Shown: positions 1 to 64,000 of the stretch, piece by piece
Numbering within the stretch: position 1 is the stretch's first letter
Layout: the number at the start of each line of letters is the position of its first letter
Assembly: GCA_047495785.1 (NCBI GenBank)
Contig: JBLDXI010000001.1
Coordinates: forward strand, 2,294,001-2,358,000
Source: Lepidodermella squamata
Taxonomy: Eukaryota; Animalia; Gastrotricha
Direction of reading: 5' to 3'
DNA length: 64,000 bases
Notes under the pieces: generated by a model
Databases searched by the model: none
What the model was told of the DNA's origin: nothing
The model's input: the letters and a program-made list of their open reading frames with translations, nothing else
Position numbers and translations under genes: made by a program

Positions 1-779
1 AAAATTGAATAGTTTCTATATTCCAACTTCTGGAGGAACTATAAACTAAGCCGTGAAATAAACGTGAAATAAACGAGCAAACACCCCATTCAAGAAAAAG
101 CCAAGAAAACTATAAGCCCCAAGTTTTAGCTCCACTAAGCGAACCCTTAAGGCATCCCTGCGAAGAAGGGTTCGAGCTACAGCCCGGATACCATAAGATT
201 CAAACCCTCGGAAAATTCCAAATTTTACGAAGGAACCGATACTTCCGAAAATTCTAAAACCTACCGCAATTTCTAAGCCAAAAACTCCCAATGCTACCAA
301 AACCCGCTTGGAAAAGAGGCGATTCGCGCTAGACCTTCGACGATACGTCTTCGGACGTATTGGAAGCCAATGAAATCAGCCAACTCAAATAATAGCCACT
401 CACTGCAGACGAGTTGGCGGGGTTGAATCTCCACCTTCCACTGGATAAGCTCAAGGCGGCTCCGTTGCAGGAGGAGGGCGACGTATTCCAATTGTTGTCA
501 GACTGAACTCCCTGTACCTCGTCGTTCGCTACAGCGGTTCTTCGAGCAGACCCAGCACCGCTACGCGAACAACGCCGTCCGTTTCGTTCTCCCGTCCGCG
601 AAGCCGCTTCTCTGCTAACCCGCTGTCCCGTTCTATGCTGGCCCAGGCTTCCTCAAGGTCCTTTGCCCACCCTCGGTGTTCAAGATCTCATCCAGCTTTT
701 CCGCTCTTGGTCTATCGCATAACTTGTCTGGTCGTCCTGTTTCTTTCTTTTGTTCTTTTTTTTTTCCTTGCCTTTCCTG

Positions 780-1680
780 TCCGGGGTATCGCCGGCCTTC
801 GCCATTCGCCAGTCGGCCCTTCACCGCGCCCGCGTTTGTAGCCACCCCCGCCTCGGCCTCCTGGTCTACCAGACCCTGATCCGCCCGCTAGCCGAATTCG
901 GCTGTCCTGCGTTCGCCAACTGTCATCCGCGCTTGTTTGCGCAGCTACTTGCCATCGAAAAGCGGGCTGTGAAGTCTATCCTCGGCCTTGTCCGCGGGAC
1001 ATCCGACGCCGTCTACGACGCCCAGGTCGCCGCCGCGTTTCCGACGTTCACGCCGCTCGGCGTACGGTTGGGGGAGCTGGCTTTCCACTTCTTCAACCGT
1101 GCGCTGGAGAACGGTGGTCCCGTTGGGCTCGCACCTTCCCTTGTCGACCCTGCTAGGAGCCAGTCCGTTGCCTGCTGTCCGCCCCTCGCTCCAGCGTCCC
1201 CCAGTTCTGCAGTCCGGTCCTTGGGTAGCTGATTTGCCGGTTGGCTTCCTCCCTTAGCCTGCCGCTCGGTCTCCTGCTCGTCGCAACCGTCGTGGTGTCT
1301 CCTTTGCCTAACGCCGTCTTGCTCGGCGGACGTCGCGGGTGTGAGTCCCGGGCCGTCTGGGCTGCCTCCATGTTTAGTTTCTCTTCCTTTTGTGTGTTTT
1401 TACCACTAGGTTCGTCTTGTTCCCTCACTGGTCGCTCCATGTGCCTGCGGTGAGCTGGCAGCGGTTGGGCCACGGGCGGCGGCACAATTCTATCGGCGGC
1501 CCGTGTGCTGGTGTTCTCGGATGGGCGGCGAGTGTTGCCGCTGCTGCCTGTCCCTTTACTGTTCATACTTTTTTGCCTGGTTTTGTTCCTTTCTGGATGT
1601 GCATGATAACCCACGTTTAGCCTGCGGGCTGGTGGAATACGATCGAGGCTTGTAAGGCCGTGCCTTTTCCAATATTTTCG
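780..1680 (+). mobile_element. 3' relic of a non-LTR retrotransposon (RT C-terminal region plus probable 3' UTR)
   Basis: ORF 750..1232 contains HPRLGLLVYQTLIRPLAEFGCPAF...EKRAVKSILG...RLGEL, resembling the post-RT 'LY..LIRP.LEYG.P.W...R.A.R.I.G' region of LINE ORF2. The GC-rich composition differs from the flanks. Boundaries are approximate. Confidence 0.55.
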
Positions 1681-1888
1681 AGGGTAAATATTGTCTATGA
1701 CCCTTACCCAACTTATCTTGCTTTCCCGTAATTAATCGTAAACAATCGTAATTAATTGCTAAGGTAAGAACGAAAAGAAAGGATTTGCGTTCGTAAAAAA
1801 TTCATTTACGAAAAATTGATAACAGATAGACATTGAGGTAAAAATGTCCAAACGAACCATAAATCCAATCGCCAACATTTCCAGATCT

Positions 1889-2321
1889 TCATGGATGGCT
1901 GGTTTTAACATGCCTCCTCAATGATCGATTAGCTCGGTAAGACGCGCCGCACAAGTCGCATTTAAACTGAGGAGGTTCCACTGAGTGAACTTCGGCAATG
2001 TGCGCCCGAATGTGATACTTCTGCTTGAATTTGCTGAGGCAAATCGGACAGGTGAGTTCGTCAACATTCAGCTGGCTGAACTGGTACGGCGATGAGGCTG
2101 CTACTAACGATCCGCCATGAGATAATTTCACCCTCTCAGCGTTTTTAATCTGTGACCTCAGCTCGTTCTGAAAATTTGGATCACCATTCACTGAAAAATT
2201 AGTAAATCAGTGAATAAAAAATTGAAAGGTCCAAATCCGACCTACCAGTAATAACTTTAGATTCAAAACGTTTCTCCAAAGATATCAAGAACTTGTGAAT
2301 TTCATCCGCAAAATCGGTCAT
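1889..2321 (-). CDS. small C2H2 zinc-finger protein (2 fingers), 2 exons
   Basis: Exon 1 MTDFADEIHKFLISLEKRFESKVIT from ATG 2321. Exon 2 has CPICLSKF...HIAEVH and CDLCGASY...HVKTSH. Confidence 0.8.
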
Positions 2322-2431
2322 GTCATAAAAAACCACAGATATACTAGAAGAGAATCAATGAAAAATTGCATAAATAAAAGTATAATTTATAGAAAATCGA
2401 GGCAGCCAACAAAATTTCCAGAAACATCAAT

Positions 2432-3445
2432 TTAGTTAGCAGCTTTAACTTCCTCAGGAGTCATCAACAATTTCGCCAAAGGACTCGACACTTGAAGCGG
2501 AACAGTGTCCTGAGCCGCTGATCCCAGGGACAAGTTCTCGGCGCCATTTTCCGAATTTTCGACCTTCGTAGGAGTAGTACTAGTCAACTTAACGGCCTGA
2601 AGCTGGTCTTGCGCAGTTTTACACTTGTGTTTGACCAAAGAGCTGCGGAGTAAGAATCGTTTCAGGCAGAATTTGCACACGTGATCAGGCTGAGGAGTGG
2701 CGGGGCTGTTATTGGCAGGCGGTGCCAAGTTTTTCGGATCAGGATGAGCTTCTTTCCGATGCTGAACCAACTTGTACTTGAACGGAAACGCAGCCGGGCA
2801 GAGCGTGCAGCCATGTGCCAGTTTCAATAGGTTAACGGGACTGTCGACTTTAGTCGCATTTTCAATACCAACCGGGGTTTCAGGCACAGGTGGAGCTAGC
2901 GCGACAGCAGATATCGCCCGTGACTCGGCTTTAGCCCGGCAATCCATCACAGAGCTTGCCCAGGTGTGGTTGGCAGGTGGTGGTGGGCAAGGTGGCAGAG
3001 TCGATGCTTGACTTGCCGAAGAAACTGCATCTACGAACGAATTTCCAGGTCGAGAGTGGGCTCGAGGGGGAGTAGCTATCACCTCGTTCATTGGGGTTGG
3101 AGTGGGCGGAGTTGATATCGGCTGGGTATGAACCTTCAACAATTCAGCGAGCATCAGAGGCCGAGCAACAGTTTCATAGTAGGCCAGAGCGTTAACTAAA
3201 ATTCAATTGAAAGAAAATGAAAAATTCCTCCTTAAAATACAAAAAAACAAGCCTGCTTGGGTGCTTTGACGCTCGAGTTCATTAATTCTATTTTTCAAAT
3301 AGGTGACTACAGGGTCAAGTCTTTCGGAGACATTGGTCGCCTGAGAACCATCTTTCCCTGTATTACCGTAAAATTTAGAATTATTCACCAGGTCATTTCT
3401 TCATGGCATACCTGACAAGAGGCTCGCTAGGAAAGAATTTTCCAT
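2432..3445 (-). CDS. coiled-coil + Pro-rich C2H2 zinc-finger protein, 3 exons
   Basis: MENSFLASLLS|...DPVVTYLKNRINELERQ|...CTLCPAAF...HRKEAH and CKFCLKRF...HKC fingers. Confidence 0.75.
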
Positions 3446-3674
3446 GAATTATTTTTGCCAAGGAATCTAACACTGAAATTTAAAAAAAATAGGTTGCAAA
3501 TCATTTTTTCTCATGAACTGGCAATCACAGGCAATTTATCAACTCATAAAGACGAAATATTTCAACTTTCAGGTTTTTCCGGTTGGGAGGATATCAAAAT
3601 TCGAGCATGCAACTGTGGATGATTGATGGTCCGCATAAGTTTCGCTCTGGTCGCCAAACTGCTCAGGCACTGAA

Positions 3675-3884
3675 TCAGACGAACTCGTCTCTTTCGATGC
3701 CGATCGAAGTAGATCGAACCTCGAAATATAAGTGAAATTCAATAATATCATCGCGATTGGATAGAAACAAACGTTTCGCATTCATCGGGCATGAGGCGAG
3801 CAATCGGGAAATTTCATTGCTGTACGCCTCTATTTCTACGAGAAGTTTGAAAACGGATGTTACCCTAGCTGAATTCGCTTCCAT
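3675..3884 (-). CDS. small helical hypothetical protein within the ZF array
   Basis: ATG ORF MEANSARVTSVFKLLVEIEAYSNEISRLL..., same strand and spacing as neighbours, no recognisable domain. Confidence 0.35.
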   Translation of the reverse strand: MEANSARVTSVFKLLVEIEAYSNEISRLLASCPMNAKRLFLSNRDDIIEFHLYFEVRSTSIGIERDEFV

Positions 3885-4119
3885 AAATCTGTTTCTAAAG
3901 AATATTAAAAAAAACATCAAAAATTTACATGGCCTACGTAGATTCATTGTCAACGTGTTGTTGTTTACGAGTAGCAAAAATATTAGAAATTATTTACAAA
4001 TCAAATAGGCAAAATACTGGCATATGAAGTACCACGCTATCATTCAAAATGCAAATAAAAAAAATAGGAATAATTTTCGAAACTTGAAGAAAATACGATT
4101 CAGAAGATTGATGAGGAAT

Positions 4120-5624
4120 CTACGCCTTTTTGCGCTTGAGCTTCGCCGCCGGAGCCGGGTCGGGCTCTTTTTCGACTTCAGCCTGACTCGCCTTCTGCTT
4201 AGCTCCGCCTCTTTTCGTAACCTTGGCCGGCATCTTTTTCTCAGCTTCAGGCTCGGCCTCATCGTCTTCTTCGTCGTGGGGCTTCATCTCGGCCTCAGGT
4301 TGGGGAGCTGCCGCTTTCTTAGCCGATTTCTTCGGCGTTGCTTTAGCAGCAGGTTTTTCTTCCGGTACCGGCGTGGCAGCAACTACAACAGGAGCTGGTT
4401 CCGCTTTTTTCGGGGTCTTAGCAGGTTTCGCCGCCGGAGTTGGGGTAGCAACAACTTCAGGAGCAGGGGTGGGTGGAGCCGATGCGGTGGCTTTGTGGGC
4501 CAGGGTAACGTGTCGCTTCAGTCCAGCAGCCGAACTCATCGTATGACCACATTCCGAGCACGTAAAATCCGCTTTCTGAGGTTCAGGCTCATGGTGATCA
4601 GCCTCGGGCGTTTCTACCTCTTCCTCCTCCTCCTCTTCCTCCGCCTTCTTCTCCATAGCTTTTTTGCCTCGTTTCTTAGCCGGTCCTTTCTTGTCAACGA
4701 TTTCATGTTCAGGCTCTTTCTTAGATTCATGCACAACAGGGGTGACCGGCATTTCAGCGGGTTTCTCCGGCTCAACAGCGGCGGCAGCTTTTTTACCTCG
4801 TTTACGGCTCGTTTCCTGGGCTACGTGGACCTCAGAGTTAGTCATAGCGACTACAGGGACAACAGCAACCTTAGACACGCCGTGCTCTGAGACAAATTTT
4901 ACATTCTAAGAACCGAGTTAAGACTTTATTATGGCTTACGATTTGAAGGAAAAACTGGAGGCAGTTTCGTCTTCACAAGCTCCAAATTTTTCAAATTCAC
5001 GGCGGCAACTTCCAACAAATGAGCGTAGTTCGGGGTCACTTTGCCGCCTTTACCTGGGTGAGAAGAAAATTATAATTAGAATTAAATTAATTTCAAATTT
5101 CAAATTCAAAATTTTAAATTTTAAAATATTTCAAAATTTAATTTTAAATTGTGAAATTTTTGATTTCCATAAAAACTTTAAACTTTCAATTCGAATTATT
5201 ATACCAACTCAATCATTATGGATTAGAATTCAAGTCGAGTTTCCATATCGCAGGGTGGGCGACAGAACGACCTGCCTAGAATAGAAACAAATGGCGTAAA
5301 ACTATTTTTTGCATCTCCGCCAAGTCAGTCGCGTGCCGGAAAAACTGAGCGCCAGTTTTTTCTGTGCATCAAATGCATTACGCCATTTGTTTCTATTTTA
5401 GTCAGGTCGTTCTGTCGCCCACCCTGCGATATTTTTCAAATTTTCAAGTTTATAATTGCCGAAAAAGAGCGAAAACCCACAAATTCGGGCGATACCTATT
5501 CGGTTATAAAATCATTTCATCGAATTTTACCTGATTTCATTCCACTCATTATGGTTTGAATTCCGGCTATAGCATCCTCCAAAGCTGCATGGCAAACTTC
5601 TCGATCATCGCTCGATTGGGCCAT
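4120..5624 (-). CDS. Lys/Ala/Pro/Glu-rich (histone H1-like low complexity) protein with one C2H2 finger, 3 exons
   Basis: Exons ~5624-5531 (MAQSSDDREVCHAALEDAIAG...), ~5052-4940 (GKGGKVTPNYAHLLEVAAVNL...) and ~4888-4120 join in frame via GT-AG introns. CSECGHTM...HVTLAH finger, KRGKK repeats, poly-E tract. Confidence 0.8.
5245..5432. mobile_element. MITE-like foldback element in intron 1 of the 4120-5624 gene
   Basis: ~55 bp near-perfect terminal inverted repeats atatcgcagggtgggcgacagaacgacctg... / ...caggtcgttctgtcgcccaccctgcgatat. Confidence 0.8.
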
Positions 5625-5707
5625 GTCAAATAACAATAACGCAACAAATAAGCCTACAACAAATTCCCGGAAACCATTCGAAAAATAGCATTGATAAAAT
5701 TCGCAGA

Positions 5708-5968
5708 CTACTTTGCGCCATGGGTCTTTTTCAAATGACGTATCAAGTCCTCCTCCTGGCGATAGACTCGGCCACACAACGCGCAGTCATATTTAGCTTC
5801 AGATTTATTCATCGGCGAAACCGGAGCTGCTTCCTTCCCAGCCTGGCGAGACGACTTACCTTCGTACGGAGATAAAAATGCATGAGCTAGCGATTTTTGA
5901 CAGGTCGAAACAATGTTCCGCTGGGACTGAATCCTGATTTTCAGCATTTCAATGCTTAATTCGGCCAT
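5708..5968 (-). CDS. small single C2H2 finger protein
   Basis: MAELSIEMLKIRIQ...YDCALCGRVY...LIRHLKKTH, single exon. Confidence 0.75.
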   Translation of the reverse strand: MAELSIEMLKIRIQSQRNIVSTCQKSLAHAFLSPYEGKSSRQAGKEAAPVSPMNKSEAKYDCALCGRVYRQEEDLIRHLKKTHGAK

Positions 5969-6189
5969 TTTCCGGTCGTCCGAAAGCACAAATTCGTTCA
6001 ACTCTAAATTCATCCAATTAAACAAAATCAAGAACAACAGGCCAACTAACCATCAGCCGCTTTATCAGTAGATTCGATCGATATGCCCAGTCCATCTAAC
6101 AGCAGCTTGACGCAACTTCGGACAATAATCTGATCGTTTACAGGAGGCGAATCCATTCAAGCTTAAAAATCTGCGGTGAAATTCAACGT

Positions 6190-6683
6190 TTATTTTTGAA
6201 TACGATGAAAATTCGCGAGGTGACGCTTGAAAAATCCAAGGCTCGAAAATGATTTGTTGCAATGTTTGCACGTCGACTTAGTCCCTGATTTTTTGAATTT
6301 CGCAATTTTAGCGAGGCTTCGAGGCGCTTCCTTAACAGGTTTCTCCTCAACCTGCTTGGCTGATTTTGTCATGTGAATAACAACGCTAACGCGGAATAGG
6401 GCGGCATCTGTATAGATAACCAATGAAAAAATGAGAAAAATTGGAGATAATCGCACATGTCATGAGGAGCTCATTTTCCAGATCGATAACTTGTCCGGCC
6501 AGGTAAGCCAGGACGGGGTCGGGAGATTCCCGTTTTTCGGCCAATTTTTTACGCGATTCCGCAAAGACATCCATCAACGCTGAAGAATTCAGAAATTCAC
6601 TGAGAAACCAACAAAAATGAGGAATTACCTTTTTTCTGTTGAAATTCTCCTTCCCATGTCATTTCTCCTCCAAGTTTTTCCAT
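6190..6683 (-). CDS. coiled-coil + single C2H2 finger protein, 3 exons
   Basis: MEKLGGEMTWEGEFQQKK|ALMDVF...DPVLAYLAGQVIDLENELL|...CKHCNKSF...HLANFH. The DPV.AYL...I.ELE motif is shared with the 2432-3445 gene. Confidence 0.7.
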
Positions 6684-6739
6684 GCTAATGAAAATTAATC
6701 ACAAAATTTCAAGTCAATCAAATTTCGCACGAAAAAAAA

Positions 6740-7588
6740 TCAGAAATAATCAAAAATTCCATATTGAGATTCATCGAGCCAAGGCTGAGAGTAACAGTCG
6801 TTGTGATTTAGTTCCATATGCCCTCGAAGTCCGATGGCACTTCGGTAAAATTTTCCGCAAATCGTGCAGGTAGTCATGCGAACCCAGGGGGATAGAGAGC
6901 TCAGCCATTCACCCAGTTGACGCGGCCCAATTTCATCGATAGCTTCATCATGAATGTTGATTTCATTCAACTCGGATTCGGAGACAAGATCGGAATCATC
7001 CTCGTCAATGTTCATCAAAGTTTTCGATTCGCTGGCCTCACGAGTCTCAACTGAAAAATTTAAAATCAATCACACATCACGAAAGAAGTTGAATTTGATT
7101 TGCTCGAATTTCAAGAAAAAAATATTTACTTTGAGCATTTTTCAGCTGGTCAGAAAATCGCTCGATCGAAAGGTTCAATGCGGAGAGCAATTCAAAGCAT
7201 AAACCAATTTCGAGAGATTTTAGTTCGATCCGGTCTTCCTCTTTCACCTCAAGAAGTTGACTCATGAGATCAAGGCAGCTCAAGCACCAGTCGTTAAAGT
7301 GCTCCAGTTGATAAGAAATTTTATCGAATGACAAGTTTTCACAATCGATGGATGATTTTAATTCCGGAACCAAATGCCAGGGTGCCGAGGTGAGAAGAAA
7401 TTGCAAACGATTATCCGGAATCGAGGTGATCAAAACACCTTAAGAAAAATAAAATCTTAGCGATAAAAATGAGCATGCAGAAATAATTTACCAGAAAATA
7501 AAACGTGCACCTCTTCAATCGATGCGCAAATAATCCCGATTTGATCCGATATCGACGGAGAAGTTCCGATTTCACTAGACGACGCCAT
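6740..7588 (-). CDS. helical N-terminal domain + acidic tract + single C2H2 finger, 3 exons
   Basis: MASSSEIGTSPSISDQ...|...LITSIPDNRL...|...CTICGKFY...HMELNH with GT-AG introns. Confidence 0.7.
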
Positions 7589-7799
7589 AGCGAAAAAACC
7601 CGACTTAAAAAGGTCTAAACCAATTAATCGAAATCTGAAAGTTCGCAATTTAATTAGTTTCATTATTTACAGTTTCCATTGAAAATCGATCAACAAACAT
7701 CGCACAAGTTTCGATCTCAGTAAAGTAACAAAAGTAGCGCGAACAGGGAGGAGATGAATTTTTTCCAAGTCAAATTTCGCACAGCGAACATTGAAAATC

Positions 7800-8184
7800 T
7801 CAGTTGAACGGCAGCCTGGCAACAACGGGCTTCGGATTGTGCAACTGGCGCTTGTGGCGCTTCAACTGCTTACTTCCAGCACAAGTGAACCCACATAAGC
7901 CACACTTTTTCAGCAGGCTCGGATCGTGAACGGGCAAATGAGTGTTTAGAACTTTCAAACGACGAAATGTTGCTGAGCAATGCGGGCATGAGAATCTCTC
8001 TATAATATCACCTTAATCCTAGCGGCGGAAAATAACATCATGACTCACTTCGACTATTCCCTTGGGGCTCTTTGCTTTTTGCTGCCTCAAGAGCTTCGAC
8101 TCGTTTGAGTAGCTCCGCGTTAATTGATTCAAGATTGATGATTCGTTCCCGCAAATCGATCAATTCTAGTTCTAACATCGACAT
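7800..8184 (-). CDS. coiled-coil + 2 C2H2 fingers, 2 exons (missed by the ORF track)
   Basis: Manual translation: MSMLELELIDLRERIINLESINAELLKRVEALE...|gtgagt intron|...RFSCPHCSATFRRLKVLNTHLPVH...KCGLCGFTCAGSKQLKRHKRQLH...FN*. Confidence 0.8.
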
Positions 8185-8331
8185 CTAAACTAACCAAGAT
8201 TCGAATTTCGCTATAATCGACAATTATCAAAATTTTACTCCACTAGGAAATAAAATAACGCATAAACGAGAAAAATAAATTCGAATTGATCAAAAAATAC
8301 TACACGAGTCGAGGCAATTTCAGCGTAAATT

Positions 8332-8980
8332 TCAATGAACTTTGCGCTTGTGGCGACTGAGCACAGTTTTCCGGAAAAATTTCTTTCCGCATAATTCGCA
8401 TTTACACCGCGGAACCAAGTCGTGAATGCCCTTGTGCTCCAGCATGTTCGACTTTGACGAGAAAGCGCGCTCACAGATTGGGCAGACATTGCTGTCGAAG
8501 GTGTGTTCCGCCGGTTTGCTGGCCAATTCTACAGTTTGAACCTCATCAGGCTCCGATTCAGCATTCACCACATCAATGGCTGGACTAGTCGGGCGAGATG
8601 AAGTTTCAAGGTCGTTTGAATCGACCCCAATTCTACTCTCAATGATGAAGTCGGTTTCGAAATCAATCTCCGGCTCGGGCGGCGGAGCTCTCGGTAAGGT
8701 TAGCTCGACAGCTTCTGGTAAATCGATCTTCGACTTATCAAACACGTAATCGTCCATCAGCAGCTGCTGGTGCTCTTCCATTTCTAAATTAAAATTTCGG
8801 CTAAAAAAAATGCCACCTTAATTCAATTCAATACATACCTTGCCGGAAATTTTCTTCAATAAGTCGGTTTTCTTCCATTAGATCTTCATTTTCCTCGATC
8901 ATAGCTTGAATTTCCAGCTTCAACTTGGCATTTTCTGCCTCCAATTCAGATAGTCTGCGGTAAACAAATTCGTAGCTCAT
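8332..8980 (-). CDS. coiled-coil + acidic + 2 C2H2 fingers, 2 exons
   Basis: Exon 1 MSYEFVYRRLSELEAENAKLKLEIQAMIEENEDL. Exon 2 has CPICERAF...HKGIH and CELCGKKF...HKRKVH. Confidence 0.8.
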
Positions 8981-9115
8981 TGGAAAAATTAACCTACAAA
9001 TTTGAAGTTTCCTCTAAAAACGGATGAATCGCTATTGAATAAAAATAAATGAAAATAGTTCGCGCAAATGTAAAACTGACATCTAAATCATTCAAGTCAG
9101 GTATATTTTTATCAT

Positions 9116-9352
9116 CTAGAAGATGTAGTTTCGCATAGAAATGAAGATTTGTAAGTATAACAACAACAAAACGAAAAACAGAACCAATAACACAATAAAT
9201 AAAAATCTGAACACATCGACAATGGCGTGAAGTCGAAGGTTCTGTCCCGTAACATCGTCGTTTTCTTCAATCAGTGCTTGAACTTCTACCTTCAGCTTCT
9301 TGTTTTCAGCCTCCAGTTCAGTTAGTCTGCGTTGAGCTGCTTTGCGGCTCAT
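9116..9352 (-). CDS. coiled-coil protein with C-terminal transmembrane helix (tail-anchored-like), paralogue of the neighbouring ZF N-terminus
   Basis: RRLTELEAENKKLKVEVQALIEEND aligns to RRLSELEAENAKLKLEIQAMIEENE of 8332-8980, then FLFIVLLVLFFVLLLLYLQIFI. Confidence 0.65.
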   Translation of the reverse strand: MSRKAAQRRLTELEAENKKLKVEVQALIEENDDVTGQNLRLHAIVDVFRFLFIVLLVLFFVLLLLYLQIFISMRNYIF

Positions 9353-9409
9353 TGGTCAATTCAATAACCTATTAACCACAAGTAAATCATAAATTATTAA
9401 CTTTACAAT

Positions 9410-9700
9410 TCAAGAACGATGATTGCGCTGGACGTGTTTCTGCATCGAAGATTTCAAGAAAAATTTCTGGTCACAAAATTCGCATTTAATCTGGGGCGAC
9501 GACTCATGAGATTTCTTGTGATCAAGCATGTATTTGACAGAGCTGAAAGTACGGAAACAGATGGGACATGATTTTTCGTCCAGTTGAGGTTCGGGCTGAA
9601 ACGCATAGCTCGGGCCATTTTTCGCCGCTTTCTGTGCCTCAGATTTCCAAAATTTGACTTCTGACTCAAGTTCGGCAATTCGCTTACGCAAGGCTTCCAT
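9410..9700 (-). CDS. coiled-coil + 2 C2H2 fingers (96 aa)
   Basis: LRKRIAELESEVKFWK; CPICFRTF...HKKSH; CEFCDQKF...HVQRNH. Confidence 0.85.
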   Translation of the reverse strand: MEALRKRIAELESEVKFWKSEAQKAAKNGPSYAFQPEPQLDEKSCPICFRTFSSVKYMLDHKKSHESSPQIKCEFCDQKFFLKSSMQKHVQRNHRS

Positions 9701-9818
9701 CAAATAAAATTCAAAAATAAAACCTACTCATCAGGCAATCAAAAAATAAAAATCGATAAATTAGCAATGCGACAACAAATTATGAAGAAATGAGAAAAAT
9801 CCAAAACAATCTCTGAAT

Positions 9819-10124
9819 TTATTCGCGTCGGTGGCGGCGATATTTGTGAACATTCAAGTGATTCCGCGTAAAAAACGATTGATCACACGAATCGCATCTA
9901 AATTGAGCGACGGCGGCATGAAGTTGTTGATGGTCGCGCATGAAACTTGCGTATTTGAACGTTTTAAAACAAATCGGGCATTGTTTATCATTCGCTGAAG
10001 GCTGCGGCTCGAAGGCGTAATTCGGCGCTGAACTGGCCAATTTTTCTTCAAGATTTTTCAACTTGGCTTCCAACAGCTGAATTTTCAACTTCAACTCAGC
10101 GTTTTCTTTCTCCAGCGAACTCAT
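9819..10124 (-). CDS. coiled-coil + 2 C2H2 fingers (101 aa)
   Basis: LEKENAELKLKIQLLEAKLKNLE; CPICFKTF...HQQLH; CDSCDQSF...HKYRRH. The P.YAF.P.P linker is shared with 9410-9700. Confidence 0.85.
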   Translation of the reverse strand: MSSLEKENAELKLKIQLLEAKLKNLEEKLASSAPNYAFEPQPSANDKQCPICFKTFKYASFMRDHQQLHAAVAQFRCDSCDQSFFTRNHLNVHKYRRHRRE

Positions 10125-11217
10125 GAAAATTGTAGGAGAAACCCTAAATAATATGCAGTGAATTAAACAAGAACCGAAAATGCTAGTCGACACAATCAGC
10201 ATTCAGTCAAATATAACAAATATAACAAGAAATTAAGCGCGTTGTAAGGCGTGATTTCCCTGCATTCGTCGAATTTCCGAATTTATTTCGGACATTAGCA
10301 AGTCATACGCGTGGCACAGCGCGAGCGGCAGCGGCGACGAACTACCAACGGAGCCTGACAAAATAAACCAAACCAATCAAACACATAACAATGATCGACC
10401 GGTTAATCAGTTACAGCTCAAAATATTGCAGCGAATTTCGGCAATAATTCGCGAGTATTCGAGTAATTTTCGCACTTCTGCCGAAGTCGACATTTCCATC
10501 TCGTGTGAACAGAGGAGACTGAAAATCCGAGTTAACCGCGCACTCTACACCGCGTAAACTGAAATTGAGTGTAATGATCACTCTCACGCGGTGAGGGCCG
10601 CCGGTCGTTGGCGCGCACGCCCGGAGATAGTGCGCGGGTGACCTAGAAGTGCGCGCAATTGCTACTAATAATAGCCCCAGCCGCCGCCTAGGTCATCGTT
10701 TTTATTACCATCGGTGGATTTCGGCGGTCTGAGTGGCCTAAGTAATTACGATGAATAAACTTGCCTGCTGCTGACAAATAATGGTCACCTGTGAATAAGA
10801 CTGCCAATTTTTTCAACAAGGGGTATTAATCGAATTGAGCTTGAAAGTCGAGTTGAAGTGACTTCAATAGTGCTGTCATTTCGTACAAAATTCAGAAACA
10901 GAATTCCCGCTGAATATTGGAGATGAGATATTTTGACATTGCCAGGAATGGAAAACAGCTGATGAATGCTTTTAAATTGGAAACTAATCGGCTACTTGGA
11001 AGCATTGGAAATTCGTTCAAAGCTACCTTGCAGCTGTTGTTCTTTTAGCAATCGAATTCATTTTAATCTCGGTATAAATTGATGATATATTCGTTAAATT
11101 CACATAAATATCCATGGCTTAGCATGGTTAATAAAATTGCTATTCGCTCAGCACCGTAGATAGTTTCAAAATTGCATTGAGAGTCACTGACCCTAAAAAA
11201 ATCGATTATTGTTCGGG

Positions 11218-12991
11218 TTATATTTTTTCCTCGCCTCCATTTTTCGGCTTCCTTTTCCCGATCTGCAATAGCGGTTGGCCCGGGGCGAAGCGCTCACCCG
11301 GCAGCAAAACACCCGATGAACCGGCTCGGGTTTCGGGGAAAAACAGCAGGCAAAGAACGAATTCAATCGCAGCTACAGCTGCGAATGGCAGAAACGAATA
11401 CTGGCCAATAGCAATTCGCATCGCCGGGAACAAAAAGCTGCTGACGATGTTGAACGCCCAATTAGCGAGCAGCCCAACACTCATCGCCATTGGTCGAGCG
11501 TTTTGATCGAATAATTCTGCGGCGATGAAGGGAGCAATGGGCCCGGGGCCGATAGCGAAAAGAAAAACGAAGAGAGTGAATCCCAGAATGCTTGCTTGGA
11601 AAATCTGGAAAATACCAACAAAATTGTCATTAATTTAATTAACAATTAAAAAATCTTACATTGTATGTCAGAACTATGACCAGCAGTACTTGGGCGAGGC
11701 AGATACCAACCAGGCCGGTTAACATTAGTGGTCGCCTGCCAACGCGGTCGATGATGATAGCGCTTAGAATATTTCCAAGCAATCCCGCGACAGTTATTCC
11801 CAAATTAGCCAGTCCAGCCATATCTGCGGACAATCCGGTAGAAAACAGCACGGAGGCTGCGTAGAACAGAGCAGGGTCCAGCCCGGTTAATTGAGCGCAG
11901 ATCAGTACATTCACAACGATGATCAACGGCCACCATAGATGACGGTTCCTAAACACGCTCTTGAATGAAACTGGCTCGATTTTCGCCTCAACAGCTGATG
12001 CTTCTTTTATTTCGGCAATTTCAGCTTCTAGTTCTGCCTCGGGAATTCCACGAAGCTTTTTCAAAGCTGGAAAATCGTATTTAAGTAATTATTTTGCAAA
12101 TTTTCGAATTGAATACCTATCAATGCCAGATCGTCTCTGCCCTGGTCAAGTAACGCTCGGGGACTCTCGACCACGAAAAATAACATGACCCCATCGATAA
12201 CAAAAATGCCCATTTCGAAAACTGAAATTCATAAAATTATTGAAATGACCCTTTAATTGTTCGAAGCTCACGGAAAAGATAGTGCCAAGTTGATTCCTTT
12301 CCCAAAACATGGCCGAGCCCCAGAACGCTGGCACTGATGAGTCCGAGATTGACTCCAATTCCGATAAAAGTGCTCAATATACCGCGTAGTCGACAAGGGG
12401 CGTGTTCCAGGATGAGTGATGGAGCGATCACCAGAACGAAACCGGTTTGAAATCCCAAAATTGTTCGTCCGATGTAGAGCGGGATGTGACTGCCAGTCCA
12501 AGGTGTTATGAACATTACGGTGGCACCAGTGAGTCCGACAAAAGATCCCAGAAGAAGGGCATTTTTCCTTAAAAAAACGATCTTAATGCGTTGAATTTTT
12601 CGACGCAAACTGGCTTACTTTCCAATTATCCCAGAAACTTTTACTGGAATCCAGGTTGACCCAATAATACCACCGACTACGTACAGGGTAACGATGACGG
12701 ACCAGATGGAAGAAAGCTCAGCACTGGTCAGAATTTGCCCACTTTGCGCGAATGATTCATTCACGTAGTTATTCATCACTTGAAAAGGCGCGTTGATCAC
12801 CGCTGGGAAGATTTTTTCCAAATTCATTTTTCATGGGATATTTTTTGAAGATTCTTACCCATATTATAGCCGAAAGCGAATGCAGTCCCTAATATGACTG
12901 ATAGGTTACAGAATATCAGATAGCACGTCCAGCGTTGATTTTTCGCGGGAATCGATGGCGATTGAGCGGGTTTTCCAGCTTCGACAATCAT
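11218..12991 (-). CDS. SLC2/GLUT-family (sugar porter, MFS) transporter copy 1, multi-exon
   Basis: FGYN.G, VINAP, GR.ILG, LRG, VESPR, QLTG, DRVGRRPL, GPGP, AELF.Q.ARP, ANW and PET motifs across GT-AG exons. Confidence 0.9.
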
Positions 12992-13098
12992 GATGGTTTT
13001 GCAGCAACAAAAACTAACCCAGTTGTTTTCGAATAATTCACGTTATTGTCAAAACGCCGTGAACTCGAGTGTTGACATGAGTGCATGACATGCATCGC

Positions 13099-13108
13099 TT
13101 ATTTATAG
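13099..13108 (-). promoter_or_regulatory. TATA-like box upstream of GLUT copy 1
   Basis: CTATAAATAA on the minus strand about 110 bp upstream of ATG 12991. Confidence 0.45.
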
Positions 13109-13224
13109 ACGATAAACCTCAGACGTCGGAGCTACCATCCATGCGAAACGGGAAAGCGTGCTAAGGTGAGATGAGCCTTCTGGTCGATCACGGCCACAAC
13201 AGCACGACTGGCCGCAAACACGGC

Positions 13225-13545
13225 GTTAACGCGCGCTCTCCAGGCTGGTTACACGTGAACCTTTTTATAATTTTAAAAACGCATTTAGCATAAGATTGTC
13301 GCGTGCTCTCTAAGTACGCAGAAGTAAAACGCATCTGCGTAATTGCAGAAAAAAAATCGTGAACAATAACGTTTCTAAGAAACTGTGTCATTACTTCGGT
13401 GGTTCTTCTTGAAAAACGTTATAAAATGAAAAACGATCCATGGAAGACGTTATATGATCCTGGACAAGAAGACAAAAGGGCTGGTGGAAAGTAGAACTTT
13501 CAGGAATCTCCAGCAAATTGCTCAAATACCGCAATATCAAATCTC
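13225..13545 (+). repeat. dispersed repeat copy A (direct repeat of 14790-15100)
   Basis: Shared sequence ggttacacgtgaacc...gcatttagcataagattgtcgcgtgctct...gatcctggacaagaagacaaaagggctggtggaaagtagaactttcaggaatctcc. Confidence 0.8.
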
Positions 13546-13984
13546 GCCGATTTTCCCTTGATTATATTGGAAGAAAACTGCAAAAAGGTTGCAAAACTGC
13601 ACTCGCTTTTCGAAACATTTCCAACATTATTAAACCATAAATTTAAATTTTATCTCACTTCCCCCGTGTTCGGGGTAAAAGGCGAAGGCGAACCAAACCA
13701 ACAACCCGATCAACAATTCTCAATTCTCCTGGGGTTTTGCTATTAATTTGAAATTTGCTAAAGAACCCTGAACAATTTAGAAAATTTATTTAATAATTTT
13801 CCATTATTTCCTTCATTATTACAATTTCGAAAAAATAATCACCGTGTTCCTCTCGAAGAGATCTATCCGATGACTTTGTAATACGACCTAGCGTCTGCAA
13901 AAAATTGACGGAAGAAATTTTGAAATTTTTCGATTTTCGGCCTCCAAAAAATTGATGAATCATCAGTAGTATCTGGCGCCCATG

Positions 13985-14556
13985 CAGTGTTGGGGATTTG
14001 ATTTGAAATCAAAATCAAAATCAAATCTCGCTCCCTCTAAAATCATTTTCTGTTCCTAAAATCAAATCTTAAAACACTGTAATCAATCAAATCCCCAAAA
14101 TCGTTGAAATCTTTGGAAATAATGCATGCGAGATTCAACCATAAAAAACACGAGGGAAACCTTGTCCAAGAAGTTTACTACTCGAAAATTTTACTTGGGT
14201 TTCCATCTTTATCAAGTTTTTACTTGGATCATAGGTAATTAAGGAGCGAATCCCCAAGAAAAAATACCAAACGCTAATAGCATGTATAGTCACCAACGTG
14301 ATCAGAGAAAAAAACTCGATTCGCCGACAACATCAAAGGCATAAATATGCCGCCAAGTTCAGGTCATCCCGATGATGTTTAAACCCAAGAAACTTGAAGT
14401 ATTTTATGATCATCCCGGCAGTTTGCTAATACGGGTCGCTATTTTCCCACGATGTTTCTGATTTTGAAATCCCTGAAATCAAGTTTTTTTGCGCCAATCA
14501 AATCTTTATTCGTTCAAATCAATCCCTGAAATCGTGAAAATCAAAATCTGAAAAAT
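13985..14556. mobile_element. hAT-like non-autonomous element with truncated right end
   Basis: Starts cagtgttgggga and is flanked by the 8-bp duplication cgcccatg (13977-13984 and 14557-14564). Many internal AAATC subterminal motifs. Right TIR is not intact. Confidence 0.55.
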
Positions 14557-14789
14557 CGCCCATGGCGTTACACCCCTTTTCTCGTGAGTAGTCAGTCTAT
14601 ACTGATATCATGTCTATGGGGATAACTAACTATTGAAATACGAATTTCCACAACTCCATAATTTCCAGTTCACCGAAAACGATAGGCTATATTTTGAAAA
14701 TTCGACATCGACATCGACACATGTTTTCATTGGCATTAATTTTTTCGCAGCTCATTTCTCGTTATTAGGAAGCTCAAGAGCCGATAAAT

Positions 14790-15100
14790 TAACGCCCTCC
14801 AGGTGTGGTTGGTTACACGTGAACCTTTTTTCAAAAATGCATTTAGCATAAGATTGTCGCGTGCTCTGTAAGTACACAGAAAGTAAAACGCATCTGCGTA
14901 ATTGCGTGAACAATAACTTTTTCAAGAAACTTTGTCATTAATTCTGTGATTCTTCTTGAAAAACGTTTATAATAAGAAAAACGTTCCATGGAAGACGTTA
15001 TATGATCCTGGACAAGAAGACAAAAGGGCTGGTGGAAAGTAGAACTTTCAGGAATCTCCATCAGCAAATCGCTCAAACTCCACGATATCATATATTGGAA
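14790..15100 (+). repeat. dispersed repeat copy B
   Basis: High identity to 13225-13545. Confidence 0.8.
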
Positions 15101-15499
15101 CAAAATTGCAGAAATTTGCAAAATGGCACTATATAAGATTCGATTTTCGAAATATTTCGAACAATAATCGATAAATTAAAAAAATTTCCCCATGTCGGTA
15201 CCGGTTAGTCGAACCTAGCCGAACCTGTTTTAGCTTGGCCGGACCTATCTCCGAAGCTGTTTTGGCCTGTTTGAATCTCTCGGCATATGTTAGTCGAACC
15301 TATAGTCAAAGCGAGTTTGGCCTGTTCGAACCTGGGCGAACGTCTTCAGATGTGGCCAAACTATTTCCTCATATCGGCCAACTTCGTCTAACGCATTTTT
15401 AAGATTTTTTCACAACTTGGATATTTTTGACGTTGTCACCAAACTATTTTGCTTTTTGCTTTTTAATGGAATTTAACAACCGGAAAGACAATTCTCCTG

Positions 15500-15720
15500 A
15501 TTTGTTCGCTATTAGTTTGAAATTGGCTAAAGAATCCTGAACAATTTCAGTAAAAACCCTGAAAAACAGCCAGGAACCAGGAATACCTAAAAATTATCAG
15601 AGGCTTCCAACGTCAAAGTGTTTGGGGCATTTCGGTTATTTTTCAGGGTATTTTGGTTGATCTGAGTTACTGACGCTGCTCAGGGTTGTTTAGGAAATTT
15701 CAAATTAATAGCGAAAACAC
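15500..15720. mobile_element. degenerate MITE-like inverted repeat
   Basis: ttcgctattagtttgaaattggctaaagaatcctga versus its inverted copy tcagggttgtttaggaaatttcaaattaatagcgaa. A related end is at ~13735-13775. Confidence 0.5.
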
Positions 15721-16030
15721 CAATAGGAAAATTTTTGCTCCGGAATTTATTATGTAATATGCATGATTATGCTACCTAAAGTAGGTCGAATTTTCGCGCT
15801 ATTTTATTTGAATTTTTCCATGCAAAAAATCGATCAGTTCAGAATTTAGCGCGCGTGGGAAATCCTTAAGCATAATGATGACAATTCAAAAATGGCAAAC
15901 AAGCGAGGCTCGATCAATTTTGATCATAAATAAATGCTCCGTTGGTCATTAATTGGTTTTTCGCGCTTTCATTAATTGAAACCATAATAATACTATGCGA
16001 TTTATTTTAATAATTTTCACCTGCTGATTA

Positions 16031-17354
16031 ATGAAGCGTTTCGGTTTTTGGCTTTTATTAATTTCAATCACGATTCCGGTCAGCTATTGTGCGATGAGGA
16101 AAGCTGACAAGGATTACTTTTGCGATTCTTTATACGAGACCTGTCCTTACCTCTCGAGCAAAACTGCAGTTCCCACAGAGGGAGATTTCCAAATGGTAAA
16201 CGTCACCCTAGTTTTTTCCCCTTCAAGCTCCATCGAAATACGAGACTCCGACCAAAGGTGCTATATTATTTACATTCAGCCTGAATGCTAACTATCGGAC
16301 ATTATTCATTTCAGCTTTCAGATTCAGATGGAAATTTTCCTGCAGTGGGATCTTCCTAAATGCGCCAACTGGGAAGTAGACAGGCCGGATTTGAACGTAT
16401 CAAATACCTCAAAATTGGCGAACCTGTATTGCTCTCAAAGCTCCGATCGAATTTGGATTCCCCGCCTAAAACATGCGAACAGGTTAGGATCGAAAGCAAC
16501 ACCTTTGGACAGGTAAACTCGATGCGATTTTTAGACTTTTCAGTTCATTAAGTATCTATTTAGTAATGCGAATGTCATTATCACAAAAAATGGAACTGCG
16601 GCTTGGCAAATTTCCGGAAGATATTCATCATCCTGCCCTCTTTCATTCAATCGGTTATTTTTTACTTCGAATTTGAATGTTGATGAAAAAAAATATTTCG
16701 AATAGGTTTCCATTCGACAGGCAAATTTGCTCGATCAAAATCGAGGTTGCTAACTTCATGGAAGCATTTATGACCAACATCTCATCTGTTCAGCGTGTTC
16801 CCTTTGCAGATAGTGAAATCCTCAGCGACTCAGACATTTGGACCTTGGTCAGCAATTCCTCAAGAACAACTTATTCTTCGCGCTACGCATGGAACCTTCA
16901 ATCAGGCGCAGAATTCATATTTGAAGTAGAGCGGAAGGCCGATACTTACACCTACACAATATTTCTACCCATGGCTTTGATCACTGTTCTTCAGCTGAGC
17001 ACCTTCGCCATGCCCGCTGAAATGCCAGATCGAGCCGCGTTTTCAATGACAGTTTTTCTCTGCTCATCAGTTTTGTTGTCAGTCATCACGGAAGATTTGC
17101 CGACAACGGCTGAATCGCTTTACTTGACGCAAAATTTAGCCGCGCAAATGTCTCTCGGTGTTATTATAACGACGTTCGCTTTGATCACGTGCCGGCTCGG
17201 TTGCAATTACGAAGATTATTGGAAGGCGCCGGGCAAGATATGCAAAAATTACCTGTCACGAATAGATGTGATGGATTTGGCTGCTTTTTCTGTCGCTTTT
17301 CTAGTCTACATCATCCTAGACTGGTTAACTTTCTATTTTATGAAAATTGATTGA
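16031..17354 (+). CDS. divergent Cys-loop ligand-gated ion channel subunit (nAChR/5-HT3-like), 4 exons
   Basis: Signal peptide, W..., RIWIPRL (loop A), Cys-loop C-PLSFNRFPFDRQI-C, four TM helices (YTIFLP; PDRAAFSMTVFL; LPTT..YL; D...F). No vicinal Cys in loop C; short M3-M4 loop. Confidence 0.85.
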
Positions 17355-17717
17355 TTCAACACCTCATCGCGTTTCTACCTTAATTATGGATTGCCATTTT
17401 CACAAACATGTAATTGATTTTTTGACATTTTACACTGATTTTTCCCCATTTTTTGCGAGTTCAATATTTTCCTATCTTTTCCTATAACATTTGCTGTTGT
17501 TGTTACTAATTGATTTGGTTGAAAAAATTGCTATAGGTCAAAAGTGCAAACACGAGGCCTTGTCCAATAAAACAAGATCGTTGGAAAATATCTTGGATTC
17601 CGTTTGCCTCTACAACCTATTACTTGGCAACCTTCGTAATGTCGTTATGAATGCAGAAATTCGATTTTAACGACATAAATAATTTTTTTAATGAACGGAT
17701 AGACAAACATCACTTAA

Positions 17718-18729
17718 CCCTCTAAGGCCGGGAGCGTGTATACTCAAACTACGACTTCTCACCTTGAATTCTCATACTTCTCGATTTATGACGGAAAAAC
17801 GGCTTGGCAACATTTTAGATGGCCATCTGGACTACCCGATTCCGAAAACCGCAAACTCGCCGCGTTGATTGCGTAACACAGGTGAGCGCGCAAATCACGG
17901 GCACTCATGCCTATTGTGTAAACTCAGGCAAATTTCGACCAAATGACACGGGGGTTGCGCGGGCGGCCTGTTTTGTGTGCATCGATTTACTAACTGCGTG
18001 TTAGCTCAACTGGCCACTTGAGTTTACTCATGCACCTATGGTTATTTCGATATCTTTTTTTTTCATTTATGGTCGATAAAATAATAATCAAAGACATGGT
18101 GCGCACCCAGGGTGTGGCAGATGTTGTGCAACACAACATTGCGTAACAGTGATGAGTATTGTATTGTTACTCAATAATAAATGCACACTCACAATGCATA
18201 CGTTCAGACATATAAACCGCGCAGAGAGAGCGTATAGAATCACACATCTTTAGCTTATAGTTTAAGTTTTATTTCGAATTTGGCAAGTCAACTAATTTTT
18301 GATCCCGTGGTTAGCGGTAGTTGGCCTACAGCGATCCGAAGCGCGCTCGCGAACAACTAGCTGCGATATCTACCTGTGCTGCTGTTTTGCCGCCGTACGC
18401 CGACATTCCAGATGCCGCTGAATGCTGTTTAATCGCGATTTTTTCATCAAATTTATCAATTTTTTAAATTTTTGAATAAAATACATGTGATTTTTGCGCT
18501 CTTCCTGTGTTAACTCAAGTGCGAGTTTTTACAAATAATAAGTGTGAGTAAACTCAAGTGGGTACTTGTGTATAATCGGTATTGAGTGTCGTAAAAATCG
18601 CCATTCCAAAATATCACCCCCAAAACTGAGTTCACACAAGTTGCAGCTTAGTTAACTCAAAATGAGTGGTTTTTCCCCAATGAGTATACTCAAATTGTCA
18701 AAACTCAAGACGCTGCCGGCCTTAGAGGG
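17718..18729. mobile_element. non-autonomous piggyBac-type element
   Basis: TTAA target duplications (17714-17717, 18730-18733). 20-bp TIR ccctctaaggccgg(g/c)agcgt with one mismatch. No transposase ORF. Confidence 0.9.
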
Positions 18730-19892
18730 TTAATCATCGAAATACCTTCTCTTCATATTTTTTGCAATCAATAGATAGATGAAACTAAGGGACATTTGAA
18801 ATTACTACGGGGGCATTACAATTTGACAACAAAAGGTACAACTTTGTAAAAAAAATCCGAAAATCAATTGCCAATTCTTTGCAAATTTTTACACCGTTTC
18901 AATTCCCTTGTCCTGGGCATAATTGTCGTATTTTTCCACGGCTCGGTTCAGTTAAGTCACCTGAGAAAAAAGGCTCGAAAGAAAGTTAAAATTTTGACAA
19001 GCTAAGTACAACTTTGACAACTCAATGATAAATGCCCCTTTTTAACTCGAGCGTCAGCAGTGATTCATCGTGTGCTTGGTGAATATTAACAATTTCTTAT
19101 TTGATTTCTGAATTTTTCTATTAAAACGCTGTTTTCAAAGGTATTGCTTCGAAACTTCCCAAAAAATATGAAAGAACGGCGATAGAATTTGGGAAAACCT
19201 TCTAAAATATCTACATGAGACAGGCTTCGTCTAAGTACCATTTGAAAATCGATTAAGACGTCTTACAAGATAGTTTTTTGAGTGTTCAAATTTTGTATCT
19301 GCTGTAAAAATTGTGTTGACGAGTTGTCAACATTGTATTTAAAAAATCGATATTTTTCAGGTAATTCACCTGGAACTGGCTCTTTAAAATTTACGGCTCT
19401 CACATCAATAATTACCATCTAAACGCCAGCTTCATTTTGGTATTAAAAATTCTATCTAATACCGCCCAGGTGAAGAGATCCAAAGGGGCAATTTTAGGGT
19501 CTTCGAGGGTTCGGTTTCAAAAATCAGCAGTCAGTAGTGGAATCGAATTCGGGAACACAAAATCGATACCTGTATTCTACAGAAGCCAAGGGATTTTTTA
19601 TATATTTTTTCACAATTTTAGGAAGTAAACCGCATGTTGGCCATTATGCAGAAAAATGTTATCGAACTTTTACCTGTAAAAACCGTACCCCTCGACGGTA
19701 AATGTTTTGCTCTCCCCCATTGCTTAGGAAAGAACTTTATCACGTTGTAAGTAAGGGATAATTACACGATATGACAAAGAGACATTTTAATAGCGCTTCT
19801 ATCACGCTGGTTCCAAGTGAAATTAATCTAATATTTTATTTGAAAATTCCTGAAAATTGTTCCCGCTTAGTTACTGTAATGTTAGAAAGTCG

Positions 19893-21758
19893 TCATGCAG
19901 TACGACTACAATTCTTAGTGGGTAAGTCGTCCTCCTTCCGCCGATTTTTGCAGCCAATTTTCAATTGAACGAGCGGGCACTCAGGAGCGTACCGTTCGGC
20001 CGCCGACGTAACATCTGTCAAACCAACGCCTGTTTCCGGCATGAAAATCAGGCAAAACAAGAATTCAAGAGCAGCAACGGCAGCAAAAGGCAGGAAGGAA
20101 TATTGGTGGATTGTGATCTGCATGGCCGGGAAAATGAAGCTGCTGATGATGTTGCAAGACCAATTGGCGAAGAGTGACACGCTCATGCCCATTGGTCGAG
20201 CGTTTTGATCGAATAATTCAGCGGCGATGAAGCAAGGTATCGGCCCGGGTCCAGACGCGAAAAACAGGTGAAACAGAGCGAAACCCAAAATGCTCGCTTG
20301 GAAAACCTTTAAACAAATTTATAAAGTTTAGTGATTTGTCTTTGAAGATGTGAGAGAAAATAATATTACGTTATAGGTTAGAACGATGACCAGCAAAATT
20401 TGAGCCAGAGAAACACCGATCAGCCCGATGATCATCAATGGACGCCGACCAACTCGATCGATGATTATCGCATTGACGATGTTTCCAATAAGGTTCGCGA
20501 CTGATACGCCAAAATTCGCGAGTCCAGCCATGTCAGAAGGTAAACCAGCGGAGTAGAGCACATTTGCTGCGTAGAAGAAAACCGGAGCTAGACCGGTCAG
20601 TTGAGCGCAAATTTGCATATTCACGACAATAATTAAGGGCCACCATAGTGCGCGATTTTTGAATATAGTTTTGATTGAAACTAGTTCGATTTTTGCGTCA
20701 GCTGCTGATATTGCTTTTAGTTCGGTTAGCTCAGCTTCGACATCTTTCGCCGATCTTCCGCGAAGCCTTTTTAAAGCTGAAAATCAAGAGCTTGAAAAAT
20801 CAGATCGCAGGCATTGAATAGTTCCTATACCTTCTCTTGCTTGGTCTTCTTTGCCCTGATCGATTAAAGCTCGCGGGCTTTCGACGACAAAAAACAAGGC
20901 AGCTCCATCAATCAAATAAATGCCGAGCTCGAAGACTTGAAAAAATTAACAAAATTGATAAAATTAAAAAAAATTTGTATAATTAATTTTTAAAAATTTA
21001 AGAATTTGAAATAATTTTTTATTTACGGAATAAATATTGCCACGTCGACTCCTTTCCCAGCACAAAGCTGAGGCCCAGAATGTTCGATACGAGCAGGCCG
21101 AGGCTGATACCAATGCCGATGAAACTGCCCAGTATACCTCTCAGTTTGCCAGGTGCATGCTCTATAATTATCGAAGGCACGATCACCAGTGTGAAGCCAG
21201 CTTGAAATCCAAGTACGGTTCGTCCAATGTACAGTGGAATGTGGCTTTCAGTCCAGGGTGTTACAAACAAGATCACCGCACCAACGCACCCAATAGCAGA
21301 TCCCAAAATTAAAGAATTCCTCCTTTAAAATGTCGATTATAAATAGAAATTGTTGTGCAATCAATTATTAATTTGCAGTTCTCACTTTCCAATTTTGCTT
21401 GAAACTTTGACTGGAATCCAAGTTGATCCTATGATGCCGCCAATTAGATATAACGCAACTATAGCAGACCAGTTCGAACTAAGCTCAGCGCTTGACAAAA
21501 TCTGGCCACTTCTCGCAAATGACTGGTTGACGTAGTTGTTCATAACTACAAACGGGGCATTTATCACGCCTAATTACAAGGTAATTCTCAATAATTAACC
21601 CTGATAATTTTTCAAGAAATTTTTTTACCGAGGTTGTAGCCGAATAGGAACGAAGAGCCAAGAACGATTGAAAGATTGCAGTAGATCAAATAGAATGTCC
21701 AGCCACCACCTTTCTGATCCATGGGCACTGAAATAGCTGATTCACCGGTCCTTCCCAT
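19893..21758 (-). CDS. SLC2/GLUT-family transporter copy 2, multi-exon
   Basis: FLFGYNLG, VINAP, VESPR, AQLTG, DRVGRRPL, GPGPIP, ANW, MPET; same exon structure as copy 1. Confidence 0.9.
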
Positions 21759-22036
21759 TTGCCTGCAGATATTTGGAGGAAACAATATTTTTTACTTGTC
21801 TTATTTTTATTAAGGATTGATGGGGTTTTTTGTGAAGTAACTTTTTACCCGTCTCGCCTTCAAATTAAAATCCGCTCACACGTGATTATGATAACGGTGA
21901 AGAGGCGTGCTGGCGTAGACAGTTCATGCATATATACCTTTAGCACTGTTCCCTGGCCTCGAAAGACAAGAAAAAAATGTTTTAATCTTTAGTTGCAGCA
22001 CTTAGTTATTTACTTTAAAGAGCTAACATACCAAAA
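21759..22036. promoter_or_regulatory. probable bidirectional promoter between GLUT copy 2 and DDC
   Basis: 278 bp between divergent ATGs, with a TATA-like catatatacc near 21930. Confidence 0.55.
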
Positions 22037-23841
22037 ATGAACGCTGATGAGTTTCGCCAGCATGGCAAGGAGATGATTGATTTCGCGGCTGATTACCTGG
22101 AAAACATCAGGGAGAGGTTGATAAATATTGAATTAAATAATTAATTATTCCAAATTTATATTTGAAGACCCGTTTTTCCCAACGACCTGAAGCCGGGATT
22201 CTTGACTCCACAGTTGCCATCAGAAGCACCACAAGAACCGGAAAGTTTCGAAGCTGTGATGGAGGATATTAATCGAGTCATATTACCCGGAGTAACTCAT
22301 TGGCATTCTCCGAAGTAAGTTCAATTTAAAATTATTTCTCAATTATACTAACCGATTAATTTTTCTAAAAGGTTTTTCGCTTATTTTCCAACTGCCAACT
22401 CATATCCGGCGATCGTTGCTGATATTCTGTCAGATGCCATTGGCTGCATAGGATTTTCATGGGCCTCCTCGCCAAGCTGCACTGAGGTTCGTATTTTAAA
22501 TTATTTCAAAACCTAATTAAAATTAAATTTTTTAAATAAAATTAGCTAGAGACAGTTATGATGGACTGGTTGGCAAAAATGCTGCAACTTCCAGAGCATT
22601 TCCTGTTCAGTTCTGGCCAAAAAGGTGGTGGCATCATTCACGGAACAGCCAGTGAAGCGACATTCACAGCTCTTTTAGCTGCCCGAAGTAGAGCTATAGC
22701 CCAACAAAAGGAACTTCATCCCAATTCAACAGCGGGCAGCGTTCTCGATAAATTGGTCGCTTTCTGCTCAGACCAGGCTCATTCCAGTGTTGAACGAGCT
22801 GGTTTGATGGGCTGTATCCAAAATTTCGTCAAAGTCCCGAGTGACGACGAAGGATCGATGCGAGGTGATGCTCTAAAACAAGCGATTGAAACTGCGAAAG
22901 CTCAAGGTCAAATTCCGTTTTACGTTGTGGCAACGCTTGGCACTACTAGTACATGTGCTTTCGATTATTTATTGGAAATCGGCAGAATTGTCGCTGAGTT
23001 CAATGAAAAGAGCGAAGCGCCGATTTGGCTGCATGTTGATGCAGCTTATGCTGGTAGTGCATTCTGTTGTCCTGAATATCGGCACTACTTGAACGGCGTG
23101 GAATTCGCCGACTCTTTCAACTTTAACCCTCACAAATGGATGTTGGTCAACTTTGACTGCTCCGCCATGTGGTTCAAAGATGCCTCACAAGTGGTTAGTT
23201 GAGAATTTTTGAGCCTCTTTTTTTGTTACTGAATCTTTTGTTTTAAGGTGGACGCGTTCAATGTCGATCCGTTGTACTTGAAACACCAATTTCAAGGGCA
23301 ACAGCAAGTTCCGGACTATCGGCATTGGCAGATCCCTCTCGGGCGTAGATTCAGAGCTTTGAAGCTTTTCTTTGTCCTTCGATTGTTCGGAGTTCGAGGA
23401 ATTCAGGTTTCTCTTCTAAGCAATTCGTTATTGTTCATTTTATTTCTGTGATTTATAGGATTATATCAGAAAGCAGATCGGACTGGCTCATTTGTTTGAA
23501 GATAGGCTGAAATCCGACAAGCGATTTGAAGTAGCAGCAAATGTCACGATGGGGCTGGTTTGTTTTCGATTGATCAAAGTTGGCGATGGTGATGACATAA
23601 ACGAGCCATCTGAAGCTCTTTACAAGGCGATTTCGAACGATGGCCGAATTCACTTGGTTCCGACAAAAGTCAAGTAGACATTTTTTCAATGAAAAATAAT
23701 GAAAAATGTTCAAAAATGCTGTTTTTCAGGAGAAAATTCATGCTTAGACTGGCGATTTGTGCGGCAAAAACCTCAGAGCAAGACATAGAATTCGCGTGGA
23801 ACGTGATCAAAGAACTGGCCACTAATGTTCTGACAGGCTGA
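22037..23841 (+). CDS. DDC: aromatic L-amino acid (DOPA) decarboxylase, PLP-dependent group II
   Basis: [16 protein letters not shown]..., [49 protein letters not shown] (PLP Lys), [15 protein letters not shown]. Residues are DDC-type (G in PLGRR, F in AYFP, H in AHSS, loop Y) rather than HDC, TDC or aldehyde synthase. Confidence 0.95.
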
Positions 23842-24540
23842 AGCGTTTCTTCCCCAAAAACATGAAATATATTTGAGGCTAATATTTCCTTGTTAATTGA
23901 TCAACTAATTTGCATTAAATTACCGTATATCATTTTAACGGTTAGAAGCTGATTAATAAAAAGTGAGAATTCCCACCTCAAATTATCGAAAAGGCTTTAG
24001 CGAGTTTTAATTATCTATTTTTTGCTGCCATATGCCGTTACAGTGGAGCAGAGGTCACAGCACCCCAAGCTAGTCATAAGGTTATTCACAGTACACGCTG
24101 GATAACTATTATTACGTTACGTGAAAAAAAACTTGCCGCCGCACAACAAGCAGCGCGCGCTCCCACTTCAATTAATTGCCTTTCGCTTTTGGAACTCCCT
24201 CTAAATGGCAACATCAAACTCATCACTAATCCTCTCACGTCATCACACACGTGCCATGTGAAGATGAATCCACCTTAAAAATCCACCTTAACAAACTTGA
24301 GGTATTTTACACTTCAATTTTCGACAATTTGAAGTATTGGCTGAACTACGTAAAATTATCTCCTTCAAATTGCTTTTTGCAGCGAAAATCATTGAGGCCG
24401 CATGGCATTGGAACAAAAGATCAACAGCGAAAAGGATAAGAATTTTTGTTTATTATTTAAACTAAAATATTGCTAAAAATATTGAAATAATACTATACTA
24501 TATCCTCTATCTCAAAGATTATTTAGTTGGGCCCCATCGA

Positions 24541-26035
24541 TTAGAAATAGAGGACCGATTCGTTGTATAGAACAGGAGAATGGATCGATAGGTTCATAGT
24601 CGTTGCCGGTTCATTCGAGCTTTCTGTTCCTCCGACTACGTCTTCCCTAGCGAAGTTTTCTCGCACGTACCGGCGGAACTTGTGCTTCATATCTTCAATT
24701 GAATCGCTGACAAAGTAGACCGACTGATAATCAGCATCTTGGTACTTTTGAACAGCAACCTTTGAAGGTTCGAATTCTCGGATTTCAGGTTTGCCGGATA
24801 GCGCATGTTTCAACTCGCCGAATGCGGACAATAAGCCGGCGCCAAAGGCCTTGACATTGCCATCGTCGGCTTCATCTCGGCATAGACCGAATTCCACCGT
24901 AAACCAGTAGAGCTAAAAGATCAAATGATTTTTCAATTTTTTTCACAATTGAGCAAAATTTACCGTTGATAATTTCTCGATTTCCTCGTCTGATGCTCCG
25001 AGTGAAGCTATTCCGATTTCTTGCGAAAAATCTGCAAAGTCAGGATCGGCCAGCATTGGAACATGACCCAAAAGCTCGTGAATGCAATCTCTGGATGAAA
25101 AAATTCTTGAAAAAATTGATAAAAGAAGGCATAAAACTCACGGTTCAGGGCTGTGATGTGGCGACGATGGATGCCGAATATATTGGGTACACATGAAAAC
25201 GCGGTAGGCCAAGCTGTAGAGAAAGTGCCTAGACGACAGCAAACCAGAGATAGGCCGTAGTTGAAACCCGGTTTGCTCCTTCAAAAAGGTCGAAACATCT
25301 TCGAGCTGCGGAATGAAATCAGGCGAGTAGATTCCTCTCTCCTCCATTAGGTTGAAAACGCGGAGAAATCCGGAGTAAGCATGCGTCTTGTGCAGCTCTT
25401 TCAGCTTTAAATACACCGTAGACCAGGTCGATATCTCACCGGGAGTGAATTCAACTCGAGGAATCGGCGATCCACTGAAAGACCAATTTTTTGAAATTTT
25501 ACCGAATTAAGGTGGATTATTTACATTTTATAATTGTAGGCGATTTGAGCGATTGCATTTCTTCGGCCACGGTAATTACTGTCGTAGAATCCCTGAAATT
25601 TCCAAAATCATCATAATTAATTTAAACTAGAGCCTAAAAACTCACTGGATGACCAGAATCTGCAGTCGGGTCGAATTTTGTTATGCAATCGATACATTTA
25701 TCCAGCTCTGAAATGTCTTTAGGGTACCAATGCTTCTTTCCAGTGGAAATGTCTCCAATCAGTTCAACATGAGAATCGGTCAGAGAGTTCCTCAAAGCTT
25801 CCAGCAATTCTTGGCCCGAATCATTTTGTCTATCGATTTGAGTTTCGACCATAAAATCGCGCTTGCTATGGTCAAATTGGTTTTTCCGAATTTCAAGCCG
25901 CTCAATTTCGGCACCTTTCAGCCTTTCGATTGTGCTGTAGATACAACTGAGAGCTATCGATGGCTGCTCAATGCCTTTGATGAGGAAAACGCATCGGTCG
26001 CTTTCCGAATCGCTAGATGAGCTTCGCGACGACAT
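24541..26035 (-). CDS. TH: biopterin-dependent aromatic amino acid hydroxylase, tyrosine hydroxylase-like (TH1), 5 exons
   Basis: ACT-like N-terminus, TKFDP...[52 protein letters not shown]. Fe ligands H, H and E are intact. HSPEP, W-F-T-V-E and YQD are TH-type signatures. Confidence 0.88.
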
Positions 26036-26497
26036 TGCGTAAGAAAAATTTCACCAAATTTCCAGGATAAAATGTGAAGACCTGAGAATAAACGCGCCCG
26101 GTTATATTTGTCCGAGAAAGGCAGGCGCACGTGGGCGAAGTTCCTCGCGCACTTAATTAGTCGCTCGGTGAGTAGTTATAGGCCGGTGTTGCGTCAATTT
26201 TTCCGGAACAGCGGTGCGCCGGTCTACGAAGCCACGTTTGAAAAGACAGTTGGCGTCAAAAACAAAATTTTCGTGTTCACGCGCATCGGATTAATCTTTT
26301 TCCTATGATTAATTATTAAGAACTCGGTAGCGGCAACGGTAGTCAGCGTGGGGAAAAATGAACTCGAGAGTTCTGGACAAATGCATCTCTTAAAATAATT
26401 GCTGATTGCGTGCCAAGTTCGCGAGTGACGCATTGACCTCTCGATCTAAAAACTCAATAGAAAAAATATTTCATCAAAATTTCTTATCGTAATCGAA
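26036..26497. promoter_or_regulatory. probable bidirectional promoter between TH1 and the pseudo-hydroxylase
   Basis: 462 bp between divergent ATGs of two paralogues. Confidence 0.5.
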
Positions 26498-27815
26498 ATG
26501 CCTCGAAGAAAACTTGGTAACAGCGAGGTTGATTATTTTGCGCGTAGCCAATGTTCGTTTTTGCTCGAAGACGTCGACCAGCCAACGGCCGCCTTGAGTT
26601 TGATTTACGAAATTGTCGAAGCTGAAAACAACGCTCAAGTTCAGCACTTGGAGATACGAAAAAAACCATTCGATGAATGCACGCGGGATATTTTGGTCGA
26701 GGTGCTGGTTGACTCGTGCGGTTCAAGCTCAGCGAATTTCATTGCTAAAAGTTTAAAAAAGCGAATCGGATTGTCCAAGGTGACTCAAATTGAGAAAATG
26801 AGTTCGGGAGATGTCGAAAAGTTATGGTACCCGAAAACATTATCGGAGCTTGACAGATATTTCGAAGCCCAGAGTAACGAAGTTGTCGCTGATTCGGTCG
26901 AGTGGTGAGAAATTATCATAATTAAAGTAATATTATTCTAGATTTTTTCTAATTTTCTTCAGGGAACTGGCATATTCTGAGTCGAAACGAGCCACTAATG
27001 AGATGGCCAGTTCCAATTATTTGCGAGCAATGAGCAAATTCGAGGCTTCACAAATTTACTCCACAAATTGCGCACCAAAAATACGAGAAATTTCAAATTT
27101 TCTTAAAGGTGCGTCGAAAATTCTCATCGCCCAGAAAAATTTCATCAATATTTGTTTTTCAAAGGAATAACGACATTTCAAATCAGAATTGTTCGAGGGA
27201 AATTTCCGAAGCGGCAGTTTTTCTATTGTTTGGCATATCGCGTTTTTGTCATCAGCCAAAATTCTCCATTCAACGTTGGCGGGAAATCGTAAGATCCCAA
27301 ATTTGAAGGTATAAATCGGTCACATTTTTTTATTTTTCGATAATTTTACAGTCATCCGAGTCGCCAATTGCTCTACCAAGTGCCAATGCTAGCTGATAGC
27401 GATTTTGCTGAATTTTTGCAAGATATTGGCATAGCTTCGCTTGGAGCGACAGACTTCCAAATCGAACAGTTGTCAATGGTAAAAATCGACCGATTTTTCG
27501 ATCATGGCCAATTTTCTAACAATTTTCCAACCTCAGATTTATCGCTCCATAGCCGAACGTGGATTGATACGAGATGCGTTTTTCGACGGAGAAGTTAGAA
27601 TGCTCGGATCTGAACTTTTATCTGAATCTAAAATCGCAAAGCCCTTGTCGGCCGAACTGGTAACAACAATTCGAGAATTCGATCCATCATCGGCAGCTTG
27701 CCCCAGCACTGATTTGTTTGTTATCGATTCGATCGAAGTGGCGCGCCTGAAATTCCGCGATTTCGTACACAAACATTTCAACAATAATAATTTACTGAAC
27801 TGCGCTATTTATTGA
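26498..27815 (+). CDS. catalytically dead aromatic amino acid hydroxylase paralogue (pseudoenzyme), 5 exons, frame intact
   Basis: ACT domain homologous to TH1, [51 protein letters not shown] is replaced by HPSRQLLYQ. All GT-AG junctions join in frame. Confidence 0.8.
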
Positions 27816-28422
27816 CTAACCGATTTCGTTTCAATTTCATTCAATTTCATTTTTATCAATAAAATGTGCTGCTACCAGATAAGTTTTTTTCAAAACTGCC
27901 GCATGAAAAAATGAATTTTGAACTTTGGTCAGCGGACTTCTGAGTTTTAAACAAAACGGCTGCATCAATTATTAAGGTGTTTTTTCCATTGTTTCCAGAA
28001 AACTCTTTTAGCGATAATTAAAAGCAACGAGCAAAATAATCAAACCGAAAGGACAAAAATTGAACTCATTTTTTTCAATCACGTGTTGCCAGCGGTAGGT
28101 CACCAAGAGGCGTAATACTTTCATCAATTTTTGCGCAATTAAAATGATAATAAGACTGACTCACCGCCGTTCTTCGTTGTCTTAAAAGCGGCGCTGACGG
28201 TTTCAGCGCCGCGTGGTCACGAAAAAATTGAGAGTTTTTAATGATAAGAAATTACAAATCAAAACACCTCATTAAAAAAACGGCTATGCCGTCCTCCTTT
28301 TAGCGCGCTCGGTGGCGTGACGCCTTTCGTACCCGTGAGCAGCTTGAAACATTGTCTACACCCGTTCTAATACGCAGTTCAATTTTTTGACATAGCTTAA
28401 TCTGACGTAGAAGCATTTCAAA

Positions 28423-29052
28423 ATGGCGGATCACCAATTTTCTGTAAAAATGCTGACCCGAGATCGCCTCGATGAGGTTGTCGATGTACTGGCGAATTCA
28501 TTCATGCAGACTCACATTCCGACGATCCACCTTAAACAATTCACACCGGAAAAGTTTCCGATCTTCGTCCGCGACTTCATCGTTGAACCTTGCATCGATC
28601 AAAACGTTAGCATTTTCGTTGAGGACTCTGCTGGTAAAATGCTTGGCGTAGTTGTTTGCGAGAAGTGGCATATCGAGGAGAATCCTACTCTGCCTGATCA
28701 GGATCAAGAGATGTTCATATTGATGGGAGAACTCGATAAAATGTTGCCGGCTGAGATGGTTGCGGAGTCGGGAAAAGGGACAATTCTGCATGTCAACATG
28801 GTCGCTACTCGAGTTGGCGAGCAAGGCCGCGGGGTTGGGACTCTGCTGATAAAATCAATGGTCGAATTTGGGCTGAATAATGGGTTCAAATACGCCTTCA
28901 ACGATTGCACATCGGCTGAAATGCAACACATATTTTTGAACAAATTGGGGTTTACTAACGTTGGAGAAATCGTGTACGATACATTCAGCGAGAAACTCAA
29001 AGGCTGCCCTGGCAAAATTGTTCTAGCTGTCAAGAAATTGCTTCAAGATTAG
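28423..29052 (+). CDS. GNAT acetyltransferase resembling insect-type arylalkylamine/dopamine N-acetyltransferase, single exon
   Basis: V..VLANSF, C..QNVS...D..GKMLGVVV, acetyl-CoA motif QGRGVG.LL and DCTS..MQHIF..KLGF match the iAANAT-like layout. Confidence 0.75.
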   Translation: MADHQFSVKMLTRDRLDEVVDVLANSFMQTHIPTIHLKQFTPEKFPIFVRDFIVEPCIDQNVSIFVEDSAGKMLGVVVCEKWHIEENPTLPDQDQEMFILMGELDKMLPAEMVAESGKGTILHVNMVATRVGEQGRGVGTLLIKSMVEFGLNNGFKYAFNDCTSAEMQHIFLNKLGFTNVGEIVYDTFSEKLKGCPGKIVLAVKKLLQD

Positions 29053-29106
29053 GCTGTCGGAATCATGAGATGAAATAATTAACCTATGACGCCCACAGCA
29101 GGCATA

Positions 29107-30215
29107 CCGTATTTCTCGAAAATATACGACACACCTGTATATATCCCCGCTCCCTAATACAACCCGACGAAAAAATCGTTTGTTCATATTTAACCCAGGC
29201 CTCGAAATTGTACCACAGCTATTTTAATTTGGGCGAAGCATGCGTTGGAACAAAAGAAAAGCCTTATTAATGACGCATTATCGTAATCAGTGATTAGCTA
29301 TCGCGTAAGCAGCTTCGCAACGTCTGATCTTGGCACCATTCATAAGCCAGCAGAAAATGCCCATTCAGCATTCACTAGCTGAGACACAGAGTTTTATTTT
29401 AAAATTTTCATATCCTTCTTAATCGTTTTAACCTTCTGGAATCGATGATGGCTGGCTCTCCTGATCGTCTTCAAGATTCCGTCCAGGTGTCCGAAGAAGA
29501 CAAGCGAAAGCGGCACCGCAAGTATTCCCTCGCATACAAAATTCGCGTGGCTGATCATGCAAAAGCAATCTCAGCAAACGATGCCTCGAGAGTCTTCAAG
29601 GTCGATCGTCGATGCGTCAAGGAATGGCTACAACATCACCAACAGCTGCTGATTCTACAGTTCGCTGGCATGGAAAAGCGTCATCGTCTCCTTGGCGCCG
29701 GTCGACCGCTGGCCTACCCTAACCTCGATCAGGTTATGGAAGAATGGATAACCGAGCAACGCCTCGCCCGCCGTCCCGTCTCAAGGCGCAGCATTTTGCT
29801 GAAAGCAAAACAGCTCGATCCATTATTCAAAGGCAGCAACGGATGGCTCGATCGTTTCCTCAAACGGTACGATTGCTGGCCGAGAGCTACTGGCTTCGAA
29901 GATGGCATCAAACGACACGTTCGATCAAGTCATCAGCCTGGATGATTTCAACGATGACGAAAGTGAACCTGACTTTTTTTTTATTGATAATTGATTTTGT
30001 TGGTTGATCAAAAAATTGTTAACTTTTTCACTTTTTCACTGAATCGACAAATAAAACAATCTAAAAACGTCGTCTTAATACGAATTGCTCGCGGCTTTTT
30101 GTGATGATTCGCAATTAAACAGCACACCCGTATATATCCCCACTCCCTAATACAACCCGAATCAAAAATCATTTGTTCATAAATATAGCCCGCGGTAAAT
30201 TTTCGAGAAATACGG
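29107..30215 (+). mobile_element. internally deleted pogo/Tigger-like (Tc1-mariner superfamily) transposon
   Basis: TA duplications, TIR ccgtatttctcgaaaat / attttcgagaaatacgg, and subterminal direct repeats at ~29131-29188 and ~30124-30181. Confidence 0.85.
29445..29945 (+). CDS. truncated pogo-like transposase (HTH + CENP-B-type HTH only, no DDD catalytic domain)
   Basis: RKYSLAYK...AAR-like HTH..V.EW, GAGRP, L..W..EQR....VSR..I..KA, FKGS.GWL.RFLKR. Confidence 0.75.
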   Translation: MMAGSPDRLQDSVQVSEEDKRKRHRKYSLAYKIRVADHAKAISANDASRVFKVDRRCVKEWLQHHQQLLILQFAGMEKRHRLLGAGRPLAYPNLDQVMEEWITEQRLARRPVSRRSILLKAKQLDPLFKGSNGWLDRFLKRYDCWPRATGFEDGIKRHVRSSHQPG

Positions 30216-31677
30216 TACCTTATCACGAGCAAATTTTCGATTTTATCATAAGTTTTATAGTAACCATTGAGGATAGAAATAAATTTTCGAATTCATCTAA
30301 TTAACGTTTTAAGTCTAAAATGTTGTAATTATGAAAATCAGCAGCAATAAAACACGGATGACAGCAATAATTCACGGCATCGCTGTTATGATTCGATTTT
30401 AGATATTCGTTTAGCTCGCGGTTGAAATCTTGAATTTCAAGCTGGTGGAGTTCTATGAATGATCTGCAATGTCTCCCTCAAATAGAGGGTCCTAGATTAT
30501 AAATGATACAGGGTGACCAATTTCAATGTGGATCACTCACAAAGGGTACCAGAATCACATGGAATATGCGATTTTTTACCGTTCTATTCTCAGAGAACTG
30601 TCGACGTTCAAGTGATCGTCTTTCTCGTCATTAATAGACCGAATTCGGGGGAATTTTGGGTAGGGTAAAGTGCTTCAAATCTGTAAAATGCTGTAGACTT
30701 TTGACATTAACTTTATCGAAGGCTGAAGCTTGCGGCGAGAGGCCATTCTTTAGCCATTAGGGCACCTTGACCCTCGAATTGCAAGGCCTGAAAAAGAAAT
30801 GTTGGGAAATTCACCATTTCCCATATAAATTCAAAATATGTTCTTTGCAAATCTGAGGCACTTTACTCTAACGGTTGTACTAACCTTGCCATTCTTGTGG
30901 AGCCTTGTGGAGTCATTAACTTGCCATTCCCAAACCAGGATGGGAGATTCCGAAACTTATGAAAAGGACCTCGAAAGTCAGGTCTGAAATCATCCAACAG
31001 GCTTCGCATCATTTTCAGTGCGATAGCGTTCATTGGCGCCACGTTGGATCCGCAAGAAAAACGACCGATTCTTTAATATTATAGCTGTGACGTCTCTGTA
31101 TATCAACGAGTCGATATAAGTATACAAAGTATGTTTCGAGTGAATCCCGTGACTCCCGTGAACCTTCAAAATTTAGACGTATGCAGTGAAAGCGAGAAAA
31201 TATCGAGTTATTTTTCTGAAAATTAGTAAATAGTGCGCATAAAGGTGTAATATTATTTGAAAAGAAAAAACAATCCTCTCCTCAAAAAAATATTGTTTTA
31301 TTTTTATGATCATTTTTTATCTGAAAATAAGTGAATATTTAAACCAGAGACCAGGAAGAAATTAGTCTCATCCGAAGCGGCGGGTCGAATTAAGATTTCC
31401 GTAATAATCGGGCATGGCTTCACGTCGTGCCCCACAGCTGAGTCAGATGAAAAGTACTCAATTGAATGCGCCTAATCTCCGAACAGGAAATTAACGGCGG
31501 TATCAATTGAAAGCTCCGAATAGGAGGTCCGGGAGTTCGCAAGACCTCCACCGCGGTTTACACCGCTATCATGAATAAAATAAACAATAGGCAGCGAAAT
31601 CACCGACATTTTGCTTAAATTTTCCGGTAAAAACCAGAAAAATCCGATCCGGAATTGTCCGGTGATTTTTGCTGATT

Positions 31678-31853
31678 AACCTGATTTCACTGATCATCTC
31701 TGAATCTTTTTGTTTTCCTCGCTAACAAGTGTTAATAGCTAATCACCAGTCTCGTAGCATCGGGCATATTTCTTACTTCTGACAATGATATAGGAAATTG
31801 TACTTTCGAACCGAAAGTCTAAACTGCAACGGCGGTATCAGTGAAATCAGGTT
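31678..31853. repeat. 17-bp perfect inverted repeat, possible MITE
   Basis: aacctgatttcactgat / atcagtgaaatcaggtt. Confidence 0.5.
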
Positions 31854-32410
31854 TCTGTGTAGTTCACATGACATGGCTGTGGAACTTGAGGGACACCCAG
31901 ATCGGCTATGGGCTATGGCTCTTTCGCATGCGATGAAGCCCGCAAGCTTTGGCTAAATGATTATTTATTCATTTTATTAGCGACTAATGTCGCGGTAAGG
32001 CTCGTTAGAACCTCCTGACATCGGATATTTCACCGATCATTGACGTTCTGATTTTACTCAGTGGCTTACACAGTGGTTGGGGCTTGACCCGAAAGTCATG
32101 CCCAACTTTCAAATAGTTTCTGGGCCGAGCGCCTCATAGATAAAATTCCACGTGTCTTATGAATCTCATAACCATATTCACATGTTGAGTGTTGTGATGA
32201 ATCACCAAATTAATATGATAAAAAATGCACAGCAAAAAATGGATTTTTATTTTAAAGTTGATAGCAAATCTGGTCGCAGATTGGAAATGTTCACAAATAG
32301 AAGAAGGCCGGACTGATCCGTTTTCCTTGCAATGCTAGCTCAACTTTTATAGACTTTGCAGAAAGATTAGTCACTTTGTGTACATAATCACATAAAAATA
32401 CGAAAATTCG

Positions 32411-33115
32411 TCAAAATGCTACAGCCTCTGCAGCGCAGTCACTTGATTTCTCGGCCGTGTCGATTGCAACCCCAACAGAGTGGCGGTAATTGGGCCTGAA
32501 CACGGCGAATTGAACTTCGTTTCCAACTTCAGGCAACGTATCTGTTTCGAAATGAGTTCTCATATACTCGGGGTAGTCTCGCGCTACTTCATGGCTTATA
32601 GGATCAGAACCGTCCTCATAGGTCCATCCGAAATATGTCAGACCATTGATTGATGGCCGATCAGGAATATCAAACTAAAATTATAAAGGAAAAGTTAATA
32701 CTCCACGATGTCAAATTTGGCGTAAACTCACCGAATGCTGTCCACTTTGAATCGGCAAAGCAACTGGGTATTCATAAACGAGTTTCATAGCACTTTCCAG
32801 GGGCCGCCAGAGTTGGAAGCGCACCTTCACCTCCCTTGTGGTACCAGGATGGATGTAGCACAGAAATTTGGCCAGTCGCCCGCTTTCAAGAGGGAATTCT
32901 CTGTTAACCCAAGTTCTCCTCTGGGTCTCATTGTTCGCATATTTTCGCAGCTTTATCTCAGCTCTTGCAGGGTAGTAAACCAGAGATCCAACAGGTTCAC
33001 TGAATAGCTTTGGTGACGTCGTAGAGGAGTCTGCTTCTTGTGCTATTCCACGCTCCAAATTAGCTAATATTATACTACCAACTAGAAGTAAAAGTCGACT
33101 TGAGGAAAACAACAT
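32411..33115 (-). CDS. secreted protein of unknown function, 2 exons
   Basis: Signal peptide MLFSSSRLLLLVGSIILA. Exon 2 FDIPDRPSINGLTYFGWTYEDG...EAVAF* is in frame after a gtgag intron. Confidence 0.7.
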
Positions 33116-33439
33116 CTTGCGATTTCGTTGTATGTTTCCAAAAGTTGTTCATATACATGTTGGCTATTAGTCGTGGGTGATAATCCCTCCTACTACATCA
33201 TTCTTGTGTACACATCATATTCCTGCTACATGAGTTGTAAAGTGTAGTGCACGATGCTATAAAATTAATACATACACATAACAATCCTTATTGTAAGAAA
33301 ACGAAAATGCGAGAGAAATAATCCAACAATTAAAACTAGACGGAAAAGCAATCGGTTTTATTTTCATGGCAGTAGTTATTTCTAGAGGAATCGTTTGAAG
33401 TTCAAACTTAGCAAAAGAAGGAAGAACTGTATCGGTCCC

Positions 33440-34334
33440 CTAGCCAGACAAGCTTCTCCAAACCCATCCGTAGATATCCCCGAAAATATTACCTACGCCA
33501 TTGTAAGATGGCTGATTTGTATTAGGAAGTCGGGCAGAAAATCCGTTGTTCCTCGCAGCTTGGGCATTTCTCTTTTTCGCATCCTGCCTAATCATCTCGA
33601 GCTGCATGATTTTCTCCGCGGCATCAGGGCACGCTGCGGTAAATACTTGATCCAGACTTCCGTCCGCGGGCTTGAAGAGATTGTTAGTTGAGCTTTGAAG
33701 CGAATCAATTCCACTAGCCAGCCACTTCTTTTCCTTCGCCGCTGAGGTTTGGAATACGTTAACGTGAACGTACAAGTTTTCCAGGTCAGATCTAGCCGCT
33801 TCGATATTAGCCTTGATGTTATTGGGGTTCTTAGGGGTGGCGCCTGTGAAGATCCAGAATACATTCGTTTTGTTCCTATCTTCGCCAGTTTGCCGATCTT
33901 GAATCTGGTAAGAAATAAATAACAATGATGTTGACTTAAGGTAGTAGCTTTCTCACCATAGAAGCAGCTTGTGCAACTGCATTTTCGACGTTAGGACCAG
34001 ATCCTAGATCTTTCGAGGTCAACCTAAGCCCGTTAAACTTCCCATTCGCGACGTTCACCAGAGTATTGTCGGTCAAGTCCTGAATGACATCTGCAGCGTT
34101 GGCGAATTGAACAAGCCCGAGAAAAATCTCGCTGTTGCTATTCACAAATGTGTCGTTGTATTTCTTAAGGAGGCTTATGATATTTGGTTTCAGCGCCAAG
34201 TTGTAGGTTGACGGCGTGAAGTAGCCTTTGTCGACAAGCAGTACCAAATTAGACGCACATGGCGGAATGTCTTTGTTTTGCGCGGAGGCAATTGATATAA
34301 TCGTGCTTAGAGCTAGAAAATTCAGGGTAAACAT
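33440..34334 (-). CDS. secreted VWA-like protein paralogue A, 2 exons
   Basis: Signal peptide, C..NLVLLVD, LGLVQFA, VFWIFTG; degenerate MIDAS; ends WVWRSLSG*. Confidence 0.75.
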
Positions 34335-34809
34335 CACGAAACCGGATAACATCAACGGCTGATTATTGAAGTTGTATTTGAAGCTAGGTAGCAAATGCAG
34401 AAAGACTACGGCAACTACAGCCGATGTTCAGACAGTTCATTTATTACTCTGACACGATAGTAAGTTGTGCGCTCTGCTCACTCTTAATGCAAGGAGGAAG
34501 ATACAGGCTTGATGCGTTAACTCCAATTAAAACAGTCAGGTTTACTGTAAGTAGAACCGTGGGCCGGCGTCGAAGCATTCGCCTATTGCTACCTCCGGGA
34601 AAAGGTTCCAGCGTCCGGCTTCGAAATAATACAGAAAGATTATGCTTTATAAGGGTGTATCTTTATTTTCTCTATGGAGTAATCTACGGATCATGCCTAA
34701 AATATTATTGAAGTGAGGAATGGTAAGAGGCTTGGCAGTGCTTCACAATATCCTGATGTCAAACGGTGGTTGGTTAAAATAGTTCATGTTCAACAATATA
34801 AGCTTCGAA

Positions 34810-35755
34810 TCATTTTCCAAGACTTCGCGAAATCCAATCATTAACTTGGTTGAAAAAATTCCCGCTAAAAGGATTACTCGGAGCCGGGTTGTTCCAAACA
34901 TTATTGTTGTTATTTGCATTTTGTTGAACTACCGGGTTCGTTTGCTGGGGGCTGAATAGTCCCTTTCGCCTCGCCTCAGCCCGCTCTTGCTCTCGTTGCT
35001 CCTTCACCTCCAAAATCTTCGCAGCAGTGGCGGGACAAGCTGCGGTGAAAACTTTGTCAAGATTCCCGTCTGTGGTGACAAAGAAGTTGGTCGGGGAGCC
35101 TTGAGTTGAATCAACGCCAGCATCTTGCCATTTCTTCTCCTTATCAGCAGCAGAGTTGTAAATGCTGACATGAATGTATAAGTTGTCGTCAAGCTTCGTT
35201 TTCGCGTCGCTGACAGCCGACTTCACATCAGAAACCTTCTTGGGGGCAGCGCCAGTAAATATCCAGAAAACAGACTTTGCTTTGTTAGCTTCCGTAGAAT
35301 CGTCTTCGGTAGAGTTTACCACCTAAACATGCCGGAAAAGATAACTTGAAGTTTTTGCAGTAATCAGAAGAACTCACGAGTTCCGCAGCCTTTGCTATAG
35401 CTAACTGGGCATTTGAAGTCGAACCAACATCTTTAGATGTCAACTTGAGACGGCTGAACCTTCCATTCGTTACATTGGTCAGGCTCGCATTGCTTAGGTC
35501 TTGTATGACGTTGAACGTATCAGCGAACTGAACGAGGGCGACAGAGACATCGCTGTTCTTCGCCAGGAGAGTATCGTTGTATTTCTTCAGAAAACTGATG
35601 ATATTCGGCTTCACGTTCAGGTCGTATAAAGTTGGGGTGAAAAAGCTCCTGTCGACGACAAACACAATGTTTGCTTTGCAGGCCGGAACTTCATCATCTT
35701 TGCAGAGTGCCAAGGAAAAAATGACAGCTAACAAAGCAAGGGTTAGGATTTTCAT
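34810..35755 (-). CDS. secreted VWA-like protein paralogue B, 2 exons
   Basis: Signal peptide, CKANIVFVVDRS, VALVQFA, VFWIFTG; clear paralogue of A; ends WISRSLGK*. Confidence 0.78.
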
Positions 35756-36223
35756 TTTCTCGAGAGTTTAAAGTATTAAAGTTTTGTAAGGGCTATTGCA
35801 CTCGAGTGAACCTGTCGACGCCTTCTAATATTTTTACGACCAGGCAGGCTCTGGCGGCGCGAGATCGTGTCGACGTCGACATGATACGAGCTCACAATTG
35901 TCGACATGTATCGTTGGCGCAAATTAATCATTGAGTTTCCTCAAATTATTCCTCTGCGCGTAATGGCTAATATTGTATCATAAGGTACTAAGCTAATCTT
36001 GTTTTTTTCGACACTTTACGCGCTCTTCATAGCCACAACAATTGTAAGAATCACGACAGCTCGTGGAATGTTGCCAGAATCTTATACCAGAGATATGCAC
36101 ATCACGACTAGTTACGCATAACAATATCACAAATGAAAAAAGCAGTTTTTTGAAATGACCATTTTATTGCAGAGATGCCATCTGGTCATTTCGGGGTCTT
36201 CAGCATTACTGCTCCTATTAGTT

Positions 36224-38626
36224 TCACCATACGTAGCACTTTTTCTCTGGATTCATAGGAGATCCAAGGGGGCAATCGAAAGTTCTGGCGAATTCTTCCG
36301 AATTTACCAGCGGACCGTTGACCCTCACACGGGACGGAGAGTGTTCATCCGTAAAGATCGAAAGTCTCAAAATCTCTTTGGTGGACTTTGAACACCAAAC
36401 TTGCGCATAAGCAATAAAGAACAATTGGTCCGGGGTCGCGTCAACACCGACGAGTTGACGACTCATTCTGCTGCGAGCTGACCGCCTCTTAGAGGCCTGA
36501 AAGGCCTCAAATGCTGTTTTCAGTCCTCCGTTATCTGCGATGTTCTCGCCTAGGGTTTGCAGACCTCGGACCTTGACGTTGATAGGTTTCACCGTGAAGT
36601 TGCTGTATTGCTCAACGAGACAGGCTGTCAAGTTACCGAACTCGGCTTCTGTCTCGTATTGCCACCAATTCCTGAGACTACCGTCCTTGTCAAACTGCCG
36701 GCCTTGGTCATCGACGGAATGGACAATTTCATGAGCTTGAATAGTCGCGATTAGGAAGTAATTGTCAAGAAATTAAAGTTACCTGTGATGAACCCCGTGG
36801 AGCCATAATTTACTGCTAGCGGCATTCCATCACCAGCGAAGAAGAATGGTTCCGTCAAGATACCGGCCGGTATCGCAAATTTGTTATGAGTTGCCTCGTA
36901 ATATGCATTTATGGTGTGAGGTGTCATTTTCCATCTTTGCTGGTCCACTTTCATTCTCAAATCCTAAATAGGGCACTATCACTAGGGGCAGGATCTTAAT
37001 TTCAAGCAAGCCTTACTTTCAAATTTTGTTGCTGAAGGTAATGAAACATGGCAATAGAGTTGCTTGTGTAATCATCCGTAACATGGAGGTTGGCATACAT
37101 TTCCTCAACGTAGGACTCATTGAATAGCCAATCGGGGTATGCAACGTTGAAAGCCATGGCTTCAAGTTTTCCCAGAGCTGTGTCCTTATCACGATCGGTC
37201 ATCCACGTAGCTTGTTCGATGCGGCGACGGAAAGTCGGAATGATGTCGTTAACAATAGCTTCGGCCTGAAACCGAAGCTCAGAATGGCCAGCTTAATTTA
37301 ACAAAATTACCTACCTTCGATTTAATGGAAGGCTGGAAATGCTTTTCGATGAAAACTGCGCTCAGTGGAAATCCGATATCCGATCCAAAGTCATCCAGAC
37401 AATACTCCCATGACTCTGACTGGCCTTTCTTACCGCCAACAGTTTCTTCGAATTGATCGCTATAACTTCGAAAAACCCGGCCGAAATCAGGAGCGTACTC
37501 CGCAATCGTCAAAAGAACTATATAATTCTGTATAATTTTCTTACCCCTATCTGTCGAGGTGTACTCCTTCAAGAGTCGCGTTAAATTCGCCAGAAAAGCA
37601 TCCGCGTAAAGTATTACGGGCTCTTCTTCAACAATTGTGATATTCACCCTTTCAAACAACGAGCCATAAAATGACGTCCAATTCATGAAATCTGCGTGCT
37701 GATTCAGCCATGAAATGTTGACCATGTTATACAGTTGGAAAAAGTTTCGACGATCTTCCTTTGCCGTTTGAATTTCAGCGATTCTTTGTTCAAACTCGAT
37801 CACATCCAAAATTGGGCTCATTGTCCAATTCCCGGATTCAACGATTTCATTAGCATAGCTAGCTAACAGCCTCGCATAAGCTTTAAGGGTCGCATCCTTC
37901 GTGATAGAAACGTTGAGATAATGATCGCGGGAGCTATCGCCCAAACCCAGACCACCTTGATCTATTTGCAGCACATTGACGGTACCATTTTTATCGTCAG
38001 GTCCAACTGCAGTTGTGAATAGTCCGGCTTGAGAGTAGTGATTTCGCTTGTTCAGCAAGTCTTCGAGCGACCAATTACTGAAATTATGAGATTGAGTATC
38101 GTTATTCAGGTATAAACCGCCAAGTTCCTCGACCATTGTTCGCAGTTTAAGAATACCGTTCTGGTCTACCATCGAAGCATTCATGCAAGACGAGTAAATT
38201 TTTCGAATTTTCTGCCATGCAACTTTCGATGAATTAACGTAAGAATCATCCGATTCCAAGATGGCATGCAATTGTTTTTGGGTCATGGACTGTGCGCGCC
38301 TAAATGGCGACATGCTAGATTTGCCTGCCGGGATGTCTTCGACCATATCGAAATTTCCGCATGCGTATTCGTAGAAATCTTCACAAGGATCGGCTGATGA
38401 GTTCATCGTCAGCAGCATCCGTCCAGCTGCTATCACGCAGGCCGTCGTGTCACATGCTGGTGCCGTAGGAGGCTCTGTTATACAGATATCACGCGAATCA
38501 AAATTAAGCTACGGCTTATTACTGGAATCTCAAACCTTTTCTCAAGCCAGGGATGCGAAATTGACCATCAATGCTAACCAAACTGATAGTCAAGAGAAAC
38601 AAGGCCAGGCTTAACCGTAGATACAT
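36224..38626 (-). CDS. M13 neprilysin/endothelin-converting-enzyme-like metallopeptidase, probably secreted
   Basis: Signal-peptide-like start MYLRLSLALFLLTISLVSID, DPCEDFYEYACG, NAYY, HEIVH, GENIADNGG, FFIAYAQVWC, HSP..RV, C..GSPMNP..C..W. Confidence 0.92.
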
Positions 38627-39110
38627 TCTCGCTCTACTGTCTTTCTCCCAATTACTACCTCTAGAAACAAAAAATGCCGCGGGAGATAGCACAAGCCGTA
38701 TCGCGAGGGCGTTCAGTTTGAAACATTGTCCTGGTCGTTTACTCTGCAAATGGACCGTAGCAAATTACAATACCTTCAAATTAGCTAGTGCAAGCTTTTA
38801 AGGGCTCTAAGCTGATGGACTCTTTATTAACTCATCTGGGTAGTAACATTCTGAACATGATTCGATGAAAAATAATGAACTCGTAGTTGACTATCCTCCC
38901 GGCATTCAAATTATCTTCGTGAACAACAGTCAAACTTTATTTTAAAAGCCCTTTTTCAAGGAAAATCTATGGTATAACGTCTATCAACTGAAGTAATATT
39001 ATAAGCCAAAAGTCCAGCAATTCATATCAATCTGAATGTCATTTTTCGATGGGTTATAGCGTTATATGTATCTGCAATCTGCAATCCATTCGCATAGTTG
39101 GTAGTTGAAA

Positions 39111-41399
39111 TCAGCTGTACAGGGACAAAGTTGTGAACTATAAAGAAACGATGATAGCTAGAACTTGAAACCCATGATAACGAAAGGATTATGCTCACCT
39201 TTTCAACGTCAAAGCGCACAAATGTTTCATCAGCCTTGGCAACTTGGTCATTGAAACGTTCTGAGAAAAATACACGTGCAGGAAATCAAGAAATTCAATT
39301 GATTAACTGACCGAGCAGCGATGTCAGCCTTATCGCACAATTGACAAAATCGCTTAAGCTGATCTCGCCATTTCGATCAGTGTAACGAAGAACAGCCAAT
39401 TTTGCGACTGCATTGCTCAGTGATAGCCCGATATTAGCTAAAGCCCCTCGCAAATGAACCACGTCGATTGTCCCAGATCTATTGTAGTCGTACTGTTGGA
39501 AAACTGCGCGCCAATATTCGATGTCGCGATACAGTTCGATGAACTCGTCCAACGTCAGCCCGCCTGAGAAGTCCTTGTCTTTTCCAGCAATCACTGAGCG
39601 AGCTGTTTCGATGTGAAAGCCAGGGATAACGCTGGAGAAAGTATTTGCGAGCTCGAAAGCGTCGACTACACCATTATTGCTGCAAATCGCCCGGAAAGCA
39701 TCAAATGCTCTGATCTGAATTATTTCGGCGCTCTCAAGGTCGCCAATGAATTTGGCATTGTCTAGCAATGGCTTTCGGGCTATCACATGAGTTCTCTCGT
39801 CGACCTCACTATTATGAAATTGATAAAAATTGATATAATGACATAACAATATCATTACGTGGTTGTGCTTTCCTCTTCGGTGTAAACACGAAGCAGAAAT
39901 TCGCAGCTCAGCCCTGGGCTATCACAATGAGGAATGATTACATATTTTCCCAATGGCAGTTTGTAGCGCCCAGACACCTCACGCTGCCAAGCCGTACCAG
40001 AGCATTTAGCCACTGGTTTGTGCTTTTCGAAGAAGTCGCTGTCAAGTTGTTTGTGTCCGCCATAGTGCTCTGCAACCGCGTATATAACAAATCCCAAGGA
40101 TAGAAAGCTCGGTTCTTCATCGACAACCCTTCGCCGATGTTTCTGCATCAACCCGACCAGTACCGTGCACATTTGGTCGGGGTCATTCGAGTCAAAACGA
40201 TTCAGACAAATCCGGTACTGCGGATTAGTCGAGAAAGTACCATCGGAACTGGGATCCCCGCCGGCATTGAAGCCAGCCAGCCACTCGCCGTCAATCGAAG
40301 TTACGTGCCACCGCTTCGTGTGGAATTGATCTTCGATGAAATCCGTAGTAAGATGGCAGAATTCTATGTGAGTGAAGAAAGTGATGAAATCGTCGAAGGG
40401 AATCCAGAATTCGCCGTCTTTCGCAACAACAAGATTCATCTTCTTGCGGTCAGCTTCAGATACTGAATGCCACTCTTCGGAACTGTATGAATAATCGAAT
40501 AGAACTGAATGAATATCGAAAAGGGAAGCTTACTCATCAGAAAACGCTCCAGTCCACTCATCATCTCCATAAGGATTTCGAAGTCTGAGAAATGTTTGCG
40601 CTCCTTCCTTTGTCGCCACAGTCCTGATATTATTCAAGCTGTAAGCGTGGCCCGAAATCAGATTTTTTGTATCGCCAACACCTGGACTTAATCTCGCACA
40701 AGTCATCATGGAACCTCGCTCTTTAGCGCGTTGTATAATCCCAATGAAATCATCAGGGATTCCGCTATCTAAGCGAAATGTCTCACAGAAGCCTCCTGTT
40801 AAATCCGTCATGGATTCACTGCACCAGCCTCCATCAAGGTTGGAGTAAGCTCCGACAAGTTTCGCATACGCTTTCTCGATCAAAGCCGGCCAGAATTCGC
40901 AATTGGATGCCGATTTAAGCATAAAGAGTTTTCCGTCAGCCGTAGGCAATCGATCGTCGACAATAACCTCGAGCCACTTTCCAAATACCCAAAAATTGAA
41001 TCGGAAAGCGCCAAAATAGTTTGGTTTATCGAAGGTTTGATCAGGTGGTACGACATTGTGCATCAATTTATCGTTTAGCGTTAGGTTCGCAAGCGCGGCG
41101 AGAAACCAGCAGTCTCCGAGTTCACCCTGTACAACATCGAATCTGCTCGCACCCTCATTGATGAATTTCGGAGAATCAACGATTTCTGTCGGTCGTTTCC
41201 AGACGACGTTTTCCTTTTCCTCCCCAGTAATTCTAGCGTAAATGCTGCGAGCAGTAGCGGGGAAATCTTCATCTTCCCATAGTTTTCCCTGTTTGGAACA
41301 TTCTTCTTTGATTTCGTTGAAAGATGGCTTTATCGGGTCCGCATTGCTTGAATGAATGACGTTTGACGCAACGATGACAGGCTTGTGCGGGTTTGCCAT
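39111..41399 (-). CDS. classical-type calpain (CysPc + C2-like domain III + penta-EF-hand)
   Basis: QGELGDCW, EKAYAK, GHAYS, LRNPYG catalytic triad; DGEFW, NPQY; EF hands DKDFSGGL and DYNRSGTID; last exon FTTLSLYS*. Confidence 0.92.
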
Positions 41400-42190
41400 T
41401 TTGCCTATTTCTTTAAAATGAAACCGTTAAAATTAAATAAATCGAATGACAGTGCGTAGATGCTTTGGCGAGCTTGATGCTTGTTTGAAGTGTGCTAGGT
41501 GTATTTATGGACCTTTATTGCTGAAATGGTTATTTGGAATGGTAATAATAAAATGATAAGCTCCGAGAAGGAATATGGTGCCAAACGGTAAAGTAATGTA
41601 TTCAGATTAACAATTAACAAGAACCGATAATGCGTTACTTTGGGAAAGCTTTTTGTAATAGAGAATGGGATTCGTCGCCGAAATACGCATCAGTTTTATA
41701 TGTGAAACAGCCATACCCCAGTTATAAAGGGTAAAAAGGGTATATTCAAAGCGCGCTCAATAGTTCATCATTCAATACGAAAGATTTTTTTGGGAAAAAG
41801 AACCGGTGTGCAATTCACTTTGAGATATTATTTTTGTGGTCATCTAAGATGCATGTGCCTATAGTACACGCCATGTGTGGTAGATAACGTTCTTCAGGGT
41901 TATTGTTGTGTACTTCGTATATCTAACACTGTGGCGGTGAATGAACAGTGAGCTATACCGCGGGCTGTTGGACTAACACGTGTAGGAATGCGAAGATTTA
42001 TATAGCTTTTGATCCCTTTTACCTGATTCCTCATTGCTATAAACACGCCCAGTAAGACAGCAGTATTTTATTCATCAAAGACAACCAAACATAATTATAC
42101 ATCATTAGAATTGTATAAGACATTAGGATAATCAGTCTTTAAGAGGATGAAGACGAAAAGTCAAAGAAATCAAACGGTCACAATTCTCAT

Positions 42191-43589
42191 CTACAACGCA
42201 ACGCGAGTTAAATCTGGACGATCGCGCTTGTTGAAATGTTTCCTGACGTACAGGAGAAATTGCTGCTTCATATCTTCGATTGAGTCGCTGGCAAAGTAGA
42301 GGGGCTGGTAATCGGCGTCCTGGTACTTTTGAATCGCAACAGATTCCGCGTTGAATTCCCGAATTTCAGGCTTCCCCGAAAGTGAATGTTCCAACTCGCC
42401 GTATGCGGACAACAAGCCCGCTCCAAAGGCTCTGATTTCTCCGCCATTAGCTTCATCACGGCACAAGCCGAATTCGACCGTGAACCAATAGAGCTGAGGA
42501 ACGAAATTGGAATGAGTATGTCTGTTAAAAACTGCTATTAGAAATTACCGTAGACAGCTTTTCGATGTCCTCATCTGAAGCTCCAAGCGATGCAAGACCA
42601 ATTTCCTGCGAAAAATCGGCGAAATCTGGATCGGCTAACATTGGAACGTGGCCGAGAAGCTCATGAATACAATCCCTGGAAAATCTTAAGCATTAAGGTT
42701 GCGGCTTAAGGCTGTGACAAAATTACGGCTCAGGGCTATGATGCGGCGATGATGGGTGCCGAATGTATTGCGTGCACATGAAAACGCGAAACGCGAGGCT
42801 GTAAAGGAAATGTCGCGACGAAAGCAGGCCAGATACTGGTCGTAGCTGGAACCCGGTTTTGCTCTCCAAGTAGTTCGAAGCGTCCTCCAGTTGTGGCACA
42901 AAATCCGGCGAATATATGCCCCGTTCCTCCATTTGGGTGAAAATTCGCACGAATCCTGAGTAGACATGAGTCGCATGAAGACTTTTCAGTTTCTTGTAAA
43001 CCGAAGACCAAGTCGCTACTTCATCGACTGTGAACAACACTTTTGGAATTGGATTCCCCCTAGAAGTTCAGAAATATTAATTATTCAAAATTTATTTTTA
43101 TGTAGTTATTACATTTTATAGTCGTAGGCTATCTGGGCTATGGCATTTCTCCTCGCTCGGTATTCACTGTCGTAGAATCCCTATAATTGATGTTTAGAAA
43201 AATGCAGGATAAACAATTGAGAATAATACCGGATGGCCGGAATCAGCAGTTGGGTCGAATTTTGTGATGCATTCGAGGCATTGATCAAGCTCAGATACAT
43301 TTTTGGGATACCATTGAGATTGATTCAGCAAAGTGTCTTCGATCGGATGAAAGGTTATCGCGCCAATATGTTTCTTGAAGAGTTCCGCCGATTCTTCCTT
43401 GAAATTATCGCCTATCAGCTCAACTTCGAATAGCAATTCGTGCAGGCCATTGGCTCCGAGCTGCTTTCGAATTTCGATTTTGATGATTTCAGCAAAGTTG
43501 CTCCTTTGAAATATGTCGAATAGGCGCTCGATCTCCAATATCGGCTGCCCGACATTTTTCATGGCAAAAGCGTGATAAGCAGGTGGCAT
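42191..43589 (-). CDS. TH: tyrosine hydroxylase-like TH2, 5 exons
   Basis: Same motifs and intron positions as TH1: [38 protein letters not shown] about 60 bp upstream. Confidence 0.88.
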
Positions 43590-44211
43590 TTGAAGAATTT
43601 CAAGAAATCTGATATTGCTATTTCGATGAGTTAACTCACCATGCTGCGCTTATTTATAGGCTAAAGAGCGGCGTGATACTAGATTTTATCGCAGAAAGTA
43701 ATTACCGGGTGCATCATTCTCCTGTCTTTAACTACGCACGAAAGTCTGGCCGAAGGCGTCGCCGCGATGGGGTTGATGCCAGGATAGGATAAAAAACCCA
43801 GAAGACAAACACGTTGCGCGTCGTCATCAACGCAATTAATTAACGCTGCGATAATTCAGACGACAGAAAAAACATCAGGCGCTCACCTTAATAATATGAC
43901 ATTTTAAATACAATGAATGAATTGTTTGAATTTGACGACTCGAGGGGGAAGTAAAGGAAAATATTAAAATTTAGGAATACAAGCACATTTATTCCGCTGA
44001 CTATTGCAACGCTCAAAAATTCGAATCGCTGATTTCAGTGAAATCGCATAATTCTGTAACATGATGTAGGATTATTTGGTTTGTTCCAACACAACAGCAC
44101 TGCTTTTTCATCCGGTCGGTTTTAAACCTTCTGCTCAAAAATGAGACCTGCAATATTATTTATTTTTAATGAATATCGCAAGGATGCGTTACTTATATAT
44201 GCCATGGAATG

Positions 44212-45840
44212 TTAAACGAAGGCTAAGTTTTGGGAGGCTGTACTGGGATATTCTCCCTCCGGCAGTTTATCAACTGGAAGTTTCTTGCCAGCCATTTTCA
44301 GTTGAACGATTGGCTGACCGGGTGCATAACGTTCGGCTGGCGCTTTCAAACCGTCGAAGCCATCCTCAGTCTCCGGCATGAAGAAAATACAAAAGGTCAA
44401 CTCCAAAGCAGCAACAGCGGCGAAAGGAAGATAGGAATACTGGCTCATATTGGCTTGCATAACAGGGAAAATGAAACTGCTGATTAGGTTGCATGTCCAG
44501 TTAGTGAACATGGCAACACTCATGCCCATCAGCCTTGCGTCTTGCCCAAAAAGCTCAGCAGCGGCAAAGCATGAAATCGGTCCTGGTCCAGACGCCAGAG
44601 ATATGTGAAATATTGCGAATCCCAAAATACTGGCTTGGAAAATCTGGAAAGTATGAAAATGTTAGCAAAAATGTGTACAATTTTTTCACGGGCTAACGTT
44701 GAACGTTAAAAACATAACAAGTAGAACTTGAGCCAATGTTATTCCGATCAAGCTGGTGATCTTCCGCGGCCTTCTACCGACACGGGCGATAATTATTGCG
44801 TTTATAATATTCCCCATAAGATTTGCACACATAGTCAGGTTGACAGTGATGACCAGAGGCCACCATAGTGAACGACTCTTGAAAACATTCCTCACAGAGA
44901 CAGGTTCAATTTTCGCCTCGGCTAAGGATTCGTCCTTCAGTTCAGCCATTTCTGCTAGTATTTCTTTATCAGAAGTGCCTCGCAGTTTTCTCAGAGCTTC
45001 CATTGCTAGGTCTTCTTTTAAAAGATCGATAAGAGCTCGAGGACTTCGACGACAAACAGCAAGGCGATGAAGTCCAAGAAATAGACAACCCCCTCGAAAA
45101 CTTGAAATTATAATGAATAACTACTGGAAAAATCTTTAATCGCGTTCTTTGACTTACGGACTATGGAACAAATGTTGCCTCCTTTCCCTGGACGAAACTG
45201 AGGCCGAGTATATTTGAGACAAGTATACCGAAGCTGACGCCGATGTCGATGAGACTTCCGAGTAGCCCCCTCAATTTATTAGGCGCGTGTTCAATGACAA
45301 GAGACAATGCAATAAAGAGTGCGAAACCGGCTAGAATCCTACGGCCAATGTATAGCGGAACACGGCTTCCAGTCCAGAGTGTCACATGTCACAAACATGA
45401 TCAATGAGCCGATAAAACCAACAGCAGCTGCCGCAACCAAGGATTTATTCCTGTAGATATTATAACTCAATTTGGTAACGAAAAAGCTCTCAGGTAGCTT
45501 ACTTTCCAATTAATACTGAAATATTGACAGGAAACCACGTGGAAGCGCTGCCCAGTTGTCATTCAATTCCGTTGGTGAAAGTAATTGACCCTTACGAACA
45601 ATTGACTGGTTGACGTAGTTATTCGATACTTCCTAAGGAGCGTTAATTACTCATTACCCCACATGGAAAAAAGATAAAAATTGTAAATGCTTCATCAATT
45701 TAAAAATAGAGTTTACCTAAATTGTAGTCAAACAGAAAAGAGGATCCTAGGACCACCGTCACGTTGCAAAACACCAGGTAGAAGGTCCAGGATTTCCGAT
45801 CTTCGATAACTGAATCACTCATAATCTCAGCAGATTTCAT
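44212..45840 (-). pseudogene. SLC2/GLUT-like copy 3, pseudogene
   Basis: Paralogue of copy 4 with a premature TAG at 45633-45635 (TAT in copy 4), a deletion of the ELTG...GVSV segment, a deletion in exon 2 and frameshifts. Confidence 0.85.
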
Positions 45841-46397
45841 AGCTTTCGACTTCAGAATATAGGCAATTTCATTTTTTTTACTTCAGGCGCCGAAATGTGG
45901 GCATGAATCTGCGCTTTCGGCGTCGCGAGATCGTCATCCCCAATTACGGCGAGGATGAATCCTGGTTGTACGTGACGGTTTACGGCACCTCACAAACGAT
46001 TTTTGGGCTGCAAGCGGGTGTTTTGGTAGACACGAGAAGCGTCAAGATAATCTAGGGTTAACTAGTTAGAAGATGTAGCTCATACATGTCAACTTGAACT
46101 CATGTTATAAAAAAGTAATTATACGATGCCTCGACGCTGCCGCGACTAGCACGAATTGATGAGAACAATTATTTGTAGCCGCCAGTTTTCCAATTACTGA
46201 TGATTTGCTCATTACACTCATTTGAGACGACATTTTTTGGTGAGCAATTGTCCAGAGGTTAACGTATCAATTTTCATCGCAAAACATTTTTTCTCCTCAT
46301 AAACTTGGCTGATTTTTGTGTCTTTAAGGCAAGCCCATCTAGATGGCGTATGATGGAATATGGAGGGCTGAATGACAATTCCATGTGACGAGATATA

Positions 46398-46513
46398 CAG
46401 GGCGTTCGCGTAATAATACTCTGCTAAAAATAGCTTTGCTACTTTTTGCATTCATTTGAGCTTTTTTGTAGCTATTTTTAGCTCACCCAGAGTATTATTA
46501 CGCGAACGCCCTG
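46398..46513. mobile_element. Tc1/mariner-type MITE
   Basis: Perfect TIR cagggcgttcgcgtaataatactctg with TA on both sides; absent from the paralogous site near 54350. Confidence 0.85.
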
Positions 46514-46654
46514 TATATGAGACTTATTTGAGATTTATTTCACACAGAAAAAATAATAAATAAAGAGCCATTCCTATTTGATACTCGCATTTTAGAGATT
46601 TGATGTCAAAATGAAAAATTGCGGACTAATTGTTTACAGAAAATGTCCGCTCTA

Positions 46655-46745
46655 GAACCGCCGTCACGTTGCAAAACACCAAGTATAGAAATTCCCTTCT
46701 TCCATCACAGAATATGTCATAATCTCAACAGGTTTAATGGGTTCG
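46655..46745 (-). pseudogene. relic of GLUT exon 1 with upstream promoter homology
   Basis: ccgtcacgttgcaaaacacc...gtcataatctc matches GLUT3/4 exon 1. Confidence 0.55.
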
Positions 46746-47824
46746 AATAATAAGAACTCTGGAATAAATAAAATTGACCGACACTCGTTAATTGTTCTCA
46801 TCAACTTTGATTACTTTAGGCGCTAAATCATGGGCAATTTCCATCGACAAAAAAGCGCACCGGCTTTCGGCACGTGAGATGGCGTAGCGGGTTTATCAAT
46901 GGTTCCCGGTTATACGTGAAGCGTGATGCGTCAGGTGAAGTTTGCGGTACCTCAGGGCACGCCACAGCGCTGTTGTGTAGATAATCTATGGCTATCTAAT
47001 GAGCATAAATATGAACTCGTAGTAAAATACATTCTGCAAAAAGTACCTAATCATGTTTATCGACAAAATTCTTGTTATACTAGTTTTTCCCATTGATTAC
47101 TCATAATCATAAAATATTATCATACCTTCATAAAATAATAATATTGGCTTTTCAAAAAGAGTTTATCGAGTCAAGTATCTCCAGAGGTTCTGCACTCCAA
47201 TTTTCGGGGAAATTTTGCACACAAAATATTTCCCAATTTCAGATCGATGGCTCTATTCTTAAGATGCTGAAATAAATGGCATAAAATAATACGCAAAATA
47301 ATGAAGGACGCCTATTTACACAGAAAAAGCGGTGACAGGTTTATGGTAACTGTTTATTATTGACTGAAATGCATCTCGCATACAGGTACTCTGTATGTAA
47401 CATGAACTTCATTCGCTAAGCAGACAGCAGACAGTCTTGGTGGAACTCACGACGCAACGGCTGTTGCAACGTAAACTCATAAAACTACTGGGTGGACCTG
47501 GATATTGTCGACAATGCTCGATTCCTTAGTTCTTAGTTGATAGTGCACCGTTGATGCGCGAGACGCGTTAGACTGGCTCGAATATCTTTCTTTACAGCGT
47601 ATTAGTAAGAAGATCAGCCACTAGGACCGAATCGGATCAACCCTTTGTTAGGAAACAATTCGCTGAGATCATATCGATGATCATGATCGAGACATTTGCT
47701 AGCTAGAGGTGCGACCATTTCAATAGCTCGAAAATTCATGATGACTTAGACGCTGTCAGACTTGGTCAAACAATCCACCGATTTCTCTATTCATAAGCTA
47801 TCCAATTTGGTAAATACCATCCGG

Positions 47825-48325
47825 CAGCGTTGGAAACAGGTCCGGTCGACCGACGCCGTTCCCGGTCCGTTCCCGTTCCAGGTCCGGTATGGGTCTCAAA
47901 AAACGCCACCGGTAGACCGGGAAAAATTGAATTTACAACTTAGCAGGCTGGGCGCGGGAAAAATCCACAGAAAACTAGATTTTCCAGTTGTGCTCATTAT
48001 TCTGACTGTGAGCATTAGTGCAGCAGTGCAATGTTTTGCAAACTTATTGGACTGTTGGGCTGGTATGGGGTTTCCGAACTATTATGCTGACCAAGATCGA
48101 AAGGCCCCGTGAGTCTTAGAAGGCTCCTAACCTAGATTGATCTGATTTTTTAGGTGAGTTAAGAAATTTTATGCGTTTGGTATCATGTTTTCGCTATTTT
48201 CATGCGATTTGAAAAATGCAGTTCTAAAACCGGTAGAACGGGCCGTTCCCGGCCCGGTCCAGTTTGACATCCACCGTTCGCAGGTCCGGTACCGGTCTGC
48301 AAAACCTTACCTGTTTCCAACACTG
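47825..48325. mobile_element. non-autonomous hAT element
   Basis: 8-bp TSD ccatccgg on both sides, TIR cag(c/t)gttggaaacaggt, internal ccggt subterminal repeats. Confidence 0.88.
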
Positions 48326-48601
48326 CCATCCGGCAAAGTAAGATTAAATTGCAAAATTGTCCTAAATTTTTTTCAAAAATGGCTGATTTTTGGCGCGCAG
48401 ACTTCTAAAGCGTAATCGGGTCTTTTTGGTCGCCATGTGACATCAACTGCGTTCCAAAAATACGAGCTCTGATTTGAACAATTTGGTGGCGCCCACCGCA
48501 AAACAAACATTCCCGCTTCGGCTGACGCCTCGGAAATAAAAATTTAGTTTGTCTGCTTATTGCCTCCAAACAGTTCAATAGGTAAGAATTTTCTTTCAAC
48601 C

Positions 48602-48967
48602 ATGCGTTACGCAGTCACCTTCCTTTTCGTTGCCGCAAGCATTTTTTGGTCGGCATCAGCCGGCGGTAAGGATTGACGATCCTATATTATGTTCCACGCT
48701 GTCATACTTTAAATGAATTTCACAGTATTTTTCAGACGAACTCAGAGCTGTTTCAATGCACAGACAATTGAAGGCAGCAGCAACATCATAGAAATGCTCC
48801 CATTTTCGAATACTCTTCAATGCGAGCAAACTTGCTTGAACTCAGCAGACTGTGGCGGATACGTTTCCACGGATACTAAATGCTACCTGTTGAGCTATTG
48901 CGACACCAACAATCACAGGAGTGCGCCCCTCAGCCAGGGTCATTACCAAAAATATGACCATAATTAA
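48602..48967 (+). CDS. small secreted PAN/apple-like Cys-rich protein copy A, 2 exons
   Basis: Signal MRYAVTFLFVAASIFWSASAG|, then C...QCEQTCLNSADCGGY....KCYL...C. Confidence 0.7.
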
Positions 48968-49479
48968 CAGCGTAATATTTGCCTGTTTTCTGATAATTTG
49001 TGAAAGTTGACGTTTCATGGTTAGTCAAACTCTGTTCATTTTATTCTTCTTAAACTGAAAAATAAACTGAAAAAATGTAGCGAACCATATGCCACGTTGT
49101 GAATTCTCTCTAGAAAAATGTGTCATCTACTCTATAACATCGATAGATATCAATAGATAGCTATAAGTAAATAAAACAGGCTTTCGTTCAATAGAAATTG
49201 TGTTTACTTACAGCACCAGCAGCTCGTTCTGGCACTGACGCTTTTTGAAAGCGACGGTAGGATTGTAGGCATCAGAGATATGGCGGAAATAGATCCACGC
49301 ACTAACAAACGACGCATTCATATCATTTTCAGTTATTAGTAAAAAATCAAGAAAAATCTGTCAGCTTAAGCTTGCTTCGCTCGCGGGTGTCTCGTTTCAT
49401 GAAGTTGTATAACGAGAATCTCTGATAAAGTGACGTCAGTTTATGGGTGCTTGGTACAATTGATTTTCCCTTGTCCCTT

Positions 49480-49600
49480 GTGCAGAATCAACGATTTCTG
49501 CGGTCGTTTTCCAGTTGATCTTTTCCAATCCGGTAATTCTTGCTTATATACTTCGGGTAAAATCTTCATCTTCCGACAGTTTTCCCTGTTTTGAACATGT
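49480..49600 (-). pseudogene. degenerate 5' fragment of the calpain gene
   Basis: agaatcaacgatttctg.ggtcgttt and aaatcttcatcttcc..agttt.ccctgttt.gaaca match 41170-41300. Confidence 0.7.
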
Positions 49601-49972
49601 GGTGATTGAGACGGCATCCAGCGAACGCCAACAATCTTTCACCGTATCTTTTCCATTTAAAAATTATTCGCATCGGCTATTAAATTCCTAATCTGAATTT
49701 TTTAATTATGATTGTTTTTCAGATGGTGAGGTCGCCCTCTATGTTACAGCAGCATATTATGAAAGCTGTAAAAAAACCGACAGTACGGTACATGTATATT
49801 TTAGGGATCCCTTATAAGATTCCTGATTGTTAAAAACACACCCAATAAGAAGCATGTGTATTTGATTTAGCAAAGACAAACAATAACTATATGAAAGAAA
49901 TTGCGATAATAATCTTTCACGGGTATGTATGGATAAGTTATAAGAAACCAATAAAGCTGTCATAATTCTCCT

Positions 49973-51371
49973 CTACAAAGCAACGCGAGTTAAATCTGGA
50001 CGATCGCGCTTGTTGAAATGTTTCCTGACGTACAGGAGAAATTGCTGCTTCATATCTTCGATTGAGTCGCTGGCAAAGTAGAGGGGCTGGTAATCGGCGT
50101 CCTGGTACTTTTGAATCGCAACAGATTCCGCGTTGAATTCCCGAATTTCAGGCTTCCCCGAAAGTGAATGTTCCAACTCGCCGTATGCGGACAACAAGCC
50201 CGCTCCAAAGGCTCTGATTTCTCCGCCATTAGCTTCATCACGGCACAAGCCGAATTCGACCGTGAACCAATAGAGCTGAGGAACGAAATTGGAATGAGTA
50301 TGTCTGTTAAAAACTGCTATTAGAAATTACCGTAGACAGCTTTTCGATGTCCTCATCTGAAGCTCCAAGCGATGCAAGACCAATTTCCTGCGAAAAATCG
50401 GCGAAATCTGGATCGGCTAACATTGGAACGTGGCCGAGAAGCTCATGAATACAATCCCTGGAAAATCTTAAGCATTAATGTTGCGGCTTAAGGCTGTGAC
50501 AAAATTACGGCTCAGGGCTATGATGCGGCGATGATGGGTGCCGAATGTATTGCGTGCACATGAAAACGCGAAACGCGAGGCTGTAAAGGAAATGTCGCGA
50601 CGAAAGCAGGCCAGATACTGGTCGTAGCTGGAACCCGGTTTTGCTCTCCAAGTAGTTCGAAGCGTCCTCCAGTTGTGGCACAAAATCCGGCGAATATATG
50701 CCCCGTTCCTCCATTTGGGTGAAAATTCGCACGAATCCTGAGTAGACATGAGTCGCATGAAGACTTTTCAGTTTCTTGTAAACCGAAGACCAAGTCGCTA
50801 CTTCATCGACTGTGAACAACACTTTTGGAATTGGATTCCCCCTAGAAGTTCAGAAATATTAATTATTCAAAATTTATTTTTATGTAGTTATTACATTTTA
50901 TAGTCGTAGGCTATCTGGGCTATGGCATTTCTCCTCGCTCGGTATTCACTGTCGTAGAATCCCTATAATTGATGTTTAGAAAAATGCAGGATAAACAATT
51001 GAGAATAATACCGGATGGCCGGAATCAGCAGTTGGGTCGAATTTTGTGATGCATTCGAGGCATTGATCAAGCTCAGATACATTTTTGGGATACCATTGAG
51101 ATTGATTCAGCAAAGTGTCTTCGATCGGATGAAAGGTTATCGCGCCAATATGTTTCTTGAAGAGTTCCGCCGATTCTTCCTTGAAATTATCGCCTATCAG
51201 CTCAACTTCGAATAGCAATTCGTGCAGGCCATTGGCTCCGAGCTGCTTTCGAATTTCGATTTTGATGATTTCAGCAAAGTTGCTCCTTTGAAATATGTCG
51301 AATAGGCGCTCGATCTCCAATATTGGTTGCCCAACATTTTTCATGGCAAAAGCGTGATAAGCAGGTGGCAT
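49973..51371 (-). CDS. TH: tyrosine hydroxylase-like TH3 (protein apparently identical to TH2)
   Basis: Near-identical to 42191-43589 at an offset of 7782 bp. Confidence 0.88.
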
Positions 51372-52052
51372 TTGAAGAATTTCAAGAAATCTGATATTGC
51401 TATTTCGATGAGTTAACTCACCATGCTGCGCTTATTTATAGGCTAAAGAGCGGCGTGATACTAGATTTTATCGCAGAAAGTAATTACCGGGTGCATCATT
51501 CTCCTGTCTTTAACTACGCACGAAAGTCTGGCCGAAGGCGTCGCCGCGACGGGGTCGATGCCATGATAGACGCATGAAAAACCAAAAATATTGGAAGGTA
51601 GCGCGACAAGCACGTCGCGCGCTGACATCAATGCAATTATATCACGCCGCGATTATTCAGGCGACAGAAAAAATGAGGCGCTCACCTTATAATTATGACA
51701 TTTTAATTATCATAGATGATTGAAAAACTCCATTTAATCCTTGTTTGAAGACTCGAGGGGAAAGCATATGAAATAAATGAACGTTCAGGAATGCAAGCAC
51801 AATTATTCCGCTGACTATTGCAATGAAAGTTCGAATCACTGATTTCTGTGGAAATTGCATAATCCTGTAAAATGATTAGGGATTATTTGGTTTGTTACAA
51901 CACAGCAGCACTGCTTTTTCATTCGGGTGGCTTTCAACCTTCTACTTGACAAATGAGACCTGAATTATCTTTTATTTTCCATGTAAATATCGTAATGTAT
52001 GCGTAATATTTGCAATGGAAAGTCATTTGAATGCAGAATATTAGAAGATATT

Positions 52053-53775
52053 TCAAGGATATTCTTCCTCCGGTAATTTATCAGTAACTCGAGATTTCTT
52101 GCAAGCCATTTTCAGCTGCACGATTGGCTGACCGGGTGCATACCGTTCGGCTGGCGTTTTCGAACCACTTAAGCCATCCCCCGTCTCCGGCATGAAGAAG
52201 AGGCAAAAGCACAGCTCGAAGGCAGCAACAGCGGCGAAAGGAAGAAATGAATACTGGCTCATACTGGCTTGCATAACAGGGAAAATGAAACTGCTGATTA
52301 TGTTGCAGGTCCAGCTCGTGAACATTGCAACACTCATGCCCATCAGCCTTGCGTCTTGCCCAAAAAGCTCAGCAGCGGCAAAGCATGAAATCGGACCGGG
52401 TCCAGACGCCAGGGATATGTGAAATATAGCGAATCCCAAAATACTGGCTTGGAAGATCTGGAAAGTATGAAAATGTTAGCAAAAATGTGTACAATTTTTT
52501 CACGGGCTAACGTTGAACGTTAAAAAGATAACTAGCAGAACTTGGGCCAATGTTATTCCGATCAAACCAGTGATCACTAGCGGCCTTCTACCGACTCGGT
52601 CGATAATTATAGCGTTTATAATATTTCCCAAAAGATTTGCGACCGAAACGCCCAGATTTGCCAAACCAGCCATCTCTGAGCTCAAACCAGCCGAGCTGAT
52701 AACATTAGCTGCGTAGAAGAAAACAGGAGCCATTCCGGTAAGTTCTGCACACATAGTCAGGTTGACGGTGATGATAAGAGGCCACCATAATGAACGACTT
52801 TTGAAAACGTTCCTCACAGAGACAGGTTCGATTTTCGCCTCGGCTGTTGATTCGTCCTTCAATTCAGCTATTTCTGCTAGTATTTCTTTTTCAGAAGCGC
52901 CTCGCAGTTTTTTCAGAGCTTCGATTGCAAGATCTTCTTTTCCAAGATCGACAAGAGCTCGAGGGCTTTCGACAACAAAGAGCAAGGCGGTGAAGTCCAA
53001 GAAATAGATAACCACCTCGAAAACTTGAAATATTTACAGATACATTTTGCACAAATAAAAATCGCTGACTTACGAAACAAATATTGCCACGTAGTCTCTT
53101 TTCCAAGGACGAAGCTGAGGCCGAGTATGTTGGAAACAAGTAGACCCAGACTGGCACCGATGCCGATAAGACTTCCAAGAAGTCCCCTCAACTTATCCGG
53201 CGCGTGTTCGATGACAAGAGACGGGCCAATAACGAGCGCAAAACCGGCTTGAACTCCCAATATCGTACGACCAATGTAAAGCGGAACATGGCTGCCAGTC
53301 CAAGGTGTCACAAACATGATCGAAGCGCCAATAGAGCCGACAGCAGCTGCTGCAGCCAAAGATTTCTTCCTGGAGATGTAACGTAAGTCAATTTGGTAAC
53401 GATAAAAATGTTTTAACGTAGCTTACTTCCCAATCAAAGCTGAAATTTTGACGGGAAACCACGTGGAAGCGATAATTCCACCGATTAAATAGAGCGAGAC
53501 GATCGCGGACCAGTTAGCGTTAAGTTCTTCCGGTGTTGTTAATTGACCGTTACGAACAAAAGACTGGTTGACGTAGTCGTTCAATACTTCATAAGGAGCG
53601 TTAATTACCCCTGATGGGAAAAAATTACATTTTTCATACAAAAAAAGAAAGAAAAAAGCAGTTCACCTAAATTGTAGCCGAACAGAAAAGAGGATCCAAG
53701 CACCACTGTCACGTTGCAAAAGACCAGGTAGAAGGTCCAGGATTTCCGTTCTTCGATAACAGAATGCTTCATCAT
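52053..53775 (-). CDS. SLC2/GLUT-family transporter copy 4 (intact)
   Basis: FLFGYNLG, VINAP, VESPR, AELTG, DRVGRRPL, GPGP and MPET motifs in frame. Confidence 0.88.
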
Positions 53776-54477
53776 CTCGGCAGATTTCACAGCTTCGAAA
53801 GTTTTCGACTTCAGAATAAAGAATTTTTTTTCTTTAGGCGCCTAAATGTGGGCAGCAATCTGCGCTTTCGGCGCCGCATGCGTGCGAGATCGTTGTCTCT
53901 GATTATGGCGAGGATGAATCCTGGTCATACGTGACGTTTACGGCACTTCACACACGATTTCTGAGCGGCAAGCGTGCGCTTTTAGATAGACACGAGAAAC
54001 ATCTAGATAATCAACGGTAATCAAATTAGGATATGTGGCTTACAAATATCAAAATTGAACTCATGATATAAAAAAGTAATTATACGATGTCTCGACGCCG
54101 CCGCGACTAGCACGAATTGATGAGAACAATTAAGATATTAGCTGCCATTTTTTCCAACTACAGAATAGTTCGTTCATTACACTCATTTGAGACGACATTT
54201 TTGGTGAGTAATCGTCCAGAGGTTAACGTAGCAATTTTCATGGCAATATTTCTGCTCATATATGTTGCTGGTTCCTGCGCCCTTGATACTAAGGTAATTT
54301 AAGCTCGATGGAGCTATAATGATGGAGGGCGCTGCGTGAAAATGCCATGTGACGAGAAGTTGAGAGGAATTTAAGTTTTATTTCACACAAAAAACACTAA
54401 AAAGTGCACATTACTCGTTTTATTTCGATAAAGTTGAAAAATTGCGGTGCTAATTTTTTACGGAAAATTTCCCAAGA

Positions 54478-54570
54478 ACCACCGTTACTTTGCAAAACGC
54501 CAGGTAGAAGTTCCAGGATTCTTCGATTACAGACTTTGTTATAGTACATCAGCAGTATTCAGGGCTTCGA
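54478..54570 (-). pseudogene. relic of GLUT exon 1
   Basis: accaccgttactttgcaaaacgccaggtagaagttccaggatt matches GLUT4 exon 1. Confidence 0.55.
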
Positions 54571-55927
54571 ATAATTAGTAAACATGACCGGCGTTTGTTA
54601 ACACGTTAACTGCCGAAAATATACTGTGAGATCCGATATTTTGATCCAAATCTTGGAGCTGTCAAAGCTTCTTTAATTAAAGTTGAAAGTAGGGCAAAAC
54701 TCTTGAAGGGGAAATGTAGGCCATGTCTCAGGGATTCTGGCGACACCAAATTCATGGCTCAAAACATCATGGATTGCACAGAAATCAATTTGAAAAACTG
54801 TGAAAAATTTGGATTGCAGCCAGAAATCAGACCCGAGAATTGGACCCAATTATTGGACCCAGTCAATAACCCCAGACCCAAATTAGAACCCCAATTATTA
54901 GATTGTGGCGCAACAATCAAAACAATCACAGTTTTTTTTCAAATTGATTCTTCCCCATTCTTTTCCACTCCGTTCACCACTACTGAACGTCGTCGTTGCG
55001 CCATTATGCCGTTCACCCATGTGAATATCAAACCTGCGTCAGGTGAAGTTTGTGTCACCTCACTCACGACTCACGATTTATGCGTGGCACGTCTCATTTC
55101 TGTTGTGTGCAATATCTTTTGTTATCTAATTAAGGAATAAAATGAACTCACAGTACAAATACTACTATAATACTATATTAAGTCTACAAAAAAGTAATTC
55201 TATCGTGTCTCGACGGTGTCGCGACAGATTTGATGAGAAAATTACGTGTTATACCAGTTTTTTCCTATTGCTGACTCAGACGAACCATAGGAAAATATTA
55301 TATCACCATAAAATAATAATCGCTCTTCAAAAAAGTGTTCAATATGACTGTATTAGACGCAATCCATGAATGGCGGTAATTGTATATTATTGTCGGAGAA
55401 TGCAGTGTGAATACAGCTTCCATCATTGACCGTCATTTGCAAAGCTCTCAGTGGATCCGCGGCTCACATCGCAAATCGCAACCGCTGTCACAACTCAGAA
55501 GGCTACCTGGCGAACCTGGATGTTGTCGAAAATGCTCGATTTCTCAGTTGATAGTGCACCGCTGATACGAATCGGCGACGATGAATCAGACGCGTTAGGC
55601 AATCTAGCATTACTTCCTTTACAGCGTGAGGATCTGTGCCACTGTGACCGAATCGATCGGATCATCGGATTCCTATTCGGTGAATAACTAGAAAGCGGTT
55701 AATAGTGAAATTTATTTAATAGCGTCCCACAATTTTTCAAACATGGCGCGAGGACTACTAAAGCGTAATCAGGTCCTTTTCGCCAGCCATGCGGCATCAG
55801 CTGTTCCGAGAATACGTGTTCTGATTGGACAATTTGGTGTTACCCGCTGCAAAACAAACTCGGTGAAATAACTCCAATCATTTCTAATCCAATCCTGTTC
55901 AATCAGATTACAGATTTTCTTTCAGCC

Positions 55928-56275
55928 ATGCGATACCAAGTCACTTTCCTTTTCGTTGCCGCAATTATTTGCTCGGCATCAGCCGGCGGTAAGGACTGAT
56001 CCTATATGTTCCACGCTATCATGCTCAAAATGAATTTTACAGTATTTTTCAGACGAACTCAGAGCTGTTTCAATGCTCAGACGATTGAAGGCAGCAGCAA
56101 CATCATAGAAATGCTCCCATTTTCGAATACCCTTCAATGTGAACAAACGTGCTTGAATACAGCAGACTGCGGCGGATACGTTTCCACGGACACCAAATGC
56201 TACCTGTTGAGCTACTGCGACACCAACAATCTCATGAAAGCGCCTCTGAGCCAGGGTCATTACAAAAAAATATGA
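55928..56275 (+). CDS. small secreted PAN/apple-like protein copy B, 2 exons
   Basis: Paralogue of 48602-48967 with signal MRYQVTFLFVAAIICSASAG. Confidence 0.7.
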
Positions 56276-56411
56276 CCGCAATTGCAAACATAATATTTGC
56301 CTTCTTTTTGTAACTTGAAACTTTTTGTAAGTTGACTGTTAATGACTAATCCAACTCTGTTCATATTATTCATCGAACTGGAAATATAACGAACATGACT
56401 GCCACGTCGTG

Positions 56412-56526
56412 AGCCGAATAGGAAAGAGGACCCAAGCACAACCGGCTCGTTGCAAAACACAAGGTAGAAGGTCCAGGATTTCCGTTCGTCAATTACAGAA
56501 TTTGTCATAGTCTCAGCGGTTTTCAT
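56412..56526 (-). pseudogene. relic of GLUT exon 1 (MKTAETMTNSVIDERKSWTFYLVFCNEPVVLGSSFLFG) plus upstream promoter copy
   Basis: Clear homology to GLUT3/4 exon 1 with no downstream exons. Confidence 0.7.
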
Positions 56527-57750
56527 GGCTTCGAATACTTATATAACTCCGGAATAAATAAAAAATAACCGACGTTTTGGTATAATTGTACTCAGTTCTC
56601 ATCAACTTTAATTACTTCAGGCGCTCAATCGTGGGCAATTTTCCTCGGCGAAAAGCTGTCTCTTGGCCCGCGAGATTGTTATCCGATCATGGCGTGGCGG
56701 GTTTGACAATAATTTCGGTTGGTTATACGTGATGCGCCACGTGACGTTTGTGTCACCTCACTCACGATTTCTGCGTGGCACGCCATAACACTGTTGTTTA
56801 GATAATCTATTGTCATCTAATAAGGATAAAACTCGTAGTATAATGCAGTTCACAAAAAAGTAATTATATTATGCCTCGACGCTGTCGCGATAGACTTGAT
56901 GAGAACATTTCGTGTTATACCAGATTTTTCCCATTGATGACTCGGAAACATAAGAATTAGTTATTATACCATCAAATGCATATTTATTCTTCAAAAAGAG
57001 TGTATATTGAGCCAAGTGATTATTTTTGAAAATAAAAATAACTAAACTAAAATTGTTGACACCCTGTTTTCATCGCAGATTCGGATTCGGCGCATCGAAT
57101 TAGGTTAAACCTCGATCTCACCTGGGAAAAACGTGTATTGACAATTTGTTGACCTGTTTCTCGGACATTTCGTTTTTCGAAACTTCTGAGCTTCCTGTTG
57201 TTTCATTCTCTTCCGTGGCAAAAATTGTCGTGTTGCCAACGATACGGCCGATCTTTTGACACCGAGCTTGCCTAGTAGCACCTGGCACAAGGGAAATTTT
57301 TCGGCCTGAAAAAGGGACATTCACGCACCTGGCTCGCGTCCCGGTGTCATTTTTCAAACGGTAAAAGCCATAAAATTATCCATGTTCGATTCAGTAATTG
57401 AATCAAATAAAATGTAGGTAGTGTTCCGCCAAATTATTTCGCTGAAAGTTATAAAACTGAATTTGAAAATATCTCGAGGAGCATAAGCCTGAGTAGCGAG
57501 AGTGGCTTCTCTTGCGAATTTTCTATTAGGGGTGCACAGACACCTGGCCATCTTGACACGTGAAACCTGCATTCGAAGATCTTCGTTGCTGATAAAAGAT
57601 GGGGCGTCGATTTGTCAGATTTTCAAAATTTTCAAAACATTCCACCTTAAATTATCATTGCTGAATGTATTTCTGTTTGATTGAAAGTAATGATTAACCA
57701 GTGGATACTTCTGCTAAAGTTTATCCTCTTTCGATCAAACTCTTCAAATC

Positions 57751-59016
57751 ATGGAAAATCGGCCAAAAATCAAACCGCCTCCATTTAACATGGAAGAAAA
57801 GGTGAGCTAACTCACTTCATACTATAGTTTATATCATGTATGTTTCCAGGCCCTGGTGACAGTTGATGAGGCCAAAATAGTCCAGCGTGGTTTCGCAGCA
57901 GGATCATTTAACCTCACGTATACAATAACCATAGAGCTCGGATCCTACAATAGATCTATCATAGCTGTCGGCAAATCCGGTACCTATGTTTATAGCTTCA
58001 CACCGGAAACCTACTTCACGTATGAGCGAGGCATTCCAGACAGCTCGATCACGTTTTATAACGTAGCACTTGGGCTAGCATCTTCAATCCCCAGGGTGGC
58101 GTTTGTCATCAACCCTTTCGCGAGATTGGAAGAATTCGCTAGAGTCATCAAGCGCTACATGGGCGAAACGGCGTATCCGCTAACATGTTCACAACTAGAT
58201 AACGCCTCAAATCGATTGTTCCTTTCTAACCGGAACACAGCAATTGCCATAGGCTATCCTTCTCGAGCTCCTATCGTGCCATTGGAGCCTAACGGTCGAC
58301 AAACGGTATCGCAGAAATGGCCGTTTTTGGATAGGAACAATTACCAGAGGGCTGTTAACAACAGTTTAGATCAAACTTTCAGCATAAGATGCGCACATTT
58401 CAACTACGTCGACATTCATGACGATCACAACGCAATAAAGCTGTTCAGTAGGTCAAACGACCGCGCTATTTCGACGGCATTTATAACGGGAAATCACATG
58501 GCGACGTGTTTCGAGCCTCCGTTTCATCGGCCGAACTTATTCGCCCTACCAGGTCGTAACGAAATTAGGCAATTTTTTGGGCGGGATTTCGACGAGCCTC
58601 GTATTGGCCAGATCAATAACATGGCTGGGCAACTTATGCCGAGATTTTGGCGAAATTTCAACGCAGTGAATAATATAGGAATTATGACTGCTGGGATTTT
58701 GGAATTTAAGTGGTGTGCGATTTTCAACCAGTATCGAGAGCCACATGTCGAATGGGCTCTGATTCCGCTTCCCGATCTTTCTCGGAAGAGAATTGTTCCA
58801 AATATTGTGACAATGGGCATCATGCCGGAGAAACCGTCTGCTGATCAAATTCAAGTTTTCGGAGTCGCCAGAACTTTGAATGACAGTTTCAGAACTTCAA
58901 CGGCTTACACGTGTTGGATTCGAGTTTCTAGTTTGCGTTTAGGTGGTGGTGGCAAGATCCAGGCTGCTGATGAACCGAAATGGGTACTTGCGATTTTTCA
59001 TAACTTCGACAAATAA
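57751..59016 (+). CDS. hypothetical ~405 aa protein, 2 exons
   Basis: MENRPKIKPPPFNMEEK|gtgagc...ttccag|ALVTVDEAK... joins the 386-codon ORF; no recognisable domain. Confidence 0.6.
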
Positions 59017-59326
59017 ACATGCTAAAAATAAATGTTGAGGGGAAACTCTATGTTTAGTTGTCCATGAAAGCAACTTGTTTTTGTTTATTCTTAAAACAAA
59101 ATCTCAGAAAACAAAACAGTCGTGTTCATCCCACCGATTTTAACCCTGGAATTTCTTACAAATCTCAACTTTTGGCTTGCAACTCGACACGAAATGCTAT
59201 GCGGTGAGAGACAAAATCTATTTCCTGCTTCGAGCAGCTCCCATTTCGCTAATGTTTTTTCTTAAAAAACGGAAAACACGGGAAGTCGAGGTTAGTGCTT
59301 CGAAAAAACTTCCTCTCGGTCGCATT

Positions 59327-62099
59327 ATGAATAATTCTCCGGCAATTGTTATCATGATTTTCAGACAATTTGTTCTAATTTTGTTTGCAGTGTCATCGCT
59401 CACAGCAGCTCGGAAGCCTCGTAAATTGGCTATGATGGCCTTGGTGCCTGAATTTTCTTCATGCGAATCGGCTATTAAAGTCGTGGTGAATGAGGTCAAT
59501 TCAAGGTATGACATTCTACCCGATTACGAAATCGAATTAAAAACCCTGGATGAGGGTCGAGCTGGAATCTCCTCAACTAAAAATTTGATAAATTTCTACC
59601 GCGATTTCGAGGATAATCGCGATAACAATAATACAACCCTTGCGCCTGTTATCATCGGCCCAACGAAAGAGTGTCAAGGAGTTTCTCAGGTTTTAAAATC
59701 CCTAAAATTCACGCAATTTTCAACTGGTTGCTCTTCACCTCGAAACAATATGTATCAACTGCAGCAATCGGTTGAAAATTACGACGACGCAATCGTTTTA
59801 TTATACCAAAAGATAGGTCAATGGCGGCAAATTGCTATCATAACGACCTACATTAATCGAAATGATTACTTGGCAGCTCAACGTATTCAGGCCACGAGTT
59901 TAATTAGCGGAATTGAGGTCGTCTATTTCGGTGTGGAAAGTCACGATATTTCAGACGAATCGCTAATTGCTGTGAAATCAAGTAAATCCCGAGTAGTCAC
60001 ACTGGTTACGTCGAGCCAGCAAATTTGCCTGAATTTCCTGTGCAAAGCCCATGCAAAAGGCATTCGAGCACCTTATTTTGTCTTCATTTTACAACTCAAT
60101 CGCTATTTTCCACCTGAAACTCAAAGCCTCGTATTTCCAAGCGGGTGTAATCGGGAAATTTTAACCGATCAATTTCGAAGTGTGATTTGGCTCGGGAATT
60201 ACCTTGGGAATGTTCGAAATGACTCGATTTCAAGCCTGGGTTACGATTATTCCTGGTTCTCTCGAAAGGTCGATTCAGTCGGGAAAAATTTGCTTGATGA
60301 ATCGGATTCGAAGCCAATTTGCCACGATGTTGCCCTAGCCGCCCTATTAACCTTGAATAAATCCGAAACATTTCTAAAACTTCAACACAACAAAACGCTG
60401 GCTGATTTTCAGAGCGAAGAAGATCAAGATTTTGTCTCTAAACTCGTCAACAAAACAGCTTCTGAGCTTGACGTCATCGGTTATCGAATCGGTCGTTTGA
60501 AATATTCGCAAGGCCGCGTGTTGGAAAATGACCTAGTTCAAATTGTACAATGGATTGGCGGTAGAATTCGCATGCTATTTCGGCTAGAGAAAAACGAAAT
60601 GACCCGAGATTTTGAACTTCGATCGATAGAAACGCCTATTTGGTCGACGCAATCCGGCCAGCCACCGAGAGATATGTCCCAGGTTTCATCTACTCGAGAA
60701 AAAATTCCGATTTTAGCCCTGGCTTTCATTGTTTTCCTAGCAATTTTAGCCGGTATTTGCGAAATCGGAATTTATTTCATGTCTGAAAAACGGCGTGAAC
60801 ATGCGTCACGAAGTTTCTATTTCGGAAATGCAGTTAAACTGCTGATTCTAAGCGGCGGTTTGATTTTCAACTTTGCATCGATTTTGCTCGTGCTCGGCAT
60901 ACGATTCTTTCCTGAAATTGAATGTAAATTGAGACACGGTGTCACTACCTACGGCATGGCTACTTTAAACGCAACCTTGCTGCTGATGATTGTAGCCTAT
61001 GATAAGATGTCTGTGTTTTGCGAACGGCCGGAGAGACGGCGGTCGTTTGGTAGGTCAAGTCCCTGGGCAAAGACGCCGAGTGACAGGCGGGAGAGTAAGA
61101 AGGGGAGTCGAACTGGAACTGAAACTGATACTACGGCGCCTTCGATACGAGCGGGTCAGACTATTCCCGTGGGTGTAATGATCATCCTAGGTGAGTATTC
61201 ATAAAAAGGAAATTATTCGGAAAAGTTTAGGAAATTTTAGGGAAAATTTCAATTTTAGGAATTTTCGAGATTTTCGAATGTTTTATTTATATAAAATAAT
61301 TACCTAATTAATTAAAATCATTTGAATTTATTTTCCATTGTAAATAGAATTATTTCATTTTTTAAGATTTTTAAGATTTTAGAGAAATTAGAAAATTCTA
61401 TACTCGTTTCTAATTTCGAAATTCAAATTTTGCCTTTTTCCAAAAATTCCTTAATTTAACGTAAACTAATGGTTGGTTTTTTGGCGTTTTACAGGTGTTG
61501 TAACTGCTATTCTCATGATATGGCTTGGGGCCGTCGATCCTGCTCGAGTCACCATCGTCCAAGGTTTGCCAAGCTACGATGAACAATCGAATTCCTTCGT
61601 CGAAATCGACCTCGAAGTCTGCACGTCCAATCACGAGCCACTCTGGATCATGGGTCTTTTAATTCTCAATGCTCTTCTTCTAGTTGCTGCTATATTCACG
61701 TGTTACCACGTTCAAAACCGATTCCTAATCCCAGAATTATGCGCCGCCGAATTTCGAGCACTGAAACTTGCGATTTTGAATGCTTCGATATTTTTCCTAG
61801 TCTTTGTCATTAATTTGGTCATTGTCTCGCGAAGTATTTCTTCGTGGATTTCGCCAACTGCTGTCGCTGTTGTGAATATCGCCTACTCGTTTTCAACAGT
61901 ATGCGTCATGTTTTCACAATTTTTCGCCCGCGTTCGAAACGCGCCAGTTATTCAAGTCCGAAATTCGATTATGCCTGATTATCGACCTCGTGCCAGCACG
62001 ATGGGTGCCAATGCGGAGCCGGATGGGCTGAATATTTGTGTGAACAGGAGTCGCAGCAATACGTTCGGGGTATCATCAGTCCCAGCTTTGATGGTTTGA
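59327..62099 (+). CDS. class C GPCR, GABA-B-receptor-like (Venus flytrap + 7TM), 2 exons
   Basis: Signal peptide, VN.R.DILPDY.IEL and IIGP ANF-receptor domain. Seven TM segments including W..VDP, an ECL2 Cys and the E.RAL..AI.N TM6. Intron ~61191-61494. Confidence 0.85.
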
Positions 62100-64000
62100 T
62101 TGGAAAATTGTTAGTCCTAAATTAGCAATACTAACGCTGTTTCTTACTGTTAATTCTCACTATTAATGCTCTGTTGATGTCCCAAAAATAGGATTAATAA
62201 AACTTATCAATTACATCCAAATCAATCGGCTTGATGCCAGGTATCGCATGAAATCGATGTACTGGAACCCTGGTAGCTTTAACCTAGAAAGATAACTACA
62301 TCGTTATCGAGGACTGCACTCGGAAAAACTATCTTCAATAAAATCATTTTGGCAATAATTGAACTCCTATATGAATCTCTTGTCATAGACTCTGGCGAAG
62401 AAATGCGCCTTAAACAATGCGTGCACCCGCACCATGATTACTTGCGAAATGAAGATTAAAAAACTTGGATCGATAAACCTATAGGCGAGATATATTGGGT
62501 GCCTCAATGAGGAAAGTGTCCTTTCAAGTAGGCTATATTATGCGGACGACCCCATTCCGAAGAAGCATAGCCATTCAAAAAATCCATCCTCAAACCAAAA
62601 ATAGCTATTTTGCTGTATGTGGGACAGTATTAGACACAGTATTAGATTCTAAAATCGACTGTTTCGTTTTATTTTCGCAATAACCCGCTGCGGATATTAC
62701 TCATTTCATGAACGCTCAGCATGAGCCCCATCAATGCACCGTCCAGCTGAGGTGAGAATTTTCAATAATTAAACGCTTTTTCCGCTGGAAATTGAAAAGC
62801 AAAAATCAGTCAAGGATATCCGGCCTGATTTTTGTAATAAAAAACGCCATAACGACCCTGTTAATTACTTTGACCTTGAATTATTTGCCGAATGAAACAC
62901 CGCACCCTGAACAAGTGCAATTTCTTGATAAGTCGAGTTATTTCTCTCAGAGCCAGATGAATTCGCAGTTCTGAAGTGGCAAGCTTTGACCAACGTGCGT
63001 CTAGAATAGTCGAAAAATGGGGAAAATTAATTATTTTCACGGCTTATAAATCCAAGACAGCATCAATAGATTTTGTCAAAAGCGATGCTATTTATGACAC
63101 CTTTTTGCGAAATATTTTTCAAACCAACTCAGACAAAGAATTAGTATATATATCATAGTATGCATATATATCAATAAAATTGCTGTTTGAATTATTAAAA
63201 ACGCCATGCCTAGTTTAGAAGACAATAGACAGCAAGTAGGCGCAGTTGGATGGCTGCAAGCTACGGGGCATGAATAATAATGTCAATATAATATTTAAGG
63301 TGGGAGTGTGTTAAATTCCGATACCTGGTATGACGTATGCTTTATTGCTTTTTGTTAATAAAAGAAATACCGGCGAGCAATTTTTAGCGACACAGCATGA
63401 CGTAGCCGTGTTGTAGAGGCCACCCTGCGCCAATTGACACGCGCTATTAAGGCGCGTTCGGGGCGATATTTGTTATTATTTCCATGCGTCACCTTACTTA
63501 TATAATATAGTCCAGCGCGAGTTCGATTCGGCGCGATGATTATTGGCCACTTTCTGCTCGCGCGAGTGTAATAAAAACATGCTCGAATTGACGTAGGTTT
63601 GTGTCACCTTGCGCCTTAAAAACTTTCCGCGATATTTACTCATCTCTCCTTATATACTGCTATTATTCTTGTTGTTATTTTCGCTCTTCTTTCCCCCTTA
63701 ATTATTTTCTAGTTTACTTTCATTTATCAACAATTTAATCGCTTTGTTAATAAAACAAAATGGTTTCGTTTTTCGATTTAGAAATTTCGAAGTAATATAT
63801 ACACACATATGAAAAATAGAATGCAAGGCGATTCGTTGAATGATTTACCTTTATGGGCGGCGCTTTTAATTGATTGAGGGCGCGCCCGGAGCGTTATCGC
63901 CCTTCTTCATCATCAGCATCATCATTCTGCGCGCACGGTGCGCTGCCCGCCGGCGTTCGCGCTGTTTCGCGCCGCTTCTCTTTTTCCTTCTACGCGATAT

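Follow-up and report, generated by a model that had tools for sequence, protein, structure and literature searches.

Gene content and arrangement of the locus

The window (the whole 64-kb stretch of DNA analysed) belongs to a very compact genome, with one gene per 2-3 kb here. Its segment from 19.9 to 29.1 kb comprises five genes, encoding an SLC2 transporter (GLUTb), a DDC-type aromatic amino acid decarboxylase, a tyrosine hydroxylase (TH1), a TH paralogue lacking the iron ligands, and an acetyltransferase of the GNAT superfamily. Every gene described in the first-pass annotation was found in its place, and the arrangement given there for this segment was borne out by domain matches, spliced models and RNA contigs. 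Specifically, GLUTb and DDC are head-to-head, with start codons 278 bp apart; TH1 and DDC are tail-to-tail, separated by 699 bp; TH1 and the iron-ligand-less paralogue are head-to-head, separated by 462 bp; and the GNAT gene lies 2.4 kb past TH1. TH1, DDC and GNAT are all contained within 22037-29052, approximately 7 kb; they are non-homologous enzymes for three consecutive steps, encoded side by side, the third step being assigned by family only. The clustering of three unrelated consecutive enzymes that had been proposed was thus recovered as adjacent, intact and transcribed genes, and the presence of such TH, DDC and amine acetyltransferase genes within 7 kb is unusual for animals.

Between 29.4 and 41.4 kb we found unrelated genes, namely a Tc5/pogo fragment and genes for VWA proteins, an M13 (neprilysin-type) peptidase and a calpain. 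The second half of the locus, at 42-54 kb, carries TH2, TH3 and two further SLC2 genes. A cluster reaching to about 54 kb had been suggested; both halves exist, but about 12 kb of unrelated genes divides them.

The DDC gene (22037-23841, plus strand) is intact, with seven exons and 491 aa, and matched Pyridoxal_deC (PF00282) at 6.5e-82. Against solved structures it scored 281 bits with pig DDC, 274 with fly DDC and 269 with human AADC, compared with 233 for HDC, 204 for DHPAA synthase and no more than 172 for plant TyDC. In a search of 5.8 billion proteins, the best identity (61-62%) was to named AADCs. The model keeps NFNPHKW (with the PLP Lys), DQAHSS, PLGRRF and DPLYLKH, of which the His, Gly and Tyr of the last three are presumably DDC markers. 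These scores and motifs assign the enzyme to the DDC/AADC subtype rather than to HDC, TDC or aldehyde synthase. On other contigs, which come from distant organisms, homologues of DDC had no TH or GNAT neighbour.

Tyrosine hydroxylase genes and transporters

TH1 (24541-26035, minus strand) has five exons, encodes 429 aa with intact iron ligands, and matched Biopterin_H (PF00351) in separate exons at 4.5e-39 and 2.9e-27. Its exon 3 scored 142 bits with TH vs 123 with TPH and 120 with PAH, its exon 5 scored 103 vs 77 and 75, and the scores of TH2 (134 vs 113 bits) are also TH-type. TH2 (42191-43589, minus strand) has five exons and 396 aa, and the protein of TH3 (49973-51371, minus strand) is identical to it. 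The spliced models of all three keep the 2-His-1-carboxylate iron site, consisting of HELLGH together with the Glu in FTVEFGL. The TH-type loop YQDADYQ is likewise present in TH1 and TH2/3; we take the Asp of this YQDxxYQ loop to be the TH-type Asp, with the role of Asp425. On these grounds, TH1, TH2 and TH3 are classified as the tyrosine hydroxylase subtype of the biopterin-dependent aromatic amino acid hydroxylases, in agreement with the local multiplication of TH noted at first pass.

Neuronal TH typically carries long regulatory tails at the N terminus as well as a tetramerisation helix. In all three TH proteins the C-terminal tetramerisation coiled coil is absent, the alignment to human TH ending at chain residue 287/343. 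The tail of TH1 is unrelated, TH2/3 end 13 aa past the catalytic core, and the RNA contigs held no further TH1 exon. Because the tetramerisation helix of canonical TH is missing, TH1-3 may not be the main neuronal TH of the animal.

TH1 and TH2 share 65% identity (dN 0.26, dS saturated), while no non-synonymous change separates TH2 from TH3. The DNA of TH2 and TH3 is 99-100% identical over exons, introns and approximately 170 bp upstream, and this tract has sharp edges, beyond which the flanks are only 65-90% identical. The pattern is read as a gene-conversion-like tract that homogenises TH2 and TH3 inside an older TH+SLC2 duplication.

The iron-ligand-less paralogue (26498-27815, plus strand) is collinear with TH1 in tblastn at 35-42% identity. 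The HELLGH of TH1 is replaced by RQLLYQ, with loss of the iron ligands, in an uninterrupted spliced ORF of about 351-354 aa. Comparison with other haplotypes gave five synonymous and four non-synonymous changes among the listed differences.

Four SLC2 genes were located, all on the minus strand. GLUTa (11218-12991; six exons, 503 aa), the further GLUT previously placed at 11-13 kb, is intact, has no TH partner and shares 61-67% identity with GLUTb and GLUTd. In GLUTb (19893-21758; six exons, 511 aa), also intact, three exons (19893-21306) matched Pfam Sugar_tr at 2.6e-21, 1.5e-12 and 1.1e-14. GLUTc (44212-45882) is a probable pseudogene, in which a transmembrane segment is cut by a 33-aa deletion and the N-terminal half is broken up. 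GLUTd (52053-53775; five exons, 501 aa) is intact and lies upstream of TH3, in the same orientation. Of the two TH+GLUT modules described at 42-54 kb, therefore, both are present, but one transporter is degenerate and TH2/TH3 are one sequence in two copies. The best solved matches of the SLC2 proteins were GLUT7, GLUT3 and GLUT1, and among the solved matches there was no resemblance to the amine carriers SLC18, SLC6 or SLC22. The label of dedicated transporters given to them earlier is weakened, since these are homologues of GLUT-type hexose carriers that similarity does not connect with amines, and the duplication of one TH+SLC2 unit explains why they are paired with TH. Most likely, the SLC2 genes would be passengers of duplication and not transporters of the pathway.

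The acetyltransferase gene

The GNAT amine N-acetyltransferase gene (28423-29052, plus strand) is a single intronless ORF of 209 aa, of the A654L/insect-AANAT-like family. In a Foldseek search with its AlphaFold model (pLDDT 94.6), the best folds were A654L, Drosophila dopamine N-acetyltransferase (Dat) and Aedes aaNAT2, at TM 0.76-0.81, a range that also includes Tribolium AANAT. A family profile gave full-length matches to A654L (6e-34), aaNAT2 (3e-27) and Dat (1e-23), that to Dat spanning residues 6-211, while a single-sequence search of PDB gave A654L as best match (8e-9) and aaNAT2 only at E 0.02. The acetyl-CoA loop QGRGVG is kept. The catalytic Glu47 of Dat and its Ser182 and Ser186 are not, with His31 in place of Glu47, Thr163 in place of Ser182 and Met167 in place of Ser186; where the EP motif of the family aligns to D46-E47-P48 of Dat, the protein has His31-Ile32 and reads H-I-P. 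The catalytic Glu occupies the His31 position in Dat and in 33 of 40 family members.

In the phylogeny the protein falls in a 14-member clade (95% SH-aLRT) together with genes on giant-virus-like contigs, which carry genes for DNA polymerase B, RNA polymerase, Evr1/Alr and Orn/Arg decarboxylase; one relative is next to an Orn/Arg decarboxylase gene, and one is on an IMG/VR contig. Identity to the nearest relatives is only about 30%, the top 123 labelled ones are environmental, protist or viral, and the giant-virus-type relatives of the clade share with this protein a C-terminal KGCPGK.VLA signature. Orthology with animal AANATs was considered and rejected, given this clade and the weak match to aaNAT2. 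The AANAT-like label of the first-pass annotation thus stands for the fold, which is Dat-like over the full length, but not for a position inside the animal AANATs, and Glu47 is missing. The gene is in an animal chromosome and has a host-like composition. Relative to other haplotypes, it shows 14 synonymous changes and one non-synonymous change, and it is under purifying selection. With the catalytic Glu of Drosophila Dat missing from the protein, N-acetyldopamine can be put forward only as its candidate product.

Transcription and upstream sequences

Transcription and splicing of the set formed by DDC, TH1, the dead paralogue and the intronless GNAT gene were observed in contigs of X2, probably the transcriptome of a related organism. 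These contigs cover all four genes and give zero depth across the intergenic bins. All four TH1 introns were reproduced by RNA joints (24912/24964, 25090/25142, 25474/25525 and 25591/25645), as were DDC intron 6 (23673/23730) and one intron of the dead paralogue (26903/26962, with exon ends at 27109 and 27478), the joints falling exactly at predicted introns. Word depth was 148 for the GNAT contig, the highest in the run, vs 5-24 for TH1, although such depths are poor measures. The four transcripts occur in one bulk RNA assembly, a kind of data that cannot show expression in the same cell. The sample is heterozygous, X1 contigs being 1-2% different from the window.

The 8-mer core CTTAATAA occurs four times in the 64-kb window, each time upstream of a pathway gene, a placement with an empirical p of about 0.04 that is post hoc and marginal. 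One copy (CCTTAATAAa, 21806-21815, minus strand) lies in the divergent promoter region of GLUTb and DDC, and another (tCTTAATAAT, 26312-26321, minus strand) between TH1 and the dead paralogue. The other two belong to composite elements, AAAAAACACC + CCTTAATAAT (27968-27985, minus strand) approximately 440 bp upstream of the GNAT start, and AAAAAACATC ... CCTTAATAAT (43867-43895, plus strand) approximately 300 bp upstream of the TH2 start. The exact 10-mer CCTTAATAAT and an AAAAAACAYC box are common to the GNAT and TH2 upstream regions, which share no longer repeat. We regard the CCTTAATAAT-like motif as a possible lead to co-regulation only.

Possible origin and function of the gene neighbourhood

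With confidence about evenly balanced, we interpret the locus as a selected and probably co-regulated neighbourhood of genes leading from tyrosine through DOPA to dopamine, and possibly to an N-acetylamine, in a compact invertebrate genome. L-DOPA would be made from tyrosine by three active TH-type hydroxylases, TH1 and the identical TH2 and TH3, and converted to dopamine by the single DDC-type decarboxylase beside TH1. The linked GNAT would then N-acetylate an amine, for which dopamine is the most economical candidate, and this step may terminate a signal or yield an N-acetyl-catecholamine. As to origin, an old duplication of a TH+SLC2 unit may have given two modules, with 65-70% protein identity between them, followed by a later tandem copy whose TH part has probably been held identical by gene conversion; one TH copy would have become catalytically inactive, and an SLC2 copy would have decayed. 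Co-regulation is probably what has preserved the close linkage and the divergent promoters. Co-regulation, the GNAT substrate and the tissue concerned are what we infer from these data.

The locus might instead have no shared function, with a tandemly duplicating TH+SLC2 array happening to adjoin DDC and an unrelated polyamine-type acetyltransferase, each gene having its own context. We consider this a real but clearly weaker possibility. It fits the grouping of the GNAT, which lacks the catalytic Glu of Dat, with relatives on giant-virus-like contigs, the hexose-carrier homology of the SLC2 proteins and the interruption of the locus by unrelated genes; and because there is a gene every 2-3 kb, neighbours are easily over-read. 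However, a triple of TH, DDC and amine acetyltransferase within 7 kb is expected only about 1e-5 times, a rough estimate rather than a genome-wide count, based on generous copy numbers of 8 TH, 6 AADC and 20 such GNATs in approximately 110 Mb. In addition, the mere 699 bp between TH1 and DDC and the short upstream motif common to the pathway genes argue against a chance assembly.

Shared function could also be taken further, as in the first-pass annotation, to a cluster of the plant or fungal style for bulk, non-neuronal N-acyl-dopamine (a pigment, hardening agent, glue or defence compound), with the SLC2 proteins as its dedicated transporters. Three active TH copies, two of them kept identical, look like dosage, and the lack of both the helix for tetramerisation and long regulatory tails at the N terminus, the top depth of the GNAT contig and the SLC2 neighbour beside each TH copy would all suit such a cluster. 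We nevertheless think it improbable, as the SLC2 proteins match GLUTs and not SLC18, SLC6 or SLC22, one partner SLC2 has decayed while its TH was kept, and duplication of one unit accounts for the TH-SLC2 pairing. Least probable, in our judgement, is that the TH2/TH3 pair arose in the assembly, either from a single gene entered two times or from two haplotypes placed in tandem, which would reduce the TH amplification. The identity of 99-100% over 1.45 kb including introns, with its abrupt edges, and the heterozygosity of the sample are compatible with an artefact, but the SLC2 copies on the flanks match at 65-90%, one of them in decay, so that these are two distinct units. Gene conversion is consistent with the differences seen, all synonymous and numbering 15 per 1,000 synonymous sites, and with the slight divergence where the tract ends.

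Comparison with known systems

The preferred interpretation, a selected catecholamine gene neighbourhood, resembles the insect catecholamine pathway (TH/pale, DDC and AANAT1/Dat/speck), which serves in cuticle tanning and amine inactivation, in its three enzyme classes and the order in which they act. The DDC found here scores nearly equally against fly and pig DDC, and the GNAT has the Dat/aaNAT2 fold. We know of no cuticle-tanning biology for this animal. In Drosophila the three genes are unlinked, with speck/AANAT1 at 60C (PMC7466976), whereas here they lie within 7 kb, and the GNAT is not an AANAT orthologue and has no Glu47.

For the GNAT itself, the best sequence and fold match is A654L of PBCV-1, a solved member of the fold family that acetylates polyamines (PMC7019647). 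The viral genes are intronless, as is the GNAT gene, but A654L and the giant-virus relatives are only about 30% identical to it and have the EP motif where it has HI(P). The GNAT also differs from the giant-virus relatives in its location in an animal chromosome, its host-like composition and its purifying selection.

Clusters of non-homologous enzymes of one pathway occur in animal genomes, as in the terpenoid clusters of octocorals and sponges (PMC11784711, PMC12685057, PMC9992776). Their products have been demonstrated, whereas the product here is a candidate, and the enzymes are those of primary/neurotransmitter metabolism. Functionally related transmitter genes with shared regulation lie together in the cholinergic ChAT/VAChT locus. 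There the enzyme's partner is its own vesicular transporter, in contrast to the hexose-carrier homologues of the present locus. The Ddc gene cluster of Drosophila (37C; cited in PMC2120908) brings amine-metabolism genes together under shared regulation; although it holds neither TH nor AANAT, it provides an animal precedent for the neighbourhood described here.

Organization of the locus

The window sequence is eukaryotic and very gene-dense, with introns of ~50 nt, TTTCAG-type acceptors and a GC content of ~41%; genes in this genome are spaced at one per 2-3 kb, and tandem duplication is frequent. Spliced models, made for each gene of the core (19.9-29.1 kb), confirmed that a tyrosine hydroxylase-type gene (TH1), a DOPA decarboxylase-type gene (DDC) and an acetyltransferase gene (GNAT) are located together there, as the first-pass annotation had described. 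Specifically, GLUTb, an SLC2/GLUT-type gene (19893-21758, minus strand), is head-to-head with DDC (22037-23841, plus strand), their start codons being 278 bp apart; DDC is tail-to-tail with TH1 (24541-26035, minus strand), with 699 bp between them; TH1 is head-to-head, across 462 bp, with a dead paralogue lacking the iron ligands (26498-27815, plus strand); and the intronless GNAT (28423-29052, plus strand) begins 607 bp downstream of the dead paralogue. One more intact SLC2 gene is found at 11218-12991. The stretch separating the core from the distal half (42-54 kb) is occupied by a Tc5/pogo fragment, a pair of VWA ORFs, an M13 peptidase and an EF-hand calpain.

Two SLC2 genes flank a divergent gene for a Cys-loop channel of the cation type (16031-17354, plus strand), which was matched best, although weakly, by nicotinic and 5-HT3 subunits; a class-C GPCR-like gene with ANF_receptor and 7tm_3 domains (59144-62096, plus strand) is located past the distal half. 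Right after GNAT (28972-29350 and 29445-29945), word depth in the DNA read run X1 rose from ~100 to 2,700-4,200 and several loose ends were present; this marks a high-copy repeat, which adjoins an ORF encoding a Tc5/pogo transposase DNA-binding domain. Rfam and tRNA scans of the whole window found nothing.

Hydroxylases and decarboxylase

The TH and DDC subtypes were assigned from bit-score contrasts against solved structures, using exon-sized queries and not full phylogenies. Exon 3 of TH1 scored 142 bits with human TH versus 123 with TPH1 and 120 with PAH, its exon 5 scored 103 bits with TH versus 75-77 with TPH1 and PAH, and exon 3 of TH2/3 scored 134 bits with TH versus 113 with TPH/PAH, the higher TH scores ruling out a TPH or PAH identity. 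All three copies retain HELLGH, YQDADYQ and the FTVEFGL Glu, and none has the C-terminal tetramerisation helix: TH2/3 end 13 residues past the catalytic core, and the tail of TH1 is unrelated. No further TH1 exon was found, since the RNA contigs end just past the stop codon and the 600 bp beyond it are without coverage. DDC scored 281 bits with pig DDC, 274 with fly DDC and 269 with human AADC, versus 233 with HDC and 204 with insect DHPAA synthase. It keeps the PLP lysine and also the residues that we take to separate DDC from HDC and aldehyde synthases; these marker residues and the bit scores together ruled out an HDC or aldehyde-synthase identity.

The dead paralogue has an open spliced ORF of about 351-354 aa and retains a regulatory-type domain at its N-terminus, with 39% identity to the TH1 counterpart, for which reason a role as a regulatory pseudo-enzyme is conceivable. 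Its listed differences from other haplotypes comprise five synonymous and four non-synonymous changes.

Transcription

Reads were compared with positions 23.4-29.35 kb of the window only. The run X2, dated 2015, is probably RNA by its label, carries a different organism label and behaves as a transcriptome. Its depth was zero in intergenic bins, and its joints coincided exactly with the four introns of TH1, intron 6 of DDC and intron 1 of the dead paralogue; loose ends at 27109 and 27478 corresponded to additional exon ends in this paralogue. GNAT was covered by a 603-nt contig, the deepest RNA contig in the region. These data show that DDC, TH1, the dead paralogue and GNAT are expressed in the relative from which X2 was derived, and do not imply expression in shared cells.

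The acetyltransferase

The Pfam match of GNAT was weak, and its best relative, when 1.84 billion representatives were searched exhaustively with HMMER, was only 30% identical (E 1.6e-16); an exact look-up returned no record and a word-indexed search no match. A profile from the first hits matched, over the full length, PBCV-1 A654L (6e-34), Aedes aaNAT2 (3e-27) and Drosophila dopamine N-acetyltransferase (Dat; 1e-23), as well as the Ebony C-terminal domain (3e-17, full length). The AlphaFold model of GNAT (pLDDT 94.6) had these profile-matched proteins as its top structural matches (TM 0.76-0.81). The fold and profile matches to A654L, aaNAT2 and Dat thus bear out the initial label of AANAT-like at the level of the fold family, but the clade of GNAT is one with giant-virus-like relatives.

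In a tree of 117 relatives, in which the cluster names were mostly unnamed metagenomic entries, GNAT was within a clade of 14 (support 95%) with a common C-terminal KGCPGK.VLA signature. Those members that could be placed were on dense, intron-less contigs, which look like giant viruses because they carry DNA polymerase B, RNA polymerase pieces, Evr1/Alr oxidase or Orn/Arg decarboxylase genes; one relative was on an IMG/VR contig (a single locus from a viral-contig scan). In GNAT, His31-Ile32 occupies the place at which the EP motif of the family aligns with D46-E47-P48 of Dat, and the position of Dat Ser186 is Met.

GNAT appears to function as a host gene, since all but one of the 15 differences listed against other haplotypes are synonymous (14 changes), its composition matches that of neighbouring genes and its RNA contig is the deepest. 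A recent foreign origin was ruled out by GC and GC3 values matching those of the neighbours; a transfer long ago from a viral or protist source is possible, though at an identity of only 30%. We predict that GNAT encodes a working amine acetyltransferase.

Duplication history and SLC2 genes

The divergences between TH1 and TH2 (65% identical, dN 0.26, dS saturated) and between GLUTb and GLUTd (70% identical, dN 0.21) fit a single, old duplication of one TH+SLC2 unit. A later tandem copy of this unit, with a period of ~7.8 kb, gave the two TH+GLUT modules recognized in the first-pass annotation at 42-54 kb. The arrangement held, TH2 (42191-43589) and TH3 (49973-51371) each being downstream of an SLC2 neighbour on the same strand, but one partner, GLUTc (44.2-45.9 kb), has decayed. 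Identity between positions 42300-43755 and 50082-51537 is 99-100%, in exons and introns of TH2/TH3 alike and for 170 bp upstream, with sharp edges, and it is 65-90% in the remainder of the duplication. Because the near-identical tract sits between such flanks, gene conversion keeping TH2 and TH3 identical is the best reading, and an assembly artefact is less likely. An SLC2 first-exon relic (56263-56538, minus strand) and a duplicated small Cys-rich ORF (48713-48964 and 56000-56272, plus strand) show a third, partial TH+SLC2 unit past 54 kb.

The best solved matches of the SLC2 proteins were GLUT7, GLUT3, GLUT1 and GLUT4. The proposal that they are dedicated transporters of the pathway is weakened: the proteins match GLUTs, show no similarity-based tie to amines, and are paired with TH as a consequence of duplication. 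For these reasons, and because one partner has decayed, we treat the SLC2 genes as probable passengers.

A shared upstream motif

We searched for k-mers common to four upstream regions, those of GLUTb/DDC, TH1/dead paralogue, GNAT and TH2. The 8-mer CTTAATAA has only four occurrences in the window, one per upstream region; when quartets of same-sized AT-rich regions were drawn at random, 4% of the trials gave a shared 8-mer of this kind. In addition, two copies of the exact 10-mer CCTTAATAAT are present, one upstream of GNAT and the other upstream of TH2, each preceded by AAAAAACAYC, itself found three times in the window. The local similarity stops after 12-16 nt, which rules out a transposon or other shared repeat as the origin of the motif. 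As a sign of co-regulation, the motif may serve as a lead, not as proof.

Interpretation

We give an even chance to the reading in which the core is a Tyr→DOPA→dopamine neighbourhood under selection and probably under shared regulation, with an amine acetyltransferase linked to it. Neutral linkage, for which the close spacing of genes and the frequent tandem duplication may be considered, is less probable; about 1e-5 TH+DDC+GNAT triples within 7 kb would be expected, an inferred estimate with generous family sizes and a ~110-Mb genome, not a genome count. Unlikely is a more elaborate three-step TH/DDC/N-acetyltransferase cluster, in which GNAT would have been captured horizontally from a giant virus or protist and re-tooled for arylalkylamines by a Glu to His change, and which would be under TAAT-type co-regulation, copied in the genome and devoted to a non-neuronal N-acetyl-catecholamine. 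Very unlikely is the complete cluster for bulk N-acyl-dopamine with dedicated transporters, as originally proposed.

If the linkage is functional, the locus would offer a compact, testable case of how co-regulated metabolic neighbourhoods are built in animals, with possible recruitment of a foreign acetyltransferase into monoamine metabolism, natural TH variants without a tetramerisation domain, and a transcribed dead TH paralogue as a conceivable regulator. If it is not, the locus would be a warning that pathway-looking neighbourhoods in dense, tandem-duplicating genomes require expression and enzymology before being labelled clusters.

Relatives and known systems

Close relatives of the window proteins are absent from large collections. 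For example, the best identity of a 214-aa DDC exon was 61-62% among 5.8 billion proteins, scanning JGI metagenomes with the DDC exon gave matches of 44-48%, most of them uninterrupted, on large and probably bacterial contigs, and a TH-exon search for relatives gave four short fragments. TH or GNAT neighbours of DDC homologues were not found in the four contig contexts inspected. Neither flies nor vertebrates have linked TH, DDC and N-acetyltransferase genes, and animal clusters of non-homologous enzymes from one pathway are rare; our literature searches found no published description of a cluster for the TH-DDC-N-acetyltransferase route.

On distant eukaryote contigs, a DDC-type gene is located 1-2 kb from GTP cyclohydrolase I (L007:8539-13553, L008, L009 and L010:10001-13223), and two of the organisms concerned retain the COG7-PP2C-DDC-GCH1 neighbourhood. 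GTP cyclohydrolase I catalyses the first step toward BH4, the AAAH cofactor, and this neighbourhood would be another case of clustered amine-pathway genes. A giant-virus-like relative of GNAT, P0024, adjoins an ornithine/arginine decarboxylase gene (GCA_041443065.1, 6.6-kb contig). The pairing of a decarboxylase with an amine acetyltransferase at P0024 is like that of the chlorovirus polyamine genes. PBCV-1 A654L has polyamine acetyltransferase activity (PMC7019647).

Follow-up and report, generated by a model that had tools for sequence, protein, structure and literature searches.

A transcribed tyrosine hydroxylase paralogue without histidine iron ligands, head-to-head with an intact hydroxylase gene in the gastrotrich Lepidodermella squamata

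Within a stretch of 64,000 nucleotides of the Lepidodermella squamata genome (hereafter the window), we characterized a diverged paralogue of tyrosine hydroxylase (TH) that lies head-to-head with an intact TH gene (TH1) and in which both histidine ligands of the catalytic iron have been replaced. On balance, this locus (hereafter the candidate) is probably an expressed and selectively maintained TH paralogue that is no longer a hydroxylase, that is, a pseudoenzyme, and that would work through its ACT domain together with TH1. The parts of this reading do not stand equally firm. We hold with good confidence that the candidate is not a pseudogene and has a non-catalytic role, which is the best reading of a gene that is intact, transcribed, spliced and constrained and has lost canonical iron binding, whereas a mechanism with TH1 as the partner is reasonable and is put forward tentatively.

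Genomic context, gene structure and transcription

The genes across the 64-kb window have introns of 50-63 nt, as befits a compact animal genome. The features that concern the candidate are listed below, with positions counted from the first nucleotide of the window.

About 22037-23841, plus strand: DOPA-decarboxylase-like gene (DDC)
24541..26035, minus strand: TH1, an intact tyrosine hydroxylase gene of five exons (Pfam Biopterin_H, 4.5e-39 and 2.9e-27)
26036..26497, no strand assigned: divergent intergenic region between the starts of TH1 and the candidate, 462 bp, presumed to hold a shared 5' regulatory region and the 5' UTRs
26498-27815, plus strand: candidate iron-ligand-less TH paralogue, five exons, 360 codons
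26498-26904, plus strand: exon 1, running from the N-terminus through the ACT-type domain and WYPK..SELD into the first, diverged part of the catalytic domain
26905..26962, plus strand: intron 1, 58 nt, GT..AG, spliced in the contigs of sequencing run X1
26963-27108, plus strand: exon 2, a remnant of the catalytic domain with homology to the central part of TH1 exon 3
27109..27164, plus strand: intron 2, 56 nt, phase 1, splicing seen in X1
27165-27288, plus strand: exon 3, remnant of the pterin- and substrate-binding region
27289..27351, plus strand: intron 3, 63 nt, phase 2, GTAAGA..ACAG
27352-27478, plus strand: exon 4, with the former iron-ligand motif followed by the best-conserved block, of 23 residues
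27479..27536, plus strand: intron 4, 58 nt, phase 0, splicing seen in X1
27537-27815, plus strand: exon 5, encoding the C-terminal half of the catalytic domain in diverged form, with the TGA stop at 27813-27815
27858..27863, plus strand: AATAAA polyadenylation-type hexamer, 43 nt 3' of the stop
28423-29052, plus strand: GNAT acetyltransferase gene, 3' of the candidate and followed by a small transposon
About 42.2-43.6 kb and 50.0-51.4 kb: TH2 and TH3, near-identical to each other, beside transporter genes

The start codons of the two head-to-head genes, at 26035 on the minus strand for TH1 and at 26498 for the candidate, agree with the 462-bp spacing given in the initial annotation, and the arrangement of the genes suggests that this region may be a shared bidirectional promoter. 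TH1 itself has tyrosine hydroxylases as its best PDB matches (5.7e-28) and keeps the HELLGH and TVEFG motifs intact. Its last 40 residues could not be aligned to the C-terminus of human TH, which fits the initial description of TH1 as lacking the tetramerisation helix; the C-termini of TH2 and TH3 end even earlier, and no TH copy in the window has a C-terminal tetramerisation helix. A second copy resembling the candidate was sought next to TH2 and TH3, and none was found within the 64 kb.

Rebuilding the coding sequence of the candidate from the genomic sequence yielded 1083 nt, corresponding to 360 codons and a TGA stop with no internal stop codon, and reproduced the uninterrupted five-exon frame at 26498-27815 that had previously been assembled by manual splicing. 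Read in the other two frames, these exons contain 15 and 25 stops, composition-matched shuffles average 21.7 stops, and not one of 20000 shuffles of the coding sequence was free of them. All four introns (58, 56, 63 and 58 nt, in order) begin with GT and end with AG.

Transcription was assessed on two public sequencing runs, X1 (2015), which covers parts of the window, and X2 (2024), which covers most of it; the pair fits the published assembly of L. squamata, with its heterozygosity of 2.99%, and the single transcriptome, from the adult stage, that accompanies it (PMC11660948). X1 contigs laid on positions 24400-29100 lack all four TH1 introns (CT..AC ends on the plus strand), cover the GNAT gene at high depth and leave the spacer at 27854-28324 at zero. 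Since the TH1 introns are removed and this spacer is uncovered, X1 behaves as RNA, a status guessed from the classification of the run and backed by the splicing pattern. Contig depth in X1 is low (about 1.1-2.4) over the 462-bp spacer between TH1 and the candidate, versus 0 in the 27854-28324 spacer, and the zero depth sets in with the bin starting at 27854, near the AATAAA hexamer.

In these contigs, three of the four predicted introns of the candidate are spliced exactly as modelled. At intron 1, the joint 26904|26963 removes exactly 58 nt with GT..AG ends, and a further loose end, GGTCGAGT, is found before 26962. At intron 2, the loose end AATAACGGC behind 27109 corresponds to the start of exon 3 with the haplotype variant 27173 A>G, and a fold-back contig holds the reverse complement of the junction between exons 2 and 3, so that this junction is seen twice. 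At intron 4, the loose end ATTTATCGC behind 27478, present in two contigs, is the start of exon 5. The junction of intron 3 is absent among the X1 joints listed; this intron has good consensus sites and occupies the same codon, in the same phase, as the RNA-confirmed TH1 intron at 25091-25141. A mature, spliced candidate mRNA is therefore represented in the RNA-like X1 run at three of four junctions, which supplies the junction support that the initial annotation had called for. Contig depth, a measure that cannot rank expression, is of about the same order for the candidate and for TH1.

Regulatory domain and loss of the iron site

Every exon of the candidate shows homology to TH1. Across 343 aligned codons the two proteins are 41% identical, and an exon-by-exon comparison returned TH1 as the best paralogue of each exon. 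Pfam, PDB and protein searches were run exon by exon, the joined coding sequence being used only for the stop count and for the simulation described below. Homology to PF00351 (Biopterin_H) was found in exon 4 above the gathering score of 22.7 (38.9 bits, E 7e-10), and weakly, in collinear fashion, in exon 2 (profile positions 73-117, E 0.0021) and exon 3 (positions 120-149, E 0.0039). Exon 2 also aligns to TH1 by tblastn (E 1.5e-4), and the best PDB match of exons 3 and 4 is TH. Exon 5 by itself matched no aromatic amino acid hydroxylase (AAAH) in Pfam or the PDB, and its kinship with Biopterin_H runs through TH1 alone (36% identity to TH1 exon 5, E 8e-12); PDB sequence searches with exons 5 and 2 gave chance matches only.

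Exon 1 aligns to the first, regulatory exon of TH1 at 39% identity (E 3e-23). The Pfam ACT models do not match it. Its AF2 model has an ACT topology (core pLDDT 73-82, mean 64.6), and Foldseek places this model with the regulatory domain of TPH2 and other ACT domains (E about 4e-4), the ACT matches including TPH2, aspartokinase, phosphoglycerate dehydrogenase and Dictyostelium PAH (E about 1e-4 to 1e-3). Paralogue identity, modelled topology and structural matches together point to a predicted N-terminal ACT domain of the kind found in the AAAH family, in line with the retained ACT domain reported at the outset. The LEIRK strand motif and the WYPK..SELD segment are invariant in the three paralogues, the latter having already been recognized in the candidate, and the strand motif, in the form LE(I/T/S)R(K/P), is conserved between the candidate and the ACT domains of PAH, TH and TPH2. 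The YxF motif of the phenylalanine site in the PAH ACT dimer is not conserved, which makes amino-acid sensing of the PAH type unlikely. In PAH, TH and TPH2, the ACT domain serves as a dimerisation module (PMC4822156; structure 7qri), and ACT dimerisation in AAAHs is also documented in PMC8748767 and PMC5055035; the candidate shares the strand motif of these dimers without their YxF, and its own dimerisation is putative.

The iron site was examined by aligning exon 4 to residues 169-206 of human TH (2xsn). HELLGH reads RQLLYQ in the candidate, one histidine being replaced by Arg and the other by Gln, so that the loss of both iron-binding histidines claimed in the initial annotation holds. The third ligand, a Glu that had gone unmentioned there, is retained (TVEFG in TH1, IAERG in the candidate). 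The 2-His-1-carboxylate triad (H-x4-H plus Glu) has thus been reduced to a single ligand. The loss of both histidines excludes a hydroxylase with a canonical iron site and, judged from its residues, the candidate cannot bind iron in the canonical manner. The W and the F that flank the retained Glu have both become Arg in exon 5.

The remainder of the catalytic domain is eroded to different degrees. In exon 3, the Arg that binds the substrate carboxylate is kept, the pterin loop has changed from GLLS to GKFP, and the CTQYIRH..SPEP region, which had been described as scrambled, is replaced and shorter by 5 residues. The proposed deletion of TKFDP..HPGF..PIP proved correct in part: TKFDP is still represented at the end of exon 1 in diverged form, with ADS retained, and does not belong to the deletion, while the absence of about 40 residues stands. 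Physically missing are TH1 exon 2 and roughly 16-18 codons from the beginning of TH1 exon 3, from GF..YR..RR to ..PIP..TW, and the RNA joins exon 1 of the candidate straight to its exon 2. Exon 5 bears a 7-residue deletion relative to TH1, and the protein ends about 10 residues past the last helical stretch that can be aligned to the TH1 catalytic domain, with neither a dimerisation arm nor a tetramerisation helix. A complete catalytic domain comprises about 330 profile positions, and the candidate does not reach it.

Compared with TH, as represented by human TH (2xsn/6zvp) and TH1, the candidate is alike in its homology across all exons, in the order of its domains (ACT followed by a catalytic-type domain) and in the Glu ligand and substrate-binding Arg, and it shares intron positions with TH1 and human PAH. 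It differs in its replaced histidines, in its rewritten pterin loop and CTQYIRH/SPEP region, in the deletions of about 40, 5 and 7 residues, in its C-terminus and in the rate at which its catalytic part has evolved (see below). The candidate is in this respect a clear homologue of an enzyme that has lost residues essential for catalysis, as pseudoenzymes have. The deletion of about 40 residues from the catalytic core may prevent that domain from folding.

Constraint, age and relatives of the candidate

Between the candidate and TH1, synonymous divergence is saturated (pS 0.78) and pN is 0.40 over 343 codons, giving a proxy below 1 for the dN/dS ratio that had been named as a check on the initial annotation. 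The two genes are separated by roughly 9 indels, all of them multiples of three, and the splice sites of the candidate are all intact. In a neutral simulation that ignores indels, 31% of copies were still open after 0.02 substitutions per site, 6.5% after 0.05 and 0.5% after 0.1, so that the open frame is compatible with no more than a few per cent of neutral divergence. Saturated synonymous sites, in-frame indels and intact splice sites together imply that the divergence on the candidate's own branch (dN about 0.5) built up while the frame was under selection. In exon 4, amino-acid identity to TH1 is 69%, with third codon positions identical at 41% (pS 0.76, pN 0.19); conservation of the block in this exon despite diverged third positions argues for selection, and recent gene conversion from TH1 as its source was ruled out on the same figure.

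The same values bear on whether the transcript matters as RNA rather than as a message. Divergent transcription from the TH1 promoter could be the relevant activity and the open reading frame irrelevant, the product being a non-coding regulatory transcript, and both the head-to-head arrangement with 462 bp between the starts and the low RNA-contig depth over the spacer would suit such a transcript. It offers no reason, however, for 360 open codons, for indels that stay in frame or for a pN well below a saturated pS, and we regard it as highly improbable.

X2 contigs provide a second haplotype of the gene, with 16 exonic differences in 262 covered codons, 8 synonymous and 8 non-synonymous (6 and 8, respectively, when counted by codon). 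The resulting pN/pS between haplotypes is 0.28-0.37 (binomial p 0.012-0.065, the upper value being that obtained by codon), and most of the replacements are conservative (S/N, N/K, F/L, M/I, T/A, I/L). Half of the 16 differences fall in one 47-nt cluster, which could reflect a single conversion event, and the introns show 1 substitution in 172 nt, a rate no higher than that at non-synonymous sites. Frameshifts had been named as grounds for doubting the gene; within this one species, the second haplotype carries no exonic indels, the only indel in the gene lying in intron 1. The neighbouring GNAT gene differs between haplotypes by 22 synonymous changes and 1 non-synonymous change, a far stronger constraint, which makes the candidate at best weakly constrained. 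Purifying selection on the candidate between haplotypes is thus only suggestive. Constraint was estimated here from the paralogues and a single pair of haplotypes, and it is the comparison with TH1 and the open frame that argue for the purifying selection expected of a pseudoenzyme.

Constraint is unevenly distributed along the protein. On a star tree of three taxa (the candidate, TH1 and TH2), the dN branch lengths are as follows.

ACT exon: candidate 0.40, TH1 0.26, TH2 0.35
Catalytic exons: candidate 0.50, TH1 0.06, TH2 0.08

The catalytic remnant of the candidate has therefore evolved about 7 times faster than TH1 and TH2, and its ACT exon at about the same pace as those of the active paralogues. 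With a pN of 0.39 against a pS of 0.79, some constraint persists on the remnant, although most of it has gone. A comparison of how well the candidate retains sites identical between TH1 and TH2 and sites variable between them gave no discrimination (Fisher p 0.82) and plays no part in our reading.

This distribution is relevant to a function unconnected with TH1, in which the candidate would have been neofunctionalised as a protein that carries or senses tyrosine, L-DOPA, pterin or an anionic metabolite, or as an enzyme with a different metal site or none. The constraint left on the catalytic remnant is consistent with such a function, as are the retained substrate-carboxylate Arg and Glu ligand, the three new Arg residues lining the former active site and the position of the gene within a catecholamine-pathway gene group. 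Yet the relative constraint is highest on the ACT exon and not on the pocket, the AAAH pocket has probably been lost along with the pterin loop, the CTQYIRH/SPEP region and the 40 or so residues described above, and the literature yielded no precedent. We consider neofunctionalisation of this kind rather unlikely.

Decay is the other process that could have produced such a pattern. The candidate would then be a transcribed, duplicated pseudogene, its transcript a by-product of the TH1 promoter region and its open frame a leftover. Like an unprocessed pseudogene, it is an inverted copy in tandem, lacks catalytic residues and has evolved faster; large deletions in the catalytic domain, the acceleration of the catalytic exons, the wide confidence range of the haplotype pN/pS (p 0.065 by codon) and the lack of relatives in our searches all fit that origin. 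A decaying copy is nonetheless hard to reconcile with a 360-codon frame, four canonical introns and translatable indels throughout at a synonymous divergence that is saturated and beyond what the neutral simulation allows. The frame remained open throughout the long divergence (dN 0.5) that the loss of catalysis required, the ACT exon is not accelerated relative to the active paralogues, the second haplotype is open too, and the transcripts are spliced. Neither the window copy nor the variant haplotype shows the stops, frameshifts, broken splice sites or neutrality of an unprocessed pseudogene, pN being much lower than saturated pS, and we judge this origin unlikely. The open frame, the splicing and the constraint support instead the proposal of the initial annotation that selection maintains a role other than catalysis, or at least other than hydroxylation.

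The age of the selectively maintained paralogue can be gauged from intron 2, which splits FLK|G..ITTFQ in phase 1 at a point where TH1, TH2 and TH3 read through uninterrupted. By alignment and codon count, it coincides with human PAH intron 6 in both position and phase: the TH1 intron equivalent to the exon 7/8 boundary of human PAH (Pro281, phase 2) was taken as the anchor, and counting codons in the 5' direction from it leads to PAH codon 236, whose first base, c.706, is also the last base of human PAH exon 6, as follows from the equivalence of EX6-96A>G and c.611A>G. The PAH residue numbering behind this count is that in use for PKU alleles. An artefactual intron that mends a frameshift was ruled out by the RNA splicing and by the match to PAH intron 6. 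Since intron 2 is shared with human PAH and absent from TH1, TH2 and TH3, the lineage of the candidate is old, even though the gene adjoins TH1. On the evidence of gene structure, the candidate preserves an ancestral intron now lost from each of the active copies, which means either that it branched off before the split of TH1 and TH2 or that the intron was lost more than once; its age follows either way.

Searches for relatives of exon 1 were blank. A word-index protein search gave 7 candidates, none of which scored, and an exhaustive HMMER search of 1.84 billion representatives found no orthologue; its single match, a bacterial tandem-repeat protein of 1482 residues hit in 14 stretches, was judged spurious. 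The same library did not return TH1, although TH1 would be expected to score about 75 bits, so that the library probably lacks the proteins of this animal and its blank says nothing about orthologues. A metagenome scan with exon 1 returned nothing, and with TH1 exon 3 it returned one unrelated 2-kb contig (44% identity). These blank searches are no proof that the candidate is specific to its lineage. Our literature searches found no dead AAAH paralogue with a role, and TH in gastrotrichs only in passing mention.

A possible role beside TH1

For a maintained, non-catalytic paralogue, a heteromer with TH1 is the most economical model, because ACT domains are dimer modules, the TH copies here are without the tetramerisation helix and the two genes form a divergent pair 462 bp apart. 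The candidate would act by binding, through its ACT domain, and its likeliest partner would be the ACT domain of TH1, a TH devoid of the C-terminal tetramerisation helix, which it may stabilise or tune. The setting would be the group formed by the DDC, TH1, candidate and GNAT genes, which probably makes N-acylated dopamine. The catalytic remnant could serve as a scaffold, and the three new Arg residues, one at the site of the first His ligand and two at the W and F sites beside the retained Glu, may occupy the vacated metal site.

In its most specific form, this model would make the ancient iron-free paralogue a dedicated non-catalytic TH subunit, paired through its ACT domain and controlling the stability or activity of TH, and the first AAAH counterpart of a 'prozyme'; we offer this as a speculative possibility. 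In the polyamine and hypusine pathways of trypanosomatids, dead paralogues of AdoMetDC and deoxyhypusine synthase, known as prozymes, heterodimerise with the live enzyme and activate it. The candidate resembles these in being a dead duplicate of a pathway enzyme that is selectively retained and has its live partner in the same genome. It differs in enzyme family and organism group, and its heterodimerisation and any effect on TH activity are putative.

AAAHs are among the best-studied metabolic enzymes, with phosphorylation, catecholamine feedback, 14-3-3 and DNAJC12 as known regulators. Were the candidate a slowly dying gene, it would be an ordinary case. If it partners TH1, it would represent a new way of regulating or assembling TH, and the principle that a dead paralogue controls a live one would extend to catecholamine synthesis. 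It would also constitute a natural experiment on how far the AAAH fold tolerates the absence of its metal. The candidate is also relevant to the gene groups of TH, DDC, acetyltransferase and transporter genes in this animal, which are unusual and have been duplicated repeatedly; if it is indeed a TH subunit, it would be part of a gene cluster, of a kind rare in animals, for a dopamine-derived product.

The gene downstream of the candidate and haplotype differences

The tyrosine hydroxylase (TH) paralogue that has lost both iron-ligand histidines (the candidate) is directly followed by a GNAT acetyltransferase gene:

28423-29052, + strand: GNAT acetyltransferase, single exon

This gene has the deepest coverage of any gene in X1, a 2015 public run behaving as RNA (word depth ~148), and its Pfam matches are borderline only (Acetyltransf_1, E 8e-4). 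Comparison of the window with the other haplotype revealed 22 synonymous changes and a single non-synonymous one, which indicates that GNAT is under very strong purifying selection. In the candidate, half of the exonic haplotype differences (8 of 16) are clustered within 47 nt of the exon encoding the regulatory ACT domain (26727-26773), in the predicted helix 2 of that domain. Instead of having arisen by independent substitutions, this cluster could reflect gene conversion over a short tract, or else a complex mutation.

Over 24400-29100, the X1 contigs contain many joints between opposite strands (e.g. 24536/24633, 26604/26708 and 27028/27194). These resemble library chimeras or contigs folded back during assembly, rather than biology. 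The junction between candidate exons 2 and 3 happens to be preserved in one such joint.

A transposon-like element past GNAT

A putative mobile element with terminal inverted repeats and a helix-turn-helix (HTH) ORF lies beyond GNAT:

29105-30217: DNA-transposon-like element, ~1.1 kb
29105-29127 and 30195-30217: its terminal inverted repeats, 23 nt

The element contains a 73-nt subterminal direct repeat, and its sole ORF cargo is a Tc5/pogo-type HTH ORF (29445-29945). Contigs from both X1 and X2, the 2024 public run providing the variant-haplotype contigs, depart from the window immediately past the GNAT stop, with loose ends at 29053 and 29063, and the other haplotype may therefore lack the element or differ at this location.

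TH copies and intron positions

Two further TH copies lie with transporter exons in a segmental duplication:

41900-43600 and 49700-51380, minus strand: TH2 and TH3, five exons each
44212-44625 and 52053-53359: MFS-type transporter exons

TH2 and TH3 are near-identical, with no difference in any translated exon piece, and they too lack the tetramerisation helix, since both proteins end ~17 residues past the catalytic domain. A 2085-nt soil-metagenome contig (Ga0066671_10051376) encodes a relative of exon 3 of TH1, the intact TH gene paired head-to-head with the candidate, at 44% identity; the relationship is not a close one.

The introns of TH1 (24541-26035, minus strand) match the 4/5, 5/6 and 7/8 exon boundaries of human phenylalanine hydroxylase (PAH) in position and phase, and the remaining one lies near boundary 9/10; in the PAH numbering, c.706 as the end of exon 6 is supported by the standard naming EX6-96A>G = c.611A>G. 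The PAH 6/7 boundary is absent from TH1, TH2 and TH3, and among these copies is kept in the candidate alone. A gastrotrich-like TH and vertebrate PAH thus share conserved intron positions.
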